Shown here: positions 1-60,583 of the stretch, in pieces
Numbering within the stretch: the first letter of the stretch is position 1
Layout of the letters: every line of letters begins with the position of its first letter
Origin: Candidatus Omnitrophota bacterium
Lineage (GTDB): Bacteria > Omnitrophota > Omnitrophia > Omnitrophales > Aquincolibacteriaceae
Length of the DNA stretch: 60,583 nucleotides
Reading direction: 5' to 3'
Assembly: GCA_043732705.1 (NCBI GenBank)
Contig: JAYTHE010000016.1
Coordinates: forward strand, 1-60,583
Notes under the pieces: model-generated
Told to the model about the DNA's origin: nothing
What the model saw: the letters and a program-made list of their open reading frames with translations, nothing else
Database searches by the model: none
Made by a program: the position numbers and the translations under genes

Positions 1-318
1 ATGGGTAAAAAACTTTATGTAGGTAATCTTCCATATTCCGCCAACGATCAAACTCTCTCGCAGATGTTTGCTCAATGCGGAAACGTTGCTTCGGCAATGG
101 TAATTATGGACCGTGAATCGGGTCGCAGCAAGGGTTTCGGCTTTGTCGAAATGTCCTCTGATGCAGAAGCCAGCGCGGCAATTGAAAAGCTCAACGGCAA
201 AGATCTTGATGGTCGCGCCTTGACTGTAAACGAAGCGAAGCCTCAGGCTCCTCGTGAAAACCGCGGTGGCGGTGGATACGGCGGCGGCGGTGGTGGCGGC
301 GGATACAATCGCCGTTAA
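1..318 (+). CDS. RRM-domain RNA-binding protein with Gly-rich tail
   Basis: RNP2 LYVGNL and RNP1 KGFGFVEM motifs; C-terminal GGGGYGGG. Confidence 0.95.
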   Translation: MGKKLYVGNLPYSANDQTLSQMFAQCGNVASAMVIMDRESGRSKGFGFVEMSSDAEASAAIEKLNGKDLDGRALTVNEAKPQAPRENRGGGGYGGGGGGGGYNRR

Positions 319-345
319 TCTCGCAAGCTGATCCTAATCAGTTTT

Positions 346-380
346 AAAAAGCCGGGTTGCGAAAGCAACTCGGCTTTTTT
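346..380 (+). terminator. Rho-independent terminator (bidirectional-type)
   Basis: AAAAA-GCCGGGTTGC-GAAA-GCAACTCGGC-TTTTTT downstream of the RRM stop. Confidence 0.85.
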
Positions 381-429
381 GTTTCCTGTCTTATTGAGCG
401 CGCGGCTAACTGCGTCAACTCGACGTGAG

Positions 430-456
430 CCGGACTAGAAATAGTCCGGTTTTTTT
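430..456 (+). terminator. Second terminator-like hairpin
   Basis: CCGGACTA-GAAA-TAGTCCGG followed by a T run. Confidence 0.7.
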
Positions 457-577
457 GTGTCTATTTCTGCTCTTAAAGAAATGTTTGAGTAATTGAAAAT
501 GATTGCTAACGGGATTTTCTTTTGCGTGGTCACTTCTTCCCATTCAAGCGAAGCTTGAACAAGCCCCTAGCGAATAC

Positions 578-658
578 GGTTCAAAATAAGAAAACCCCAA
601 GCCGAGTTCTGCCCGTAGAGGCAGCTGTCTGAGGATTGGGGTTTTCTTATTTTGAACC
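578..658. repeat. 81-bp element with a perfect 23-bp inverted repeat (MITE-like)
   Basis: GGTTCAAAATAAGAAAACCCCAA (578-600) is the exact reverse complement of 636-658; inner CTGCC/GGCAG mini-hairpin. Confidence 0.8.
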
Positions 659-1413
659 TAAATGAGCGATAATCCTCCGTCTGCGATGATGGTCTGCCCG
701 ACAATCCACTCAGCGGCGGGGGAAACTAAAAAGCCGACAACTTTGGCGATATCTTCTGGTTTGCCGATTCTCCCAGCGGGAGTTCTGGCAATGCAATCTT
801 GCTTGAATTTTTCGGCATCCGGAAAATGTTTAATGGCATCCGTGTCAATCGGACCGCCTGAAACTGCGTTGACGCGAATTCCTTTCGGGCGCAGCTCGAC
901 CGCCAAGTAACGGATCAGGGATTCCAGCGTAGCTTTGGAAACGCCGATAGCGCCATAATTCGGGATGTATTGAATCGCTCCCAGGCTTGAAAGCGCGATG
1001 ATATTTCCGGAACCGCGCTTTTCCATGTCCTTTAAAACAGCTTTGGCAAGCACAAATAAGGCGCGTGCGTTGATATTCATGGTCAAGTCCCATTGATTCA
1101 ATCTTGTTTGATGCGTGGGCTTAAAGGAGCCCAAAGCGGCGTTATGAATCAGCACGTCAATTCGTCCAAAACGGGCTAAAGTGTCTTGAACCAGCTTTTC
1201 GCAAATTTCAGCTTCGCCGGCATTGCCTTGAAAAATTTCGGCAGCCACTTTTTTTTGTTTAACGGCTTCAGCGACTTCTTTTGCCGCTTGCTCATTGGAG
1301 AGGTAATTGACCGCGATGGAATAGCCTTGGCCTGCCAGCTGAAGCGCGATCGCTTTTCCGATACCGCGCGAAGCGCCTGTGATTAATGCAACCGGAGCGG
1401 AAGATGAGGTCAT
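658..1413 (-). CDS. fabL: SDR, FabL-like enoyl-ACP reductase
   Basis: TGASRGIG, HNAALG, SLGA, Y...GVSKATLESLIRYLAVEL resemble the FabL pattern rather than FabG. Confidence 0.7.
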   Translation of the reverse strand: MTSSSAPVALITGASRGIGKAIALQLAGQGYSIAVNYLSNEQAAKEVAEAVKQKKVAAEIFQGNAGEAEICEKLVQDTLARFGRIDVLIHNAALGSFKPTHQTRLNQWDLTMNINARALFVLAKAVLKDMEKRGSGNIIALSSLGAIQYIPNYGAIGVSKATLESLIRYLAVELRPKGIRVNAVSGGPIDTDAIKHFPDAEKFKQDCIARTPAGRIGKPEDIAKVVGFLVSPAAEWIVGQTIIADGGLSLI

Positions 1414-1474
1414 GGCTGAATTTTCCTTTGTTAAAGCGGCTTTAAACTTTTTCTAGGGGGTCTTTAAGCCCGTA

Positions 1475-1483
1475 TGCTATAAT
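1475..1483 (+). promoter_or_regulatory. Extended -10 promoter element
   Basis: TGCTATAAT upstream of the lipid operon. Confidence 0.5.
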
Positions 1484-1518
1484 TTCGCCCAATTTTTGGA
1501 CTATTTCTGAAGGCGTAA

Positions 1519-2157
1519 TTGAAGTCATTATATCAGAATATTCGACACTGCCAGCGCCGGACTCTCGAGTTTTTGGTGAAGCGGTTTTTCGCCGGTTCTC
1601 TGCGAAAGAGGGCAGGCGGAGTTGTCGCTATTTTCGCGGGCTGGTTTGAGCAGCCCGGCACGTGGCTTGATGTCGGCGGAAGCTGGGGCTTTTGTGCCGC
1701 GGAGCTGAAACAGCGCGGATTCGATGCATGGGTCGTGGATGTTGTCAGGCCGGCGGTTCAAGCCGTACCGGTTTTAGTTTATCCCGGCGACAGGCTTCCT
1801 TTTGAAGATGCGAGTTGGGATGTTGTATCGATGATTACGATGCTGCATCATGTTCCGGAGCCGGCGGCGCTCGTACGCGAAGCGGCGCGCGTGTCAAAGA
1901 AGTATGTATTGCTTGCAGAAGACCTTGATGGCTTCGGCGGCAGATTTTGGACTGTTTTGAGGGATATGGTTTTTAATCTCGAGTTTATCGGGCATCCCAA
2001 GCAGTTTCGTAAAGAAAAAGAATGGCCGGTTTTTTTCGCAGAGCAGGGTTTGAAACTAGTAAGATTTGAAAAAGTCATTACAAGCCTGCTTGGGATTAAA
2101 ATCGAAAACGGTTTTTATTTGTTCGAGAAGAAGAGTCTCGAGCACAATGTCACATGA
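1519..2157 (+). CDS. Class I SAM-dependent methyltransferase
   Basis: LDVGGSWG motif I; LPFEDASWDVV; LHHV. Confidence 0.85.
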   Translation: MKSLYQNIRHCQRRTLEFLVKRFFAGSLRKRAGGVVAIFAGWFEQPGTWLDVGGSWGFCAAELKQRGFDAWVVDVVRPAVQAVPVLVYPGDRLPFEDASWDVVSMITMLHHVPEPAALVREAARVSKKYVLLAEDLDGFGGRFWTVLRDMVFNLEFIGHPKQFRKEKEWPVFFAEQGLKLVRFEKVITSLLGIKIENGFYLFEKKSLEHNVT

Positions 2158-2516
2158 CCGCTTACGTGATTCAAAACGCGGATGTGAACCGGGCGGAACA
2201 GATTGTTCTGTCGCAGGGAATGGTGCTGAAAGACACGGAAGTTTGGAAACATCATTTTCCGGGATTTCCGGTTCTGCCGGGTGTGCTGATGCTTGATTTG
2301 CTGAAAGCCACGGCTGAAAAATGGTACGGAGCCGGTTTAAAAGTTCAGAATGTGCGCCGCGTCCGGTTTTCAAATTACTTGAAGCCCGGAGCTGAGTGGC
2401 AAGCCAAGATGCGATTGGAAAGTTTAAGTTCTGAAGGCGACCGCTGGGGCGGCGAAATTTTGTCAGCAGGCGTTAAAATGGCGTCGGCTATTTTAACTTT
2501 GAGCGTAAAGGGATAG
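2154..2516 (+). CDS. FabA/FabZ-like hot-dog dehydratase
   Basis: HHFPGFPVLPGVLMLD catalytic motif; VRF..YLKPG. Confidence 0.85.
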   Translation: MTAYVIQNADVNRAEQIVLSQGMVLKDTEVWKHHFPGFPVLPGVLMLDLLKATAEKWYGAGLKVQNVRRVRFSNYLKPGAEWQAKMRLESLSSEGDRWGGEILSAGVKMASAILTLSVKG

Positions 2517-2521
2517 ATATC

Positions 2522-2923
2522 ATGGATCAAAATCAGATTTTAGAAAAAGTCAGCGAAATTCTTACCAATGCTTTGGGCGTGGATGCGGCCGAAATTACTC
2601 CCGCGGCGTCTTTAACGCGCGACTTGGGCGCGGAATCCATCGACTTTATTGATATTGTTTTCCGCCTCGAAAAGGCCTTTGACATCAAAATTCCGTCGGG
2701 TGATCTTTTTCCCGGCAATATTTTGAATAATGAACAATTCATTTTAAACGGAATCGTTACTGAAGCGGGCTTAGCGGAACTAAAAAAGAAGCTGCCGTAC
2801 TTACGCGTTGAAGATTTTTCAAAAAATCCGAAAGTAACGGAGTTGGCTTACTTTTTTGATGTCCAAATGCTTCTCGATTATCTGCGCGACCGCCTTAACA
2901 ATCCGCAGAATGCCGCAACGTAA
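2522..2923 (+). CDS. Acyl carrier protein, long form (133 aa)
   Basis: DLGAESIDF phosphopantetheine site; about 50-aa insertion after FDIKIP. Confidence 0.9.
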   Translation: MDQNQILEKVSEILTNALGVDAAEITPAASLTRDLGAESIDFIDIVFRLEKAFDIKIPSGDLFPGNILNNEQFILNGIVTEAGLAELKKKLPYLRVEDFSKNPKVTELAYFFDVQMLLDYLRDRLNNPQNAAT

Positions 2924-3437
2924 GCCACGAGGCCCGAGGCCCGGGGCCCGAGTTACGATAAGAAAAAAAGCAGTACGAGTTTCTGATAACCCTCCGGCCT
3001 CCGGCCTCCGGCCTGAGTTGGTTGGAATTGGCATTGACCTTCTCTCATTAAACCGTGCACATGATTTGTTGAGGCGCCATGGCCGCTCATTTCTGGACCG
3101 CATTCTTGCTTCAAGTGAAAAAATCCAAAAACCTGTTTGTTCAGCATTGCAGCTGGCGCGTTATTTCACGGCCAAAGAAGCTTTTTTTAAAGCGTCCGGC
3201 CTGCCATGGAATGATGTAAAAGGTTTTTCGGGAATGTGGATTGAGAAAATCCGCGGCAAGAAATTTGAAATGGGCTGCGTGGATTCCGGCCTTAAAGGTT
3301 CCGGGGAATTTTTTAAGCGCGGTGATATTTGGGGCGCGAAGGTGATTACGTGGAACAGTTTTATTCTGCCTCTGAACCGTCGGTTCAACCGGCGCCGCTC
3401 CGCATCGCGGAGTTTTAAAGTGAGGATTGAGAAATGA
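2910..3437 (+). CDS. acpS: Holo-ACP synthase (AcpS-type PPTase) with repeat-derived termini
   Basis: GIGIDLL and ARYFTAKEAFFKA motifs; start uncertain (ATG 2910 or TTG 3018). Confidence 0.8.
   Translation: MPQRKPRGPRPGARVTIRKKAVRVSDNPPASGLRPELVGIGIDLLSLNRAHDLLRRHGRSFLDRILASSEKIQKPVCSALQLARYFTAKEAFFKASGLPWNDVKGFSGMWIEKIRGKKFEMGCVDSGLKGSGEFFKRGDIWGAKVITWNSFILPLNRRFNRRRSASRSFKVRIEK
2925..3014. repeat. Family E heptamer tracts, inverted pair
   Basis: (GGCCCGA)n at 2925-2952 and (CCTCCGG)3 at 2991-3014. Confidence 0.75.
3369..3392 (+). repeat. Family A hairpin repeat in the acpS 3' end
   Basis: CCTC-TGAACC-GTC-GGTTCA-ACCGG. Confidence 0.85.
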
Positions 3438-3880
3438 GTAATCAAGACTCATTAATCGGCTGGAGAATTTTGTCGGCGATTGATGAAGTGGTTCCTGGAA
3501 AACATGCTAAGGCACGCGCCGAAAATTGGAACTCGGATTACGCACCCGAATTTTTGATGCTGGAGATGATGGCGCAAACGGGCGGTTTGGTAGTCGGAGC
3601 AGTACGGGACTTTTCCGGAAATGTCATTTTTGCGAAAGTGGAGTCAGCTGAGTTTACGGTGTCCGCGCAAGGTGAAATGAAGATAGAAGCTTTTGCGCAT
3701 GACGGTGTTTCTGAGCAGGGTTCATGGATTGAGGCGCATGTTTTGAGCGGAGAACAAAAGATCGCGTCCGCACGCTTTTTTCTGATTGATGCGGGTGATT
3801 TGAGCGGAACCGGAAAGTCACTGACTTTTCATCAAGAGTTTTTGGATTATTATCAAATACGTAAAAAGACTAAAGACTAA
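3434..3880 (+). CDS. FabZ-like protein, degenerate (no catalytic His)
   Basis: IDEV...PEFLMLEMMAQTGG; hot-dog pattern lacking HFP. Confidence 0.7.
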   Translation: MSNQDSLIGWRILSAIDEVVPGKHAKARAENWNSDYAPEFLMLEMMAQTGGLVVGAVRDFSGNVIFAKVESAEFTVSAQGEMKIEAFAHDGVSEQGSWIEAHVLSGEQKIASARFFLIDAGDLSGTGKSLTFHQEFLDYYQIRKKTKD

Positions 3881-3892
3881 AGACCAGAGACT
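3865..3892. repeat. Family E heptamer tract
   Basis: AAAGACT AAAGACT AAAGACC AGAGACT spanning the stop codon and ending at the next ATG. Confidence 0.75.
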
Positions 3893-3893
3893 A

Positions 3894-5081
3894 ATGAAGC
3901 AACGTGTTGTGATTACAGGGTTGGGGGTTTTAAGCGCTTGCGGTGCGGGCTGGAAACCTTTTTGGGATTCTTGTTTGGAAGGACGTCCGGCACTGCGTCC
4001 GCTGACACTTTTACCGTCGATGATGGGCGGCGAAGTGCCCAATTTTGATCCGAAGCTGTATGTCAAAAACCGTAAAAATATTAAATTGATGTCCCGCGAT
4101 ATTCAATTCGCGGTTGCCGCTTCAAAATTAGCTTTTGAAGACGCGGGTATTGATATTCAAACGCTTGATCTCGCGAAGAGCGGTGTGGTTATCGGCTCAT
4201 GTGTAATCAATAACGAATTGGAAGAGCTTGCGGCGGGGTATCAAAAAGCGGTTTTGCCTGACGGATCTTTTTCGATGCCGAAATTTGGCAGCGAAGGTTC
4301 GACCTCATTTTTTCCGCTTTGGATGTTGAAGTATTTACCAAACATGCCCGCGAGCCATGTCACGATTGAATTTGGATTACGCGGCTATTCCAATACCGTC
4401 ACTTTTTCAGCCGCATCCGGCGCGCAAGCGATTGGCGAAGCCGCACGCGTGATTGAACGCGGAGACGCGGAAGTGATGCTGGCAGGCGGAGCGGATTCAA
4501 AATTAAACCCTATGGGGATTTCCCGTTTTGAACTATTTAAAATGTTATCGCCGACAAATCGGCACCAAGTTTTTTCTGAAGACGCGGATGGGATGGTGGC
4601 GGGGGAAGGCGCAGGCGTTTTGGTTTTAGAATCGCTCGAGCACGCGCAGAAGCGCAACGCTAAAATTTACGCGGAGTTTTGTGGTTTTGGTTCCGCGCCC
4701 GACGGTAATAGCAGCCCAGTTCAACATTCTGATGGTTCAGGAAAAGAAAAAGCCATGCGCAGGGCTGTGGCTGATGCGCATATTTCTTTTGCGCAGTTAG
4801 ATGCGGTCATTGCTAATGGCAGCGGATTGCGCGAGCATGACCGCCTGGAAGAAAACGCGTTGAAAGCTTGTTTGACGAAAGGTATTTATGTCGCTGCTTT
4901 GAAACCACTTATCGGTCATACAGTTTATGCCGCCGGGGGAATTGAAAGCGCAGCGGCGGCGGCAGCGATTTATGAAAATAAATTCCCTTCCGCGCAAAAA
5001 GAAATATCATCCGTACTTATTAATTCATTCGGTTTTTGCGGGCAAAATACCGCGCTTGTTTTGAGGAAATTTAAAGCATGA
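3894..5081 (+). CDS. Ketosynthase-like protein lacking the catalytic Cys (chain-length-factor-like)
   Basis: FabF fold (RVVITGLG, GEGAG, NSFGF); TFSAASG replaces TACAS; ANGSG replaces AHGTS. Confidence 0.85.
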   Translation: MKQRVVITGLGVLSACGAGWKPFWDSCLEGRPALRPLTLLPSMMGGEVPNFDPKLYVKNRKNIKLMSRDIQFAVAASKLAFEDAGIDIQTLDLAKSGVVIGSCVINNELEELAAGYQKAVLPDGSFSMPKFGSEGSTSFFPLWMLKYLPNMPASHVTIEFGLRGYSNTVTFSAASGAQAIGEAARVIERGDAEVMLAGGADSKLNPMGISRFELFKMLSPTNRHQVFSEDADGMVAGEGAGVLVLESLEHAQKRNAKIYAEFCGFGSAPDGNSSPVQHSDGSGKEKAMRRAVADAHISFAQLDAVIANGSGLREHDRLEENALKACLTKGIYVAALKPLIGHTVYAAGGIESAAAAAAIYENKFPSAQKEISSVLINSFGFCGQNTALVLRKFKA

Positions 5082-6364
5082 ATCATTTAAGACGTGTTGT
5101 TGTGACAGGCATGGGCGCGGTTACACCTTTGGCCTGCGACTTGGAAACAACCTGGAAAAAAATTCTGGCCGGTGAGTCGGGTATTGATTTGATTAAAATT
5201 TTTGATGCTTCCGGATTCGCGACGCGCATTGCCGGAGAAGTTAAAAACTTTCCATTCCAAAAATGGCGCAGCCGCGACCCGCTTTTGAAAGATGCTTTCC
5301 GCGGAACTTTTTTCGCGTTGGAAGCGGCGGAAGAAGCTTTGAAGTTGTCGGGGCTGCAAAAGGGCCAATATGATAGCGAACGTTTTGGTATTTATTTCGC
5401 GGCAGGTGACAGTGGTACTGACTCTAAAGGTTTTGCGCGGACATTAACTTCGGCTTCCACGCCTGAGGGTAAAGTGGACGCGAATCTTTATATACAAAAC
5501 GCGCAAAAATATTTGTCCGGCGGTCTTGAGCTTGAATCACAATCGTTTATGACAGTGAGCCATCTCGCGCGGATTTTTGAATTACGCGGGCCCGTGTCGA
5601 ATTGCATCACTGCCTGCGCGGCATCTTTGCAGGCTTTAGGCGAGGGCTTTGAATTAATCAAGCGCGGAGACGCGGACTTGATGCTGGCCGGCGGATCCAA
5701 TTCCATGATTTATCCATTGGGGATTTCAGGATTTAGTCTTTTGACGGCACTTTCGAAACGTAATGATGATCCTCAAAGAGCGTCGCGCCCTTTTGATAAA
5801 AACCGTGATGGATTTGTCATGGCCGAAGGAGGGGGCGTGATGGTGTTGGAAGAGTATGAGCATGCCAAAAAGCGCGGCGTTAAGATTATCGGAGAAATTC
5901 TCAGCCAAGGTTGCACCGCCGATGCTTACCGTTTAACGGATATGGACCCTGAAGTCAAAGGCGCAGCCGATGCTGTAACGCAAGCCCTCAGGAAATCCGG
6001 TTTACAGCCTTCGGAAATTGACTATATTAGTGCCCACGGAACTTCCACTTCGGTCAATGACGCGTCTGAAACGCGGGTGATTAAGAAAGTTTTTGGGGAT
6101 GCGGCGAAAAAGGTTCCGATGAGTTCGATCAAGTCGCAGCTTGGGCATATGATAACGGCCTCAGGTGTTGTTGCTGCGCAAACTTGTTTGCTTGCGATGC
6201 GCGACTCGATACTCCCGCCGACGATTAATTTAACCGAACCGGATCCCGAATGTGATTTAGACTATGTTCCGAATCACGCGCGCCAAGCCGTGGTCAATGC
6301 GGCCGTTGCGAACTCGTTTGGCTTTGGCGGGCAAAATGTTTGCCTTGTTCTAAAAAAATATTAG
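5078..6364 (+). CDS. fabF: Beta-ketoacyl-ACP synthase II
   Basis: TACAAS, SAHGTST, KSQLGH, NSFGFGGQN. Confidence 0.92.
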   Translation: MNHLRRVVVTGMGAVTPLACDLETTWKKILAGESGIDLIKIFDASGFATRIAGEVKNFPFQKWRSRDPLLKDAFRGTFFALEAAEEALKLSGLQKGQYDSERFGIYFAAGDSGTDSKGFARTLTSASTPEGKVDANLYIQNAQKYLSGGLELESQSFMTVSHLARIFELRGPVSNCITACAASLQALGEGFELIKRGDADLMLAGGSNSMIYPLGISGFSLLTALSKRNDDPQRASRPFDKNRDGFVMAEGGGVMVLEEYEHAKKRGVKIIGEILSQGCTADAYRLTDMDPEVKGAADAVTQALRKSGLQPSEIDYISAHGTSTSVNDASETRVIKKVFGDAAKKVPMSSIKSQLGHMITASGVVAAQTCLLAMRDSILPPTINLTEPDPECDLDYVPNHARQAVVNAAVANSFGFGGQNVCLVLKKY

Positions 6365-6399
6365 TAAAATTTCTGACCGCGTAGGTCCTAGAGGGTGAA

Positions 6400-7491
6400 G
6401 TGAAAAGAAAATTATTTATTACAGGTTCAACCGGTGTTTTAGGCCGCGACCTCGTGAAGCAAATTCTGGAAGAAACCGAAGACGAAGTTGTTTTGCTCGC
6501 GCGTTCATCGCATAAGCATACGGCGGAGCAGCGTGTTAAGAAACTCCTCGACGGTAAAATAAAATCCGAACAATTCGCGCGGATTCGAATCGTGGAGGGC
6601 GACGTCACGCTTCCCAATTTGGGCCTGCATGAGCAATTGGTTCAAAGTCTTTCAAATGAAATTGATGATTTTTATCATATCGCTGCGCTCACGGCATTGA
6701 ATGGCACGGAAGAAGATTGCATGCGTATCAATTTTTCCGGTACCGAACAAGCTTTGCATATCGCGCGTATCTGGCGTTTTAAAGGTAAATTACAAAAGTT
6801 TATTTATTTCAGCACGGCCTATGTCGCCGGCAGCCTTAAGAAATGCCACTCGCGTGAAAATAGTTTGCCGGCTAGCCCGGGCCACGCCAATTTTTATGAG
6901 TCGAGCAAATATCGCTCTGAAACCAAAGTGCGTGAGGCAATGAGCGAAGGCTTGCCCGTGATTATTATTCGTCCGAGTATCGTCGTGGGGCATTCCAAAA
7001 CGGGCGAAGTCTCCGACTTCAATGTGATTTACCCTTTCTTTAAGCTTTTCGCGCATGGCGTCATTTCAAAGTTAGTCGGGCGCCGCCATCACCGGTTCAA
7101 TATTGTTCCGATTGATTTCGTAATTCACGGCACGATGGCACTTGTTAAAAATCCCGCGAATATCGGGAAAGCGTTTCACCTAGTCGCGAAAGACCCGCCG
7201 ACCATCGGCATGCTGCTTGATTTAAAAGATGAAGTTTATCCGAAAGTTCCGCCGATTGAGCTTGTGGATCCGGATGACTTTGACCCCGATTGCTTAAAGC
7301 CGGATGAGAAGTATGTTTTTGATATGCTGCGGCCTTATCTCGGCTATTCAAATGATTTATTGACCTTTGACACCACAGAAACCGAAAAAGCCCTCAAAGG
7401 CACCGGCGTTAACTTTCCGGTAACGGACCAACAATTTCTCAGAACTTTGATCGGTTATGCCGTGAAAGTCGGCTATTTAGTGGTGAATTAA
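6400..7491 (+). CDS. Extended SDR, thioester / fatty-acyl reductase-like (NAD_binding_4 type)
   Basis: ITGSTGVLG, GDVTLPNLGL, HIAA, STAYVAG, YESSK, RPSIVVG. Confidence 0.85.
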   Translation: MKRKLFITGSTGVLGRDLVKQILEETEDEVVLLARSSHKHTAEQRVKKLLDGKIKSEQFARIRIVEGDVTLPNLGLHEQLVQSLSNEIDDFYHIAALTALNGTEEDCMRINFSGTEQALHIARIWRFKGKLQKFIYFSTAYVAGSLKKCHSRENSLPASPGHANFYESSKYRSETKVREAMSEGLPVIIIRPSIVVGHSKTGEVSDFNVIYPFFKLFAHGVISKLVGRRHHRFNIVPIDFVIHGTMALVKNPANIGKAFHLVAKDPPTIGMLLDLKDEVYPKVPPIELVDPDDFDPDCLKPDEKYVFDMLRPYLGYSNDLLTFDTTETEKALKGTGVNFPVTDQQFLRTLIGYAVKVGYLVVN

Positions 7492-7494
7492 ATG

Positions 7495-7617
7495 AGCTCG
7501 TTGAAAATGGCTCATCTGCTTTGTCACAAATTTCGTAACGCTCGTGCGACGTAGGTTTCTACTACGCCTCCTCGGTTACTCATTTGTTCCTCGCATCTAA
7601 TCCATTTTGAACGAGCT
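7495..7617. repeat. Family B hairpin element, copy 1
   Basis: Terminal IR AGCTCGTTGAAAATGG/CCATTTTGAACGAGCT (15/16); core GCTCATCTGC..TACGCCTCCTCG..GCATCTAA shared with 11445-11568. Confidence 0.8.
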
Positions 7618-7644
7618 TTTTGAAGCGCAGTTATTTTATTTGCA

Positions 7645-7708
7645 GCATTCAAGGCCGCCGCGAGTTCCGCAGCGAAGCGAGGACTGTTTGAGCGCCGGAC
7701 TTGAATGC
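7645..7708. repeat. REP-like hairpin
   Basis: GCATTCAAG...CTTGAATGC arms around GCGAGTTCCGCAGCGAAGCGAGGACTGTTTGAGCG. Confidence 0.5.
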
Positions 7709-7787
7709 GCGGTCCGTCCGACCGTGGAGGACAAAAGAGGGGTTAGGGAAACTTCCCATTAAAGCCAGACGGCGACTAAGTCTTAAT

Positions 7788-7809
7788 GCGGTTGGGCGAA
7801 GCCTAGAGC
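7788..7809 (-). repeat. Family A hairpin repeat, minus strand
   Basis: Reverse complement reads GCTC-TAGGC-TTC-GCCCA-ACCGC, just 3' of the minus-strand GT2 gene. Confidence 0.75.
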
Positions 7810-7817
7810 AAAAGATA

Positions 7818-9035
7818 TTACCGCCACTTGGTTTTTTCACCGGTAATTGCCATCTTCATCGCATCCAAGAAAATCAGCGCGAGCGCAAAAGCTCCGACAG
7901 CATGTAGTAAAGAATAAACTTTTTTGGCACGTACCACATGTGCAGCTTCCCAGGCTACGATCAAAATATTGAAGATCACAAGGCCTAATAAAAAGTAAGT
8001 AATAAACCATTCTGTTGAATCTTTATAGGAAAGCCAGGCGACAACGGGGAGTAAAACAAAAGGTAAAACGGAGAAGACAATCAGTTCCAGGGCTTTAAAA
8101 AAGAGAGTTAGCGGCGAACGTTCGAAGCCGTGAAGATAAATTCGGCGCCAGCCCCTGCAGATTTTGTTGAGTCCATCATACATATGTGTCCCATAAAGAT
8201 GGGCGCCCATGGCCACAATGCCGCGTCCGCCCATTTGCTTTGTTTTTTTCATCATCGCGAAGTCTTCCAGAAACGCTTCTTTAACGGATTCATGTCCTCC
8301 GATCATTTGATAATGCGAGCGCTTCATCAGGGCGTATTGGCCGTTCGCGAAGTAACGGTCGGAGTCGGGGTTATTGACTTCTTGCGTCGGAAACCAAAGT
8401 CCGATAAATGAAAAAGAGCAGGTTTGGATGACATGCTCCCAAAAACTTTTGGTGACGCATTGGGGCCAAAGAGTTAAATAATCAATTTGATTTTTTGCGG
8501 CATAGTCCACAGTCACGGTCAAACTTCCGGGGTAATGTTCGGTATCGGCATCCGTAAAAAGCAGCCAGTCTCCGTGCGCGTGCGGGATGGCCTGATGCAA
8601 AGCATAGTTTTTTCCGGTCCAGGCTTCGTTGGTTTGTGTGAGGTTGATATATCGAAGCTGCGCACCGGACGCCGTCCCACGGGGAAGTGTTAGGTTTAAC
8701 GCCTCGTGGGACGGCGTCCGACCAATCAATTCTGCTCCGAGGGCTTGAAGGATGCGCTCTGTTCCATCTGAAGAGCGGTCATTAATTACGATGATCTCGT
8801 CTTTGGGGCCGATTTGTGTCAGAAGGGAACGGACGCATATTCCGATATTTTTTTCTTCATTCCGGGCGGGAATGAGGATGCTGACTGAGGGGTGGTCCTC
8901 CCGGCGCGAATCTTTTGCCGGAAAAAGAGTCGGAGTGCTGATTACGGTATGGACCGCGTGAAAGGTGCGGTAAAGCCAAACTCCCGAGAGAATCAGGACC
9001 GGAATCAAGGACCAATGAAAATGCATGGGGGGCAT
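7818..9035 (-). CDS. Membrane GT2 glycosyltransferase (CrtQ/HpnB-like)
   Basis: SILIPARNEE, DRSSDGT, WTGK, FTDAD, NGQY, LED; TM segments at both ends; start uncertain (9026-9065). Confidence 0.85.
   Translation of the reverse strand: MPPMHFHWSLIPVLILSGVWLYRTFHAVHTVISTPTLFPAKDSRREDHPSVSILIPARNEEKNIGICVRSLLTQIGPKDEIIVINDRSSDGTERILQALGAELIGRTPSHEALNLTLPRGTASGAQLRYINLTQTNEAWTGKNYALHQAIPHAHGDWLLFTDADTEHYPGSLTVTVDYAAKNQIDYLTLWPQCVTKSFWEHVIQTCSFSFIGLWFPTQEVNNPDSDRYFANGQYALMKRSHYQMIGGHESVKEAFLEDFAMMKKTKQMGGRGIVAMGAHLYGTHMYDGLNKICRGWRRIYLHGFERSPLTLFFKALELIVFSVLPFVLLPVVAWLSYKDSTEWFITYFLLGLVIFNILIVAWEAAHVVRAKKVYSLLHAVGAFALALIFLDAMKMAITGEKTKWR
8666..8720. repeat. Palindromic insertion inside the GT2 gene
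   Basis: CGGACGCCGTCCCACG...CGTGGGACGGCGTCCG perfect 16-bp IR. Confidence 0.8.
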
Positions 9036-9145
9036 GATATGAAAAAAAAAGGCAAGGAGCCACAAAAAATGTCGAAAATTGTATAATCAGGTATGCTCAA
9101 CGGGGACGGGGTTGTTTTTATTCTCTTTTTAACCGAAAAGTCATT

Positions 9146-11446
9146 ATGTTTGAACGCTTAAGCCGGGCCACGGTTTATTTCCGTTGGCCGCTATTTATAA
9201 TCTTTGTCGGCGTCACCATTTTCTTCGCGCGCCAAATGCCGCATTTGGTGATCGATCCCACCATGGATTCGCTTTTTGTCAAAAGATCGCCTGAGTTTCA
9301 ATACTACGCCGAATACCGCGCGAAATATGGCAGCGATCAAATGGTGGTGATTGCCATGGCAACGCCGGATCTTTTTACGCAGGAACGCCTTGCTAAATTA
9401 GAAGACCTTTCCAAAGCGGTTTCTGAATTTCCGGAAGTGGAGCATGTTTACAGTTTGGCGTCGGTGATGGATCTTAAACATAAATTCCTTGGCGTAGAAA
9501 TGGTCCCTGCGATTGATTCCGCGATGACGGGTTACCGCAAAATGTCCGATCTCAAAAAAGATATATTAGCAAACGAACTTTATGTCAAAAACCTTGTTTC
9601 GGCGGATGGAAAGCATGCCACTATTCTCATTTATTTAAAACCCGAATTGGGACGTACCGGGCTTGACCGTGATTTTGTGGGGAAATTACAGGAAACATTG
9701 CTGCGTTATCGTTCGCCTGACGTTCAGTTTTATTTGGCGGGCGCGCCCGTTGAACAGGTTGATTTCATTAACATGATTAACCGCGACCAATTTGTGTTTG
9801 TGCCGCTGATTGTGCTGCTGCTTATGTTTTCTATTTTTATGATTTATCAAAGCCTGCTGTGTGTCGTGCTTGCGATGGCATCGGTACTGATGACGCTTGT
9901 TTGGACCATGGGCAGTATTGTTGTCATGCATAAAGACATCAATCTTGTGACATCGCTTTTGGGGCCGGTGATCATGATTGTCGCGGTGGTGAACTCCATT
10001 CACTTTATTAATTTATTCGTGCTGATCCGCCGCCATCATCGCCGTGATCCCAAAAATATCAAATTTGCGATTTTGATCACCATGAAGCAGCTTTCCAAAC
10101 CCTGTTTTTTGACTCACTTCACGTCGATTCTCGGGTTCGCATCGTTGCTTTTTGACCCCGTTCCCGCAATTCAAGATTTTGGGCTTTTCGCAAGTCTTGG
10201 CACTTTCTATTCTTTTGTGATTCATATGGTTGTCATTCCCGTACTGCTGCCCGTTTTGCCCATCGCGCTTTTTCAGGACGGAAAAGGGAATTTATGGATT
10301 GAGCGCATGATCGTACGTTTTATTGAACATATTGAATTTCGCATGCGCCGCCTCATTATTTTGGTTACGATTTTGCTTGTCCTGGTTGCCGTGTATGGTT
10401 TGCGTTCACTTGAGGTGGATACGAGTTTGGTCCGCCAGCTTAAACCCACCTCCACCTTGGCTAAGGCGACGCACTTTATTGATGACCATGTGACGGGTGT
10501 TTACACCATGGCCTTTATTTTCAGAAGAAAAGACGGTAAGCCGTTTCTCGATCATGACTCACTTCAGAAAATCGAAGATTTTAAAAATGAAGTTGAAACT
10601 TTGCCCGATGTCAGAAAAGTCAATTGCATCACCAGCCTCGTGAAAAAGATTAATTTAGCAGTAGAGAATAAACCGGAAGCTTACAAAATCCCTGACGACA
10701 ACAAACGCATCGATACTTATTTGAATGAAATGTTGAAACGCAGCCGTACGGATACTTTGCAATGGATTTCGCATGATTTTCAGGAAGTGCGGATGGAAGC
10801 GCGCATTCGGGCGGTAGGGACGCGTGACGGGGATGTGCTTGAGACTAATATCCGTGAAATGATTCGTCAGCGGTTATCAAAAGACTTTGACTGCGAGATC
10901 ACCGGCAATATTACCTTGCTCGGGAAAATGGCTAAAAAGCTTGTTGATTATCAAATGCGCGGTTTTAGCGTTTCATTTTGCGCGATCCTGCTGCTTGTGA
11001 TGATTTTTTTTCGTTCCATTCGTATCGGTTTATTGGCGGCCATTCCCAATTTGCTTCCGATCATTCTTGTTTATGGAATGATGGGCTTTTTAAAAATAGA
11101 GCTTTCCATGCCGACGGCCATGATTTCAGGTATTGTGTTGGGGTTGGTGGTGGACCAGGCGATTCATTTTCTGAACCGGTTTAAAATCGAATTTAATAAG
11201 CGCAAGAACTATCTACTCGCGCTGCATTATACGTACCGCTATGTTGGCACTTCGCTGGTGACATCCAACCTGATTCTTTGCATTGGCTTTGCGTCGAGTA
11301 TTTTTGCCAGCTTTCGTCCCACGGTTCATTTTGGTTTGCTTACGGCGCTGACAATCTTTATTGCGCTATTTTGTACGCTGATTTTGATGCCGGTGTTTCT
11401 CGTTTGGATGAAACCATTTGGACAACCCCGCCTTTTCATCAAATAA
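9146..11446 (+). CDS. MMPL/RND-family lipid exporter
   Basis: Two repeats of TM + periplasmic loop + TM bundle; GLVVDQAIHFL; GFASL. Confidence 0.88.
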   Translation: MFERLSRATVYFRWPLFIIFVGVTIFFARQMPHLVIDPTMDSLFVKRSPEFQYYAEYRAKYGSDQMVVIAMATPDLFTQERLAKLEDLSKAVSEFPEVEHVYSLASVMDLKHKFLGVEMVPAIDSAMTGYRKMSDLKKDILANELYVKNLVSADGKHATILIYLKPELGRTGLDRDFVGKLQETLLRYRSPDVQFYLAGAPVEQVDFINMINRDQFVFVPLIVLLLMFSIFMIYQSLLCVVLAMASVLMTLVWTMGSIVVMHKDINLVTSLLGPVIMIVAVVNSIHFINLFVLIRRHHRRDPKNIKFAILITMKQLSKPCFLTHFTSILGFASLLFDPVPAIQDFGLFASLGTFYSFVIHMVVIPVLLPVLPIALFQDGKGNLWIERMIVRFIEHIEFRMRRLIILVTILLVLVAVYGLRSLEVDTSLVRQLKPTSTLAKATHFIDDHVTGVYTMAFIFRRKDGKPFLDHDSLQKIEDFKNEVETLPDVRKVNCITSLVKKINLAVENKPEAYKIPDDNKRIDTYLNEMLKRSRTDTLQWISHDFQEVRMEARIRAVGTRDGDVLETNIREMIRQRLSKDFDCEITGNITLLGKMAKKLVDYQMRGFSVSFCAILLLVMIFFRSIRIGLLAAIPNLLPIILVYGMMGFLKIELSMPTAMISGIVLGLVVDQAIHFLNRFKIEFNKRKNYLLALHYTYRYVGTSLVTSNLILCIGFASSIFASFRPTVHFGLLTALTIFIALFCTLILMPVFLVWMKPFGQPRLFIK

Positions 11447-11568
11447 AACTGCCTCTAAGTGCTCATCTGCGTCGTTGCAAACTTCGCAACTCTCGTCAAC
11501 GTATTACCCGTATACGCCTCCTCGACTGCTTGTTTGCGCCTTGCATCTAAACACTTATAGGCAGTTTT
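11445..11568. repeat. Family B hairpin element, copy 2
   Basis: Terminal IR AAAACTGCCTCTAAGTG/CACTTATAGGCAGTTTT (16/17); core shared with 7495-7617. Confidence 0.8.
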
Positions 11569-11691
11569 GGGTTGGTTTATCGCTATGTTTTTTGGCGGAC
11601 TTTTGCGGCGAATAATTCTAGTCTTCAGTCTTGGGTCAATAATCTATATAATGCGCCTTTACCAAATCCGATTTTTGAGGGGTTATCGATC

Positions 11692-13113
11692 ATGGAAGAG
11701 AGAGAGTACGGCCAGCGTTTTTTACCCAAACAGTCGATTGCGGATATTCGCGCCGCTTTTGAAGCCGGCAAGAAAGTTAAAATTGCGGGACGTTTGATGA
11801 CCATCCGTCAAATGGGTAAAAGTATTTTTGCTGACGTCAAAGATCAGGACGGGCGGATTCAGATTTATGTGAAAGGCGATGCAGTCGGCGAAGAGCCGTT
11901 TAATCATTTTAAAACGCTGAAGATGGGCGACATTGTTGGTATTGAAGGCGAGCTCTTCACTTCCAAAATGGGTGAGATGACCGTTAAAGTTGAATCTTAC
12001 CAAAGACTTTCCTCGATTGTGCGTCCGATGCCCGAAAAATGGCATGGATTAAAAGACGTCGAAACCCGTTACCGCCAACGTTATGTTGATTTGATCGTTA
12101 ACGATGATGTGCGCCAAGTTTTTAAAACCCGCAGTTTGATCATGCGCGAAATCCGCAAATTTTTGGACGCACAAGGCTTTATGGAAGTTGAAACCCCGAT
12201 GATGCAGCCGCTTGCCGGCGGCGCGCGCGCCAGGCCCTTTATGACCCATCACAACACGCTTGAGATGGATCTTTACATGCGCATTGCGCCTGAACTTTAT
12301 CTCAAACGGCTTTTAGTCGGCGGTTTTGAAAAAGTGTATGAGATTAACCGTAACTTTCGCAATGAAGGTATTTCGGTGCGTCACAATCCTGAGTTCACGA
12401 TGATGGAGCTTTATCAGTCCTACGCGGATTACCATGACATGATGGAAATCACCGAATCACTTGTGCATCATTTGGTCATGATGATTCACGGCAAAGATGA
12501 AATTCCATTCGGCGATAAAGTTCTTAGCTTTAAACGTCCGTGGAAACGGGTTTCTTTTTATGGGGCGATTCAGGAAGCGACCGGCATTGATTTGCGCAAA
12601 ACTTCGCCGAAGGAAGCCGCAGAGAAGCTGAATATGAAGCTTGATCCTAAACTCGAAGACGTTGACGTGTTGGATGAAATTTTTTCCGAAACTGTCGAAA
12701 AAGATTTAATCAATCCGACTTTCATCATTGATTATCCGACTGAAATGTCGCCGCTTGCGAAAGGACAGAAGGAAGACCCCTCGCTTGTTTACCGTTTTGA
12801 ACTTTTTATTTCCAAGATGGAAATTGCGAATGCGTTTTCAGAGCTGAACGATCCTTTTGTCCAGCGCGAACGACTTGAAAGCCAGCGCGATGTCATCGGC
12901 GAAAATAAAGAAATTGACGAAGATTTTTTAACGGCGCTTGAATACGCAATGCCTCCCGCGGGCGGACTCGGTATCGGCATTGACCGCTTAGTCATGCTCT
13001 TAACCAATCAAGAATCCATCCGTGAAGTGATTCTTTTTCCGCTTTTACGCCATGAAAAAAAGCAGGCGGCCGCGGAAGCTTCTTCCGCAACTGAAGAACA
13101 AACAGAAATATGA
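11692..13113 (+). CDS. lysS: Lysine--tRNA ligase (class II)
   Basis: OB domain; RYRQRYVDLI, LYMRIAPELYLKRL, FRNEG, HNPEF, GLGIGIDRL; GAGGGG SD before ATG 11692. Confidence 0.97.
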   Translation: MEEREYGQRFLPKQSIADIRAAFEAGKKVKIAGRLMTIRQMGKSIFADVKDQDGRIQIYVKGDAVGEEPFNHFKTLKMGDIVGIEGELFTSKMGEMTVKVESYQRLSSIVRPMPEKWHGLKDVETRYRQRYVDLIVNDDVRQVFKTRSLIMREIRKFLDAQGFMEVETPMMQPLAGGARARPFMTHHNTLEMDLYMRIAPELYLKRLLVGGFEKVYEINRNFRNEGISVRHNPEFTMMELYQSYADYHDMMEITESLVHHLVMMIHGKDEIPFGDKVLSFKRPWKRVSFYGAIQEATGIDLRKTSPKEAAEKLNMKLDPKLEDVDVLDEIFSETVEKDLINPTFIIDYPTEMSPLAKGQKEDPSLVYRFELFISKMEIANAFSELNDPFVQRERLESQRDVIGENKEIDEDFLTALEYAMPPAGGLGIGIDRLVMLLTNQESIREVILFPLLRHEKKQAAAEASSATEEQTEI

Positions 13114-13122
13114 TATTGATTA

Positions 13123-13211
13123 GTTCGGAGTTCGGAGCCCGGAGTTCGGAGAGTGTTTTAGCCTTGAGTTCTTTATTCCCGCGAACCTCGGGGCGCGGGC
13201 CTCGGGCCTAG
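13123..13211. repeat. Family E heptamer tracts
   Basis: CGGAGTT CGGAGCC CGGAGTT CGGAG ... CCTCGGG GCGCGGG CCTCGGG CCTAG. Confidence 0.7.
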
Positions 13212-13213
13212 TT

Positions 13214-14521
13214 ATGAGTTACGCTTATTTTATTGCCAATCGCCATCTCACGCGCCGCCGCAAAAAGGGTTTTATTTCGTTGATTTCGCTCATCTCAATC
13301 GGAGGTGTGGGCGTAGGCGTCATGGCATTGATCGTGGTGCTTGCCGTCATGGGTGGTTTTGACCGCGAACTTAAACGCAAAATTGTGAATGTTCAACCTC
13401 ATCTGCGCATCGAAAAAGTCGGCGGTATCGACGATGCTGTGTCTGAAATTCAACGCGTTAAAACATTTTGCGCGAATGACTTGCTTTCCGCATCCGCTTT
13501 CATTGAAGGTCAGGCAATTTTAAAATCCGGTTCAAACGCGAGCGGCGTTGTTATTAAAGGTGTAGATACGGAACGCGAAAGTCTCGATATCTTTAAAGAT
13601 CATTTGGTTGCGGGTGACCTGAGTTTTGATAGCACAACACATCAGGAAACCAAACGCAGTTTTATTGTCTTTAAGAAAACGGTTTCTTATGACTATGGCG
13701 GGATTCTGCTGGGTAAATACTTAGCACGTTCGCTCGATGTGAAAGTCGGCGATGTGGTGCAATTTATTTCGCCTGCAGCCGCAAAGATTGAAAATATCAA
13801 TCTTTTAAATCTGAAAATCGACAGCTATCCGTTTATTGTCCGCGGAATTTTTAATGTCGGTATGAATGAATTTGATTCGCAGTTGGCTTTAATCGAGCTC
13901 AAACAGGCTCAAAAAGTTTATCAACTTGGCAATAAAGTTACAGGGATGAGTTTGCGTTTCAAGGATGTGGATCGCGCGGAAAGCATCAAGTGGGAGCTGA
14001 CTCAGCATTATTCATCCGACTATTACTTCCGTTCCTGGTTCGACATGAACTATAGTTTTTTTCGCGCGTTAAAAGTTGAAAAAAGTGTGATGACCATTTT
14101 ATTGGCACTGATTATTTTGGTCGCAGCGTTCAATATTGTTTCAACGCTGACCATGGTCGTTATGGAAAAGACAAAAGACATCGGCATTTTGCGCGCGATC
14201 GGGGCAACGCGTTTTGGAATTGCCAGAATCTTTTTGATCGAGGGTTTTTCGATTGGTTTTTTTGGAATTCTTTTCGGTACTATTGCCGGAGTATGGTTCG
14301 CTATGAATTTGAATCCCGTTGCGGACCTCATTAAAAAGACCACAGGGCTTGATGTTTTTCCGCGTGATGTCTATTTTTTTGAAAAAATTCCATCCGAGAT
14401 CCATGCGATCGATGTGGCCTGGATTGTTTTGTTTGCGATGCTTGCGTGTATTATCGCGGGGCTTTATCCCGCCTACCGTGCGGCGCATTTGAAGCCCGTA
14501 GAGGCTTTACGTTATGAATAA
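13214..14521 (+). CDS. lolE: Lipoprotein-releasing ABC permease LolC/E
   Basis: ISLISIGGVGVGVMALIVVLAVM; LIILVAAFNI; EKTKDIGILRAIG; PVEALRYE. Confidence 0.92.
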   Translation: MSYAYFIANRHLTRRRKKGFISLISLISIGGVGVGVMALIVVLAVMGGFDRELKRKIVNVQPHLRIEKVGGIDDAVSEIQRVKTFCANDLLSASAFIEGQAILKSGSNASGVVIKGVDTERESLDIFKDHLVAGDLSFDSTTHQETKRSFIVFKKTVSYDYGGILLGKYLARSLDVKVGDVVQFISPAAAKIENINLLNLKIDSYPFIVRGIFNVGMNEFDSQLALIELKQAQKVYQLGNKVTGMSLRFKDVDRAESIKWELTQHYSSDYYFRSWFDMNYSFFRALKVEKSVMTILLALIILVAAFNIVSTLTMVVMEKTKDIGILRAIGATRFGIARIFLIEGFSIGFFGILFGTIAGVWFAMNLNPVADLIKKTTGLDVFPRDVYFFEKIPSEIHAIDVAWIVLFAMLACIIAGLYPAYRAAHLKPVEALRYE

Positions 14522-15206
14522 GCCGCAAAGCTCTTCTGGATTGCTTTATGAGGTTCAAAATTTAAGCAAAGAATATGATTCGCCGGGCGGTACCTTGCAT
14601 GTTCTGAAGTCAGTCAACCTCGAAGTTTATCGCGGAGACTTAATTTTTATCATCGGACGCAGCGGCTGCGGAAAATCAACGCTTTTGCATTTGATGGCGG
14701 GCTTGGATGAGCCGACAAGCGGACGGCTTTTTTTTGATCAGGATGATTTTCTGCGTTTAAGCGAAAGACGCCGGACAAAAATTCGCAGTGAAAAAATCGG
14801 ATTGGTTTTTCAGTCGTATCATTTGCTGCCGGAGCTTACGGTGCATGAGAATGTGATTTTGCCGACGTTGATCGCAGGACGTAAAAAATCGGATTGGACC
14901 GAAGAGATTTTAAAAAAAGTTGAGCTCTTCAGCCGCCGGTATCATTTTCCGTCCGAGTTGTCGGGCGGGGAACAGCAGCGCGCCGCAATCGCGCGGGCAT
15001 TGGTCAATCGGCCGCGGCTTGTGCTTTGTGATGAGCCAACAGGCAATTTGGATTCGGAAACTGCTGAAAAGGTATTCAGCCTGATTAAGGACCTCAATGA
15101 AAAAGAGGGGCAAACATTTGTGATTGTGACGCATGACGAAAAACTTGCATTTAAGCATGAAAAAGTTTACCGTTTGGATGCGGGTGTGCTTACGAAGGCC
15201 CGTTAA
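14514..15206 (+). CDS. lolD: Lipoprotein-releasing ABC ATPase LolD
   Basis: [25 protein letters not shown]; follows lolE. Confidence 0.88.
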
Positions 15207-15241
15207 TCTGGCATTATAATACCGGTGAGTAAGGAGTAATT

Positions 15242-16159
15242 ATGAGTATTCAAATTTATATCGATGGAAAATTTTACGCGAAGGAAGACGCGAAGATTTC
15301 AGTTTTTGATCATGGGCTGCTTTACGGCGACGGCGTGTTTGAGGGGATTCGCTCCTATAATTCCTGCATTTTTAAATTGGATGAGCATTTGGACCGCCTT
15401 TGGGAATCTGCGCACACTTTGATGATCCAGATTCCGATGACGAAGCTTGAAATGCAAAAAGCAATCATCGCAACGCTCAAAAAAAATAGCTTCACGGACT
15501 CTTATATTCGCGCGATTGTGACGCGCGGTGTTGGGGATCTCGGGCTTGATCCGTCGCTTTGCAAAATGCCTACGGTGATTATTATTACCGATAAAATTAA
15601 ACTTTATCCCGAATCACTTTATCAAAATGGTCTCAGCATTATTACTGTGCCGACCGTGCGCAATTTACCCGAAGCGGTTAATCCTTCGATCAAGAGTTTG
15701 AATTATCTCAATAACATTCTTGCGAAGATTGAAGCCAAGAACTCGGGCTGTGTCGAAGCCTTGATGCTGAATCATCAAGGTTATGTCGCGGAATGTACGG
15801 GTGACAACGTTTTCATGATTAAGCATGAAGGGGTATCCAAAAAGCCGATTCTTTTAACCCCGCCGACTTATTTGGGCGCGCTTAAGGGTATTACGCGGCA
15901 GGGAATCATCGAAATCGCGGCAAGGCAGAAAATTGTTTTTGAAGAAAGAACTTTGACCCGCCATGATCTTTTCAACGCGGATGAGGTTTTTCTTACGGGA
16001 ACCGCAGCCGAAGTGATCCCTGTCGTTAAAATCGACGGGCGTGTGATTGGAACCGGTAAGCCTGGTAAAGTAACCCAGCAGCTGCTTAAAGGGTTCCGCG
16101 AAATTGTGCTCAAAGACGGCGTGCGGTACACGCTTGGCTCGAAAGCGCACGGAGCATGA
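15242..16159 (+). CDS. ilvE: Branched-chain amino acid aminotransferase
   Basis: DHGLLYGDGVFEG, KSLNYLNN, GITR, FLTGTAAE. Confidence 0.95.
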   Translation: MSIQIYIDGKFYAKEDAKISVFDHGLLYGDGVFEGIRSYNSCIFKLDEHLDRLWESAHTLMIQIPMTKLEMQKAIIATLKKNSFTDSYIRAIVTRGVGDLGLDPSLCKMPTVIIITDKIKLYPESLYQNGLSIITVPTVRNLPEAVNPSIKSLNYLNNILAKIEAKNSGCVEALMLNHQGYVAECTGDNVFMIKHEGVSKKPILLTPPTYLGALKGITRQGIIEIAARQKIVFEERTLTRHDLFNADEVFLTGTAAEVIPVVKIDGRVIGTGKPGKVTQQLLKGFREIVLKDGVRYTLGSKAHGA

Positions 16160-16160
16160 A

Positions 16161-16262
16161 TCCCGTTAGAAGCTTAACCAATAATAATTTTCCTGATTCG
16201 AAAATGAGGGTTCGGGTTGTGCCGCAGAAGATTGCCCTTTATTTGTGGAGCTTCTAACGGGA
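16161..16262. mobile_element. Family C MITE-like element, copy 1
   Basis: TIR TCCCGTTAGAAGCT/AGCTTCTAACGGGA flanked by (A)TGAA direct repeat. Confidence 0.8.
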
Positions 16263-17323
16263 TGAAAATTGAAAAGCTGCTCACCCAAGACCCCATTTGG
16301 CATTCCGCCAAAGGCCCGCATGAAGACGTCGTGGTTAGCACGCGCATCCGTTTAGCGCGTAATGTCGAAGGTTTTTATTTTCCATCCCGTCTGAAAGGCA
16401 CTGAACGCCGCAAGCTTATCAAAAGCACGGAAGCCGCGATTAGAAACAAAGTCTTTTTTAAAGACTGCGAATTATTTCAATCGAATAAGCTGGAAGATGT
16501 TGAGCTGCAATTACTGCTTGAGCGGCATTTAATCAGCCGTGAATTTTCAAAAGATAAAGGCGAACGCGCTGTTTTGCTCGCGCCGGATGAATCACTCAGT
16601 CTCATGCTTATGGAAGAGGACCATGTCCGTCTGCAGGTTTTTGAAGCGGGTTTAAATTTAAAGCAGGCTTGGAAAAAGGCCAATGAAGCCGATGATCAAC
16701 TTCAGAAGAATATGCAGTTTTCATTTGATCCGAAAATTGGTTATCTTACGGCCTGCCCAACCAATGTCGGCACCGGTTTACGCGCCTCATGCATGCTGCA
16801 TATTCCTTGCCTTGTGATCACTAAGCAAATTCAAAAAGTTCTCCAGGCTCTGACTAAACTTAATTTAGCGGTGCGCGGCATGTTCGGCGAAGGTTCGCAA
16901 GCGCTCGGAAATTTTTTTCAATTTTCCAATCAAATGACTTTGGGACAGCCTGAAGCCGAAGTGATTGATAACCTTTTAAGCGTGATTGAACAGGTCGTCA
17001 GCCATGAACACGAAGCGATGGCGCAATTGCAGAGATCTAAGCCCTTTGAAATGGAAGACCAGGTTTGGCGGGCGGTTGGCTTACTTAAATCCGCGCGCGT
17101 AATCAGCTCCTCAGAAGCGATTAGCCTGCTTTCGATGATTCGTCTGGGCGTGAACTTGAAATATTTCGGCAAAACCCTCGATCATGCGCGGCTTAATCAG
17201 CTTTTTCTCTCGATCCAGCCGGGACATTTGCAAAAAAAGCGCGGAAAAGAGCTTTCCAGCCCTGAACGGGATTCCTATCGCGCTGAATTTATCCGCAAGC
17301 AGCTCTCTAAACTTATGCTTTAA
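16262..17323 (+). CDS. mcsB: Protein arginine kinase McsB
   Basis: STRIRLARN, EEDHVR, GYLTACPTNVGTGLRAS; upstream of clpC. Confidence 0.93.
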   Translation: MKIEKLLTQDPIWHSAKGPHEDVVVSTRIRLARNVEGFYFPSRLKGTERRKLIKSTEAAIRNKVFFKDCELFQSNKLEDVELQLLLERHLISREFSKDKGERAVLLAPDESLSLMLMEEDHVRLQVFEAGLNLKQAWKKANEADDQLQKNMQFSFDPKIGYLTACPTNVGTGLRASCMLHIPCLVITKQIQKVLQALTKLNLAVRGMFGEGSQALGNFFQFSNQMTLGQPEAEVIDNLLSVIEQVVSHEHEAMAQLQRSKPFEMEDQVWRAVGLLKSARVISSSEAISLLSMIRLGVNLKYFGKTLDHARLNQLFLSIQPGHLQKKRGKELSSPERDSYRAEFIRKQLSKLML

Positions 17324-17371
17324 AGGCCCTTTCGGCCTCCATTAAAGTCTATCGTCTAGAGACTCTAGTCC

Positions 17372-17380
17372 TGCTATAAT
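17372..17380 (+). promoter_or_regulatory. Extended -10 element upstream of clpC
   Basis: TGCTATAAT; strong SD GGAGGAG near 17421. Confidence 0.5.
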
Positions 17381-17434
17381 CACGCCGTTATTATATCGAT
17401 TTCATAAGACCCGTTTTTTGGGAGGAGTTATATT

Positions 17435-19945
17435 ATGTTTGATCGTTTTACAGAACGCGCTCGCAAAGTCATCATTCTTGCCAAGGAAGAAGCCAAACGC
17501 TTTAATCACGATTACATCGGCACGGAGCATATTTTGCTCGGCCTCATTAAAGAAGGCGAAAGTGTCGCTGCCGCGGTTTTACAAAACTTAGGCCTCTCAC
17601 TTGAAACCATCCGCCTCGAAGTTGAAAAGCTGGTGCAATACGGCCCGAGCACCATGGTTTCAGGCGATATTCCCTTTACTCCCAAAGCTAAAAAGGTAAT
17701 TGAACTCGCCATGGATGAAGCCCGTCGTTTGGGACATAACTACATTGGTACCGAGCATTTATTGCTGGGCTTGATCAAAGAAGGCGAAGGCGTTGCCAGT
17801 CACGTGCTTATGAATGTCGGTCTTGATTTGAATAAGGTGCGCGCGGAAGTCATTAAACTTTTAGGATCGGCTTCACCTCAGGGTGAGGGCGCGGAACCGA
17901 ATCCTGCGGTGGGTAATGGCGGCGGCAATTCAGGCGGGGGCAGTGGCGGCGGCGGGAGCGGCGGCAGCAGTAAAGCAAAAACAAAGACTCCGGCGCTTGA
18001 CGCATTTGGACGCGATCTTTCGACTCTCGCGCGCGAAAATAAATTGGATCCCGTCGTTGGGCGCGAAGATGAAATTGAACGCGTGATTCAAATTTTAGCG
18101 CGCCGCACTAAAAACAATCCCGTGCTTCTCGGTGAAGCGGGTGTCGGTAAAACCGCGATTGTCGAAGGTTTGGCGCAGCGTATTTTTTCGGGCGATGTTC
18201 CCGAAATTTTGCAGGATAAACGCATTGTTGTGCTTGATCTCGCACTGATGGTTGCGGGCACGAAATACCGCGGACAATTTGAAGAGCGTATCAAAGCGGT
18301 GATGGATGAAATCCGCCGCAGTGAAAATGTTATGATTTTTATCGACGAAATTCACACGCTTGTCGGCGCCGGCGGAGCGGAAGGCGCAATCGACGCGTCC
18401 AATATTTTGAAGCCTGCGCTCGCGCGTGGTGAGATTCAATGCATCGGTGCGACGACGCTTGATGAATACCGCAAATATATCGAAAAAGACGCCGCGCTTG
18501 CGCGCCGCTTTCAAACGGTTATGGTGGATCCGCCGTCCGTGGATAATGCGATTTTAATTTTAAAAGGTTTGCGCGACAAATATGAAGCGCATCACAAGTT
18601 AAAAATTACCGATCAGGCGATTGAAGCCGCGGTGCGTTTTTCGGACCGTTATATCACCGGCCGTTTTCTTCCGGATAAGGCAATTGACGTGATCGACGAA
18701 GCTTCTTCGCGCGCGCGCCTTTCGGTGACGACTTTGCCGAAGGATCTTAAAAAGCTTGAAACTGAAATCGAAGCCCTGAAGAATGAAAAAGAAGGCGCGA
18801 TCAAAGGCCAGGATTTTGAAAAGGCGGCGCGTTTGCGTGATGAAGAGCGCAAAGCCAAAGAAAGGCTCGCTGGAATCAAGAAGACTTGGAAAGAATCCAA
18901 ATCAGAAATTGAAATCAGCGTATCAGAAGAAGACATTGCTTACGTGGTTTCAAAATGGACCGGGGTTCCGCTAGCGAAACTTGAAGAAAAAGAAACCTCG
19001 CGTTTGTTGAAAATGGAAGATGAACTGCATCGCGGCGTTATCGGACAGCATGAAGCGATTCACGCGATTTCGGACGCTGTGCGCCGCTCGCGCTCAGGTT
19101 TGCGCAATCCCAAACGTCCGATCGGATCTTTTATTTTTCTCGGGCCCACCGGTGTGGGTAAAACGTTGCTTGCGCGTACGCTTGCCGAATTTATGTTTGG
19201 TGATCCGGACGCAACGATTGTCGTGGATTGCTCGGAATACGGCGAAAAATTTAACGTTTCGCGTTTGGTCGGAGCGCCTCCGGGATATGTCGGCTATGAA
19301 GAGGGTGGGCAATTGACCGAAAAAGTACGCCGCCGGCCTTATTCCGTGGTTCTTTTCGATGAAATCGAAAAAGCCCACCCTGATATTTTTAGCCTCTTGC
19401 TGCAGCTGATGGATGAAGGCCGTTTGACTGATTCCTTCGGACGTAAAGTTGATTTTCGCAACACGATTGTGATTATGACTTCGAATGTCGGTGTCGGTAT
19501 GTTGAAGAAGCAGGATTCGATGGGTTTTATTCAAGAGCGCGACGATGTTGATTATGAAAACATGAAAAAGAAACTTCTCGAAGAAACCAAAAAAGTGTTT
19601 CGTCCTGAATTTTTGAATCGCGTGGATGACATCATTGTTTTTCATCCTTTGCGTCGTCAGGATTTGGAACAAATTATTCATATTGAGCTCAAAGAAGTCC
19701 GCGACCGGCTCAAAGATAAAAAAATGGAACTTGTGATGACCGATGAAGTCCTCAAGTTTTTAATCGACGAAGGTTATGACCCCGTTTTTGGTGCGCGGCC
19801 GCTCAAGAGAACCATTCAAAAGTATATTGAGAATGTACTTGCGGAAGATATTCTTTCGGGGAAATTTAAAGACGGCGATAAAATCAGCGCCGAGCTGCAT
19901 GGCGGCCGGATTAATTTTGAAAAAGCAGTCACAAATATTGCCTGA
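17435..19945 (+). CDS. clpC: ATP-dependent Clp protease ATPase ClpC
   Basis: Two Clp-N repeats, [11 protein letters not shown] coiled coil, [12 protein letters not shown] loop. Confidence 0.97.
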
Positions 19946-19953
19946 TATGTTTA

Positions 19954-20013
19954 GCTCCGGGCTTTGCCCAACCGCGAGTTTGCTTTTTCGCTCTGCGCTT
20001 TCTGCGCAACCGC
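19954..20013 (+). repeat. Two tandem Family A repeats
   Basis: GCTC-CGGGC-TTT-GCCCA-ACCGC (19954-19975) and GCTC-TGCGC-TTTCT-GCGCA-ACCGC (19990-20013). Confidence 0.8.
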
Positions 20014-20040
20014 ACGGCGTTCAAAGATAAGGCTAAATAA

Positions 20041-20856
20041 ATGAGTATCCATCGCGACCAGCTTAAAACGCTCATCAACTTAAAGCATGCCGTCGCTACA
20101 TCAGGCGCCGGAATTATTTCTTTTTTTACGCAAATCGGCGGAATTAATATTTTGCTGTCGCGCACGGTGGGATTAATTTTTAAAGGAGAAATCCGCTGGA
20201 AATCAACGGTTGAGCAAATGTTTGAAATCGGCGTGATGTCTTTGCCGCTTGTTTTTTTAACCTCACTTTTCACCGGTATGGTGCTGGCATTGCAATCGGC
20301 TTATCAGTTGCGGCTTTTTACCGCGCAGCAATTTACCGCTGACCTCGTTGCACTTTCGATTTGCCGCGAATTGGGACCTGTCTTGACCGCCATGGTTGTG
20401 GCGGGGCGCGTGGGCGCGTCAATCGCGGCTGAGCTCGGAACGATGAAGGTCACGGAGCAAATCGATGCTCTCAAGTCACTTGCCATGGATCCTGTCGAAT
20501 ATCTTGCCGTGCCGCGCTTTTTAGCGGCAATTTTTATGCTTTTTGCTTTAACCATTTACGCGGATATCATTGGAATGCTGGGCGGCTATCTTGTTTCTGT
20601 TTTTAAGCTGGGAATCAGCTCGCATGAATATATTAAGCGTTCCATCGATTCATTAATGGTTAAAGATGTGATGACCGGTTTAATCAAAGCTTTTTGCTTC
20701 GGCGGAATTATTTCAATTGTCGGCTGCTTCTACGGGTTTAATACTAAGGACGGTGCGGAAGGTGTGGGCCGCGCGACGACTTACGCCGTGGTTGTGGCAT
20801 TGATTGCGATCATTGCTTCCGACGTTCTATTCACCGCAATCTTTTATTTCTTTTGA
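20041..20856 (+). CDS. mlaE: MlaE-family ABC permease
   Basis: RELGPVLTA, GRVGASIAAELGTMKVTEQIDAL. Confidence 0.93.
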   Translation: MSIHRDQLKTLINLKHAVATSGAGIISFFTQIGGINILLSRTVGLIFKGEIRWKSTVEQMFEIGVMSLPLVFLTSLFTGMVLALQSAYQLRLFTAQQFTADLVALSICRELGPVLTAMVVAGRVGASIAAELGTMKVTEQIDALKSLAMDPVEYLAVPRFLAAIFMLFALTIYADIIGMLGGYLVSVFKLGISSHEYIKRSIDSLMVKDVMTGLIKAFCFGGIISIVGCFYGFNTKDGAEGVGRATTYAVVVALIAIIASDVLFTAIFYFF

Positions 20857-20862
20857 TATGAA

Positions 20863-20965
20863 TCCCGTTAGACTCTTAACCTACAATGTTAATCATCTTA
20901 AGAATTCAGGGTGTGAAAAATATTTGCAGTTTTATTTTCAATATTTTGAAGAGAGTCTAACGGGA
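20863..20965. mobile_element. Family C MITE-like element, copy 2
   Basis: TIR TCCCGTTAGACTCT/AGAGTCTAACGGGA flanked by (A)TGAA direct repeat. Confidence 0.8.
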
Positions 20966-21726
20966 TGAAAATTGAAATTCGTGACGTTTATAAATCTTTT
21001 GGCACCAAGCAGGTTTTGCGCGCCGTTAATTTAGTGATTAAAGAAGGGGAAACTCTGGTTGTCATCGGAAGTTCCGGCGGCGGGAAAAGTGTTTTGCTGA
21101 AAATTATTACTGGGCTGCTTGAACCTGACCGAGGGGAAGTGCTTTACGACGGACGAACGCTCGCGAGCATGACGTCCGAAGAAGCAGAGGCGCATCAAAT
21201 GAAGTTTGGGATGCTTTTTCAAAGCGCGGCATTGTTCGACTCTTTGAATGTTTTGGAGAATGTCGGGTTTGTTTTGGAAGAACACCGCGGTATGACCGCG
21301 GCGGAGATTCGTCCGATTGTGCGCGATAAATTACGTATGGTGGGACTGGAAGGCGTGGAACATCAAATGCCCGCAAGTCTCTCCGGCGGAATGAAAAAAA
21401 GGGTGGGGCTCGCTAGAGCGATATGCTATGATCCGCAGGTTATTTTGTATGATGAACCGACAACCGGTCTTGACCCGATTAATTCGGATGTGATCAACGA
21501 TTTGATCATTTCCATGCAGGAAAAACTGCATGTGACCTCAGTTGTGGTGACGCATGATATGACAAGCGCGTACAAAGTCGCGGACCGAATTGCGATGCTT
21601 TACCGCGGTGAAATTATCGGAGCGGGAACGCCGGAAGAAATTCAAAATACAAAGAACCCGGTCATCCGACAGTTTGTGACGGGTTCAGCTCATGGGCCGA
21701 TTACGGACGAACAGAAAAAGTCTTAG
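20965..21726 (+). CDS. mlaF: MlaF-family ABC ATPase
   Basis: GSSGGGKS, LSGGMKKRVGLARA, YDEPTTGLDP. Confidence 0.92.
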   Translation: MKIEIRDVYKSFGTKQVLRAVNLVIKEGETLVVIGSSGGGKSVLLKIITGLLEPDRGEVLYDGRTLASMTSEEAEAHQMKFGMLFQSAALFDSLNVLENVGFVLEEHRGMTAAEIRPIVRDKLRMVGLEGVEHQMPASLSGGMKKRVGLARAICYDPQVILYDEPTTGLDPINSDVINDLIISMQEKLHVTSVVVTHDMTSAYKVADRIAMLYRGEIIGAGTPEEIQNTKNPVIRQFVTGSAHGPITDEQKKS

Positions 21727-21731
21727 GAATT

Positions 21732-22544
21732 ATGAAAAATAATACGCGCGAGTTTTGGGTTGGATTGTTCGCCGGCCTTGGATTTTTAATTCTCACTTTC
21801 ATTATCTTTTTTGTCGGCGGCATCTCTGTTTTTAAGCATGGTTATACCGTGACCCTCAAGTTTGACTATGTCAGTATTCTCGATAAAGGCGCTCCGGTTC
21901 GTATGGCAGGCGTGCGTGTCGGTGAAGTGAGCGCCGTGGGCCTCCAGTTTGATGAAGCCCAAAAGAAAAACCGCGTATTTGTCAAAGTTTTCCTCAATCG
22001 CGGCACGGAAGTCCGCGAAAACTATGTTTTTGCCGTTCAGGGCGCCTATGTTTTAAGTGAACCACATATCGAAATTACACCTCAAATCGGAGATAGGCCG
22101 TTATTAAAAAATGGCGCAGTGCTGGAAGGCACGGGCCCGGTCCAAATTGATGAATTGATTACACGCTCTTTGCATATTGCGGAGCAAATGGATGCGATTT
22201 TATCCAAAGTGCGCGTGATGACCGACGACAAAGAATTAACTGATGCGCTCAAAGTCATGGTTGTTAATTTTGCTGATTTGTCGGTTCAGATGAAGAGTTT
22301 TATGAGCGGCAATCAACAGGATATGACATCCGCAGTTCATAATATTAAAGATTTTTCCGAAAAATTGGATCAATCTGCGGAGAAATTTAATGACCTTATG
22401 ACGCATGTGAAGCAAGGCGATGGCACCGTCGGTAAATTTTTGTATTCCGATGAAGTTTACAAAAATATCAAGGACTTATCCGCGGACATTAAGAAAAGTC
22501 CTTGGAAGTTACTTCGGAAACCCAATAAGTTTTTCTTTTTTTAA
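21732..22544 (+). CDS. mlaD: MlaD/MCE-domain protein
   Basis: N-terminal TM; GAPVRMAGVRVGEV; helical C-terminus with GTVGKFL. Confidence 0.9.
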   Translation: MKNNTREFWVGLFAGLGFLILTFIIFFVGGISVFKHGYTVTLKFDYVSILDKGAPVRMAGVRVGEVSAVGLQFDEAQKKNRVFVKVFLNRGTEVRENYVFAVQGAYVLSEPHIEITPQIGDRPLLKNGAVLEGTGPVQIDELITRSLHIAEQMDAILSKVRVMTDDKELTDALKVMVVNFADLSVQMKSFMSGNQQDMTSAVHNIKDFSEKLDQSAEKFNDLMTHVKQGDGTVGKFLYSDEVYKNIKDLSADIKKSPWKLLRKPNKFFFF

Positions 22545-22552
22545 ATGAGACC

Positions 22553-22818
22553 GCAAGTTGCGGAACGTAGTGAACGCAACTTGCATGGTCGAATTTACAC
22601 CGTACGGCTTTTAGCCATAAAGTACGGTGTTTAGAAGCAAGTTACGGAAGGTAACTTGCATGGCTGAATTTATACTGGGCGGCGTAAGCCAAAAAGCCCA
22701 GCACTAAAAGAAATTGCAAAGCAGTTTTCTGAGTGAGGCCGCAAGTTGCGGAGCAAAGCGATCGTAGCTTGTATGAGCTGAATTTACACCGTACGGCTTC
22801 TAGCCATAAAGTGCGGTG
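22553..22818. repeat. Family D tandem double-hairpin units (3 copies)
   Basis: GCAAGTT..AACTTGC hairpin + GAATTTA + second hairpin; 22591-22629 and 22780-22818 are identical at 37/39 nt. Confidence 0.8.
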
Positions 22819-22932
22819 CATAATAGTTTAGTTTTTTGCTCTTTAAATTTTGGCAGGGATTGTTTTAATAAATTACATATTCAATATTTCATTCTGTTCG
22901 TAATTTCATACTATTAATTAGGAGTCATACTT

Positions 22933-24054
22933 ATGATTAATGTAATCCGCGTGACGGTGATTCTGCTTGGCGCGATTTTCGGCTACTTATCCGACCTCAA
23001 ATGGCTTGTCGATCATTTTGGCATTCCCGACTCGCCCTGGATCGGCGCTTTAGTGGGCTTGTGCAGCGGGACCATCATTGTCCTTCTTGATCTTTTTTTT
23101 AAACAATACTCCGTCCGCAATGTGCTTTCCGTGATTATCGGATTGGCGTTAGGACTGACGACGCACCACCTGTTTATCCAAGCACTTGAAAATATGCATG
23201 TGGATTTGGATTTAGCCCGTCAATTGGCGCTCGTTTCCTCAGTGATCTTGCCCTATCTCGGCATTGTAACGATTTTACGCGGGCAGGAAGAGTTTACCGT
23301 GATGCTGCCTTTCGTGAAATTGGATGCAAAAGGCACCGGAGAAGATTTAGTACTGCTTGATACTAGTGTCGTCATTGACGGCCGCATCGCGGACATGGTC
23401 AAAACCAACTTTTTAGCTTGTCGTCTTGTGGTTCCGACTTTTGTGTTGAAAGAATTGCAGCTAATTTCCGATTCCTCGGATTCTTTAAAACGCGCGCGTG
23501 GCCGCCGCGGACTTGATATTTTGAATCGTATGAAAGCGAATACCAACGTGGAAATCACAATCAACGAAATGGATTTTTCCGAAATTCCTACGGTTGATTC
23601 GAAGCTTGTCAAAATGGCTAAAGTGATTAACGCCCGTATTTTTACAAATGATTACAATTTGAATAAAGTTGCCGAACTGCAGGGTGTCAAGGTTTTGAAC
23701 ATTAATGATTTGGCCAATGCTTTGAAGCCGGTTGTGATGCCGGGCGAACAAATGCAGGTTAAACTTTTGAAAGAAGGCAAAGAGCCTGATCAGGCTGTCG
23801 CGTATCTTGATGATGGTACGATGGTGGTTGTCGACAATGGCCGCCGTCTTTTAGGCCGAACCTTGAATGTTTCCATTACCAGTGTGCTTCAAACCCAGGC
23901 CGGCCGCATGATTTTTGCGAAGGCCGAGGAAAATGCACATGAGATTCGTGAGCCTGCTGATAATCGCGATTTTGACTACGATAATCGCCCGCGCGATAAC
24001 CGCCGCAATAATAACCGTAACCCGAATCCGAACGAGGGCTATCCTAAAAGGTAG
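22933..24054 (+). CDS. Membrane PIN/TRAM-domain protein (YacL-like)
   Basis: Four TMs; LLDTSVVIDGRI; TNDYNLNKVA; YLDDGTMVVV; LQTQAGRMIF. Confidence 0.92.
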   Translation: MINVIRVTVILLGAIFGYLSDLKWLVDHFGIPDSPWIGALVGLCSGTIIVLLDLFFKQYSVRNVLSVIIGLALGLTTHHLFIQALENMHVDLDLARQLALVSSVILPYLGIVTILRGQEEFTVMLPFVKLDAKGTGEDLVLLDTSVVIDGRIADMVKTNFLACRLVVPTFVLKELQLISDSSDSLKRARGRRGLDILNRMKANTNVEITINEMDFSEIPTVDSKLVKMAKVINARIFTNDYNLNKVAELQGVKVLNINDLANALKPVVMPGEQMQVKLLKEGKEPDQAVAYLDDGTMVVVDNGRRLLGRTLNVSITSVLQTQAGRMIFAKAEENAHEIREPADNRDFDYDNRPRDNRRNNNRNPNPNEGYPKR

Positions 24055-24062
24055 CGCTGGGT

Positions 24063-25286
24063 ATGCGAGTCAGTCTTATCATCACAGCCGCGGGCGCAAG
24101 CACCCGGTTTGCAAAAACAATTCCCAAAGCCGGCCGTAAAAAAACTGGCTCCAAACTTTTTTTTGAATTGGGCGGCATTCCTGTTTTAGAAAGAACTTTA
24201 CGCGCCTTTTCCAGCATTTCAGAAATCCGTGAAACTTATGTCACGGTTCAGCCTGGTTTTGAACGTGAAGCTTCAGCATGGGGAAATGCGCGCGGTTTCA
24301 AAAAAGTGAAATGGATTGCCGGAGGAAAAACACGCGCTGAATCCGTATTGTTCGCTTTAAAAAAAACATCGTCTAAAAATTCTCATGTGATGGTGCATGA
24401 CGGCGCGCGGCCGTTTGTTGCTCCCGCGGCAGTAAAAAAACTTTTCACAAAAATAAAAAAATATGACGGGATTTTATTGGGCCGCCAAGTCGTGGCCACA
24501 TTGAAAAAAGTTTCGCTATCCGGCGGCAGGGTTGAGGGAACTGTCGACCGTTCCCGGCTCGCAGAAGCAGAAACACCCCAGCTTGTGAAGCGGCAGGTTT
24601 TATTGAATGCTTATCGAAAAGTTCCGGGTGCGCTTTCCTTTACTGACGAATCCAGTCTTGTCGAGGCCGCCGGAGGGAAAATGGGAATTCTTTTGCATGC
24701 GGACTGGAACCCCAAATTGACCCATTATGCGGATTTTGAGCTAGCTGAAGCCCGTGTTCGTTTTGACCTCTGCGCCAAAAGCGCAACCGGTATGGATGCA
24801 GATGCTTCTCGTATGGGAATAGGTTATGATATCCACCGTTTGGTGGCAGGGCGTAAGCTTTGGATCGGCGGAATTAAAATTCCTTTTGAAAAAGGTTCGT
24901 TGGGCCATTCGGACGGTGATGCGCTGCTGCACAGTATTACAGATGCGATTTTAGGTGCAATGGGGCTCGGTGATATCGGCGACTGGTTTTCAGACCGCAA
25001 TCCGAAATATAAAAACATTCAAAGTTCAAAATTACTAGCACAGGTTTTGGAAAGAACAAAAGCATTGGGCTGGAGACCTTCGCAGGTTGATACGAATGTG
25101 ATTTTAGAAAAACCGAAACTCGGGCCGTTGAAAATGAAAATACGGACATCGGTTGCTAAGTTACTAAATTTGCCGCTGACACATGTCTCCGTGAAAGCCA
25201 GGACCTATGAAGGTTTGGCGCCGATAGGAACGGGTGAGGCTTGGGTATCGCAGGCCATTGTTATTATGCAAAAAATAAAGGGGTAA
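24063..25286 (+). CDS. ispDF: Bifunctional IspD/IspF
   Basis: AAGASTRF, HDGARP, ETPQ (IspD); GYDIHRL, GHSDGD, GDIG (IspF). Confidence 0.93.
   Translation: MRVSLIITAAGASTRFAKTIPKAGRKKTGSKLFFELGGIPVLERTLRAFSSISEIRETYVTVQPGFEREASAWGNARGFKKVKWIAGGKTRAESVLFALKKTSSKNSHVMVHDGARPFVAPAAVKKLFTKIKKYDGILLGRQVVATLKKVSLSGGRVEGTVDRSRLAEAETPQLVKRQVLLNAYRKVPGALSFTDESSLVEAAGGKMGILLHADWNPKLTHYADFELAEARVRFDLCAKSATGMDADASRMGIGYDIHRLVAGRKLWIGGIKIPFEKGSLGHSDGDALLHSITDAILGAMGLGDIGDWFSDRNPKYKNIQSSKLLAQVLERTKALGWRPSQVDTNVILEKPKLGPLKMKIRTSVAKLLNLPLTHVSVKARTYEGLAPIGTGEAWVSQAIVIMQKIKG
24767..24790 (+). repeat. Family A repeat in the IspD-IspF linker
   Basis: CCTC-TGCGC-CAAAA-GCGCA-ACCGG. Confidence 0.85.
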
Positions 25287-25291
25287 CATTA

Positions 25292-26722
25292 ATGATTCGT
25301 GTTCGTTTCGCACCATCGCCCACAGGGCGCTTGCATTTGGGAAATATCCGTACTGCGCTTTTTAACTATTTATGGGCACGCGCGCAGGGCGGCAAATTTA
25401 TTCTGCGCTTGGAAGATACGGACCGCGAAAGATTTCTTCCGGAATATCGCGCGGGAATTATTGAAGATATGCGCTGGATGGGTTTGAATTGGGATGAAGG
25501 CCCCGAAAATAACGGCTCTTATGGACCCTATGAACAATCCCAGCGTCTTGATCATTACCAGGGTTTCGCGAAGAAATTAATTGAAGACGGTAAAGCTTAT
25601 TATTGCTATGTCACACAGGAAGAAACTGATGAATCAAAACGTATCGCGAAACTGAACCGTTTGCCGCCGCGTTTTGATAATCGCGGCCGGTTTTTTTCAA
25701 AAGAAGAAATCGAAGCGCGCAAAGCCCGCGGTATTAAGCCGACCTTGCGTTTTAAAGTCGAAAGTCCGCAGGTCAAAATGCATGACCTGATTCGCGGCGA
25801 TGTGGAATTTAATCTTGATGACATGGTCGGCGACTTCGTGATTTTGCGCAATGACGGAACACCCACTTTCCACTTGGCGGTTTGCGTCGATGATGCTTTG
25901 ATGAAGGTCACGCATGTGATTCGCGGCGAAGATCATTTATCGAATACGCCAAAACATATTTTACTGATTCGCGCGATGGGTTTTGAACCGCCGCAATACG
26001 GGCATTTATCTTTGATTCACGGCCCGGGCGGAGAACCGCTTTCCAAACGTTTATCCACGGTTTCTGTCGGTGAATTCCGCCGCCAGGGTTATTTGCCCGA
26101 AGCGCTGGTGAATTACATCGCATTCCTCGGTTGGTCGCCGGGCGATAACCGCGAAATTTTCAGCTGGGACGAATTGCAAAAAGTGTTTTCGCTTGAACGC
26201 GTTAATAAATCTTCATCGATTTATGATCCCGATAAATTGAACTGGGTGAATGGCCAGCATTTGCGCGCGTTATCTGATGAGGTTTTTACCAAAAAAGCAA
26301 TTTCATACCTAAAAGCACAAAATGCGTTACCTGTGGATGAAGCGACTGTTGCGCGTGTTTTGCCAGCATTCAAAGATGCGATTGCAAAATTTGACGAATT
26401 AGCGGGACATCTGAGTTTCTTAAAACCGGATTTAACTTATGAAAATGCGGTTTGGTTGCAATCAACTGCAGCGGGAACTTTGCTTGATGCCGCGATTGCG
26501 ATTTTACCAAGTTTAAATTGGAATGATCCGTTGGTTTATGACGCTTTTATTGCGGCACTCAAACCGAAAGTAGCGGTCAAAGGCAAGGAGCTTTTTATGC
26601 CGGTGCGCATGGCATTGACGGGACGTGAGCATGGCCCCGAACTTAAAAAACTGTTCCCATTGCTTGGGCAACAGTTTGCAGCGCAGCGTTTTCAAATGGC
26701 AAAGGGCCAGGTTAAAGCATGA
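25292..26722 (+). CDS. gltX: Glutamate--tRNA ligase
   Basis: RFAPSPTGRLHLGN, RLEDTD, HVIRGEDH, LSKR. Confidence 0.96.
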   Translation: MIRVRFAPSPTGRLHLGNIRTALFNYLWARAQGGKFILRLEDTDRERFLPEYRAGIIEDMRWMGLNWDEGPENNGSYGPYEQSQRLDHYQGFAKKLIEDGKAYYCYVTQEETDESKRIAKLNRLPPRFDNRGRFFSKEEIEARKARGIKPTLRFKVESPQVKMHDLIRGDVEFNLDDMVGDFVILRNDGTPTFHLAVCVDDALMKVTHVIRGEDHLSNTPKHILLIRAMGFEPPQYGHLSLIHGPGGEPLSKRLSTVSVGEFRRQGYLPEALVNYIAFLGWSPGDNREIFSWDELQKVFSLERVNKSSSIYDPDKLNWVNGQHLRALSDEVFTKKAISYLKAQNALPVDEATVARVLPAFKDAIAKFDELAGHLSFLKPDLTYENAVWLQSTAAGTLLDAAIAILPSLNWNDPLVYDAFIAALKPKVAVKGKELFMPVRMALTGREHGPELKKLFPLLGQQFAAQRFQMAKGQVKA

Positions 26723-27348
26723 AGAAAAAAGGTCTTTTGATTACTTTTGAAGGCGGCGAAGGCAGCGGCAAAAGCACGCAGATCCGTGAAACCGCAAGCT
26801 ACTTCAAACGTAAAGGCTATAAAGTCGAAATTTTCCGCGAACCCGGATCAACCGCGGCAGGTGAAGCCATCCGTGAGATTTTATTGAATCCCAAACTTAA
26901 AACCATGGTTTGGCAAACAGAGTTATTACTTTTTCTGGCGGCGCGCGCCCAATTGGTCCGCGAAAAGATTTTGCCCGGTATTCAAAAAGGTGAGATTGTG
27001 CTCGTTGACCGTTTTGAGGATTCAACCATTGCTTATCAAGGCTATGGACGCGGCCTGGATATAAAAAAGGTCACAGGATTTTTTCCGTTTGTCCGCGAGA
27101 ATTGTGTTCCTGATTTAACTTTTTTTCTGGATCTTCCTGTTAGTTTAGGTCTTGAACGCGCAAGAAAACGCGGCAAAGCAGACCGCATGGAAAAATCAAA
27201 CCGGGATTTTCATGCGCGCGTACGTAAAGGTTTCCTGAGTTTGGCAAAAAAATACCCAAAACGCATACATAAGATTTTTAGCGGCCGTTCCGTCGGTGAA
27301 GTACGGGCGGATATTTTTAAAGTCTTGGACTCCGTTATCAAAAAATGA
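26719..27348 (+). CDS. tmk: Thymidylate kinase
   Basis: FEGGEGSGKST, REPG, DRF..STIAYQG. Confidence 0.96.
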   Translation: MKKKGLLITFEGGEGSGKSTQIRETASYFKRKGYKVEIFREPGSTAAGEAIREILLNPKLKTMVWQTELLLFLAARAQLVREKILPGIQKGEIVLVDRFEDSTIAYQGYGRGLDIKKVTGFFPFVRENCVPDLTFFLDLPVSLGLERARKRGKADRMEKSNRDFHARVRKGFLSLAKKYPKRIHKIFSGRSVGEVRADIFKVLDSVIKK

Positions 27349-28196
27349 AAAATATTCTTTCCAACAAAACTCAAAAGCTTGCGGCGAAAATTTTAAACAA
27401 ACATGCCGAAACCGGCCGTATTTCGCAGGCGTATTTTTTTACTGGTGAGGAGCTCACTTTTGATCCTGAAACAGAATTCAGCCACAAAGATGATTTTGTT
27501 TTTGATTTTGCGGCTAAGATTGTGGGCGGCAGCGCGTCCGAAGCCGACCGTTTGCGGCGTATTCGGGAAGTCAAGCATCCGGATGTTTTGCGTTTGGGCG
27601 GTGATCCGGAAATGACTTCGGTTAAAATTGCAGAAATGCGCGACTTGCTGAAATGGGTTTCGATGAAACCTTTCGAAGGTGAAAGAAAAGTTGGGATTAT
27701 CTGCCGCGCCGATAAACTCACCGATGAAGCCGCGAACGCGTTTTTAAAAACATTGGAAGAGGCGCCGGGCAATACGGTTTTCTGTCTTTTGGCTCCGTCC
27801 CGCGAATTAGTTTTAGAAACTATCCGTTCAAGATGTTTTGAAGTCCGCTTTCCTGAAGTTCCGGCTTGGAATCCCGCGGCGGCAAGCGCTTTACCGCCAT
27901 TCCGTGAAATGCTTGATAATTATTCCGACTTAACCAAAGCGGAGTTGAAGCCCGCGCTTGATCAGGCTTTGGAAAATATCCGCGAGCGTCTTGCTTCGGC
28001 TTCGCGGTCATATTTTGCTTCTGGGTCTTCGCCCCAACCAGCGAGAGTCCATCATCCTGTAGATTATTTACGCGCATTCGAAACCATTTGCGAGGCGAAG
28101 TCGGCGCTTGAAGCAAACGCCAATGCCAAATTGACTGTGACGCGCATGGTCATGAAATTGCGCCATTATTTTTCGGGCGAGAGAGGCATTGTGTGA
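27345..28196 (+). CDS. holB: DNA polymerase III delta' subunit
   Basis: HPDV, AANAFLKTLEE, TIRSRC; follows tmk. Confidence 0.85.
   Translation: MKNILSNKTQKLAAKILNKHAETGRISQAYFFTGEELTFDPETEFSHKDDFVFDFAAKIVGGSASEADRLRRIREVKHPDVLRLGGDPEMTSVKIAEMRDLLKWVSMKPFEGERKVGIICRADKLTDEAANAFLKTLEEAPGNTVFCLLAPSRELVLETIRSRCFEVRFPEVPAWNPAAASALPPFREMLDNYSDLTKAELKPALDQALENIRERLASASRSYFASGSSPQPARVHHPVDYLRAFETICEAKSALEANANAKLTVTRMVMKLRHYFSGERGIV
28018..28041 (+). repeat. Family A repeat in holB
   Basis: CTTC-TGGGT-CTTCG-CCCCA-ACCAG, encodes ASGSSPQPA. Confidence 0.75.
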
Positions 28197-28198
28197 TA

Positions 28199-28385
28199 AG
28201 CCCCCAATTTTCATTCCACTTCTATTACGCCGGCGCATTTGTTTGCGTCTGCTTCGTTATGCTTGCAAAGCTTCCCTCCTCGACGTATTCCAGAGAATAC
28301 GCCTGCGGGTTCTTTGCGCGCATGCCCCGCATCCGCGAAACAACTACATCCGGCTCACGACGAAATGGAATGAAAAATGGCGGCT
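28199..28385. repeat. Family B hairpin element, long copy overlapping the metG start
   Basis: Outer IR 21/24 (28199-28222 vs 28362-28385); core TCTGC..GACGTATTC..GAATACGCCT..GCATC. Confidence 0.75.
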
Positions 28386-29963
28386 AAAACTTACATTACA
28401 ACTCCGCTCTACTATGTCAATGCAAAACCGCATATCGGACATGCCTATACCAACGTGCTTTGCGATACTTTTGCGCGTTTTTTTCGAATTCATGATGGCA
28501 AGGAAAATGTTTTCTTTTTGACGGGTACAGATGAACACGGTACAAAAATTCAAAAGGCTGCGGAAGCACAGGGTAAAACTCCTAAAGTGTATGTGGATGA
28601 AGTGGTTCCGCTTTTTCAACATTTATGGACAGCACCGCTTTTAGATATTACTTATGATCGTTTTATCCGCACGACGGACGAAGACCATAAACGGATTGTT
28701 CAGAAAATCCTGCGTGATCTCGAAACTAAAGGCGACATCTATAAAGAAAAATACAAAGGCTGGTACTCCGTTCAGGACGAAAGTTTTTATACGGATACGC
28801 AGCTGCGCGAAGGCCTGCCGGAAGAAATTCAAAATACTTTGCAGGAAATCGAAGAAGAAAATTATTTCTTTAAGATGTCGAAGTATCAGCAGCCGTTGAT
28901 TGATTATATCAATTCGCATCCTGATTGGATCCAACCGGAGATGCGCCGTAACGAAATGCTGGGCTTTCTCAATAATCACACACTTGAAGACCTTTGTATT
29001 ACGCGTCCGCGCAAACGTCTGGAATGGGGTATTGATTATCCTGGTTCGTCGGATCACGTTGTTTACGTTTGGTTTGATGCGTTGATTAATTATGTCAGCG
29101 CGATCGGTTACGGAGAGGACGATAAGAAGTTCAAACAATGGTGGCCCGCGGTGCATGTGATCGGAAAAGATATTTTGCGCCAGCATGCCGTATTTTGGCC
29201 GATTATGTTGATGGCCATGGGCGTGGAAATGCCGAAGAAAATTTTAGCGCATGGCTGGTGGCGTATGGGCGGAGCAAAAATGTCCAAGTCGCTCGGTAAT
29301 GTCGTCGATCCGCTGGATATGATTACGAAATACGGCGCGGATGCCTTCCGCTTTTTTCTTTTACGTGAGGCGACTATGGGCTCCGACGGATCTTTTTCCG
29401 AAGAGCTCCTGCGCGAACGTTATGGTAGTGACTTGGCAAACGGTTTGGGAAATCTTTGGCACCGTTATGCATCGATGCTTGAAAAATACTTTGGCGGGAA
29501 AGTTCCGGAAGGCGAGCCGGATTGGAATATTCCGGTGTTGAGCAAGTCGGTTCAATTAGAAAAAACCGTGACGGAGTTGATGCGTGACTATAATCCCAAA
29601 GATGCATTGATTCATATTTTTGACGTGGTGACTTTGGCGAATCAATTTGTGGAAGAACGGAAGCCCTGGTCGTTGGCCAAAGATCCTGCTCAACTTATTT
29701 CTGCCTCTGGGTCTGCGGCTCAACCGGCGAAGCCAACCACCTTAGCGGAAACAATGATAGTTCTCACGGAAGTTTTAGCGCGCGTGGGATTTGTTTTACA
29801 GCCATTCTTGACGCGAACCGCGCCCAAGATTTTGACGCGCATGCATATCGCGCCAACCGTTCAAAGTGTTTCTGCTTCCAAGCGAGTCGTCAAACCCAAC
29901 GAGCCGGTTGAAAAGGGCGAACCGCTTTTCCCGCGCCTCGAAGATGAAACTCCAAAACCCTAA
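28377..29963 (+). CDS. metG: Methionine--tRNA ligase (short form)
   Basis: YITTPLYY, HIGH, YVWFDAL, KMSKS. Confidence 0.96.
   Translation: MAAKTYITTPLYYVNAKPHIGHAYTNVLCDTFARFFRIHDGKENVFFLTGTDEHGTKIQKAAEAQGKTPKVYVDEVVPLFQHLWTAPLLDITYDRFIRTTDEDHKRIVQKILRDLETKGDIYKEKYKGWYSVQDESFYTDTQLREGLPEEIQNTLQEIEEENYFFKMSKYQQPLIDYINSHPDWIQPEMRRNEMLGFLNNHTLEDLCITRPRKRLEWGIDYPGSSDHVVYVWFDALINYVSAIGYGEDDKKFKQWWPAVHVIGKDILRQHAVFWPIMLMAMGVEMPKKILAHGWWRMGGAKMSKSLGNVVDPLDMITKYGADAFRFFLLREATMGSDGSFSEELLRERYGSDLANGLGNLWHRYASMLEKYFGGKVPEGEPDWNIPVLSKSVQLEKTVTELMRDYNPKDALIHIFDVVTLANQFVEERKPWSLAKDPAQLISASGSAAQPAKPTTLAETMIVLTEVLARVGFVLQPFLTRTAPKILTRMHIAPTVQSVSASKRVVKPNEPVEKGEPLFPRLEDETPKP
29704..29727 (+). repeat. Family A repeat in metG
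   Basis: CCTC-TGGGTC-TGC-GGCTCA-ACCGG, encodes ASGSAAQPA. Confidence 0.85.
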
Positions 29964-31029
29964 GCTCGCCGCGGCGTTTGATTTTGTCTGCCGCGAAAGA
30001 ATTTATTTTTTTGTTCTTGTCCTGACACTTGTACTTCTGGCATTTAATCATTTTCAATCCATTGCCGTAGAAGCCGCTTCATCCTCGGCGGTTGATCAAC
30101 TTGAGCAGGCCTCACGAACTTGGGGAGAAGCACATGAAGGGGTGGGGGCGTGGATTCAACTTTTTCAGACACGGCCGGCTGCGGTTATAGTTTGTTTGTG
30201 TTTGATGGTGCTTTTTACGAGCCTGTTTTTAGGTGGTTTGGTCATTCTAGTTTCGGTGTCGATGATTCCAAGGTTCTACCGCTGGTTTCAAAATGTGGTT
30301 TTGCGTTCACCGGAACCGGAATGGAAGCCGGTACTTTTTTTCAGGGTGCTCATTTTGATTTTTTCTTTTTTGCTGTCTTCCGCGACCTTGATCGAGACTT
30401 TTTTTGGCGGCAATGCGGCCAATGAAAATTGGATTGGGCTCTTTCATACACTTTTGATTGATGTCTTTGCCTGTTTCGCCGTTCTGGCGGTTTTAAAAGC
30501 CGATGGCCTGATGACTTGGTCCCAATTGATTGGGCAACCGCCAGGAAGCCGCCTGAGCGAGATTAAACGTGGTTTAACGGTGTATACGGCGGCCTTTCCA
30601 ATTTTTATTTCCGGATTAGTTCTAGTTCTGGGTATTTCACAATGGCTGCACTATGAACCGCCGCCGCATCCGTTGATTAAAATTTTTGTCGAAGAAGAGT
30701 CGCGCTCACCGTTTATTTTTCAATTTGCTTTGATACTTGCCACAATCGGCGCACCGATTTTTGAGGAGATTTTTTTCCGAGGATTTTGTTACCGGGTTTT
30801 TCGAAGCTGGTGGGGCGTTCAGGGTGCGATGCTGATGAGTGCCGCTTTTTTCGCGGGAATTCACGGTTCGGGATTTGCTTTTTTTCCGATTTTTATTTTA
30901 GGTATGGCGCTGGCCTGGCTGTATGAAAAACGCGGCAGTTTGACCGCCTGCTGGACTTTTCATGTTTTGCACAATATTCTGTTCACCGGCTATTTTTTCG
31001 CGATCAAGGCTTTAATAGGAAACTCATAA
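29944..31029 (+). CDS. CPBP/CAAX intramembrane metalloprotease
   Basis: PIFEEIFFRG, FAGIH, HVLHN; multiple TMs. Confidence 0.9.
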   Translation: MKLQNPKLAAAFDFVCRERIYFFVLVLTLVLLAFNHFQSIAVEAASSSAVDQLEQASRTWGEAHEGVGAWIQLFQTRPAAVIVCLCLMVLFTSLFLGGLVILVSVSMIPRFYRWFQNVVLRSPEPEWKPVLFFRVLILIFSFLLSSATLIETFFGGNAANENWIGLFHTLLIDVFACFAVLAVLKADGLMTWSQLIGQPPGSRLSEIKRGLTVYTAAFPIFISGLVLVLGISQWLHYEPPPHPLIKIFVEEESRSPFIFQFALILATIGAPIFEEIFFRGFCYRVFRSWWGVQGAMLMSAAFFAGIHGSGFAFFPIFILGMALAWLYEKRGSLTACWTFHVLHNILFTGYFFAIKALIGNS

Positions 31030-31946
31030 TGGATGAATTTGAATGGATTGAGTGGATCAGTAAAAAAGCCGGCAAACCTCCGCAAGGCTGGATCGGTATC
31101 GGTGACGATGCGGCAGTTTTTCCGCGTCCGCGCCGGAACTCGGCGATTGCAACCGATGTGATTGTGGAAGGCGTCGACTTTGACCATTTGGTTAAACCTC
31201 AAGATGCCGGGCATAAAGCGCTGGCCATTAACTTAAGTGATATGGCGGCAATGGGCACCAAGCCCACGGCGTTTTTAATGACGCTTGGTGTGAACGATGC
31301 TTGGAACGGCAAGCGTTTAAAGAGCTTTTTATCGGGTGTTTTTCAATTGGCACGCAAGCATAAAATAACCTGTGTTGGCGGCGATATGACCTCGGCCCGC
31401 CAATTTTTTTGCAGTATTACGGTTTGGGGTGAAATGGCGGGGCGCAGGCCGATCAGCCGGTCAGGTGCGCGGCCCGATGATTTGATTATGACAACCGGTA
31501 CTTTTGGCGGATCCATTTTGAAAAAGCATTATGCGTTTACGCCGCGTACAGCCGAATCTATTTGGTTGTCGCGCCACTTTCCGCCTTCCGCGATGATTGA
31601 TGTCTCTGACGGTTTGATGCAGGACTTAAAGCATATTTTAAAAGACTCGCGCTGTGGAGCACGGATTGAATTGGATGCAATTCCTGTTTCAAAAGATTCG
31701 CGGGTAAAGCATAAAACAAAAGCCGGCGCGTTAAACGGCGCGCTTTCGGACGGAGAAGACTTTGAGCTTTTGTTTACGGTCCGGCCGCAAATGCTGCCGC
31801 GTCTTGCGGCACGCTGGAAAAAATCTTTTCCCAAAACGCCGCTGGCAAGCATTGGACGCATTACGCCTGGAGCATCGCGGGTCAGTTTTTTTCAAAAAGG
31901 GAAGCAGATCCAATTTAAACCCAAACCGGGATTCAGGCATTTCTAG
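31029..31946 (+). CDS. thiL: Thiamine-monophosphate kinase
   Basis: GIGDDAA, NLSDMAAMG, IDVSDGL, DGEDFEL. Confidence 0.95.
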   Translation: MDEFEWIEWISKKAGKPPQGWIGIGDDAAVFPRPRRNSAIATDVIVEGVDFDHLVKPQDAGHKALAINLSDMAAMGTKPTAFLMTLGVNDAWNGKRLKSFLSGVFQLARKHKITCVGGDMTSARQFFCSITVWGEMAGRRPISRSGARPDDLIMTTGTFGGSILKKHYAFTPRTAESIWLSRHFPPSAMIDVSDGLMQDLKHILKDSRCGARIELDAIPVSKDSRVKHKTKAGALNGALSDGEDFELLFTVRPQMLPRLAARWKKSFPKTPLASIGRITPGASRVSFFQKGKQIQFKPKPGFRHF

Positions 31947-32039
31947 CGGTTCTTAATAATCTAAATTGGGTTATTCCAATTTCAAATATTACTCACCGCT
32001 GTGCCGATTTTCTCAGAATTATTAAAAGAAAGAGGCCTG

Positions 32040-32465
32040 ATGGATAGAGTTATTGCACATTCAGCGCGGGAGACAATGACCTGGGCGCATCAATTTGCTG
32101 CAACGCTTAAAGCGGGCGATATCATTTGCTTGCACGGTGATTTGGGCGCTGGGAAAACAACATTTGTAAAGGGCTTGGCGGAAGGATTAGGACTTTTAAA
32201 AACAGAACATGTGACCAGTCCAACTTTTGTGATTATGCATCGCTATACCTGCCGCATTCCGCTTTATCATTTTGATTGCTACCGCATGAAGTCCCCGGAA
32301 GATTTAACCGCGGTTGGTTTTGAAGAGTTTCTCTATTCAGGCGGCGGCGTGGCCTGTATTGAATGGCCGGAAAAAGCGGGGAATTTAATCCCTCCCGGCA
32401 GCACGCATATTTATCTTGAGCATCAAGGGGAAAATACCCGGCGAATTCGATTAGAAAAGGAGTAA
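32040..32465 (+). CDS. tsaE: tRNA t6A biosynthesis ATPase TsaE
   Basis: GDLGAGKTTF, SPTF, HFDCYR, IEW. Confidence 0.95.
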   Translation: MDRVIAHSARETMTWAHQFAATLKAGDIICLHGDLGAGKTTFVKGLAEGLGLLKTEHVTSPTFVIMHRYTCRIPLYHFDCYRMKSPEDLTAVGFEEFLYSGGGVACIEWPEKAGNLIPPGSTHIYLEHQGENTRRIRLEKE

Positions 32466-32515
32466 TATTTTTTTATCTCGAAATATAATTAATTTTCATA
32501 TATATTATAGTATAT

Positions 32516-33202
32516 ATGAAAATAACAGAATGGCTCCCTGGAGAACGCCCTAGGGAAAAACTAGTCCAAAACGGCGCCGGACAATTGTCGGATGCGGAAT
32601 TGCTGGCGGTTTTATTTGGAACGGGAGTACGTGGCGTCAATTGTGTGGATTGGGCGCGCGCATGTTTATCGAAAGCGAATGGGCTTTATCCGTTTTTTAA
32701 TCTTGAGCCCAAAGCATTAATGGCCTTGCCCGGAATGGGTTTCGCTCGCGCCGCGCAGATTATGGCAGTCAAGGAAATTGCCGCACGGTTTGTGCGGGCC
32801 AAGCTTTCTCCCAAAACAATTGTGCGTGATCCGGAAATCCTCGCGGATTACTTGCGTTTGTCGCTTGGAAGCCAGAAACGCGAAAAGTTTCGTGTCTTTT
32901 TTTTAAATAAGAAACTCGAGATTTTAGATGAGCAGGATTTGTTCGCGGGCACCATTGATGAAACGCCGGTTTATCCGCGTGAAATTATCGAGCAAGCGTT
33001 AAACTGCCGCGCGACGGCAATCATTCTCGCGCATAATCATCCCTCGGGACGTTTACAGCCGAGTCCTGAAGATATTCGCGTCACCGAAAAAATAGTCGCT
33101 GCCTGCGCTTTGATTAGCGTGCGCGTGATGGATCATGTGATTGTCGGAACAGAAGGGTACTACAGCTTTAGCCATGAAGGGATTCTACCCAGGTCGTGCT
33201 GA
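32516..33202 (+). CDS. radC: RadC/JAB-domain protein
   Basis: ERPREKL, LSDAELLA, HNHPSG..PSPED, DHVI. Confidence 0.93.
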   Translation: MKITEWLPGERPREKLVQNGAGQLSDAELLAVLFGTGVRGVNCVDWARACLSKANGLYPFFNLEPKALMALPGMGFARAAQIMAVKEIAARFVRAKLSPKTIVRDPEILADYLRLSLGSQKREKFRVFFLNKKLEILDEQDLFAGTIDETPVYPREIIEQALNCRATAIILAHNHPSGRLQPSPEDIRVTEKIVAACALISVRVMDHVIVGTEGYYSFSHEGILPRSC

Positions 33203-33204
33203 CC

Positions 33205-33903
33205 TTAGAAATCGTCCGGGACCTTCAAAATTCGGACAAAAGCGTCTAAATCTGAAAAATCAGGAAAACGGTGATGCGGACGTATTTCTAGGAAATCATT
33301 GCCGCGTGTCGAACCTGTGTCCATTCCGACGCTGCGCAGTTTAAGAGTATGCGCGGCAGCCACATCATGACGCGTGTCGCCGATCACAAATGTTTTCTTT
33401 TTTGAAAATTTCCGGCCGAATTGATTTTCCGCGGCATGTAGCGCGTCGCTTAAAATCCCGGTACGATCCGTATGATTTAAACCGAAACCGCCGCAGCGAA
33501 AATAATTATGCAGCCGCACTTTGCGCAATTTAATCCAGGATACTTTTTCAATATTACCGGTGGCGACCGCAAGGTGAACATGGGGTAAATCGGAAAGATA
33601 TTCGAGCAGTTTAAACGCTCCCGGCATGGTTCGAAAATAGATCGAACGTTCCGCCTCTTCCGAGAAGTAAAGGGCATACCTTTCAGAGAGCTGAACCCAC
33701 TCTTCAGCTTTGAGCTTTCTCCCTATACAACGGACAGCAATTTCATTAAAAATCAACAGGTCTGTTTTACCATCGGGGAAAGTTTCGCCCCAGGCGTTGG
33801 AAACCCCAAACATTTTCTCAAAAGCACGGTCAATTGCTACTTTTCCGCAGCCGCCGGTTGAGAGTAAAGTTCCGTCAATGTCGAACAAAAGAAGATAGCT
33901 CAT
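33205..33903 (-). CDS. HAD-family hydrolase
   Basis: LFDIDGTL, ATGN, IGDTRHDV. Confidence 0.9.
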   Translation of the reverse strand: MSYLLLFDIDGTLLSTGGCGKVAIDRAFEKMFGVSNAWGETFPDGKTDLLIFNEIAVRCIGRKLKAEEWVQLSERYALYFSEEAERSIYFRTMPGAFKLLEYLSDLPHVHLAVATGNIEKVSWIKLRKVRLHNYFRCGGFGLNHTDRTGILSDALHAAENQFGRKFSKKKTFVIGDTRHDVAAAHTLKLRSVGMDTGSTRGNDFLEIRPHHRFPDFSDLDAFVRILKVPDDF

Positions 33904-33963
33904 GAAACAAAACTATAACTGATGAAAGCGGACAGGAAAAGAAAAACTAATGGGAGGGGATTG

Positions 33964-33984
33964 CTGGTTGAGCTTGCTCAGAAG
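33964..33984 (-). repeat. Family A repeat, minus strand
   Basis: Reverse complement reads CTTC-TGAGC-AA-GCTCA-ACCAG; lies between two minus-strand genes. Confidence 0.7.
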
Positions 33985-34000
33985 CAAAAAGTAACGACAG

Positions 34001-34028
34001 AAAAGGCCTGATGTTTCCATCAGGCCTT
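34001..34028 (-). terminator. Terminator of the Lys-rich micro-gene
   Basis: AAGGCCTGATG-TTTC-CATCAGGCCTT hairpin with a short T run on the minus strand. Confidence 0.7.
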
Positions 34029-34048
34029 CAAAAAATAACTTCGAGAAG

Positions 34049-34114
34049 TTATTTTCTCTTTTTGCCAGCTGTCTTCTTAGCTGCTTTTTTCTTTGCTTTT
34101 TTCTTGGCTGCCAT
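34049..34114 (-). CDS. 21-aa Lys/Ala-rich microprotein (not in ORF track)
   Basis: MAAKKKAKKKAAKKTAGKKRK; SD GAAAGGAG 8 nt upstream; own terminator. Confidence 0.8.
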   Translation of the reverse strand: MAAKKKAKKKAAKKTAGKKRK

Positions 34115-34312
34115 GTTGATTGCTCCTTTCAACGAATTAACTTTCGTTATTCGTTTATCGTCCATTTTGGAGTTTCTTTAACACTGTTTTGTAGTTTAGC
34201 CGATGATTGATGATGATTGCAAATTAAAAATGCGATTTTTTAAAAAAAGTTTTGTGTCATAATCTTGCGGCAGATAAATCAAAATCGATTGTTTTTAATA
34301 AACGGAAAGCAT

Positions 34313-35530
34313 TTGATACATTTTAATTTTAGAAATTCTAAGAATCAGGTCGCATTGCTTGCTGCGGTGATTTACTTTATTCAAGGCGCGCTCGGAATTT
34401 CCGCGGTGGCTGTACCGATTTATTTCCGCCGCTTAGGTTGGAGCATCGCGGATATCACCGTTGTTTCTTCGCTGACATCTCTGCCGTGGGTGTTTAAGGT
34501 TTTTTATGGTTTTCTTTCGGATAGTTTTCCGATCGCAGGTTATCGCCGCAAAAGCTATTTGTTTTTTTATTTGCTGTGTTCCATTTTAGGCTGGTGTGCG
34601 TTTGCCTTTTGGGGAACGGATAAGAAAAGTATCGTTTTTGCGCTTTGGGTAGCGAACTTGGGTTTTGCCGGTACCGATGTTATTACAGACGGATTAGTAG
34701 TTGAGCATTCGGATTCGGAATGGGGGCGCATTTACCAAAGTGTCTCTTGGGGGTTTCGCAGTTTAGGGTCAATAGTCACGGGTTTATTGGGAGGTTGGCT
34801 GGTTTTGCATTTTGATCCGCGAGTGATCTTCCTGATCACCGCTTTTTTGCCGCTTTTAGCGCTGCCTTTTGTTTGTATTTTAGCGGAACAGCCTTATTTA
34901 AAGACCCATTTGTCTCTCGACCGGCAGGCTCAATTAAAAACCATTGCTCGTTTTTGTTTGACCCGGCAAAACCTCTTTTTTATTCTTTTTCTTGCCGCAA
35001 GTTCAAGTTCGGTCCTTTTCGGCACGCCGTTTTTCTTTTATATGAAAGAGAAACTTTTTTTCAAAGATGATTATTTAGGTTTTCTGATCAGCTTGGGTTG
35101 GGCGGGCGCGGCAATCGGCAGTGTAGTTTTTTTACTTTGGATGAAAAAAGTTTCCATGAAAAAACTATTTTATGCGGTTGTCTTTTTAAATGCGTTGAAT
35201 GTTTTAAGTACTTATGCCGTACGCGGTGTCGATTCCGCGGCCTGGCTGGTGTTTGTTGGCGGCATCGTTGCCGGAATGATGCTTTTGCCGCTGATGGCCG
35301 GTGCGGCGGTGGTGACTGCGGGAACGGGCGTGGAAGGAACTTTGTTTGCGCTTTTGATGGGACTGTATAATTTGGCGCAAATCGCGTGGGGTTTTTTGGG
35401 AGGGAAATGGCTCCCATTTTTTGGAATTTGGGGATTGGTAGCGCTCGCGACCGTGATTCAACTTTCCGCTTTTCTTTTAATTCCGCATATGGATACAAAA
35501 AAATTCGAGACTCCCGCATCCTCTGATTGA
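34313..35530 (+). CDS. MFS transporter, BT1/folate-biopterin-like
   Basis: YFIQG, LPWVFKVFYGFLSDSFPIAGYRRKSY, DVITDG; about 12 TMs; start uncertain. Confidence 0.82.
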   Translation: MIHFNFRNSKNQVALLAAVIYFIQGALGISAVAVPIYFRRLGWSIADITVVSSLTSLPWVFKVFYGFLSDSFPIAGYRRKSYLFFYLLCSILGWCAFAFWGTDKKSIVFALWVANLGFAGTDVITDGLVVEHSDSEWGRIYQSVSWGFRSLGSIVTGLLGGWLVLHFDPRVIFLITAFLPLLALPFVCILAEQPYLKTHLSLDRQAQLKTIARFCLTRQNLFFILFLAASSSSVLFGTPFFFYMKEKLFFKDDYLGFLISLGWAGAAIGSVVFLLWMKKVSMKKLFYAVVFLNALNVLSTYAVRGVDSAAWLVFVGGIVAGMMLLPLMAGAAVVTAGTGVEGTLFALLMGLYNLAQIAWGFLGGKWLPFFGIWGLVALATVIQLSAFLLIPHMDTKKFETPASSD

Positions 35531-35560
35531 TATTCGTCCGACTGCTCGGTACAATTCAGC

Positions 35561-37207
35561 ATGCCTTTGATTTATTTAATTCTTTTTGTTTTAGTAATTT
35601 TTCTTGCGGGATACTTTCTCAATGTGCGTTTTTTGAAACGGCATTTTGAACTCGACCCCCACAAAGCAACACCCGCCAGCCAGGTCAATGACGGCGTCGA
35701 TTTCGTTCCCACGCCCAAGTTTTTTCTTTTAGGCCAGCATTTTTCTGCGATTGCCGCCGCCGGGCCGATTGTGGGGCCGGTGCTTGCGGGCGTATGGTTC
35801 GGATGGCTGCCGGTTTTATGCTGGATTGTGGGCGGCGCGATTTTCTTCGGGGCTTTCCACGATTTCTCAACCATGATCAGTTCCGTGCGTAACCGCGCGA
35901 CATCCATTGTGGAGATGGTGCGTGAATTATTCGGCCCGCACGGGCATTTGCTTTTTACCGCTTTTGTATGGTTGTCATTGATGTACGTGATTACGGCATT
36001 TACCGATCTTACTTCGGGGTCCTTTGCTGAGCCGGAACTCGGCGGCGGAGTTGCCGCGTCATCCTTACTTTACTTATTGATCGGTGTTGTGATGGGCTTT
36101 GCGTTGAAACATTTCAAGATGAAGCTGGGAATCGCCACCCCGTTCTTTATCGCATTAGTTTGCCTTTCAATTTGGTACGGACAAAAAATCCCGTTGAAAA
36201 TTCCGCCATGCGGGCCTTTTACATCCCAGCAAATGTGGAATTTTGTTTTGATTGCTTATTGCGGAGTAGCATCTGTTTTGCCGGTATGGTCGCTTTTGCA
36301 GCCGCGCGGATATTTGGGGGGATTTTTTCTTTACGCCACTTTAGTTGCGGGGCTCATCGGACTTTTCATCGGTGGTGAGCCCGTGCGATATCCCGCGTTC
36401 ATTGGCTGGACAAGCGCGCAGGGCATGCCGCTCTTTCCGGTGCTTTTTGTGACCGTTGCCTGCGGTGCCTGTTCAGGTTTTCATGGGCTGGTGAGTTCGG
36501 GCACAACCTCGAAACAAATCGAAAAGGAAACCGATTGTGGCTGCGTGGGATACGGCGGAATGATTTTAGAGGGTGTAGTTGCGATTTTAGCTTTAGCGAC
36601 TGTAATGATTTTGGCGAAAGGCGATGCGTTGACGGGCGCATCACCTGATCGGATTTATGCCGAGGGGCTGAGCCGGTTTGTCGGCCATCTGGGCTTGCCG
36701 CGTGAATTTGTCCGGTCTTTCGTATTGCTGGCGTTCACGACATTTATATATGACACATTAGATGTTGCCACGCGTCTCGCACGTTATCTTTTTCAGGAGG
36801 CATTGCGTTGGAAAGAAAACCAGGGACGGCTATTTTCAACCTGTTTATCGCTTCTGATCCCGTTGATCTGTGTTTCGATGCGTGTCACGGATTCCGCGGG
36901 AAATGTCGTCCCGGCCTGGAAAGTTTTTTGGGCGGTGTTCGGAACTTCCAATCAGCTGCTGGCGGCTTTTTCGCTCTTTGCGATTGCGATTTGGATGAAA
37001 AAAATCGGCAAAAATTTTTGGCTGGCCGTGATTCCCATGATTTTTCTTTTAGTCATCACAGTATGGTCATTTGGCCGCATGATTACGACTTCGCTTGCGC
37101 GCGGCGGGCTTGATTTGCCGGCCTGGATCGCGGTTGTTTTATTGTGCTTGGCCGCCTTTCTCATAGCGGAATCCCTGCGTTTCTCCTTCTTTAAGCAAAA
37201 AGCCTGA
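35561..37207 (+). CDS. cstA: Carbon starvation protein A family transporter
   Basis: DGVDFVP, HFSAIAAAGPIVGP, ACGACSGFH, GYGGMILEG, FGTSNQLLA. Confidence 0.93.
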   Translation: MPLIYLILFVLVIFLAGYFLNVRFLKRHFELDPHKATPASQVNDGVDFVPTPKFFLLGQHFSAIAAAGPIVGPVLAGVWFGWLPVLCWIVGGAIFFGAFHDFSTMISSVRNRATSIVEMVRELFGPHGHLLFTAFVWLSLMYVITAFTDLTSGSFAEPELGGGVAASSLLYLLIGVVMGFALKHFKMKLGIATPFFIALVCLSIWYGQKIPLKIPPCGPFTSQQMWNFVLIAYCGVASVLPVWSLLQPRGYLGGFFLYATLVAGLIGLFIGGEPVRYPAFIGWTSAQGMPLFPVLFVTVACGACSGFHGLVSSGTTSKQIEKETDCGCVGYGGMILEGVVAILALATVMILAKGDALTGASPDRIYAEGLSRFVGHLGLPREFVRSFVLLAFTTFIYDTLDVATRLARYLFQEALRWKENQGRLFSTCLSLLIPLICVSMRVTDSAGNVVPAWKVFWAVFGTSNQLLAAFSLFAIAIWMKKIGKNFWLAVIPMIFLLVITVWSFGRMITTSLARGGLDLPAWIAVVLLCLAAFLIAESLRFSFFKQKA

Positions 37208-37252
37208 TCTTGTTTCTTGTTCGAAGACGGTAGTGCCTTTATAATTCCTCCC

Positions 37253-39934
37253 ATGTCGATACCTGAACTCAACCTGGACCTCACTTCTACTCCCAAGCTG
37301 ACTCCGATGATGGAACAGTATCGTTCCATCAAAAAAACTTTGCCGTCAGCGACCATTCTTTTCTTCCGTCTTGGAGATTTCTATGAAATGTTTTTCGACG
37401 ATGCCGTTCAGGGCGCGGAAATTCTCAATATTACTTTGACCGGGCGTGAAGCCGGCGCCGCGGGACGGATTCCGATGTGCGGTTTCCCTTATCATGCTTT
37501 TTCAGGCTATGTCCGGCTTTTACTCGATAAAAATTTAAAAGTTGCCGTTTGCGAGCAAGTGGGCGAACCATCCAAAACTAAAGGTCTGATGGAAAGAAAA
37601 GTCACTAGGTTGATTACCCCCGCGACTTATTTGGATGATGAGAATGCGTCCCGCACTTCCGAATACTTGGCGGCGGTGATCCGTAAATCAGGCGAAGCGG
37701 CCATTGCTTATCTTGAATTGGGAACGGGTGACTTTTGGGTGCGCCGCGTCAGCGAAGACCGGTTGCTCGATGAATTGGCATTGATCCATCCACGCGAAGT
37801 GATTCTGCCCAAAAGCCTTGCCGAAGGTGCCGTGAACGATTTCGCCAAAGAATGGCTGCATGCGGCTGTCAGTGTTTATGAGGATTGGATTTTTGAAACG
37901 TCCGAATCCGCCGACCGTTTGAAGCAAGTGTTTCATTTAAGCGGCGCGCAATCTTTGAGTTTTCATGATGATGCTTTGGCGGTCGGAGCTTGCGGCGCCG
38001 TACTTTATTATTTGCATGATCATTTTCATCACGCTTTGGGGCATGTACGTATACCAAAAATAATTCAAGCGCATGCCTGTATGATTCTGGACCGTCAGGC
38101 GCAGAAAAGTTTGGAGCTGGTTGCGAATGAACAGGGCCGCAAAGGCCTCGGAACTTTATTTCGTGTTCTGGATGAAACTTTGACTTCAATGGGAACGCGC
38201 CAACTGGAAGAATGGATTCTCCGTCCTTTGGTGCAAGTTAAAGATATTCACGCGCGGCAGGAATCAATTAAAGAACTGGTACAAAACCGCATGTCATCTG
38301 AAACGCTTATGACTTTGCTTTCCGGAATCCGCGATATGGAGCGTACGCTCAGCCGCTTGAATTCCGGCGTGGCGAATGCGCGTGATCTCGTGAATCTAAA
38401 AAACTTTCTCAACCGCATTCCTGATTTAAGAACTGAACTGAGCCGCCTCGCGAGCGACCTGCTGCTTGATTTTTCCAAGAAGATTCAGCCTTTTCCGGCT
38501 TTGTGCCAAATGATTGATTCTGCGATTGTTTCTGAGCCTCCTTTGACCGTGCGCGAAGGCAGCATGATTCGCGAAAAGTATTCTGCAGAACTGGATGAAT
38601 ACCGGCATCTTTCCCAAAATGGCAAGCAATGGATATTGGATTTCCAACAGCGCGAAATTGAACGCACCGGTATTAAATCGCTGAAAGTGAAGTATTCTCA
38701 AGTTTTTGGTTATGGAATTGAAATCAGCAAGAATAACTTAAACGCCGTTCCCGACAATTATATCCGTCGCCAAACTTTGGCGAACGCGGAAAGATTTGTT
38801 TTGCCTGAATTGACCGAGTGGGACCAGAAGATTTCCGGCGCTCAGGACAAAATGAAAGTCATGGAGTATGAGATTTTTAACCAGATTCGCGGCCGTGTTT
38901 TAGAACAGCTCACGCCTTTGCAGGAAATGGCGCGCGCGGTGGGTTCGCTGGATGCCTTGCTTGCGCTTGCCCGCGTAGCGAATCAAAAACAATGGGTGTG
39001 CCCCGAAGTCACGGAAGGCGATGTGATTCATATTGAGGCCGGCCGCCATCCGGTTGTCGAAAACATGCTACCGCTCGGTAAGTTTGTTGAAAACGATTTA
39101 TTGCTCAATCAAAAAGATCATCAGTTGATTATTTTGACGGGACCGAACATGGCGGGTAAATCGACTTATATCCGCCAAACCGCTTTGATTGTACTTCTCG
39201 CGCAAATCGGCAGTTTTGTTCCCGCAAAAGCATGCCGTGTGGGAGTCGTCGACCGTATTTTTACCCGCATCGGCGCCTCGGATGATTTGGCGCGCGGTGA
39301 AAGTACCTTTATGGTTGAAATGCTTGAAACTTCGCGGATTTTAAATGAAGCCACTTCACGCAGCTTATTGATATTAGATGAAGTCGGTCGCGGAACTTCT
39401 ACGTTTGATGGGCTGAGCATCGCTTGGGCGATCTGTGAACGTTTAGCCTCTGGAGTGTCTAATTTTTCCTCTGCGCCGAAGGCGCAACCGGGCGTAAAGC
39501 CACGCACGCTTTTTGCGACGCATTATCATGAGTTGACCCAATTAGAAGGGCATTTCCCTTCGATTTGCAATTACACGATGAAAGTCAAAGAAACATCGGA
39601 TGAAGTTCTGTTTCTCCGTAAAGTGATTCGCGGTGCAAGTGACCGCAGTTACGGTATTCATGTCGCGCAGCTTGCCGGACTTCCTGCGGCGGTGACAACT
39701 CGTGCCAAAGAAATTCTGAAAGTGCTTGAAACTGAAAACAAGGAAGCAACGCAGATTTTAGAAGGCGGGCGACCGGCGATTAATTCTTCCTCCGTGCCTT
39801 CGGCACAACCGGTAGAACATCCTCTTGTTGGTGAGTTAAAGGAACTCGATATCAATTCTATGACACCCATTCAGGCTTTACAGAAGTTAGAAGAGTTTAA
39901 ATCTCGGGCCTCGGTTCTTCGGTCTCGGGACTAG
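37253..39934 (+). CDS. mutS: DNA mismatch repair protein MutS
   Basis: TPMMEQY, GDFYEMF, TGPNMAGKST, DEVGRGT, ATHYHEL, SYGIHVA. Confidence 0.97.
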   Translation: MSIPELNLDLTSTPKLTPMMEQYRSIKKTLPSATILFFRLGDFYEMFFDDAVQGAEILNITLTGREAGAAGRIPMCGFPYHAFSGYVRLLLDKNLKVAVCEQVGEPSKTKGLMERKVTRLITPATYLDDENASRTSEYLAAVIRKSGEAAIAYLELGTGDFWVRRVSEDRLLDELALIHPREVILPKSLAEGAVNDFAKEWLHAAVSVYEDWIFETSESADRLKQVFHLSGAQSLSFHDDALAVGACGAVLYYLHDHFHHALGHVRIPKIIQAHACMILDRQAQKSLELVANEQGRKGLGTLFRVLDETLTSMGTRQLEEWILRPLVQVKDIHARQESIKELVQNRMSSETLMTLLSGIRDMERTLSRLNSGVANARDLVNLKNFLNRIPDLRTELSRLASDLLLDFSKKIQPFPALCQMIDSAIVSEPPLTVREGSMIREKYSAELDEYRHLSQNGKQWILDFQQREIERTGIKSLKVKYSQVFGYGIEISKNNLNAVPDNYIRRQTLANAERFVLPELTEWDQKISGAQDKMKVMEYEIFNQIRGRVLEQLTPLQEMARAVGSLDALLALARVANQKQWVCPEVTEGDVIHIEAGRHPVVENMLPLGKFVENDLLLNQKDHQLIILTGPNMAGKSTYIRQTALIVLLAQIGSFVPAKACRVGVVDRIFTRIGASDDLARGESTFMVEMLETSRILNEATSRSLLILDEVGRGTSTFDGLSIAWAICERLASGVSNFSSAPKAQPGVKPRTLFATHYHELTQLEGHFPSICNYTMKVKETSDEVLFLRKVIRGASDRSYGIHVAQLAGLPAAVTTRAKEILKVLETENKEATQILEGGRPAINSSSVPSAQPVEHPLVGELKELDINSMTPIQALQKLEEFKSRASVLRSRD
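39468..39491 (+). repeat. Family A repeat in the MutS ATPase domain
   Basis: CCTC-TGCGCC-GAA-GGCGCA-ACCGG, encodes SSAPKAQPG. Confidence 0.85.
39789..39812 (+). repeat. Family A repeat in the MutS C-terminal linker
   Basis: CCTC-CGTGCC-TTC-GGCACA-ACCGG, encodes SSVPSAQPV. Confidence 0.85.
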
Positions 39935-39938
39935 TTTT

Positions 39939-41774
39939 ATGGTTAATAAAATTCAAATTCTTTCCGAACGCATTGCCAACAAAATTGCCGCGGGTGAAGT
40001 TGTCGAAAGGCCCGCTTCGATTGTTAAAGAGCTTCTGGAAAATTCGATCGATGCCGGCGCGACTTTAATCGAAGTGACCGTTCATCACGGCGGAAAAAGT
40101 TTAATCAGCATTTCCGATAACGGCAGCGGGATGTCGCCGCAGGACGCGGAACTCGCGTTTAAACGGCACGCGACCAGCAAAATTAAATCGGATGATGATT
40201 TGGCTCACATTGCTTCATTCGGCTTTCGCGGAGAAGCTTTGCCGAGTATTGCGGCGGTTTCACGCATGACACTCGTCACCAAGCCGCATGACTCTGAAAC
40301 GGGAACCGAAATTTGGATGGTCGGCGGAGCGCTTGCCAAGGCTCGTGAAGCGGCGGCTTCACCAGGGACAACAGTAGAAGTGCGCGATTTATTTTTCAAT
40401 ACGCCCGCCCGCAGAAAATTTTTGAAGCAGGACTCCACCGAATTCGGACACATTCACGAAGTTTTGGCCTCGGCCGCGCTTGCAAACCCAAAAATCCATT
40501 TTGTTTTCAAAAATCAGGAGAAAACTATTTGGGATCTACCTTCTTTAGCCTCTGAGCCTTCAGCTCAACCGGCGGGTAGTCATTACCGCGAACGTGTCAA
40601 AGCAGTTTTAGGCGGGGATTGGGGCGACATGCTGATTCCTATTGAAGCGCAGATTCCGCATGTGAAAGTTTCCGGTTTTATTACGAAGCCGGAATTCGCG
40701 CGCGGCAACCGTCTCACGCAATATATTTATGTGAATCAGCGCTGGGTTAAATCTTTCGCAGTTCAATATGCGGTTGATGCCGGTTACCACGGATTTTTAA
40801 TGCATGGCCGTTATCCCGCCGTCATTTTATTCGTGGATGTTCATCCGCAATACGTGGACGTGAATGTTCATCCCACGAAACAGCAAGTACGGCTTTCAGG
40901 CGAAACTTCGATTAAGTCAATGATTCAAAATGCCATTGCCGCGTCTTTGCGCAATGCGCCTGATCTGAGGCCTGCTTTGGCGGATAAACCCGCGTCCATA
41001 TTTAAAGCGGGTACGGAAGCTTTTTTTGCATCCCGCTCGGATACCCTCGAAAAAGATAAACAACCCGATTCTGATTTTACGGCCGCTCCGGTTTCGCAAT
41101 GGGAAACCGCGCTTCAGGAAACTGCCGCGTCATTTTCGAGCGTGAAAGAGCCAGAATTGCCGGATTGGAAGCCTGTTACTTCTGACCGGCCGGTGATTAC
41201 GAAAGTATTGGGGCAAGTTCATGGAACTTTTATTTTGGCTGAGACCGAAGAAGGGTATGTCGTGATTGATCAGCATGCCGCGCATGAAAAAATTCAATTT
41301 GAAAGTCTGCGTCAAAATCTTGAAAAAGCGAGCCCAGTTTCACAGCGGCTTCTGATCGAAGAAATGTTGGAGCTCAATCCGCGCCATTTTGCGGTGTATG
41401 AGGAATACGCGGAGTTTCTGAGAAAGATCGGGTTTGACATGGAATTATTCGGCGACAAAACGCTGCTGATCCGCTCGGTGCCGAATGCATTTCGCAATGA
41501 AAATCCAAAACAAGTTTTAACTTCTTATTTTGAGCAGAAAGAAACCGGCGAAGCGGGAGTCAGGCTCGAGCATTATCAGGCTGATTTGGCGGCCATGCTT
41601 GCCTGCAAAACACGCTCCGTAAAAGCGCATGATTCGCTCAATATGGAAGAGATGCGGAAACTGACCGATGAGCTGATGCGCTGCGAGCATCCTTTTCATT
41701 GTCCTCATGGCCGTCCCTCCATGCTTAAATATTCGTTCGCTGAGCTTGAGCGCCAATTCAAACGTAAACTCTGA
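39939..41774 (+). CDS. mutL: DNA mismatch repair protein MutL
   Basis: IAAGEVVERP, GFRGEAL, DQHAAHE, CPHGRP. Confidence 0.97.
   Translation: MVNKIQILSERIANKIAAGEVVERPASIVKELLENSIDAGATLIEVTVHHGGKSLISISDNGSGMSPQDAELAFKRHATSKIKSDDDLAHIASFGFRGEALPSIAAVSRMTLVTKPHDSETGTEIWMVGGALAKAREAAASPGTTVEVRDLFFNTPARRKFLKQDSTEFGHIHEVLASAALANPKIHFVFKNQEKTIWDLPSLASEPSAQPAGSHYRERVKAVLGGDWGDMLIPIEAQIPHVKVSGFITKPEFARGNRLTQYIYVNQRWVKSFAVQYAVDAGYHGFLMHGRYPAVILFVDVHPQYVDVNVHPTKQQVRLSGETSIKSMIQNAIAASLRNAPDLRPALADKPASIFKAGTEAFFASRSDTLEKDKQPDSDFTAAPVSQWETALQETAASFSSVKEPELPDWKPVTSDRPVITKVLGQVHGTFILAETEEGYVVIDQHAAHEKIQFESLRQNLEKASPVSQRLLIEEMLELNPRHFAVYEEYAEFLRKIGFDMELFGDKTLLIRSVPNAFRNENPKQVLTSYFEQKETGEAGVRLEHYQADLAAMLACKTRSVKAHDSLNMEEMRKLTDELMRCEHPFHCPHGRPSMLKYSFAELERQFKRKL
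40549..40572 (+). repeat. Family A repeat in mutL
   Basis: CCTC-TGAGC-CTTCA-GCTCA-ACCGG, encodes ASEPSAQPA. Confidence 0.85.
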
Positions 41775-41881
41775 CAAGACAAGAGACATGAGACAAGAGA
41801 CCGAAAGTTTTCCCTTTTATATTAAAGTCTTCACGGTTTTCTTTTTTTGTCTCGGGTCTCTGGTCTCCAGTCTCGGGTCTG
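41773..41881. repeat. Family E heptamer tracts, inverted pair
   Basis: (GACAAGA/GACATGA)n versus (GTCTCGG/GTCTCTG/GTCTCCA)n. Confidence 0.75.
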
Positions 41882-42330
41882 CAACAGCGGAGCAGGCGCA
41901 TGTGCAGCGCGTGATTGACGGCGATACCGTAGTTTTGGATGACGGCACGCGCGTGCGTTTGATCGGCATTAACGCGCCTGAAATTGAAAACCGGAACTTT
42001 GGACATCGCGGCGACCCTTACGGCGAAGAAGCCAAGCAAATTCTCAAACAAATGGTTGAAGGCAAGGTGGTTGATTTGCAGGATGGCCCCGAAAAAAAAG
42101 ATAAATATGACCGAAGGCTCGCTTATATTTATTTGCCCGATCACTTTTTTGTGAATCAAAATCTGATCGAAGTCGGCGCCGCCGAAGCCTACCGGAAATT
42201 CGACCATCCTTTCCGCAGCGAATTTATTGAAATTGAAAAGCAGGCCAAGCAAAAAAATATTGGGTTATGGGCCATTGAAAAGCATGCGCCGAGTTGGTGG
42301 GAAAGACTTTTCGGAGTGAAGCGGCCGTGA
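41788..42330 (+). CDS. Thermonuclease (SNase) family protein, exported
   Basis: VIDGDT, VRLIGINAPE, DKYDRRLAY, GLW; hydrophobic N-terminus. Confidence 0.92.
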   Translation: MRQETESFPFYIKVFTVFFFCLGSLVSSLGSATAEQAHVQRVIDGDTVVLDDGTRVRLIGINAPEIENRNFGHRGDPYGEEAKQILKQMVEGKVVDLQDGPEKKDKYDRRLAYIYLPDHFFVNQNLIEVGAAEAYRKFDHPFRSEFIEIEKQAKQKNIGLWAIEKHAPSWWERLFGVKRP

Positions 42331-43442
42331 GCCCCATGAAACAAAATCAAAATTGGGACGCGATTGTGGTCGGCGGCGGAATCGCGGGTCTAGGAGTGGC
42401 GCGCGCCTTAGCTTTAAAAAAAAAGAAAGTTTTAATTTTAGAAAAGCCTGTTTCAGGCGCCGCGAGTCCGCATGCCTCCGGTATTCTGGATCCCTTTGTT
42501 GATTTAGACTTTCGTTCCGAGATTCTCGCGTTGACCCTTCCTTCCGTGAAAAAATATCCCCAGTGGATTCGGCAAATCGAATCCGCGACCGGCCTTCAAA
42601 CAGGTTATCAAAAAATGGACCTTCTTTATGTTGCTTTTTCGGCGCGCGAAGAAAAGCAGCTGCGCGGTTTTTTAAAAGTCTCCGGTTTTCAAAAAAAAAT
42701 AAGTATGGAGTGGTTGACTGGTGATGTAGTGAGAGAAATTGAACCTGATATTTCCTCAAAAGTTTGCGCCGGGCTGCGCCTTCACGGTGTAGCGCGAGTC
42801 ATTCCTTCCCGGCTTATGCGGGCTTTACGGGCTTGGTTAAAGAAGCAGGGTGTGGCTTTTTTGGAAATAGGGGGGAATCCGGAACTACTGGTTGAAAAAG
42901 GAAGAACTGTAGGAATCCGCTTCGGAAGCCGTTCTTTCAAGGCAGCGCAAGTGGTGGGCTGCTTGGGAGCGTGGGCAGGCGCCATGAGCAAAAGTTCATT
43001 TTTTCATGAGCCGGTTGAGCCGGTACGCGGCCAGGTTGTTATTTACGCGCGTCAAAAGCCTTTGCGGGTTTTATTGCACACAGTGGACGGAGGATATTTG
43101 ATTCCCTGGACAAAAGGCCGAATTCTTGCCGGCTCGACAGTCGAGCAAGCTGGTTTTACACCTCAAGTCACGGCACAAGGGAAAAAGAAAATCCACCGCT
43201 ATGCGGAAAGAATTTTGCCGAGATTGGCAAACCGGAAGCCCGTTCAACAGTGGGCAGGCTTGAGGCCGCGCAGTGTATCGCGAGTCCCAAGAATTGGAAA
43301 AACGCGGATCTCGGGGTATTATGTGGCGAACGGATATTATCGCTGCGGTATTTTAATTGGGTTATATGCGGGCGAGCTTTTAGCTCAAGTGATGGAATCG
43401 GGAAAAAATCCGCCGGAATTGCGGCCTTTCAGTAAAATGTGA
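42327..43442 (+). CDS. FAD-dependent oxidoreductase, glycine oxidase ThiO-like
   Basis: VGGGIAG, GAW, PVRGQ, YLIP, GSTVE, WAGLRP, GYYRCGIL. Confidence 0.8.
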   Translation: MSPMKQNQNWDAIVVGGGIAGLGVARALALKKKKVLILEKPVSGAASPHASGILDPFVDLDFRSEILALTLPSVKKYPQWIRQIESATGLQTGYQKMDLLYVAFSAREEKQLRGFLKVSGFQKKISMEWLTGDVVREIEPDISSKVCAGLRLHGVARVIPSRLMRALRAWLKKQGVAFLEIGGNPELLVEKGRTVGIRFGSRSFKAAQVVGCLGAWAGAMSKSSFFHEPVEPVRGQVVIYARQKPLRVLLHTVDGGYLIPWTKGRILAGSTVEQAGFTPQVTAQGKKKIHRYAERILPRLANRKPVQQWAGLRPRSVSRVPRIGKTRISGYYVANGYYRCGILIGLYAGELLAQVMESGKNPPELRPFSKM

Positions 43443-43514
43443 AGTGCTAAGGCTGGCCTGAATCGCGATGGCGGCAAAAAGAAATTATAAAAAAAGATTT
43501 AAAAGGAGAAGCTA

Positions 43515-44189
43515 ATGAAAGTTTTAATTGTTGAAGATGAAGCGAAAATGTCCAGTTTTCTTGAACGTGGTTTGAAAGAAGAAGGCTATGAAGTGGACAT
43601 CGCCACGGATGGCGCACGCGGCTGGCAAATGGCATCCGAAGGCCATTATGATCTTTTCGTGGTGGATTGGATGATCCCGCAGATTTCCGGCGTGGAGCTT
43701 TGTAAGAAAATCCGCGAAGCGGGCGTCACCGTTCCGGTAATTTTGCTGACGGCCAAAGATTCCACGGAAGATAAAGTCATGGGTTTGGACGCGGGGGCCG
43801 ACGATTATGTTACCAAGCCGTTTAATTTTGATGAATTGCTTGCGCGTGTTCGTGCGTTGATGCGCCGTCCCGCCAAAGTTTTGGAAGAAACGCATCTTGA
43901 ATCTGGAAAGCTCAAGCTTGATTTATTGCGTCGGCACGTCTACGTCGGAGCGGAAAAAATTACGCTTTCTCAAAAAGAGTTTAAGCTGCTTGAGTTTCTT
44001 CTTAAGCATAAAGACACGCCGGTTTCACGCACCCAAATCGCCGAACAGGTTTGGGATTTACAGTTTGATCCCATGAGCAACACGATCGATGTGTACGTTA
44101 ACTTTTTACGCAAGAAAATTACTCCCGACCAATCCGGCTGCCGCATTGAGACTGTACGCGGTGTAGGCTACCGTCTCGTCGATGCATAA
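43515..44189 (+). CDS. OmpR-family response regulator
   Basis: VEDE, DWMIP, GADDYVTKPF, ETVRGVGY. Confidence 0.95.
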   Translation: MKVLIVEDEAKMSSFLERGLKEEGYEVDIATDGARGWQMASEGHYDLFVVDWMIPQISGVELCKKIREAGVTVPVILLTAKDSTEDKVMGLDAGADDYVTKPFNFDELLARVRALMRRPAKVLEETHLESGKLKLDLLRRHVYVGAEKITLSQKEFKLLEFLLKHKDTPVSRTQIAEQVWDLQFDPMSNTIDVYVNFLRKKITPDQSGCRIETVRGVGYRLVDA

Positions 44190-44209
44190 AATGCTGACCG
44201 TTTTATTTG

Positions 44210-44233
44210 CCTCTGGGCTTTCAGCCCAACCGG
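44210..44233 (+). repeat. Family A repeat, intergenic
   Basis: CCTC-TGGGC-TTTCA-GCCCA-ACCGG. Confidence 0.85.
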
Positions 44234-44277
44234 CACTTGAATCCAGCCGTTTGTAAATTGATGGGGATAAAAGCGGC

Positions 44278-45780
44278 ATGATCCGTCTCCAATCCGTTAA
44301 GGTCCGGCTGACGCTTTGGTATGCGCTTGTCTTAAGCGTTTTCCTTGCGATTTTTTCTTTCATCATGTACGCGGAACTTTCCCGTGCCCTTTATCATGAT
44401 GCCGAGAAAAACCTTTCCTGGTCCGCGCTTCAAGCCGAAGAAGCCCTTAAGGCTAATTTAACTTCAGACCGTGCATTAATCTCGGCTTTAGACCGCAGCG
44501 CTCTCGATCGGATGAAACCTTTTGATTCCGAAGTGAGCGCGAAAATCAACGTGAAGGTTAAAGAGTGGGAGGACCAATCGCAAATTCTCTCCCATAGTTT
44601 GCAAATGATTCGAATTACCGGCCTCGACCAGCAGTTGATTGCTTCAAACCTGGAAGGCTGGGAAAAAGAAATTATTTTTCCTAACTTTGAACGCGACTCT
44701 AATTTTATGGAAAATGGAACTTCATATCAGACCATTCATTTTCAAAATAAACCCTTTCGCCTTTATTACCGGTTGCTGCGTATTGATCATCATCCGGTTC
44801 TTGTGATTCAAACTGCCTATGCGCTTTATGAAACCGAGCATACGCTCCGGCAATTATCCGGAGTAATCGCGGTCGGAATTCCGCTCGCAGTGCTTTGCGC
44901 TTGTTTTGCCGGCTGGTTTCTCGCGCGCCGTTTTTTTCAGCCGGTTGATACCATGACGCGCGAGGCGAAGCAAATTACCGCCGCGCATTTGGAAAGCCGC
45001 TTGCCGCGGACTTTTATGGGCGATGAAATTGACCGCCTGGCGGAAACTTTGAATGAAATGATCGATCGTTTGGAACATTCGACGCGCGCAATGCGCGAAT
45101 TCAGTTCGGACGTTTCGCATGAATTAAAAACACCGCTCGCGATTATCCGCGGCGAGTTGGATTTGGTTTTACGCAAAACCCGGACGCGCGAAGAAATTGA
45201 TAAAGCGCTCGCGGTTATCGGCGAAGAAGCGGATGAGATGATCCGGCTGGTCAATGATTTGATGATTCTCGTCAGGAGCGACGCGCGCCAGCTGCGCCTG
45301 GATAAGAAAACATTGCATGCGGTGCATGTGCTCGAACCTCTTGTAGACCGTTTTCAGGAGCGCGCGCGGCAAAAGGGCGTGCGCTTGCACTGGAGCCCGC
45401 AAGCGGATTGCACTTTTGAGGCGGACGAAGGCCATTTCAAACGTGTGATGAATAATTTAGTCGATAATGCGCTCAAATTTACCGATTCGGGCGGGGAAGT
45501 GAGCGTTTCTTTGATTCTTCAAGGCAAAATGGCGATAGTGGAAGTGCGCGATACAGGGATTGGTATTACTCCCGAGAATCAACCAAAAATATTTATGCGT
45601 TTTTTTCGCGATGAAAAGGCACGCTCAAGAGAAGGATCCGGGTTAGGGCTTAGCATTGTAAAAGCGATTTGTGACGCGCATGCTTGGGAGATTGGTTTAG
45701 AAAGTTTGCCCGGCCAAGGAACCGCAATTCGGATTTTTATTCCTACCGCCGAAGCGAGCAAGTCCATTACTGCGCCATAA
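44278..45780 (+). CDS. HAMP sensor histidine kinase
   Basis: Two TMs, HAMP, SHELKTPL, NLVDNALKF, DTGIGI, GSGLGL. Confidence 0.95.
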   Translation: MIRLQSVKVRLTLWYALVLSVFLAIFSFIMYAELSRALYHDAEKNLSWSALQAEEALKANLTSDRALISALDRSALDRMKPFDSEVSAKINVKVKEWEDQSQILSHSLQMIRITGLDQQLIASNLEGWEKEIIFPNFERDSNFMENGTSYQTIHFQNKPFRLYYRLLRIDHHPVLVIQTAYALYETEHTLRQLSGVIAVGIPLAVLCACFAGWFLARRFFQPVDTMTREAKQITAAHLESRLPRTFMGDEIDRLAETLNEMIDRLEHSTRAMREFSSDVSHELKTPLAIIRGELDLVLRKTRTREEIDKALAVIGEEADEMIRLVNDLMILVRSDARQLRLDKKTLHAVHVLEPLVDRFQERARQKGVRLHWSPQADCTFEADEGHFKRVMNNLVDNALKFTDSGGEVSVSLILQGKMAIVEVRDTGIGITPENQPKIFMRFFRDEKARSREGSGLGLSIVKAICDAHAWEIGLESLPGQGTAIRIFIPTAEASKSITAP

Positions 45781-45867
45781 GAGTCTCTTTTCAAACAAAT
45801 CAGCAATAAGACTCAAAATTTCTCCACTTCAACCGATAATTATGTCAGGCTATAGCCAATAATTATT

Positions 45868-46224
45868 ATGAAGAAAATTCAATCCCAGCTGATTAAGCCT
45901 TTCGTTGAAAAAATGGAAAAGGAATGGCAGGCCTTATATGACAAGGTAAGTGCGTCCAAAGTCTCTGAAGCTTTGGAGTTGCGTCCGATTGTTGAAAATC
46001 ATTTAGGGAAACTGCATCACCTTCGTTCTCAAACTACGGATGGAGAAAATTCCGAAGCGAACTCTACAGATAGTGTGCATGATTTTATCCGGCAGTCGAA
46101 AATGGATTTACGCTCCGCAGAACGCCGCTGGCAGCGCTATTTAGTTTCAACCGAGCGTGTTAAAACAAGACTTGCGAATCATTCCGCGAAGTTTCCAGCG
46201 CCGCCTCCGCCTCAAAAATCTTGA
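45868..46224 (+). CDS. Hypothetical helical protein
   Basis: 118-aa ORF filling the intergenic gap; no recognised motif. Confidence 0.6.
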   Translation: MKKIQSQLIKPFVEKMEKEWQALYDKVSASKVSEALELRPIVENHLGKLHHLRSQTTDGENSEANSTDSVHDFIRQSKMDLRSAERRWQRYLVSTERVKTRLANHSAKFPAPPPPQKS

Positions 46225-46363
46225 CTCTCAAAAAAGTTTTACGGATACTCGCGCAAAAGCTTCTTTTTCCTTGCCATTCCGTGACTATTTCGTAAGATAA
46301 CTGTCAAAGGACGGCCGTTCTTTCACGTTTTTTTCACTTTTTTACTTTCTTTAAACGAGCGCA

Positions 46364-46435
46364 TAATTTACGGAATGAGATGAACGTAAATTAGTTGTGT
46401 GAATTTATACCGAACGCGCAGCTTTGAGGGTTCGG
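46364..46435. repeat. Family D unit, divergent copy
   Basis: TAATTTACG-GAATGAGATGAA-CGTAAATTA + GAATTTA + CCGAAC..GTTCGG. Confidence 0.6.
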
Positions 46436-46514
46436 GATTAGGTGGAAGTTGCGAAGCAACTTTCCATACGCAGGCCGCCCTCCTTTTGTTTTAATGATGG
46501 GGGAATGAATCAGA

Positions 46515-48188
46515 ATGACTGTCTTAAGCCGGGATCAAATCGAATTACGTTTGATCAAAAGAGTCGAAGATTTTGAACGCGGCTATCGCCAGAATGTGGC
46601 TATCTTAGGACGCGCGGGTGTCGGTAAAACAAAGCTTATTTCCAAGGTTTTTGATCACGTCCGCAGCCGTGAAACTCTCCTTCCCGTTTTAATTTCAATC
46701 GGCGATATTGCCGCACCGCATTTATTTTCTTATTGGATACGCTGTTTGCTTGTTTCGGCGCTTCACGCTCCCGAAGCCTCCCTGGAATCATTGCTTGAAT
46801 CATCCGAGTCAGTTATTCCCAAAACTTGTAAAGCCGCGCGGCATATTTTAAAACTGAATAAGCAGGGCAGCGCCGCGCTTGCGGTACGCGAGCTCTTTGC
46901 TTTGAGCGGTCAGCTGGCCGAGGAAACAGGTCGTAAGGTCGTTTTCTTCCTGGATGAACTGCTGGCACTTGAAAAGTTCGCGGCGCATGACGTTTATTCT
47001 ATTTTTGGCAACCGTCTCATGATGGAAAAAGAAGCTCTTTTTATTGTGACCAGCTCGGATCCCAGGCGCGCAAGGAAGATTTTTTCTGAAAAACTCGCGC
47101 TGCTCTTTAGTAACTTTGAAAGCCTTGATGTTCAACCTCTTGGTTTCCGCGAAATGAATGTTTCAATCGACAGCCGGGTTTGCGGCACTTACTTATCTTT
47201 GCCCTCGCGGCGTTTCCTTTTTCAAATGACGGATGGCGAGCCGCGCTATTTAGACGCTTTACTCCGAGTTTTGGATGAGTCCGTTTGTTCCGATCCGCGT
47301 CGGCAGCTCGGCGTCGCAGTTTTGTTTGAAGCCGTTATTCGAGAAGTTCTGGAAGCAGACGGACGTATTGCGATGGAATTTCAGAAAAGGATTTCTTCTT
47401 TTCGGCGCACGATCCGTGAACGGGAAAGTCTGGTTGAGGAAGCGGTTTCTGTGCTCGGCGCGGGGCGTCTCAAGTTGGGGGCTTTGGCGGCCGCTTTGGG
47501 ATTGAAGCTCCTCGAAACTAAGAAATTGATCGCGCGCATGGAAGAAGAAGATTGGTTGATTTCCGGCGGCTCGTCTTACGCGTTGCGCGATTCACTTTTT
47601 CGCTTTTGGGCGGCCGAATATCTTGCGATTGCCTGCTCGGGGCAGCTGACGGATGAAAAAGTACGCCGCAGCCGTTGGACCCGCCGGCTAGGCCAAATTT
47701 ACGAAACCTGTTTTGAGTCCGATTCCGGTAAAGTCACCGTACGGTTAGAGTCCCTGTTGAAATTATTCAGATCGGAAACCATCATTTTGGACGGCCGCAA
47801 AATGGCCAGCGCTCATTTTCAAGATATTCATTGTTCCAACCTGACCGACGGCCAATGGATTGTGAAAGCCCATACCGCCAAAGATAACCGTTACTTTTTG
47901 GCGGCGGTTCAGGAACTGCATGAGCAGGACGTTGAAAATTTCTGGAATGCTTCGGGCGGCCGCAAAAAACCGGCCCGCAGAATATTGGTTGCCGCGGCCG
48001 GGATTGAACAAAATGCCAGACTATTCGCGCAGCAAAACCGCATGGAAATATGGGATTTAAGATTTTTAAACCTTGTCCTTGATTTTTATGGACTGCCTAA
48101 ATTGATCATGGAACGCCGGAGCCCGGTTTGGGAAGGAAACTCTTCCTGGTCGGGCTCACAAAGTCTTTTTAGCGCCGTACCGGGATAA
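46515..48188 (+). CDS. P-loop ATPase (archaeal-ATPase/STAND-like) with probable C-terminal wHTH
   Basis: GRAGVGKT Walker A, FFLDE Walker B, TDGEPRYL. Confidence 0.75.
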   Translation: MTVLSRDQIELRLIKRVEDFERGYRQNVAILGRAGVGKTKLISKVFDHVRSRETLLPVLISIGDIAAPHLFSYWIRCLLVSALHAPEASLESLLESSESVIPKTCKAARHILKLNKQGSAALAVRELFALSGQLAEETGRKVVFFLDELLALEKFAAHDVYSIFGNRLMMEKEALFIVTSSDPRRARKIFSEKLALLFSNFESLDVQPLGFREMNVSIDSRVCGTYLSLPSRRFLFQMTDGEPRYLDALLRVLDESVCSDPRRQLGVAVLFEAVIREVLEADGRIAMEFQKRISSFRRTIRERESLVEEAVSVLGAGRLKLGALAAALGLKLLETKKLIARMEEEDWLISGGSSYALRDSLFRFWAAEYLAIACSGQLTDEKVRRSRWTRRLGQIYETCFESDSGKVTVRLESLLKLFRSETIILDGRKMASAHFQDIHCSNLTDGQWIVKAHTAKDNRYFLAAVQELHEQDVENFWNASGGRKKPARRILVAAAGIEQNARLFAQQNRMEIWDLRFLNLVLDFYGLPKLIMERRSPVWEGNSSWSGSQSLFSAVPG

Positions 48189-49804
48189 TGACGGATGGAC
48201 GGGAGATGAACCCCAAAGCAGCCAGCGCCAAAAAAAATCTCAGCGTCATTGAACGTTATCTGCTTCCCAATATTCCCTGGCAGGAAGGCTTCAAGGATTT
48301 CAATAAACTTTTTGGCCGGCCCGAATGCTGGCTTTTTATTTCCGCCGCGACTGTCGAATCAAAACTGCTTCAACTTGAACGCAAAGGCTCGGTTTCTTCG
48401 GGCCAATTATCCTCCGAAAAAAGTAGCACGGCGCACTTCTTAAAGAAATTCGGCGATCAATGGCTTGAACACCCGGATATGCAAGAAACTTTGCCAGCTC
48501 TTATCAGAACCAGCCGGGGTCGCTTAGGGTTGATGGTCGGTTTGAGCCATTTGGGAAGCTATAAAGGCTTTTTATTTTTGACGGGCTTTCCTTCGCACGT
48601 TGAAAGCCGGTTAAAAAAACATCTTGAGCCGCTGGTGAAGCCTTTTCATCATTTTGCGCAGGCACAGTTGGAAATCGCGTACAAAAATTTTGAACTGAAT
48701 AATTTTTATGAAACGGTGCATCCGCGTGCTTTAGCGCTTTCGACCATGCATTCCGTGCATCGTGTGATCAGCGCTTCTCTCAGGCTGAAAGATTTGTTGC
48801 CGCGCATCGGCCGCTTGAGCGCGCAAATTCTTAAGGCGCAAGGCTGCTCGATTCTTCTGATGGAAGAAGACGGTAAACATTTGACGCCCTTTTTTACTTT
48901 GGGCCAGCATCGCCGGTTCGTGCATCATCATCGCATTAAAGTGGGACGCGGAATTGAGGGGCGTATCGCGGATACGGGAGAATTTCGCCTTTCCGCCGGA
49001 TGTATTGGTGTGCCGTTTATTGAACATGATGTCGTCGGCGTCATCATGCTTTGGAATAAAGTGGATGGACAGGCTTTTTCGGCGACCGACCTTGAAATTT
49101 TGAAGTCTCTTTCCGAGCAGGCGGTGGTCGCGATTAAAAACGCCCAGCTTTATGAGCGGACCGAGGAATTGACCATGGGCAGTATCCGTACGATTACCGG
49201 GCTTCTTGAACGGCAATTCGGCAAAGACCGTTCGCATTTAGAGCTTGTGGCGGAGATTAGCTTGGAGGTCGCCAAGCGTTTGGGGCTGATGGGCAATGAT
49301 ATGGTCAATTTAGAACGGGGAATTTTATTGCTGGATGCGGGACAATTGGTTCATCCGGATTTGACTTTTGAAAAGAAAGAACCGCTTAGTAAAAAAGAAT
49401 TTCAAGCGCTGCGGACCCTTCCCATTAAAGCAGCCAATTTGCTCAAGTCGATTTCCTCCCTGAAACCGGCCTTGCCGATCATTTTGCACAGGCATGAACG
49501 TTTTGACGGAAAGGGCTATCCTCAAGGGCTGCGAGGAGAACAAATCCCCATGGGCGCACGGATTGTGTCGGTTGTGGACTCGTTTGCCGCGATGCTTTCC
49601 AGACGGCATTACCGCCGTCCCAAAACGATTGAAGAGGCTTTGCATGAGATTGAAACCCACAAAAACTCGCAGTTTGATCCCCATGTTGTTGACACTTTCT
49701 TGAAAGTTGTCAAAAACGATGCTATGTTAGGCAAGATTCAAAACTTAGCGTTGCGATCGGCAGGCGAACCGCGCCTCACCGGTGCCGGACGCGGAGCGGA
49801 GTAA
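48188..49804 (+). CDS. GAF + HD-GYP domain protein, degenerate active site
   Basis: GAF ending EQAVVAIKNAQLY; HERFDGKGYP; LLDAGQ replaces LHDIGK. Confidence 0.85.
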   Translation: MTDGREMNPKAASAKKNLSVIERYLLPNIPWQEGFKDFNKLFGRPECWLFISAATVESKLLQLERKGSVSSGQLSSEKSSTAHFLKKFGDQWLEHPDMQETLPALIRTSRGRLGLMVGLSHLGSYKGFLFLTGFPSHVESRLKKHLEPLVKPFHHFAQAQLEIAYKNFELNNFYETVHPRALALSTMHSVHRVISASLRLKDLLPRIGRLSAQILKAQGCSILLMEEDGKHLTPFFTLGQHRRFVHHHRIKVGRGIEGRIADTGEFRLSAGCIGVPFIEHDVVGVIMLWNKVDGQAFSATDLEILKSLSEQAVVAIKNAQLYERTEELTMGSIRTITGLLERQFGKDRSHLELVAEISLEVAKRLGLMGNDMVNLERGILLLDAGQLVHPDLTFEKKEPLSKKEFQALRTLPIKAANLLKSISSLKPALPIILHRHERFDGKGYPQGLRGEQIPMGARIVSVVDSFAAMLSRRHYRRPKTIEEALHEIETHKNSQFDPHVVDTFLKVVKNDAMLGKIQNLALRSAGEPRLTGAGRGAE

Positions 49805-49806
49805 AA

Positions 49807-49986
49807 ATGGGAATAGGAATTCAAATTAAAAAACCGGATCATGTGAATCCCACACCCGGAATGGGAATGGGTTCCATGCCGCAGGCTAAAGAGTCGCTGC
49901 AGTGGTTTTATTATGCTTTTCTTGGCTTAACTTTTCCGGCCGCGATTGTAGCGCTCGTTTTCTTTTTTCGAACCCGCGCCGTTTAA
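49807..49986 (+). CDS. 59-aa single-TM membrane protein (not in ORF track)
   Basis: MGIGIQIKKPDHVNPTPGMGMGSMPQAKESLQWFYYAFLGLTFPAAIVALVFFFRTRAV; GGAG SD; fills the operon gap. Confidence 0.65.
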   Translation: MGIGIQIKKPDHVNPTPGMGMGSMPQAKESLQWFYYAFLGLTFPAAIVALVFFFRTRAV

Positions 49987-50001
49987 GGTTTTGACGGCCC
50001 G

Positions 50002-50478
50002 ATGATTCGCCGAATTTTAGCGGTTGTTGCGATTCCCGTTTTGATTTGGGTCGGGCTCATGACGGCCGCCCCGATTTTTTTTCTTAAGCATATCGAAAAA
50101 AAATATTCCCTCTCACTTCAAGGCAACAAGTCTCTCGCGTTGATTCTTCCCAAAGCCACGGTTAAACATGCTTCGTTTATTTGGAGTCAAAAAGTCGAAC
50201 TGGTCGACGGCGACTTTGAGATCGAAGTGGACCCGTTCATTTGGCTGAAATCCGGTATTTGGTCCATACGTTTGAAAGGCGACGGAGCGCGCCTGCGTTT
50301 TCTCGGTGATTGGCTGAAAAAAACAGGCGTGAGCGAAGTGCAAACCACAAGACTGCGGCTTGCATTGCAGTTTTCAAATGACGATATACAGGATATTGAT
50401 ACCGTTGATCTTGTTTCTCCGAATTATCAGCTCCAGATTCATAGCCGGCCCGCAAACTTTGCGAGAAAAGCCGTATGA
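50002..50478 (+). CDS. Hypothetical membrane-anchored beta-rich protein
   Basis: N-terminal TM; ATGA overlap with murE. Confidence 0.65.
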   Translation: MIRRILAVVAIPVLIWVGLMTAAPIFFLKHIEKKYSLSLQGNKSLALILPKATVKHASFIWSQKVELVDGDFEIEVDPFIWLKSGIWSIRLKGDGARLRFLGDWLKKTGVSEVQTTRLRLALQFSNDDIQDIDTVDLVSPNYQLQIHSRPANFARKAV

Positions 50479-53342
50479 AATTGGAAGATCTCTTTTCCGG
50501 AATTGAAACGCTGGAACGGTCGGCATGGGATGGAAGTCAAAATATTCCGAGAGTTTTAAAGGATTCCCGTGCGATTCAAAAAGGGGATGTTTTTGTAGCC
50601 TGCCGCGGAGCCAATCAGGACGGACATGACTTTATTGCGGATGTCGCGAAGCGCGGCGCCGTTGTGATTATCTATGAAAAAGAGGGCAGCCCCATTCCTC
50701 AATCCGTCACCGGAATACGCGTCAAAGACACCCAACTTTTATTTCCGGAGCTTCTTAAGCGTATGTACCGGTTTAACGATCATTCCATTTCAATTTTGGG
50801 CGTCACCGGCACGAACGGAAAAACGACGATTACCCAGCTTTTATACCGGTTACTTTCGACGCGATTCAAAGCAGGAACCATTGGAACTTTATCTTACGCC
50901 TTGCCTTCCGGAATTCGTGAGTCAGACAATACAACACCCGGTCCTGAAACCTTGATCCCGCTGCTCGCAGAAATGGTTTCGCAGGGGGCGAAATATGTTT
51001 CGATGGAAGTTTCATCGCATGCCTTAGAACAGCGGCGTGTGGCGGGTCTTCATTTTGAATTGGCGATTTTTACGCAATTGACGCAGGATCATTTAGATTA
51101 CCATCATGATCTGGAGTCTTACTTTCAAGCCAAGCGCCGGCTCTTTTCCGAATATAAACCGGAACGGATGCTGATTAACCGTGATTGTCCTTATGGCCGC
51201 CGTTTACTCGCGGAATTTCCGCAGGCTAAATCTTTTAGCGTTGAAAGCGCGGCAGATTATCAAGCGGTTCAAATTCAAGAGTCGCTGCGCGGCTGCCGTT
51301 TTGGAATTAAATTTCGCAGAAAAACAGAGAATTTTGAAATCCAACTGCCGCTTCATTATAATATTTCGAATTGTTTAGCGGTTTTGGCCGGGTTAGATTT
51401 GCTCGGATTGAATATGCTTGATTTTGCCGCGCCGCTTTCCAAAATTCCTTTTATTCCCGGCCGTATGGAAAGAGTGCCGCATGATTCCGCTCATATTTTT
51501 GTTGATTACGCGCATACGCCCGATGCTTTTTTACAGGTGCTCAAACATGTCCGCATGCAAAAGCCGGGGAAAATTATTACGGTTTTCGGCTGCGGGGGTG
51601 ACCGTGACCGCGGTAAGCGTCCGAAGATGACGCGCGTGGCGGCTGATTTTTCAGATGTGCTGGTGCTTACGTCAGATAACCCGCGGACAGAAGATCCAAA
51701 AGCAATTTTGGAAGAAATGAAAACTGCATTGACGGAAAATGACCGCGCGAAGATTCAAATTATTGAAGATCTTGACCGTGCCGAAGCGATTCGCAAAGCT
51801 TTAAAACTTGCTGAAGCGGGCGACGCTCTCCTGATTCTTGGCAAAGGACATGAAGATTACCAAATCATCGGCAAGGAAAAACATCATTTCAGCGACCGCG
51901 AAGTGGTTTTAGAGGCACTGTCTTATTCTGGCTCTGGGCTTCGCTCAATCGCCGCTTCTGATTCTTTCGCTCAATTGAATTGTCCTCCGCATTCTGCTGT
52001 TCAGTCACCAGCTATCACGCCTTTTTCGATTGATACGCGGACGTTGAAGCCCGGCGACCTCTTTGTCGCATTGGATGGTGCGAATCAAAAAGGGCAGGCT
52101 TTTTTGGCGGAAGCCTTCATGCGCGGGGCCGCAGCCGCGATTTGCGCGGCCAAGTACCAAGCTAAAGTTCAAATGGATTTGCCGGCGGCAGAATTGAAAA
52201 AAGTTTATTTCACGGAAGATCCCGCCGCGGCGATGGCAGCTTTGGCGCGCGCGCATCGCGACCGGTTCGCGATTGAGGCCGTGGGTATTACGGGTAGCGT
52301 TGGAAAAACATCGACCAAAGAATTCCTTTCTTATTTGTTAAGCCGCAAATTTAATTTACTCGCCACGCAGGGCAACCTCAACAATCATCTCGGTTTGCCG
52401 ATCAGTTTAAGCCGTTTAAATGCTCAACATCAGGTTGGCGTGTTTGAAATGGGGGCTAATCACGCCGGTGATATTGCTGAGCTTGTCAAAATTCTTAATC
52501 CCACGCGCGGCATTTTGGTGCCGATCGGTCCCGCGCATTTAGCGGGTTTTGGAAGCTTGGAGAATATCTACGATGCCAAACTCGAAATATTACAGGCGCC
52601 CGGCATGAAAACTCTTGTGACGGTAGATGATGATCCCGCGCTTGAGAAACGGCTTCAAAAAACAAAGATGAAAATAATCCGGGTTGGTTTTTCGGAAAAA
52701 GCGGATATTTGTATTTCACAACTGCGGTTATTGGATTCCGGGATGGAATTCAAATTAAACGGACACCTTATTAAGATTCCGATGCGCGCGCCTTTTCTGG
52801 CGGTGAATGCGGCGCTCGCGGCCGCAATGGCTTTAGAGCTGGGCGTTGCTTGGAGCGATGTCGAGGGATCTTGGGATGTGGTTTTTCCCGCGGGCCGTTT
52901 TCTCGAGCGTCAGCTGGGAAACGGGGTGACTGTGATTGACGACACCTATAACGCATCACCGCGGTCAGTACAAGCCGCAATCAAAACGCTAGGACAGTTG
53001 TCCTTGGGACGCAGAGGTTGGCTTATTTTTTCGGATATGCTTGAATTGGGTAATGAATCTGAGAAATTGCACCGGGATTTGGCGGGCGCAGCCGAAGAAT
53101 CCCAATTATTCGGAGTTTGGGCTTTCGGAGAGCAGGCTCGATTCTTAATCGACGAGTTAAACCGCCGGAAAAGCCCGGTGAATGCAAGATGGTTTGAGAA
53201 TTGTGTGGATTTAGCCGATAATCTCACAGCTGAGCTTAAAAAGAATGACTTGGTTTTGCTGAAAGGCTCCCGTGGAATGCGTGTGGAACGCGTCCTTGCG
53301 GCCTTGGACAAAAATATTTTAAATCAATCCGAGAACGTTTGA
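50475..53342 (+). CDS. murEF: Fused MurE-MurF ligase
   Basis: MurE: GVTGTNGKTT, MEVSSH, DYAHTPD, DNPR, GKGHE; MurF: GITGSVGKTS, NNHLG, EMG, DDTYNASP, KGSRG. Confidence 0.93.
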   Translation: MKLEDLFSGIETLERSAWDGSQNIPRVLKDSRAIQKGDVFVACRGANQDGHDFIADVAKRGAVVIIYEKEGSPIPQSVTGIRVKDTQLLFPELLKRMYRFNDHSISILGVTGTNGKTTITQLLYRLLSTRFKAGTIGTLSYALPSGIRESDNTTPGPETLIPLLAEMVSQGAKYVSMEVSSHALEQRRVAGLHFELAIFTQLTQDHLDYHHDLESYFQAKRRLFSEYKPERMLINRDCPYGRRLLAEFPQAKSFSVESAADYQAVQIQESLRGCRFGIKFRRKTENFEIQLPLHYNISNCLAVLAGLDLLGLNMLDFAAPLSKIPFIPGRMERVPHDSAHIFVDYAHTPDAFLQVLKHVRMQKPGKIITVFGCGGDRDRGKRPKMTRVAADFSDVLVLTSDNPRTEDPKAILEEMKTALTENDRAKIQIIEDLDRAEAIRKALKLAEAGDALLILGKGHEDYQIIGKEKHHFSDREVVLEALSYSGSGLRSIAASDSFAQLNCPPHSAVQSPAITPFSIDTRTLKPGDLFVALDGANQKGQAFLAEAFMRGAAAAICAAKYQAKVQMDLPAAELKKVYFTEDPAAAMAALARAHRDRFAIEAVGITGSVGKTSTKEFLSYLLSRKFNLLATQGNLNNHLGLPISLSRLNAQHQVGVFEMGANHAGDIAELVKILNPTRGILVPIGPAHLAGFGSLENIYDAKLEILQAPGMKTLVTVDDDPALEKRLQKTKMKIIRVGFSEKADICISQLRLLDSGMEFKLNGHLIKIPMRAPFLAVNAALAAAMALELGVAWSDVEGSWDVVFPAGRFLERQLGNGVTVIDDTYNASPRSVQAAIKTLGQLSLGRRGWLIFSDMLELGNESEKLHRDLAGAAEESQLFGVWAFGEQARFLIDELNRRKSPVNARWFENCVDLADNLTAELKKNDLVLLKGSRGMRVERVLAALDKNILNQSENV
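51931..51978 (+). repeat. Family A repeat plus a degenerate second copy at the MurE-MurF junction
   Basis: GCTC-TGGGC-TTC-GCTCA-ATCGC then CTTC-TGATT-CTTTC-GCTCA-ATTGA. Confidence 0.65.
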
Positions 53343-53360
53343 TTTTTGACGGAGTAAACA

Positions 53361-54446
53361 GTGTTTTATTTTCTGCATATTTACGCGAACGATTCGATTC
53401 TTTTTAATTTATTCCGCTATATCACTTTCCGTGCCGCAGCCGCGAGCGTTTGCGCGTTTCTTTTTAGTTTGCTTTGGGGACCGCGCCTGATCCAAGACCT
53501 GAAAGGGTTAAAGTTTGTCGCGAATAATAAACGCGAGCATGCGGAATCAATCCATCATCTTTATGAAAGTAAAAAAGATGTGCCGACCATGGGCGGAGTT
53601 CTCATCGTTTTAAGCGTGCTTGTGTCGGTTTTGTTTTGGGGTAACTTAACCAATTTGCATGTTTGGCTGCTAATGGTGGTTTTGATGGGTTTCGGGCTTG
53701 TGGGTTTTTTGGATGATTGGCTAAAATTGCGATATCAAAATTCTAAAGGTTTGCACTCGCGCCTCAAGCTGCTCGGACAGATCACCACAAGTGCCATTGT
53801 CGCTTGGGTTTTGTGGCAATCCGATACTTTTGGGCAAATGCTCTATTTTCCTTTTTTAAAACAGCCGATTTTGAATCTGGGGATTGTCTTTATTCCATTT
53901 GTCGTTTTTGTGTTAGTGGGGTCTTCCAACGCCTTGAATTTAACCGACGGTCTTGATGGCCTTGCGATTGGCTGCGCATTTTTCACAACAGCGACGTTTG
54001 CGCTTTTGGCTTATGTAACGGGACGTCAGGATTTTACGACTTATTTATCTTTGCCTTATATTCCCGGCGCGGGCGAAATCGCTGTTTTTTGCGCGGCGCT
54101 TGCGGGCGCTTGCGCAGGCTTCTTGTGGTATAACGCTTATCCTTGCCAGGTCATGATGGGTGATACGGGTTCACTGGCTTTAGGCGGTGTGATCGGAACC
54201 GTTGCGGTGCTTTTGAAAAAAGAATTTGTACTCGTGATTGTCGGCGGTGTTTTTGTTTGGGAAGCTATATCCGTAATCATGCAGGTGACGAGTTTTAAAC
54301 TTACGGGCAAAAGAATTTTTTTAATGGCGCCTTTTCATCATCATCTTCAGAAGTTAGGTTGGCCCGAAAATAAAATCGTCATCCGTTTTTGGATTATTTC
54401 TTTTATGCTTGCGATTATCGGCCTCGCGACACTCAAGGTACGGTAA
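53361..54446 (+). CDS. mraY: Phospho-N-acetylmuramoyl-pentapeptide transferase
   Basis: PTMGG, DDWLK, NLTDGLDGL, MGDTGS, MAPFHHH. Confidence 0.97.
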   Translation: MFYFLHIYANDSILFNLFRYITFRAAAASVCAFLFSLLWGPRLIQDLKGLKFVANNKREHAESIHHLYESKKDVPTMGGVLIVLSVLVSVLFWGNLTNLHVWLLMVVLMGFGLVGFLDDWLKLRYQNSKGLHSRLKLLGQITTSAIVAWVLWQSDTFGQMLYFPFLKQPILNLGIVFIPFVVFVLVGSSNALNLTDGLDGLAIGCAFFTTATFALLAYVTGRQDFTTYLSLPYIPGAGEIAVFCAALAGACAGFLWYNAYPCQVMMGDTGSLALGGVIGTVAVLLKKEFVLVIVGGVFVWEAISVIMQVTSFKLTGKRIFLMAPFHHHLQKLGWPENKIVIRFWIISFMLAIIGLATLKVR

Positions 54447-54453
54447 TTGTCAA

Positions 54454-54573
54454 AAATTCTAAGCACCAAATCCTAAGCTCTAAATAAATTCAAAGGTTCC
54501 AATTTTAAAATTCCAAACTCTGATTTAATTATTTGAATTTTGATCATTAGTATTTATTTAGGATTTAGGATTT
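54454..54573. repeat. AT-rich heptamer-period inverted element (Family E-like)
   Basis: AAATTCTAAGCACCAAATCCTAAGCTCTAAATAAAT ... ATTTATTTAGGATTTAGGATTT. Confidence 0.7.
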
Positions 54574-54586
54574 CGCTTGTAAACTT

Positions 54587-55849
54587 ATGAATAACATTCC
54601 TTCAGATGTCGGTAAAAAAGTAACGGTGCTGGGGTTAGGCGAAAGCGGTTATCAAAGCGCGCTTGAACTCAAAAAACTTGGGTTTCAGGTTTTTGCCACG
54701 GACAAATCAGAAAATCAGGTGCTGCGCGAGCGCGTGAAAACCTTGATTCAAAAGGGCATTGAAGCCGAATGCGGAGCGCATAGCTTGGACCGCGTTCAAT
54801 CCTCGGACTGGATTTTGATTTCTCCCGGAATTCCGCCGCAATCCGAGGTTTATCAAACTGTTTTAAAATCAAAAAAACCGGTCTTTAGTGAAATTGAAGC
54901 TGCGAGCTGGTTTTGTTCTTCCAAAAATATTGTCGCGGTAACCGGTTCTTGCGGAAAAACAACGACCGTGACTTTGATTGAAAGAATACTGAAGGCGGCG
55001 GGACGCGATGTTGTTTTATGCGGCAATATCGGTAATCCCTGGATCGGTGAATTGAATAAAATTAAACCTGACACTTGGGTTGTACTCGAAGTCAGCTCCT
55101 TTCAGCTTAAACATTGCCGTACTTTTGCACCGCATATCGGTATTTTGCTGAATATTCACCCGAATCACTTGGATTGGCATCCGACGATTGAAGATTATTC
55201 GGCATCCAAGTTGAAAATTTTTGAAAAGATGCAAAGTTCCGATTGGATGCTCGTTCAGAAATCCGATGAAGAAAAATACGGCCCTTTTAACTCAGCTGCG
55301 CGGAAGCTTTATCTGAAACCGGAAGGGACGGAGAGTTTGCTTGAAAACGCCGCAAGGCAAACTGCGGAAATTTTAAAAATTCACAGTGACGTTTCAAAAC
55401 AGGTATTGCAGTCTTTTGAAGGTTTAGAGCATCGTCTCGAGAAATTTTGGGAGCAAGGCGGAATCCAGGCGGTAAACGATTCGAAATCAACCACACCCGC
55501 GTCTTTAATTTGGGCGTTGGAACGTTACCCCGACAAAAGCGTGGTACTGATTACAGGCGGGCGGGTTAAAACTCCTTCGTTTAAGGAATGTTTGCCGACA
55601 CTCAGACAAAAAGAAAAAAAAATTATTGTGATTGGTGAAGCGCGTGACATGATGCTCAAGGAGTGGCATGAACTTTCTCCGCAAGCTGCGGAAAGTTTGG
55701 AGAGTGCCTGCCACTTGGCGCGATCTTTTGCCCAGCAAGGTGACACACTGCTTTTTTCACCCGCGTGCTCCAGTTTTGATATGTTCAAAAGCTACATTGA
55801 CCGCGGAAACCAGTTCAAAGCCCTCATTCGACAAACGATTAAAGAATAA
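54587..55849 (+). CDS. murD: UDP-MurNAc-L-Ala--D-Glu ligase
   Basis: GLGESG, SPGI, VTGSCGKTT, GNIG, EVSSFQL, HRLE, NDSKST, SPACSSFD. Confidence 0.96.
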   Translation: MNNIPSDVGKKVTVLGLGESGYQSALELKKLGFQVFATDKSENQVLRERVKTLIQKGIEAECGAHSLDRVQSSDWILISPGIPPQSEVYQTVLKSKKPVFSEIEAASWFCSSKNIVAVTGSCGKTTTVTLIERILKAAGRDVVLCGNIGNPWIGELNKIKPDTWVVLEVSSFQLKHCRTFAPHIGILLNIHPNHLDWHPTIEDYSASKLKIFEKMQSSDWMLVQKSDEEKYGPFNSAARKLYLKPEGTESLLENAARQTAEILKIHSDVSKQVLQSFEGLEHRLEKFWEQGGIQAVNDSKSTTPASLIWALERYPDKSVVLITGGRVKTPSFKECLPTLRQKEKKIIVIGEARDMMLKEWHELSPQAAESLESACHLARSFAQQGDTLLFSPACSSFDMFKSYIDRGNQFKALIRQTIKE

Positions 55850-55871
55850 TGCCGAAAGACCTATCCTGTTA

Positions 55872-55908
55872 ACCTCCCGGAGGTCGGCGAAGCTGATCTC
55901 CGGGAGGT
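55872..55908. terminator. Strong hairpin between convergent murD and vapC
   Basis: ACCTCCCGGAGGTCGGC-GAA-GCTGATCTCCGGGAGGT; no T tail, may instead be a repeat element. Confidence 0.5.
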
Positions 55909-55920
55909 GGGTGATTGTAT

Positions 55921-56355
55921 TTAAACTGAAAGTGTGGGGATATTATTTTTCGCGGCGTACTCGAGGATTTTTCGATCCTGCGTTACCAGAATAGCTTTGT
56001 GTTCCACGGCGGTCGTAACAATGATTCGATCAGCCGGGTCTCCGTGAAAATTTCCAAGGAATAAATTGGGTTGCAAGACGATTCGAGGAGTTAGCTCGAC
56101 AATGGTTACCGCGGAGTTTTTTATTGAAAGTTCAGCCCATTCAAGCGGAGGTAAATTGATTGGGAATCTTTTCTTTGCAACGAGGACTCCAAACTCCCAT
56201 ACTGAAATTATTGATAAAAGCAGCTGGCTTTCTTCGGCAGCAGCGGCAATGGTTTTGAGAAGCGGAGATTTTTTCAATTTCTCATCACCCGTGCAGAGCC
56301 AAAGCCAAATATGTGTGTCGAGCAAAAGCGAAAGGGTTTTAGTCTCTTTCTGCAT
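55921..56355 (-). CDS. vapC: PIN-domain toxin (VapC family)
   Basis: LLDTHIWLW, SIISVWE, HGDPADRII, LVTQD. Confidence 0.92.
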   Translation of the reverse strand: MQKETKTLSLLLDTHIWLWLCTGDEKLKKSPLLKTIAAAAEESQLLLSIISVWEFGVLVAKKRFPINLPPLEWAELSIKNSAVTIVELTPRIVLQPNLFLGNFHGDPADRIIVTTAVEHKAILVTQDRKILEYAAKNNIPTLSV

Positions 56356-56572
56356 CCCAAATTTCCCCTGTGGGTTCAATCAAATCTCCATAACTCAAAG
56401 TGTGCTCTTTCATGCATCCAAATGGCGAAGGCTTGGGAGATTCTGTGTCATAGGAAATTAGCTTTGCGACCGGCTTTCCGTACTTAGTAATAATAATCGT
56501 CGAATGCGTGCGTTGAACTTCATCCATAAGTTGTAAGCATTTTGCTTTAAATTCGCCGGCTTTGATTTTCAT
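56339..56572 (-). CDS. Phd/YefM-family antitoxin
   Basis: MKIKAGEFKAKCLQLMDEV..IIITKYGKPVAKL; overlaps the toxin start. Confidence 0.92.
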   Translation of the reverse strand: MKIKAGEFKAKCLQLMDEVQRTHSTIIITKYGKPVAKLISYDTESPKPSPFGCMKEHTLSYGDLIEPTGEIWDAERD

Positions 56573-56582
56573 ACCTACCTCT

Positions 56583-56616
56583 GTTGTGACCATTAAAATA
56601 TTACCATGGTCATAAC
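56583..56616. promoter_or_regulatory. Putative TA autorepression operator
   Basis: GTTGTGACCAT-N12-ATGGTCATAAC IR (10/11) just upstream of the antitoxin start. Confidence 0.6.
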
Positions 56617-56905
56617 TATTTATCAAGCTTGCTCCCGCACCTTCTAACCACCACCATTCCATTAGGAAAGGTCTAGATTTGTAGACTAAATAGTCTTACC
56701 TAGTTAACTTAAACTTCCTAACACCGGTGGTTGGGAAAGCGTGATTAGATGCTAGTAATTGCTAGTTTTAATTATTAAAAAAATAAAAAAGACAGTCTTA
56801 GTGTTGCAATTATTTAATCTATTGGTTAGGTTTTCTTTAGATGATAAACAAATTTAACAACATTAATCCTGGGTTGATCTCTTTCCGGCTATGGGAGAAC
56901 AAGGT

Positions 56906-59900
56906 ATGAACTATAGCCGTCAATTGCGTGTTACAGCGCTTCTTACCGCTTTGATTTATATTCCGGTTAATCATTTTGGCTTTGCCGCATTACCGGCAAA
57001 TGCTTTACGTACCGAATCAATTCAAATTCGTCCCTTCCAAGTTTCAGGCTTAAAACTTCCCGCGAACTTTGGCGAAGTGGTTGAATCAGCCAAAGGTAAA
57101 ACAGATCAGGCGGTCATTATTATTCAAGATGCGCATGCGGTTCCCGACGCACAGAAAAATATTGCGAATGTGATTAAGTTCATGCAGCAGGAATATGGTG
57201 TGAGCACCGTAGCGCTGGAAGGCGCGAGTGGGGATTTGGACCCGCAGATTTTTAAAAGTTTTCCTGATCAAAAACTCATGCGCGAAGTCATCAAAGGCTA
57301 TCTTGATGCGGGTGAAATCGCGGGGGGAACTGCCGCCGCAATTTTTGATAAAGCGCCATCCGCTTACAAAGGTGTCGAAGATTGGGATTTATACGAACAG
57401 GCACTTGGTTTTTATTTGAAAGCAATGGAGGCGTCACCGGTGCTTTTAGAAAAACTGAACGCTGAACGCTTAACGCTGGACGCTGAGAAACAAAAAATTT
57501 ACTCCGCAGAATTGCTAAAAGCCGATGCGGCCATTGAAAAGTTTTACTCGAACTTAAGTGAAGTCACTGACCTGTTCAAGGTTTTAGGCGCAGTTCAGCC
57601 ACCGAAGGCAGGCACTGACCTCGAAGCGGTATGGAAAGAGGTTCAGAAGCAGCTGCCAAATTCCGGAGCGATCAAAGAAGGTAAAGATATTGAAGTGAGA
57701 GCGATTGCCAATCGAGTTGAGAAATTTCTTTCTGCTCGGGCCGCGGGCCTCGGGACTCCGGCCATGGAATTGAAAGTATTCAATTCCAAGAAGCAGGAAT
57801 GGATGACAGGCGCGGTCAGTCCGGAAGCGTTTGCGATGTACCTTAAAGAAACCGCGGCAAAATTTCAAATTCAAATTGAAATGTCAACCGAACTGCTTGG
57901 GATGGTGCATGAACAGAGAAAGCTAAAAGAATTGGAAGGCACAAAGTTCTTTAAGGAATTGGAAGCCTATATTCGTGACGTTAAGGAAGTGTTGATGCGA
58001 GCCACGACCGCAGACTCCTCGGGGGTTGCCGGGGCATCCCCCGAGGTGAAAAAGGTTCTTGATCTCGACCGCCAAACCACCGATCTGCGTACACTTAAAA
58101 AATTAATCAATTTGGAATTAACCCGCGAAGAATGGAATCAATTTAAGACCAGAGACTTGAGACCGGAGACCGGAGACAAAAAAACTCAAAGTGCAGGCAG
58201 TCTGGATAAAAAGGCTTTGGGCTTTGGGCTATCGGCTATGGGTATATCGCAAAGCGATATGGTTTATCACTTGGCTTTTTATGCCAGCGCGGAAGAACGC
58301 GATGAGGTTTTCTTTAAAAATCTGAAAGGAGTGAGCGGAACTCAGATTATGGTCGCCGGTGGTTTTCATGCCGAAGGTTTAACCTCGCGCTTGAAAGAAG
58401 CGGGAATTGGTTATGTTCTTGTGATGCCAAAAATCACCAAAATCCCTGAGAATGTTACTTATCGCGCCCAGATGCGCGGTGAGGTGTCATGGAAAGATTA
58501 TTTCGAAGTCGAAAATGGCCGCATTCATCTTTACAAAGCTTTCGTCAGAGCTGTTAGAGATAAGCTTCTTCAAGGGGGACAGAGCTCTGGTCTTAGCTCT
58601 GTCCCCAATGGTACTCAACCCAATTTGCAGATGCTCAAAGCATGGCGCGATCAAATCATCCGCGACTTATCCGACATGGGCAAAGTTGAACGCGCAGCTT
58701 GGTATACCCGCTATATGGACGAAGTGCTGGATCCCCGCGGTACGAAAGACGCGGTACGCGGTACAGATCTGTTAATGAGCAAAGTCGATAGCTTTATCCG
58801 AGGTCTCCGAGGTCTTGAAAAAAATAATCAAATCGATCAAGTGCACATCGCGCAGCTCTTAAAAGCAAATATGCTTGGTCAAGTTACGGCTGTGGCGCCA
58901 ATGGCTCCCAGCAATAGTGTTTCGTCAAATCTTCTTGGGCGCGGTTCGTTAGGTAGTTCGCTTAAAAGTGTTGCACTCAAACTTTTAGTGGCAGCCGGAT
59001 TGTTTTTGGGAGTATCCACTCAAGCCCAACAGCAACCTGAAAATAGCCCCGCACCCACTGCGCAGAGCGAAACTAAATCCCCGATGGGAAAGTTTGTTTT
59101 TCTTACAAGATTAATTAATGACGGTAAAAATTATGACATCGAAAGCGAAGCAATTGTGGATGATCATGGGGGGGCGAGCGGACAAAAAAATACGCTTCTA
59201 CAATTGGCGATTGCGGTAAAGCCGACTCTACTTGAATTTTTAGAAAAGCAAGAAACGCCCGCGGCTCGTGACGCAGAGGCGGTCCTTAATATAATTGGCA
59301 CGCAGATCTTTAACCCCGATTACGCGAAGAAAGGGATATACGTTCCCACAGCTGAAAGTGCAGAAAAGATGTCAGATTATTTCAAACAGCTGCTTAAGTT
59401 TTTTGGACAGCCTGAAAATTTGAAAGCTTTGCAGAAATTTAATGAACTTACTGGCGCTAAAGCAGGGCAAGGCAACAAGCGCTCCGAAGCGCGGAATCCC
59501 AAGAAGGGGAGTATAAGCGAAATTAAGCTTAGCGACTTTAAAGGCTTAGAAACCACTACGATTACAAATAGACAAATAATGAGGTTGATCGCGGCTGCGC
59601 CTAATGGAAAAGGTGTGACAGACAAACAAACATTTCAAAACATTGCGATTGAGATACTCATAGATGGCCGTGATGAGCCCATTACTTTTACGCATGGTGA
59701 TCCTGCTAAACTCAATGATTATTTGACTGAAGCGGTAACGAAGTTAGGCAGCAATGGAATTAAAACATTCCGCCTGGTAACCTCGATAAACATTACTCTG
59801 CAACGCTCCGAATCGCGGGAACGAACGGACATCCAAAGCGATATTGATAAAAATGCCGTCAAGCTCAAATGGTCTAACCGCTTAGCCGTAACCTTCACTT

Positions 59901-60583
59901 TGGTTTCATCTCTTACACTTATGGGAATGCTTGCGGCTGTGATGACGGCCACGGGCGTGTTGTTATCAGCGCTTCTTTGGTGGGGAGCAGTTATTTTGTT
60001 AGTCAGTATCCCTGCCGCGCTTATTTTTTATGCAGTGATGAATCAATATGATAATCGTGCCACAAATTTAAGACATGAAGCATACCGAGTTGTGACAACG
60101 TCTGCAAGTATTCCCGAACCTGGAAGCCCGGACAGTGTTCCGTCGGATAGGTTTTTGGCACCTGACCAACGCAGTGGTGTGAAATGGTGGGATTTGGAGG
60201 GAAGATTCTTGAATTGGTTGGGCAGGTATTATGATAGACAACTTTTAAAACAATTCCCCAAGTTTACTGAGACACGTAGTAGTGGCATAAAAGGATTGCT
60301 CGATCCAAATGAGCCCTATTCTCAAGTGAGCCCAGCAATTCCCGAACCCGGACGACCGGACAGTGTTCCGTCGGATAGATTTTCGGCGCCTGACCAACGT
60401 GATGTGAAGTGGTGGGATTTGCAGGGAAGATTTTTGAATTGGGCCGGTAGATACTATGCTAGGGCATTACAAAGAGAATTTTCCAGATCGACACCGTTTG
60501 CATATAGAGATGGCACGGGAGGGCTAAGGATGTCACCAGGCCAAGGAACCTATTATCAGCAAAGTGCAGCGATTCCCGAACCC
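56906..60583 (+). CDS. Very large exported/membrane modular protein, 5' part only (at least 1226 aa, no stop in window)
   Basis: Open frame from ATG 56906 (GGAG SD upstream) to the window end; signal-like N-terminus; IQDAH, ALEG, GVED, GGFH motifs; RSExR spacers; 76-78 aa repeats. Confidence 0.88.
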   Translation, partial: MNYSRQLRVTALLTALIYIPVNHFGFAALPANALRTESIQIRPFQVSGLKLPANFGEVVESAKGKTDQAVIIIQDAHAVPDAQKNIANVIKFMQQEYGVSTVALEGASGDLDPQIFKSFPDQKLMREVIKGYLDAGEIAGGTAAAIFDKAPSAYKGVEDWDLYEQALGFYLKAMEASPVLLEKLNAERLTLDAEKQKIYSAELLKADAAIEKFYSNLSEVTDLFKVLGAVQPPKAGTDLEAVWKEVQKQLPNSGAIKEGKDIEVRAIANRVEKFLSARAAGLGTPAMELKVFNSKKQEWMTGAVSPEAFAMYLKETAAKFQIQIEMSTELLGMVHEQRKLKELEGTKFFKELEAYIRDVKEVLMRATTADSSGVAGASPEVKKVLDLDRQTTDLRTLKKLINLELTREEWNQFKTRDLRPETGDKKTQSAGSLDKKALGFGLSAMGISQSDMVYHLAFYASAEERDEVFFKNLKGVSGTQIMVAGGFHAEGLTSRLKEAGIGYVLVMPKITKIPENVTYRAQMRGEVSWKDYFEVENGRIHLYKAFVRAVRDKLLQGGQSSGLSSVPNGTQPNLQMLKAWRDQIIRDLSDMGKVERAAWYTRYMDEVLDPRGTKDAVRGTDLLMSKVDSFIRGLRGLEKNNQIDQVHIAQLLKANMLGQVTAVAPMAPSNSVSSNLLGRGSLGSSLKSVALKLLVAAGLFLGVSTQAQQQPENSPAPTAQSETKSPMGKFVFLTRLINDGKNYDIESEAIVDDHGGASGQKNTLLQLAIAVKPTLLEFLEKQETPAARDAEAVLNIIGTQIFNPDYAKKGIYVPTAESAEKMSDYFKQLLKFFGQPENLKALQKFNELTGAKAGQGNKRSEARNPKKGSISEIKLSDFKGLETTTITNRQIMRLIAAAPNGKGVTDKQTFQNIAIEILIDGRDEPITFTHGDPAKLNDYLTEAVTKLGSNGIKTFRLVTSINITLQRSESRERTDIQSDIDKNAVKLKWSNRLAVTFTLVSSLTLMGMLAAVMTATGVLLSALLWWGAVILLVSIPAALIFYAVMNQYDNRATNLRHEAYRVVTTSASIPEPGSPDSVPSDRFLAPDQRSGVKWWDLEGRFLNWLGRYYDRQLLKQFPKFTETRSSGIKGLLDPNEPYSQVSPAIPEPGRPDSVPSDRFSAPDQRDVKWWDLQGRFLNWAGRYYARALQREFSRSTPFAYRDGTGGLRMSPGQGTYYQQSAAIPEP
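60110..60583 (+). repeat. Intragenic tandem repeat, 228/234 nt period
   Basis: IPEPGxPDSVPSDRFxAPDQR..VKWWDLxGRFLNWxGRYY at 60110 and 60338; third IPEP begins at 60572. Confidence 0.9.

Follow-up and report, generated by a model that had tools for sequence, protein, structure and literature searches.

A hairpin of little more than twenty nucleotides recurs thirteen times in a 60,583-nt stretch of DNA from a candidate Omnitrophota bacterium (the window, meaning the whole stretch analyzed), both between genes and inside housekeeping coding sequences. The question raised by this locus is what kind of element, here called Family A, can occupy such sites, and whether it is inserted, maintained as a signal, or both.

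Copies of Family A in the window

All thirteen copies listed in the first-pass annotation of this DNA are present where that annotation placed them. Twelve are recovered as separate hits of a covariance model (R1), while the copy at 19954 overlaps the hit at 19975-20017. The copies are as follows.

3356..3392, + strand: 3' tail of an acpS-like ORF; leader and core CCTCTGAACC..GGTTCAACCGG; 44.4 bits
7788..7822, - strand: 1 nt past the stop of a glycosyltransferase gene (7818-9065, - strand); 33.5 bits
19941..19975, + strand: adjoins the clpB stop codon; first copy of two in tandem
19976..20013, + strand: second copy of the tandem pair after clpB; 42.6 bits
24754..24790, + strand: in-frame in the IspD-IspF linker, reads DLCAKSATG
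28005..28041, + strand: in-frame in holB; 46.9 bits
29691..29727, + strand: in-frame in metG, reads ISASGSAAQPA
33964..33997, - strand: divergent intergenic region, upstream of the gene at 33205-33903 (- strand)
39455..39491, + strand: in-frame in the MutS ATPase domain, reads VSNFSSAPKAQP
39776..39812, + strand: in-frame in the MutS C-terminal linker
40536..40572, + strand: in-frame in mutL, reads ASEPSAQPA
44197..44233, + strand: ~8 nt past a response-regulator stop codon; 47.3 bits
51918..51952, + strand: start of the 31-aa MurE-MurF linker

NCBIfam models assign the host genes to AcpS-like, IspDF, HolB, MetG, MutS, MutL and MurE/MurF, which bears out the gene names given earlier (acpS, ispDF, holB, metG, mutS, mutL and murEF). 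The acpS copy lies in the C-terminal tail of the ORF, past the AcpS domain. As had also been noted, all three reading frames are used within the window and both minus-strand copies adjoin minus-strand genes. No Rfam 15 family matches anywhere in the window at the gathering score. The element does not have the form of an intrinsic terminator: on the sense strand the T tract precedes the hairpin, on the other strand the hairpin is followed by an A tract, and the mean stem energy is only -7.1 kcal/mol.

Sequence anatomy and fold

The unit, whose bounds are approximate, spans ~36 nt and consists of a T-rich leader of ~13 nt and a core of 22-24 nt in the order N-C-TC-TG-N-G-C-(triloop)-G-C-N'-CA-ACC-G-N'. 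The core comprises a covarying stem of 5-6 bp with one pair free to vary, a fixed asymmetric internal loop (TC/ACC) and two to three closing pairs, which also covary and lie outside the stem first described. The fixed flanks are (G/C)CTCTG and CAACCG(C/G), seen on the other strand as CGGTTG and CAGAG. Among the window copies, the N1/N1' closing pair is C-G in nine and G-C in four, and the next closing pair is C-G in eleven and U-A in two (T-A, not C-G, in the holB copy).

The stem covariation claimed earlier stands above both shuffled and slid controls. For the thirteen window copies, pairing holds in 93.3% of the cells (shuffles, 75.4%), double changes affect 17 cells where 4.8 would be expected, and the covariation score is reached by none of 500 shuffles; the slid controls are 24-37% paired. 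Genome-wide, all three variable inner pairs are Watson-Crick in 185 of the 228 exact-flank copies and the first closing pair in 202, with the free stem pair being C-G in 92, A-T in 55, G-C in 45 and T-A in 20. None of 200 copies has the closing pairs in its minimum-energy fold, yet these pairs covary, a pattern that fits a motif read by a protein. G-T mismatches are no commoner than A-C mismatches in the exact-flank genome copies (18 versus 16), so nothing here is specific to a fold at the RNA level. The analysis as a whole supports the earlier proposal of a strand-polar hairpin at the nucleic-acid level.

Copy number and taxonomic range

The strict pattern CTCTGNGC-N2-6-GCNCAACCG has five matches in the window versus none in 100 shuffles, and 228 exact-flank copies are found in the 2.17-Mb genome versus none in a reversed-sequence control. 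The genome, G000, is a 45-contig MAG that is 90.67% complete. Overall, Family A amounts to about 230-330 copies per genome. Strict matches number 139 in G000 and 158, 33, 62 and 51 in its congeners G001, G002, G003 and G004, respectively. Among the other 396 sampled genomes of the phylum, four have the strict pattern once each and the rest have none; the covariance model finds matches in all five genomes of the genus and in none of 26 genomes of other genera. Family A is confined to one uncultured bacterial genus. Singletons make up 197 of 276 copies (71%), and the 35 doublets among these copies comprise 20 tandem, 13 convergent and 2 divergent pairs.

Gain, loss and compensation between congeners

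Presence or absence varies between congeners at five coding sites, with the genomes compared at 65-84% identity. The metG copy is a 39-nt insertion carried by G000 only and missing from G002, G003 and G004. The copy in the MutS ATPase domain, a 12-aa insertion relative to 12 orthologues, is present in G000 and G001 only, as is the holB copy among the five genomes of the genus; the mutL copy is likewise in G000 and G001 and not in G002, G003 and G004. The ispDF copy is in G000, G001 and G004 and not in G002 and G003. Such indels against orthologues confirm that coding copies are lineage-specific in-frame insertions. Elsewhere, G001 lacks a ~93-nt segment that contains the acpS-tail copy and ~25 nt at the 7788..7822 site, and has a single copy at the clpB stop. 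In G003, murE and murF are separate, overlapping genes (ATGA) without the linker. Other sites are kept: the 44197 copy is conserved in place in both G003 and G004, the 33964 site carries copies also in G001 and G003, with a different yet paired stem in G003, and at the MutS C-terminal linker G001, G003 and G004 have copies with three different perfectly paired stems. A same-strand copy is found at the G003 site for 16 of 64 bridged G000 copies. The gain and loss of copies between species of the genus indicates that Family A is mobile now or was so recently.

At 17 orthologous G000/G003 sites, taken only where both genomes have an intact copy, 23 of 85 pair comparisons are double-changed and still paired, and only one has become unpaired. 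The fully compensated changes include transversion pairs and the mutS-b coding site. It should be mentioned that the free pair matches at 5 of the 17 sites, which does not exceed the 28% expected for random copies, and that the leaders are weakly conserved (48% identity versus 37% in non-orthologous pairs), so that inheritance with compensation, re-insertion and gene conversion are indistinguishable at these sites.

Genomic placement and reading frame

The element had been described as mainly colonizing essential coding sequence and as always lying in sense orientation. Neither statement holds for the genome: by the gene calls of a crude ORF caller made for this analysis, 125 of 200 strict copies (62%) are intergenic, where intergenic DNA is only ~10% of the genome, and 42 of the 181 copies with assignable orientation are antisense. 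Only seven of the 125 intergenic copies lie between divergent genes. The intergenic copies are oriented 80 sense versus 26 antisense, and half of the sense ones (40/80) begin no more than 17 nt past the stop codon upstream, compared to 12% expected under uniform placement.

About one fifth of the copies are in-frame within protein linkers or loops, nearly all in one frame; the coding sense copies are distributed 42, 9 and 4 over the three frames. Stop codons are not the cause of this preference, since each sense frame reads through in 56-79% of the units and the antisense frames do so in 47-70%. The 24-nt core is found in 39 of 55 coding sense copies versus 38 of 125 intergenic ones. Host genes are housekeeping genes in 20 of 20 cases tested, with many insertions at domain boundaries.

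Comparison with known repeat systems

The anatomy and distribution of Family A match those of REP elements. It is read here as a REP-like family that is new, carries no tag, consists mostly of singletons and is polar with respect to transcription. Like the REPs characterized in Di Nocera et al. 2013 (PMC3733652), it is an imperfect palindrome of 20-40 nt in which a short asymmetric end is conserved; it occurs in hundreds of copies in a species- or genus-restricted and mainly extragenic distribution, lies close to the upstream stop, and has few copies between divergent genes and some in-frame within genes. The same paper places REPs close to the upstream ORF's 3' end, where they abut or supply stop codons, and mostly between unidirectional or convergent ORFs; it also reports REPs inside genes for repair, replication and tRNA synthetases, with intragenic copies of the GTAG type most numerous in Opitutus terrae, a verrucomicrobium, and CGTC families without a dedicated transposase. 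In view of these published intragenic and stop-abutting REPs, the contrast with mainly extragenic REPs drawn in the first-pass annotation was overstated.

Unlike tagged REPs, Family A has neither GTAG nor CGTC, its fixed parts being CTCTG and CAACCG, and unlike REPs it has a T-rich 5' leader. Its sense-strand bias is clear, and none is reported for REPs in the accessible portion of PMC3733652. As described in PMC3116915 and PMC5581495, the replicative unit of REPINs is an inverted doublet and singlets are regarded as decayed remnants. Family A resembles REPIN/RAYT systems in consisting of short palindromes of a kind regarded as non-autonomous mobile DNA read as single-stranded hairpins, and in that the genome has RAYT-like Y1 genes. 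In contrast to REPINs, its singlets dominate (71%) and are intact, and its tandem doublets outnumber the inverted ones.

Two further systems are similar in part. Family A lies in-frame in conserved genes and adds peptide segments, as do the RPEs of Rickettsia, which are found in-frame in conserved genes where the peptide is tolerated; RPE-1 is palindromic and ~100-150 nt long, whereas Family A, compared by description, is ~36 nt, mostly intergenic and from an unrelated lineage. The cyanobacterial SDR elements, reportedly described by Elhai and colleagues in Genome Research in 2008, are said to be dispersed hairpins of 21-27 nt whose stems show compensatory changes and which probably moved in the recent past. 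They are alike in being very small dispersed hairpins with compensatory changes, but are unrelated in sequence and host phylum.

Proposed mechanism and the mRNA alternative

We propose with moderate confidence that Family A is a REP-like, genus-confined miniature repeat that is mobilized in trans and then filtered by selection. A trans-acting protein would recognize the asymmetric hairpin in a single strand, be it the transcript or the non-template strand of the DNA. Selection would then sieve the new copies. Survivors outside genes would be transcribed as a post-stop-codon or intercistronic stem-loop, the form in which REPs act on mRNA, and survivors inside genes would have a length of 3n and be read as a Ser/Ala/Gln/Pro-rich loop.

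Family A could instead be a host-selected cis-acting mRNA signal at stop codons, serving decay, processing or translational coupling. The U-rich leader and hairpin would then be the target of an RNA-binding protein or ribonuclease specific to the genus, and mobility would be secondary. A sense bias that tracks transcription, the clustering near stop codons, the compensated pairs at orthologous sites and the covariation of closing pairs that lack thermodynamic support all speak for such a signal. However, the set of carrier genes varies between congeners, the copy number differs up to 5-fold (33-158), coding copies occur in unrelated housekeeping proteins, no G-U over A-C asymmetry is seen and 26 of 106 co-oriented intergenic copies are antisense; the compensated pairs, moreover, were ascertained by an intact copy in both genomes. 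We regard the signal as a lesser possibility that deserves to be kept in mind. Somewhat doubtful, though conceivable, is a pair of readings in which either an unrecognized enzyme inserts or exchanges Family A in a RAYT-independent, transcription-coupled manner at stop-proximal sites on the non-template strand or transcript, or the element is a genus-specific protein-bound mRNA tag. Under either, the compensated stem changes at orthologous sites would mean that the hairpin is actively maintained even in coding sequence.

Search for a mobilizing enzyme

If Family A is mobilized in trans, as we favor, a RAYT would be the classical candidate. RAYT and IS200/IS605 enzymes read asymmetric hairpins with fixed flanks, and two RAYT-like genes of G000 have kept both the HUH and the Tyr motif intact.

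C26:58289-58876: RAYT-like gene; NF047646 78.8 bits (cut-off 80)
C27:24150-24821: RAYT-like gene; 55.9 bits

The C27 type is limited to the two copy-richest genomes (139 and 158 strict copies versus 33-62), with one gene in G000 and two paralogues in G001; this correlation comes from a single lineage. These observations speak for a classical REP moved in trans by a RAYT-like HUH Y1 transposase on single-stranded DNA. We nevertheless consider this unlikely. The first-pass annotation had looked to RAYT/TnpA genes flanked by the motif, as in REPtron or RAYT-REP arrangements, but the covariance model, run with filters off, found no Family A copy at E<=0.1 (best E 0.11) in the 1.5 kb flanking either gene of G000, and none within 1.5 kb of the RAYT-like genes in G001, G002 and G003. 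The REPIN literature leads one to expect the abundant repeat in RAYT flanks; here each gene has its own unrelated inverted repeats of 31-55 nt, present essentially twice. PF01797 has no match in G004 (94% complete) despite its 51 strict copies, whereas 24 of 31 related genomes have one and the family is common in genera without Family A, which also bears no GTAG tag. The suggestion of a reverse-transcriptase substrate fares no better: PF00078 has no match in G000 and a match in one of the four congeners, in genomes that are 88-94% complete. No mobilizing enzyme for Family A was found among RAYT-like genes or reverse transcriptases.

Transcription or replication

The polarity might also arise from insertion into the lagging-strand template at replication, as in IS200/IS605, and look transcriptional through gene co-orientation. 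The sense strand of co-oriented genes is the lagging-strand template, and since 86-90% of genes match the GC-skew sign the two explanations are largely confounded. The copies that separate them make replication a very improbable cause. With replication direction inferred from GC skew alone and small lagging-strand numbers, intergenic copies are 63 sense to 18 antisense beside leading-strand genes and 7 to 2 beside lagging-strand genes (5 loci; p = 0.0006 under a replication model with 22% sense), so that, unlike in IS200/IS605, the orientation is the same beside both. Among discordant copies of all classes, 14 follow the gene and one follows the skew, with the caveat that small recent inversions would move gene and element together; the minus-strand gene by the 33964 copy is collinear in G003. 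In the genome scan and strand check proposed earlier, the polarity follows the gene strand and not the skew-based replication direction. Family A orientation tracks transcription, not replication. That the element is not inserted, being a DNA uptake signal or a favored peptide-coding word built by point mutation, would suit its genus specificity, abundance and preferred frame in genes but is scarcely credible, as it is contradicted by clean 24-39-nt coding insertions relative to orthologues, non-coding placement of 62% of copies, stem covariation and strong polarity relative to transcription.

Implications

Family A shows protein remodeling, with 10-13-residue loops in MutS, MutL, MetG, HolB, IleRS, IF-2, BamA and others, and at the MurE-MurF site a copy opens the linker that joins both proteins into one reading frame. 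For annotation, it accounts for lineage-specific indels and warns against false short ORFs and frame extensions nearby. With its mostly single units, no cognate RAYT, clear polarity to transcription, sharp post-stop preference and many in-frame copies in conserved proteins, Family A could make it easier than in the classical REP/BIME systems to test by what route REP-type repeats spread and whether the host benefits from them.

Family A hairpins in the window

All 13 copies of Family A, a REP-like hairpin repeat with a T-rich leader and a 22-24-nt core, were confirmed at the positions assigned to them in the first-pass annotation, and the family is genuine, far exceeding chance. Five matches to the strict pattern, CTCTGNGC-N2-6-GCNCAACCG, occur in the window compared to 0 in 100 dinucleotide-preserving shuffles. 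In an alignment of the 13 copies, with pairs counted over an 8-pair structure, standard pairs occupy 93.3% of the cells vs 75.4% in column shuffles, and both sides of a pair have changed in 17 cells where 4.8 are expected. The covariation score of this alignment was reached by none of 500 shuffles, and pairing falls to 24-37% in a control with the 3' partners shifted by 1-3 columns. The stem as first described is correct, but the element is bigger than was stated. The base before CTC pairs with the base after ACCG (C-G in nine copies, G-C in four), and the pair just inside it is C-G 11 times and U-A twice. Because these outer bases pair, the core is assigned 2-3 closing pairs beyond its 5-6-bp stem and fixed asymmetric internal loop, which has TC in its 5' strand and ACC in its 3' strand. 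No Rfam family matches anywhere in the window. The host genes in the window, based on NCBIfam, encode AcpS-like, IspDF, HolB, MetG, MutS, MutL and MurE/MurF proteins.

Copy number, repeat unit and taxonomic range

The assembly of the source genome (G000), in which the window is contig C16, comprises 2.17 Mb in 45 contigs and is 90.67% complete. A scan for the exact flanks (CTCTG, 7-14 nt, CAACCG), in which pairing was not demanded, gave 228 sites in this genome and 0 in the reversed sequence. The three variable inner pairs are all Watson-Crick at 185 of the 228 sites and the first closing pair at 202, while the free pair is C-G at 92, A-T at 55, G-C at 45 and T-A at 20. When pairing was required, 200, 76 and 194 sites were found at 0, 1 and 2 flank mismatches, compared to 0, 9 and 134 in the reversed control, which indicates roughly 230-330 real copies. 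Upstream of the core, the logo shows a conserved T-rich leader of ~13 nt, roughly C-N-G/T-T-T-W-W-W-T-T-T-T-G, and the core-to-core spacing of tandem copies is typically 12-17 nt. Leader length and tandem spacing together indicate a unit of ~36-38 nt. The mean fold energy of the core is -7.1 kcal/mol vs -3.9 when cores are shuffled. In 200 of 200 copies the minimum-energy structure lacks the closing pairs, yet they covary. Singletons make up 197 of 276 copies, and the 35 doublets are tandem (20), convergent (13) or divergent (2).

A covariance model of Family A matches all five genomes of the genus, namely G000 and its congeners G001-G004, and none of 26 genomes of other genera in the family and order, with at most 150 candidates scored per genome. 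The strict pattern is counted 139, 158, 33, 62 and 51 times in G000 to G004, respectively; among 401 sampled genomes of the phylum, a single match occurs in four of the other 396 and none in the remainder. By MutS, the closest named relatives are MAGs carrying the labels Verrucomicrobia or Lentisphaeria (46% identity), with another MAG at 63%. In metagenome contigs, where near-identical strains were sought for insertion polymorphism, the best MutS relative is 46% identical.

Position and orientation relative to genes

Genes were called with a simple codon-usage ORF picker (1577 genes, 90% of the genome), which is crude, most of all at 5' ends. By these calls, 125 of the 200 strict copies (no flank mismatch) are intergenic, 66 lie within coding sequence and nine extend across a gene edge. 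The genes flanking an intergenic copy are on the strand of the element in 80 cases and on the opposite strand in 26. The gene-strand bias of G000 is very strong, with 86-90% of called genes matching the sign of the local GC skew. As a consequence, the directions of transcription and replication are confounded, and the window has almost all of its genes on the + strand. Intergenic copies flanked by lagging-strand genes are 7 sense to 2 antisense, compared to 63:18 beside leading-strand genes. Seven of nine in sense at lagging-strand genes has p = 0.0006 under a replication model predicting 22% sense, and of the discordant copies of all classes, 14 agree with the gene strand and one with the skew. 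A replication-driven orientation is thus unsupported. Family A polarity therefore tracks transcription; the numbers are small, the direction is taken from skew alone, and small recent inversions are possible.

The sense intergenic copies are located close to the upstream gene, with a median distance of 18.5 nt between stop and core vs 54 nt between core and next start. The start is within 17 nt of the stop codon in 40 of these 80 copies, compared to 12% expected for uniform placement in the same spacers, and a sign test gives 60:20 (p = 9e-6). Given the length of the leader, the stop codon in most cases is part of it or adjoins it. Adjoining stop codons (TAA 29, TGA 17, TAG 5) give no clear sign of a preference relative to the genome-wide counts (813, 501 and 241). 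To see whether antisense intergenic copies are the younger ones, sharing with G003 was counted, at 8/24 sense vs 1/8 antisense (Fisher p = 0.39); a looser first classing had hinted at a difference.

Copies within coding sequences

Of the 66 copies in coding sequence, 55 are sense and 11 antisense. The frame reading ...S-A-S-x-x-x-A-Q-P-A... is used by 42 of the 55 sense copies, and many of the other-frame or antisense copies are within 5% of an ORF end, where gene calls are unreliable. Stop-codon avoidance is insufficient as the cause of this frame and orientation bias, since the share of intergenic units that are open is 56-79% per sense frame and 47-70% per antisense frame. The core is 24 nt long in 39 of 55 coding copies vs 38 of 125 intergenic copies. 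A 24-nt core with a 12-nt leader amounts to 36 nt, which is the signature of a filter for lengths in multiples of three.

The coding copies are insertions, as orthologues without them are found both within the genus and in the wider comparison. The first MutS copy (window 39455..39491, ATPase domain) stands out as a clean insertion of 12 residues against 12 orthologues, the closest being 63% identical. Within the genus, the metG copy is present in G000 only, the copies in mutL, holB and the first mutS site in G000 and G001, and the ispDF copy in G000, G001 and G004, being absent from G002 and G003. The second mutS copy (39776..39812, C-terminal linker) is shared by four genomes, where its perfectly paired stem takes three different forms. 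In codon alignments, the inserts are 24-39 nt long including the T-rich leader. All 20 further host genes tested encode conserved housekeeping proteins, including GltX, Dxs, RibF, IF-2, BamA, IleRS, NuoL, an AddA/UvrD-like helicase, Alr, an E2 acyltransferase and acetyl-CoA synthetase, and the insertions are often between Pfam domains. At 65-84% identity, filled and empty sites are too divergent to define exact ends, a target motif or a target duplication; a CCGC seemingly shared at site 7788 and a GCTCAA at metG did not recur elsewhere.

In G000, murE and murF form one 955-aa ORF, with a 31-residue linker that starts with a Family A copy (window 51918-52010). In G003, they are separate, in different frames with an ATGA overlap (G003:C6:39570-39700). 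Here the insertion is associated with the murE-murF gene fusion.

Several other sites differ among the congeners. At the end of the acpS-like ORF (window 3340-3434), a ~93-nt segment holding a Family A copy, a terminator-like hairpin (CTCCGC..GCGGAG then TTTT) and a new ribosome-binding region serving the gene that follows is missing from G001, where the two genes abut. Downstream of clpB (window 19945-20041 equivalent), G003 has a long GC-rich terminator-type hairpin and no Family A, where G000 has two copies and G001 one. Copies found in congeners at sites lacking one in the window include an antisense copy before the response-regulator gene in G001 (~43442-43515 equivalent), a tandem pair at the ispDF 5' end in G001 (~24109-24138 equivalent), and a copy inside the gene 25241-26722 in G001 and G002 (~26287-26354 equivalent).

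Turnover and stem evolution

To compare orthologous sites, ~1.0 Mb of G003 was used and sites were bridged by their flanks, which was achieved for 64 of the 201 copies in G000 and for 29 of the 41 in G003. An intact copy on the same strand is present in the G003 interval for 16 of the 64. From 20 orthologous pairs, 17 non-redundant ones were kept after dropping tandem-vs-single ambiguity and one mispaired neighbour; conservation at these pairs is overstated, because an intact copy was required in both genomes. The free stem pair is identical in 5/17, compared to 28% identical expected for unrelated copies, and in the other 12 both bases have changed yet still pair. Of all 85 pairs compared, 56 show no change, pairing is kept after a change of both bases in 23 and of one base in five, and one does not pair. 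The double changes are in many cases transversion pairs without a wobble intermediate. Leader identity is modestly higher at orthologous than at non-orthologous sites, 48% vs 37%, and a few leaders are nearly identical, such as 15/16 at C45:5692. The sole orthologous pair with an identical core, G000:C6:18146 / G003:C1:147006, directly follows a conserved GC-rich stretch that by eye may resemble a tRNA-like 3' end.

This stem pattern fits alike recurrent replacement or re-insertion of copies at given sites, templated correction from arm to arm or copy to copy, and long-term constraint on the hairpin. Mismatches at the 228 exact-flank sites are 18 G-T vs 16 A-C, and this lack of a G-T excess leaves nothing specific to RNA-level selection. 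A primarily RNA-level function of Family A is a less likely alternative.

Candidate mobilizing enzymes

Two genes with intact Y1/HUH motifs are present in G000, scoring 78.8 bits (C26) and 55.9 bits (C27) against an NCBIfam cut-off of 80 for REP-associated tyrosine transposase:

G000:C27:24089-24851, RAYT-like Y1/HUH gene with its own inverted repeats
G000:C26:58223-58914, RAYT-like Y1/HUH gene with its own inverted repeats

The inverted repeats bracketing each gene (31-55 nt; 35-nt hairpin arms, 31-nt terminal inverted repeat) are unrelated to Family A and have essentially two occurrences in the genome. Y1 paralogues in G001 have different flanking hairpins, one with GTAG. It is noted that giant ORFs of 4000-7500 aa are found at G000:C26:45431-57883, C27:11811-23945 and on C25 (a 7556-aa ORF), two of which directly adjoin the RAYT-like genes (C26, C27), and that the end of the window falls within a long, open-ended reading frame (56891-60583).

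In PMC5581495, a section heading presents high repeat frequency in RAYT flanks as a core feature. No Family A copy lies in the 1.5-kb flanks of either G000 gene or of their relatives in G001-G003. Among 31 related genomes, 24 have PF01797, in the majority of cases without Family A; it was not found in G004, despite the 51 strict copies there. A RAYT link through adjacency and co-distribution is therefore unsupported. Mobilization by a RAYT is retained as a low-probability explanation, since the gene type on C27 is confined to G000 and G001, a single lineage and the two genomes richest in copies. A reverse-transcriptase link is rejected, with no PF00078 match in G000 and one matched genome among the four congeners. 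The HUH/RAYT-like or reverse-transcriptase enzymes proposed earlier thus find no support.

Relation to known repeats and proposed mode of spread

RPEs and cyanobacterial SDRs are looser parallels to Family A, and Liang et al. in 2015 reportedly dealt with REPs near stop codons and trans-translation. In excerpts of Di Nocera et al. (PMC3733652), REPs are mostly intergenic, between unidirectional or convergent ORFs, and usually <20 bp away from the ORF upstream, at its 3' side; the stop codon of that ORF is sometimes supplied by the REP. The same excerpts describe intragenic REPs in several species, notably in genes for replication, repair and tRNA synthetases, the number of GTAG copies within genes being highest in Opitutus terrae, a verrucomicrobium, and CGTC REPs having no dedicated transposase. 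The contrast drawn earlier with REPs as mainly extragenic therefore does not hold. Family A agrees with the REPs of these excerpts in all these respects, among them its intergenic bias, stop proximity, intragenic copies and lack of its own transposase. However, it has no GTAG or CGTC tag, possesses a T-rich leader, does not flank the RAYT-like genes and shows a marked transcription-sense polarity. Unlike REPINs as portrayed in excerpts of PMC3116915, it consists mostly of singletons, and its doublets are tandem more often than inverted.

Family A is classed here as a further REP-type family, outside the RAYT-REP system. The core inference of the first-pass annotation, a strand-polar hairpin at the nucleic-acid level that adds loops to housekeeping proteins, is upheld. 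In the most likely account, Family A is probably a non-autonomous mobile hairpin, with a putative factor that would read it in single-stranded form. Selection would then keep those copies that are transcribed just after stop codons and those translated as benign loops.

Follow-up and report, generated by a model that had tools for sequence, protein, structure and literature searches.

Two repeats of 102 and 103 bp, situated on the start codons of the mcsB and mlaF-like genes in the window (the whole 60,583-nucleotide stretch of Candidatus Omnitrophota DNA that was analysed), are best explained, with a probability of roughly 70%, as gene-less, MITE-type copies of a family of tiny hairpin-ended elements whose full form of ~277 bp encodes one GIY-YIG nuclease, each copy rebuilding the start codon on which it sits and gating it with a stem. 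No paper describing the family was found in the literature, and this mobile element family is apparently undescribed.

In the proposed model, a copy would land on a native start codon and the bases TGA(A) would be duplicated, the ATG being rebuilt from the last A of the element and the right-hand TG, with the right arm supplying a GGAG or AGAG motif 11 nt upstream of the rebuilt start. The old start and the gene's own ribosome-binding site would remain on the left and open a short ORF through the element, which would end 4 nt before the rebuilt start or overlap it. In the RNA, the arms would pair as a 16-bp stem that hides the newly supplied ribosome-binding site together with the first two bases (AU) of the AUG. 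Ribosomes that initiate at the old start, or that come in from the gene upstream, would unwind the 5' arm and make the new start accessible.

For the two window copies, everything that the original prediction had reported was recovered: the coordinates, the terminal inverted repeats, the flanking ATGAA motifs and the ORFs of 33 and 36 codons (Table 1). After its left ATGAA, copy 1 reads TCCCGTTAGA-AG-CTTAAC ... GGAG-CT-TCTAACGGGA and copy 2 reads TCCCGTTAGA-CT-CTTAAC ... AGAG-AG-TCTAACGGGA. The stop codon of the ilvE-like gene (TGA, 16157-16159) shares bases with the old start codon that remains to the left of copy 1. The 13-mer ATGAAAATTGAAA common to both copies, which begins at 16262 and 20965, respectively, is native gene sequence lying outside the element, as element-free congeners carry (A/T)TGAAAATTGA at mcsB and ATGAAAATTGAA at mlaF.

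Table 1. Features of the two insertions and of the neighbouring genes (coordinates of the window).
Feature	Position	Strand	Evidence
ilvE-like aminotransferase gene	15242..16159	+	ORF list; Pfam Aminotran_4, E 3.2e-54
Left ATGAA of copy 1: displaced native mcsB start and left TGAA of the target duplication	16156..16160	+	flanks of 35 copies, empty sites
Micro-ORF 1, 33 codons, MNPVRSLT...LWSF; TAA within right repeat, 4 nt before mcsB ATG	16156..16257	+	ORF list
5' arm of 16-bp stem, copy 1	16160..16175	+	alignment columns 5-22; fold
Element copy 1, 102 bp, T...A; ends on the A that opens the rebuilt mcsB ATG	16161..16262	+	nhmmer E 1.5e-19
3' arm of stem, copy 1; includes 3 bases of GGAG (16247-16250) and AU of mcsB AUG	16248..16263	+	alignment, fold
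mcsB (protein arginine kinase type), begins at rebuilt ATG	16262..17323	+	Pfam ATP-gua_Ptrans, E 4.1e-63
mlaE-like permease gene; stop TGA 1 nt before left ATG of copy 2	20041..20856	+	Pfam MlaE, E 1.1e-81
Left ATGAA of copy 2: displaced native mlaF start and left duplication copy	20858..20862	+	single ATGAA in congeners G001, G002, G003
Micro-ORF 2, 36 codons, MNPVRLLT...SLTG; stop TGA overlaps mlaF ATG (ATGA)	20858..20968	+	ORF list
5' arm of stem, copy 2	20862..20877	+	alignment, fold
Element copy 2, 103 bp; ends on the A that opens the rebuilt mlaF ATG	20863..20965	+	nhmmer E 1.2e-17
3' arm of stem, copy 2; AGAG instead of GGAG; spans AU of mlaF AUG	20951..20966	+	alignment, fold
mlaF-like ABC ATPase gene, begins at rebuilt ATG	20965..21726	+	Pfam ABC_tran, E 1.7e-31

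The exact 9-mer end pair occurs 27 times in the genome (0 for the reversed-pattern control), and a profile search returned 36 copies, whose length is constant (99-104 bp). In 34 of these an ORF of at least 82 aa begins exactly at the right edge, with ATG in 31 cases and GTG in 3, and one further copy has the secD ATG 11 nt downstream; compared with a background in which, by a crude census, 324 of 1047 free ATGAA sites outside genes are starts, the binomial probability is 1.5e-15. Collected genome-wide, as had been proposed, nearly all copies are found at start codons, with micro-ORFs open more often than in shuffled sequences. At most positions, the 9-mer end is the same in 34 of 35 copies. 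Thirty copies have T..A as the outer base pair and 4 have C..G, the junction codon of the latter beginning with G (GTG in three, GTA in one), and the first base of the left start codon is A in 26 cases, T in 4 and G in 2. The rebuilt start takes its first base (A, or G with a C..G end pair) from the end of the element, meaning that ATGAA as a whole is not the duplicated unit. The target duplication is TGA or TGAN (3-4 nt) and varies with the target (TGAG/TGAG, TGAT/TGAT, TGG/TGG, and ATGG/ATGG at secD in the related genome G038), with no direct repeat at two of the 36 copies (C28:3601 and C29:20541), which are flanked by TTCAT...ATGAA. The proposal of a MITE sitting on start codons is supported, but the (A)TGAA duplication has to be revised to TGA/TGAN. 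The MITE features present are the terminal inverted repeats (16 paired positions), the target-following duplication, the dispersed copies with empty alleles and the lack of an internal enzyme gene. AGAG, a weak ribosome-binding site, replaces GGAG in 13 of 35 copies. The interiors are mutually unrelated (median identity 0.56 versus 0.54 when shuffled, a saturated value), and the copies of this genome appear to be old and no longer mobile.

That these copies are real insertions follows from the clean empty sites which, as the original prediction recommended searching for, were present in congeners at all five loci tested: mlaE/mlaF (4/4), C5:25137 (4/4), C5:23671 (3), C42:22108 (1) and ilvE/mcsB (2). 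The reciprocal case was also encountered, in the form of a copy in G004 whose site is empty in this genome. A recent burst of the element is supported in G038, which has about 25 near-identical copies. Removal of copy 1 does restore an ilvE/mcsB ATGA overlap arithmetically, as had been claimed, but the two genes overlap in no congener, their spacers there ranging from 8 to ~180 nt. In another genus the polarity differs, the CTTAAC arm being beside the gene and the element lying 5-7 nt before the ATG.

In the 16-bp stem, sequence just past the old start is base-paired with the GGAG of the element and with the first two bases (AU) of the rebuilt AUG. Across the copies 96.9% of the stem cells are paired, versus 89.0 +/- 0.9% in shuffles (0/500 as high) and 33-49% in slid-alignment controls, and six pairs are altered on both sides in a compensatory manner. 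The two window elements are predicted to fold at -40 and -37.2 kcal/mol (z -2.7 and -5.05), and the suggestion that the stem covers the downstream initiation region is borne out in the predicted fold, where covarying pairs span the ribosome-binding site and the start. Purifying selection acts on the arms: among six orthologous copies, located via the neighbouring gene, 30 of 32 arm columns are invariant versus 18 of 74 in the interior, arm identity being 0.97-0.98 (codon positions 1 and 2, 0.945 and 0.983) and interior identity 0.59 (codon position 3, 0.63).

The ORF opened by the old start traverses the element in 16 of 32 copies, ending with an ATGA overlap in 3 and stopping 4 nt before the start in 13; the other 16 have early stops, which in three cases come after 3-4 codons. 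For the 29 copies compared by frame, 16 are open in the old-start frame; the five remaining frames give 10, 3, 8, 8 and 3, and shuffled elements 3.8 +/- 1.8. The Fisher p value for this excess is 5.7e-4. By a manual tally that set aside 7 other copies with a left start, openness is 7/13 for operon-internal copies versus 7/12 for those without a long same-strand ORF close upstream. The idea that the micro-ORF stays open and preserves coupling in operons is upheld as regards openness above expectation, but only 16 of 32 copies are open, and equally so in operon-internal and promoter-proximal positions. Because the micro-ORF is open more often than other frames or shuffles give, though not in every copy, translational coupling is plausible; the micro-ORF may be translated and may thereby unmask the start.

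The link to GIY-YIG elements was provided by relatives, in which a 277-bp long form with the same 9-mer ends carries an 86-92-aa GIY-YIG nuclease as its sole gene. Among 96 genomes, 11 carry it, at 14 places altogether (none in the control), with an intact ORF at 10 of these places, and all 14 end pairs spaced by 245-275 nt hold the GIY-YIG gene or its remnants; the right subterminal sequence of the long form is retained in some short copies. The protein belongs to Pfam PF01541 (E 2.6e-17), its closest solved structures being UPF0213 BH0048 (1zg2, E 9.6e-10) and Slx1 (7wme, E 0.2), and in NCBIfam the only match, a sub-threshold one, was to a group I intron endonuclease. Both forms occur in nine of the 96 genomes and neither in 63; 2 have only the long form, and 22 have short copies but no exact long form. 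This gives an odds ratio of 12.9, whose significance is overstated because related genomes are not independent. In this assembly neither the long form nor a cognate nuclease was found, and the two GIY-YIG homologues of the genome (37-38% identity) are not bordered by element repeats. The candidate for the anticipated autonomous partner with the same terminal repeats is a GIY-YIG mini-element, seen in relatives only, and not a transposase. We infer that the nuclease moves the element, and the manner in which start codons are chosen is a matter of similar conjecture. To our knowledge, a single-domain GIY-YIG hydrolase has no means of joining DNA, and transposition by this nuclease would for that reason be unprecedented.

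Part of these data could also be accommodated by exaptation, a possible but clearly less probable reading in which the host keeps the hairpin as a translational gate, making downstream translation depend on upstream translation or on stem-melting conditions. The mobile origin would then be history, so that this reading overlaps with that of a nuclease-linked MITE family and differs in the present beneficiary. The likeness of arm conservation to codon positions 1 and 2, and of the interior to position 3, agrees with a gate, as do the constant length of copies with saturated interiors and the missing nuclease partner in this genome. In addition, an orthologous-looking secD copy is common to two genera despite an unalignable interior, and only the right-end piece has been retained in front of mcsB in G003. 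However, congeners are without the element at 5/5 tested loci, which makes it dispensable for these genes, and in G043 both arms have decayed, a plain GGAGG having evolved instead. Moreover, the exact 9-mer is conserved across many phyla, suggesting recognition by a protein, since RNA pairing alone would allow compensated changes. It is very unlikely that the repeats represent a non-mobile conserved leader or a small-protein (MNPVR...) gene family preceding certain genes: the N-terminal MNPVRxLT and C-terminal residues that recur among the micro-ORFs are no more than the arms in translation, the remaining peptide sequence shows no relationship from copy to copy, early stops interrupt the ORF in half of them, and the empty sites in congeners contradict it. 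Furthermore, no Pfam family was found for the 33- and 36-aa peptides, neither element matched Rfam at E up to 1, and the two weak Rfam matches within 15900-21300 lie outside both elements and below the gathering score.

Two further explanations, both improbable, concern the enzyme. The copies might be ordinary MITEs of a conventional DDE or HUH insertion sequence missing from the drafts, with the GIY-YIG gene as a passenger, as terminal inverted repeats and a 3-4-nt duplication are typical of DDE elements and multi-copy insertion sequences are frequently lost from metagenome-assembled genomes. Against this, no gene of this genome lies between paired ends spaced by 150-6000 bp, and in G038 no pair is more than 312 nt apart among the 100 end sites listed out of 120. 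Five genomes gave 11 Y1_Tnp matches, and at none of the 10 loci inspected did an end-like 9-mer adjoin the gene within 1.5 kb, the sole one-mismatch end match falling inside the gene match at G024:C120, and G038, with its 42 short copies, has no Y1 transposase gene. Searches for DDE transposases, comprising PF01609 and PF13359 in draft assemblies that can miss insertion sequences, gave no PF01609 in four copy-rich genomes (G000, G038, G024 and G020) and 0/5 for PF13359. The contents of the 14 long pairs and the subterminal sequence kept by some short copies likewise argue against this reading. Alternatively, the hairpins might serve as cut sites of an Ssn-type single-strand nuclease modulating transformation or ssDNA processing and have spread otherwise. 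Ssn proteins are classed under CDD cd10448 and cut ssDNA close to their repeat. A single-domain GIY-YIG gene between its own repeats is indeed the general arrangement that the available text of PMC11893778 gives for the Ssn family, and the long-form protein is 38% identical over 66 residues to a G000 gene bordered by NTS-like hairpins. Yet the element is not a self-contained 30-bp hairpin, since 70-260 nt separate its two arms and its insertions show target duplications and clean empty sites; the arm TCCCGTTAGA is unlike ATTCCC-N8-GGGAAT; this genome has 29 separate NTS-like repeats; and start-codon placement is no feature of NTS in that text.

Among known systems, the nearest published analogues of the nuclease-linked MITE family are MIRUs and Ssn/NTS. 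MIRUs, which are known only from mycobacteria and often form tandem arrays, are not known to possess a hairpin or long terminal inverted repeats. According to the part of the paper available, they are small, supposedly mobile repeats that insert at start codons (Brown and Wade 2025, J Bacteriol, PMC12548453). Start-codon insertion is also seen here, but this element differs by its single hairpin, inverted ends, target duplication, GGAG, nuclease-encoding long form and own last base that rebuilds the start; a possible counterpart of the internal ORF that in MIRUs is coupled to the downstream start is the ORF reaching the right end in 16/32 copies. The Ssn/NTS/dRS3/SRM system is presented, in the text available, as a small single-domain GIY-YIG nuclease gene between hairpin repeats with many gene-less copies, the NTS being a ~30-bp self-contained hairpin (ATTCCC-N8-GGGAAT core) with a demonstrated role in transformation in Neisseria, and target duplication and start-codon placement are not described there (Chenal et al. 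2025, Nat Commun, PMC11893778). The likeness, a GIY-YIG gene between its own repeats, is true here only for the long form in relatives, and the present element differs in having one arm on each side of the gene or of a 70-nt filler, empty alleles and a location on start codons.

Correia/NEMIS (Neisseria) and ERIC/IRU (enterobacteria) are intergenic inverted-repeat elements of 100-150 bp that duplicate TA, are not known to show start-codon specificity and are co-transcribed with their neighbours, forming long RNA hairpins. We know of no start rebuilding or nuclease-encoding long form in either, whereas the present element sits on and rebuilds start codons and has a nuclease long form. Both are named MITE-like repeats in the available text of Delihas (2011, PMC3184786), which also covers Borrelia IR repeats and Neisseria REP2, the latter carrying a promoter and no terminal inverted repeats, and gives no target duplication or empty-site evidence for them. 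The ~100-bp hairpin with conserved arms and variable interior also resembles REPINs. The latter, reportedly described by Bertels and Rainey in 2011, are said to be ~100-bp hairpin doublets with conserved arms, a variable loop and a single-copy enzyme gene. This enzyme, RAYT, is a Y1 (HUH) transposase flanked by repeats, whereas no repeat of this family borders the Y1 genes found here, and G038, the relative with the most copies, lacks such genes. Finally, free-standing homing endonucleases and small UPF0213/Slx1-type proteins share the GIY-YIG catalytic domain of the long-form nuclease. Homing endonucleases possess a DNA-binding domain in addition to the catalytic one and use repair to copy themselves into a single cognate site, while the long-form nuclease is a bare domain between inverted repeats that are found at many unrelated start codons.

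The two inverted-repeat elements at the starts of mcsB and mlaF are MITE-type copies of a widespread, apparently undescribed family that seeks start codons. When the window was read again, both elements, with their repeats, flanks and ORFs, lay exactly where the original prediction had placed them (table below). Each begins with TCCCGTTAGA and ends with TCTAACGGGA, the next two bases covarying (AG with CT in copy 1, CT with AG in copy 2), and is flanked by ATGAA at the left and, from the element's last base onwards, by ATGAAAATTGAAA at the right. The neighbouring genes were assigned by Pfam as Aminotran_4 (ilvE-like), ATP-gua_Ptrans (mcsB), Clp ATPase, MlaE and ABC ATPase. The 13-mer said to follow both elements is indeed common to them, but it is native gene sequence, as element-free congeners have related starts, mcsB opening with (A/T)TGAAAATTGA and mlaF with ATGAAAATTGAA. 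Neither element had an Rfam match; two weak ones inside the Clp ATPase gene (RAGATH-21 at 17535-17651, 23.5 bits against a gathering score of 70.3, and the group II intron D1-D4 model at 18719-18832, 19.6 bits against 32) are probably due to chance.

Elements in the window and the short ORFs (micro-ORFs) that the displaced native start, or old start, opens into them
Feature	Position	Strand	Description
Element copy 1	16161-16262	+	read from window sequence
Element copy 2	20863-20965	+	read from window sequence
Micro-ORF 1	16156-16257	+	33 codons from left ATG; TAA 4 nt before mcsB ATG
Micro-ORF 2	20858-20968	+	36 codons from left ATG; TGA overlaps mlaF ATG

In the whole genome the exact end 9-mers occur 65 times and make 27 pairs of 91-104 bp (26 of 99-104 bp, the remaining one of 91 bp), with 0 pairs in a reversed-pattern control. 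A profile built from these pairs recovered 36 copies (E 2.8e-20 to 3.2e-6) and two fragments, all 36 copies having the same polarity, with ATGAA-TCCCGTTAGA-nn-CTTAAC at the left and TTTATTTG-GGAG-nn-TCTAACGGG-ATGAA at the right; of 35 right arms, about 19 carry GGAG and 13 carry AGAG. The proposed siting at start codons was borne out, a right-edge ATG (31 copies) or GTG (3) opening an ORF of at least 82 aa in 34 of the 36. At one further copy the secD ATG lies 11 nt downstream, and the copy at C2:134423 has GGG where the start codon would be. In 13 copies the TGA of a long upstream ORF (at least 108 codons) overlaps the left start. A crude census, in which genes were the longest ORFs of at least 90 aa, placed 324 free ATGAA sites at predicted starts, 698 between genes, 25 at stops and 6873 within genes, and even if non-genic sites alone were tolerated 34 of 36 at starts would give p = 1.5e-15. 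The interiors are saturated (median pairwise identity 0.56 versus 0.54 in shuffled controls, maximum 0.75), and no recent duplicates were found among the copies of this genome.

That these sequences have moved is documented by empty alleles, which the original prediction had proposed to look for and which were found at all five loci tested in four congeners (flanking genes 69-83% identical in nucleotides). At mlaE/mlaF a single ATGAA in G001, G002 and G003 stands against ATGAA-element-ATGAA here, G004 being empty too; C5:25137 is empty in 4 of 4 congeners, C5:23671 in three, C42:22108 in G001, and the ilvE/mcsB junction in G002 and G004. At this junction G001 (locus L015, contig C121) has a different insert of ~180 nt without similarity to the family, and G003 (L016, contig C6) has a ~20-nt right-end remnant, ending TTCTAACGGG, directly before the mcsB ATG, as though a deletion had spared only the right arm as initiation region. 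A reciprocal case, occupied in G004 and empty here, also exists, and the related genome G038 holds ~25 near-identical copies, which indicates a recent burst. The mlaF start is occupied here and in G020, the secD start here, in G021 and in G038, and the start of the gene at C43:6601 of this genome in G004 and G038; the occupants belong to different subfamilies across genera and families, and close relatives are empty, which indicates that favoured starts were repeatedly struck in separate lineages. Among 21 copies in relatives with an orthologue here, 2 are at a gene occupied here (p = 0.08).

Insertion at the start codon duplicates TGA(N), and the start is rebuilt by the element's end base. 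T..A forms the outermost pair of 30 copies and C..G that of 4, the junction codon of the latter starting with G (GTG three times, GTA once). The first base of the left start is A in 26 copies, T in 4, G in 2 and absent in 4; since the right one tracks the element's end base while the left one varies, the first base of the rebuilt start is the element's. The duplication varies with the target, being ATGG/ATGG at secD in G038 and, in relatives, TGAG/TGAG twice, TGAT/TGAT once and TGG/TGG twice; C42:22108 is flanked by TGA(T)/TGA(C) where G001 has ATGATC. This genome has TGAA at most copies, TGAAA at two and TG only at one; among young G038 copies, four have a 3-nt duplication (TGA) and one or two a 4-nt one. 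The duplication first described as (A)TGAA is thus real as a target duplication, but its leading A or G is supplied by the element. Duplications of 5 nt (ATGAA) and 2 nt (GA) were weighed as well; the data fit TGA(N) with the flanking A/G as element, the exact cut positions lying beyond the reach of sequence. Two copies, C28:3601-3710 and C29:20541-20651, have palindromic flanks (TTCAT left, ATGAA right) without a direct repeat, and their leftward ATGs open 39 and 4 codons only.

The ORF from the left start reaches the right end in 16 of the 32 copies having such a start (13 ending at TAA inside the right repeat, 3 at a TGA overlapping the new ATG) and ends after 3-20 codons in the other 16. 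In the interiors of the 29 copies with canonical ends, the old-start frame has 31 stops and is open in 16 copies, against 40 stops and 10 open, and 55 and 3, in the other two forward frames, and 41 and 8, 38 and 8, and 49 and 3 in reverse frames 1 to 3. Base shuffles left 3.8 +/- 1.8 copies open (maximum 10 in 2000); every frame was above the shuffle, which is therefore a weak null, and the contrast between frames is fairer (16/29 versus 32/145 in the other frames, p = 5.7e-4). The stop-free frame originally reported across each element thus holds for the family as an excess of open old-start frames, but half of the copies are closed early. By a manual tally that set aside the other 7 left-start copies, the micro-ORF is open in 7 of 13 operon-internal copies versus 7 of 12 without a long same-strand ORF close upstream; this similarity fits, though it does not prove, a micro-ORF driven everywhere by the ribosome-binding site of the gene itself. 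In G024 and G038, too, roughly half of the copies have the old-start frame open; young G038 copies with 3 duplicated nt have their old ATG out of frame, opening 6 codons only. A family of small proteins was rejected on the micro-ORF translations, the interior comparison and Pfam.

The new initiation region is covered by a covarying stem. In a MAFFT alignment of 20 copies, a 16-pair helix between columns 5-22 and 100-115 has 96.9% paired cells versus 89.0 +/- 0.9 in shuffles (0/500 as high) and 6 pairs with both sides changed versus 2.6 +/- 0.7, and sliding the partner by 1-3 columns left 33-49% paired. Two variable positions read AU 9, GC 6, CG 4 and GC 8, UA 8, AU 1, CG 1. As RNA, the two copies in the window have folding energies of -40 and -37.2 kcal/mol (z -2.69 and -5.05), and the centroid contains the stem; its 5' arm begins at the last base of the old ATGAA, and its 3' arm includes three GGAG bases and the AU of the downstream AUG.

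The arms are also constrained. Because picking loci by the end pattern is biased towards intact arms, the region upstream of a yebC-like gene was located through the gene in all 20 genomes of another genus, six of which carry an orthologous copy. In these six, 30 of 32 arm columns are invariant (pairwise identity 0.97-0.98) versus 18 of 74 in the interior (0.59; p = 9e-12); in the same genomes 88, 97 and 27 of 100 columns are invariant at codon positions 1, 2 and 3 (identity 0.945, 0.983 and 0.628). A seventh genome (G043, locus L204) has a decayed copy with both arms mutated, its former right arm now a canonical GGAGGAG ribosome-binding site; of the rest, one has a different element and the others are empty or rearranged. 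Intact copies are therefore under purifying selection on both arms, which can be lost, and whose beneficiary may be either the host or the element.

With this architecture, translational coupling through the micro-ORF is plausible. Ribosomes that had begun at the old start, or had finished the upstream gene at a TGA overlapping the old start, would cross the 5' arm and thereby free the GGAG and AUG of the new start; they would then terminate 4 nt before this start or on it, favouring re-initiation. Such a route matches the RNA-unfolding and re-initiation models reviewed in PMC12548453.

The original prediction had envisaged an autonomous partner with the same ends. None was found in this genome, where end-like 10-mers (up to 1 mismatch, 150-6000 bp) proved to be neighbouring short copies or chance pairs, but relatives contain a long form with a GIY-YIG nuclease gene, and the family is kin to GIY-YIG mini-elements. 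Other enzymes and site types were considered. A RAYT/IS200-type enzyme is represented by Y1_Tnp in 4 of 5 genomes, G038 having none, and the repeat flanks the gene at 0 of 10 loci fetched. The search for DDE transposases consisted of PF01609 and PF13359: the former (IS4/IS5 type) matched one unrelated gene only, in G040, and none in copy-rich genomes, and the latter (Harbinger type) had no match. The attC core-site consensus of integrons is fitted by GTTAGAC and GTCTAAC; the motif order is reversed, however, and each insertion is a lone element with empty alleles rather than a cassette, so this reading was dropped. The GIY-YIG form itself was recognised in G038, where solo ends marked five regions without an enclosed gene and a 278-bp pair enclosed one.

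This pair brackets an 88-aa ORF with a GIY-YIG domain (Pfam PF01541, E 2.6e-17). The ends likewise enclose its closest homologues among 41 relatives, of which G024 has two (one at an intergenic site, with a 5-nt direct repeat) and G020 has one, whose 9-mer shows a compensated change. The remaining 30 of 34 hits, all at most 51% identical, are not bracketed. Among solved structures, UPF0213 BH0048 (E 9.6e-10) and Slx1 (E 0.2) come nearest. In a set of 96 genomes of the order, 11 contain ends at a spacing of 245-275 nt, at 14 places in all (control 0). Ten of these places hold an uninterrupted GIY-YIG ORF of 86-92 aa whose final codons (...RFLSLTG) extend across the right arm; at another the first ~25 codons are out of register, and three are without an ORF of at least 70 codons, though on manual reading their listed starts look homologous. 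Short copies are present in 31 of the 96 genomes; 9 of the genomes with the long form have them and 2 do not, versus 22 and 63 without it (odds ratio 12.9, p = 5e-4, related genomes not being independent). Among the 11 genomes with at least 8 short pairs, the exact long form is found in 7 and a variant in G020, and none in this genome, G051 or G059. Some short copies retain right subterminal sequence of the long form, as in deletion derivatives. An exact-match scan with one genome per species gave at least 123 stretches; by sequence-record names, the matches listed include Patescibacteria groups, Omnitrophota, Planctomycetota, Nitrospirota, Spirochaetia, Thermodesulfobacteriota, other Deltaproteobacteria, Gammaproteobacteria and others. 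Exact 9-mer ends in several phyla make the element a widespread one.

Read jointly, and tentatively (probability about 0.4), these data would describe a new class of autonomous element of ~277 bp, with a bare GIY-YIG nuclease and landing on start codons, whose gene-less copies serve as selected translation gates. The unit would be smaller than any described insertion sequence, a bare GIY-YIG domain being its sole protein. By landing on host starts and rebuilding the split start, it would borrow the host promoter and ribosome-binding site, so that the long form could be transcribed and translated without signals of its own. Selection no weaker than that on protein-coding positions would hold the gene-less copies in place, the hairpin having become a translation gate for the host gene. 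If so, a transposable element can reside in essential operons (mcsB-clpC, mla) without silencing them, as it carries a replacement ribosome-binding site and start base and is traversed by a short ORF that the old start drives; this would be a natural and compact way to couple translation. How a hydrolytic nuclease could move DNA, and how start codons are chosen, are questions raised by a nuclease-only element of 277 bp. Its wide distribution would affect gene-start annotation in many uncultured lineages, and the strong conservation of the arms in place offers a testable case for exaptation.

Parts of this picture have precedents. For MIRUs, the idea of a mobile repeat that inserts at start codons and does no harm thanks to a coupled internal ORF is already published (PMC12548453), as are GIY-YIG nucleases linked with hairpin repeats in the Ssn/NTS systems (PMC11893778). 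As far as the accessible portions of the sources describe them, none of these or the other compared systems joins inverted ends, target duplication, start rebuilding and a nuclease-only long form. In the full-text literature, which covers few subscription journals and does not include the Ssn supplements, a published description of the element was not found.

Other small GIY-YIG genes were noted as well. The two homologues of the long-form nuclease in this genome (37-38% identity) lack the bracketing ends; NTS-like hairpins flank one of them, and the other is beside a tRNA gene. Outside the window, a ~100-aa GIY-YIG gene at C26:40990-41410 has hairpins on both sides that agree with the published Neisseria NTS consensus at 27 of 28 positions, and the genome holds 29 NTS-like hairpins and 41 ATTCCC-N8-GGGAAT sites; this locus resembles an Ssn/NTS-type system, here within Omnitrophota. 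At C29:51853-52077, and at L151 in the related genome G007, small GIY-YIG genes adjoin or lie inside tRNA genes whose 5' part is duplicated, which suggests a further type of mobile GIY-YIG cassette, one with tRNA genes as its targets. On several contigs of G038 (L134, L136) the end 10-mers also occur as mini-hairpins of 29-48 nt and as forms of 195-312 nt, one of the longer forms being filled with GC-rich nested hairpins.
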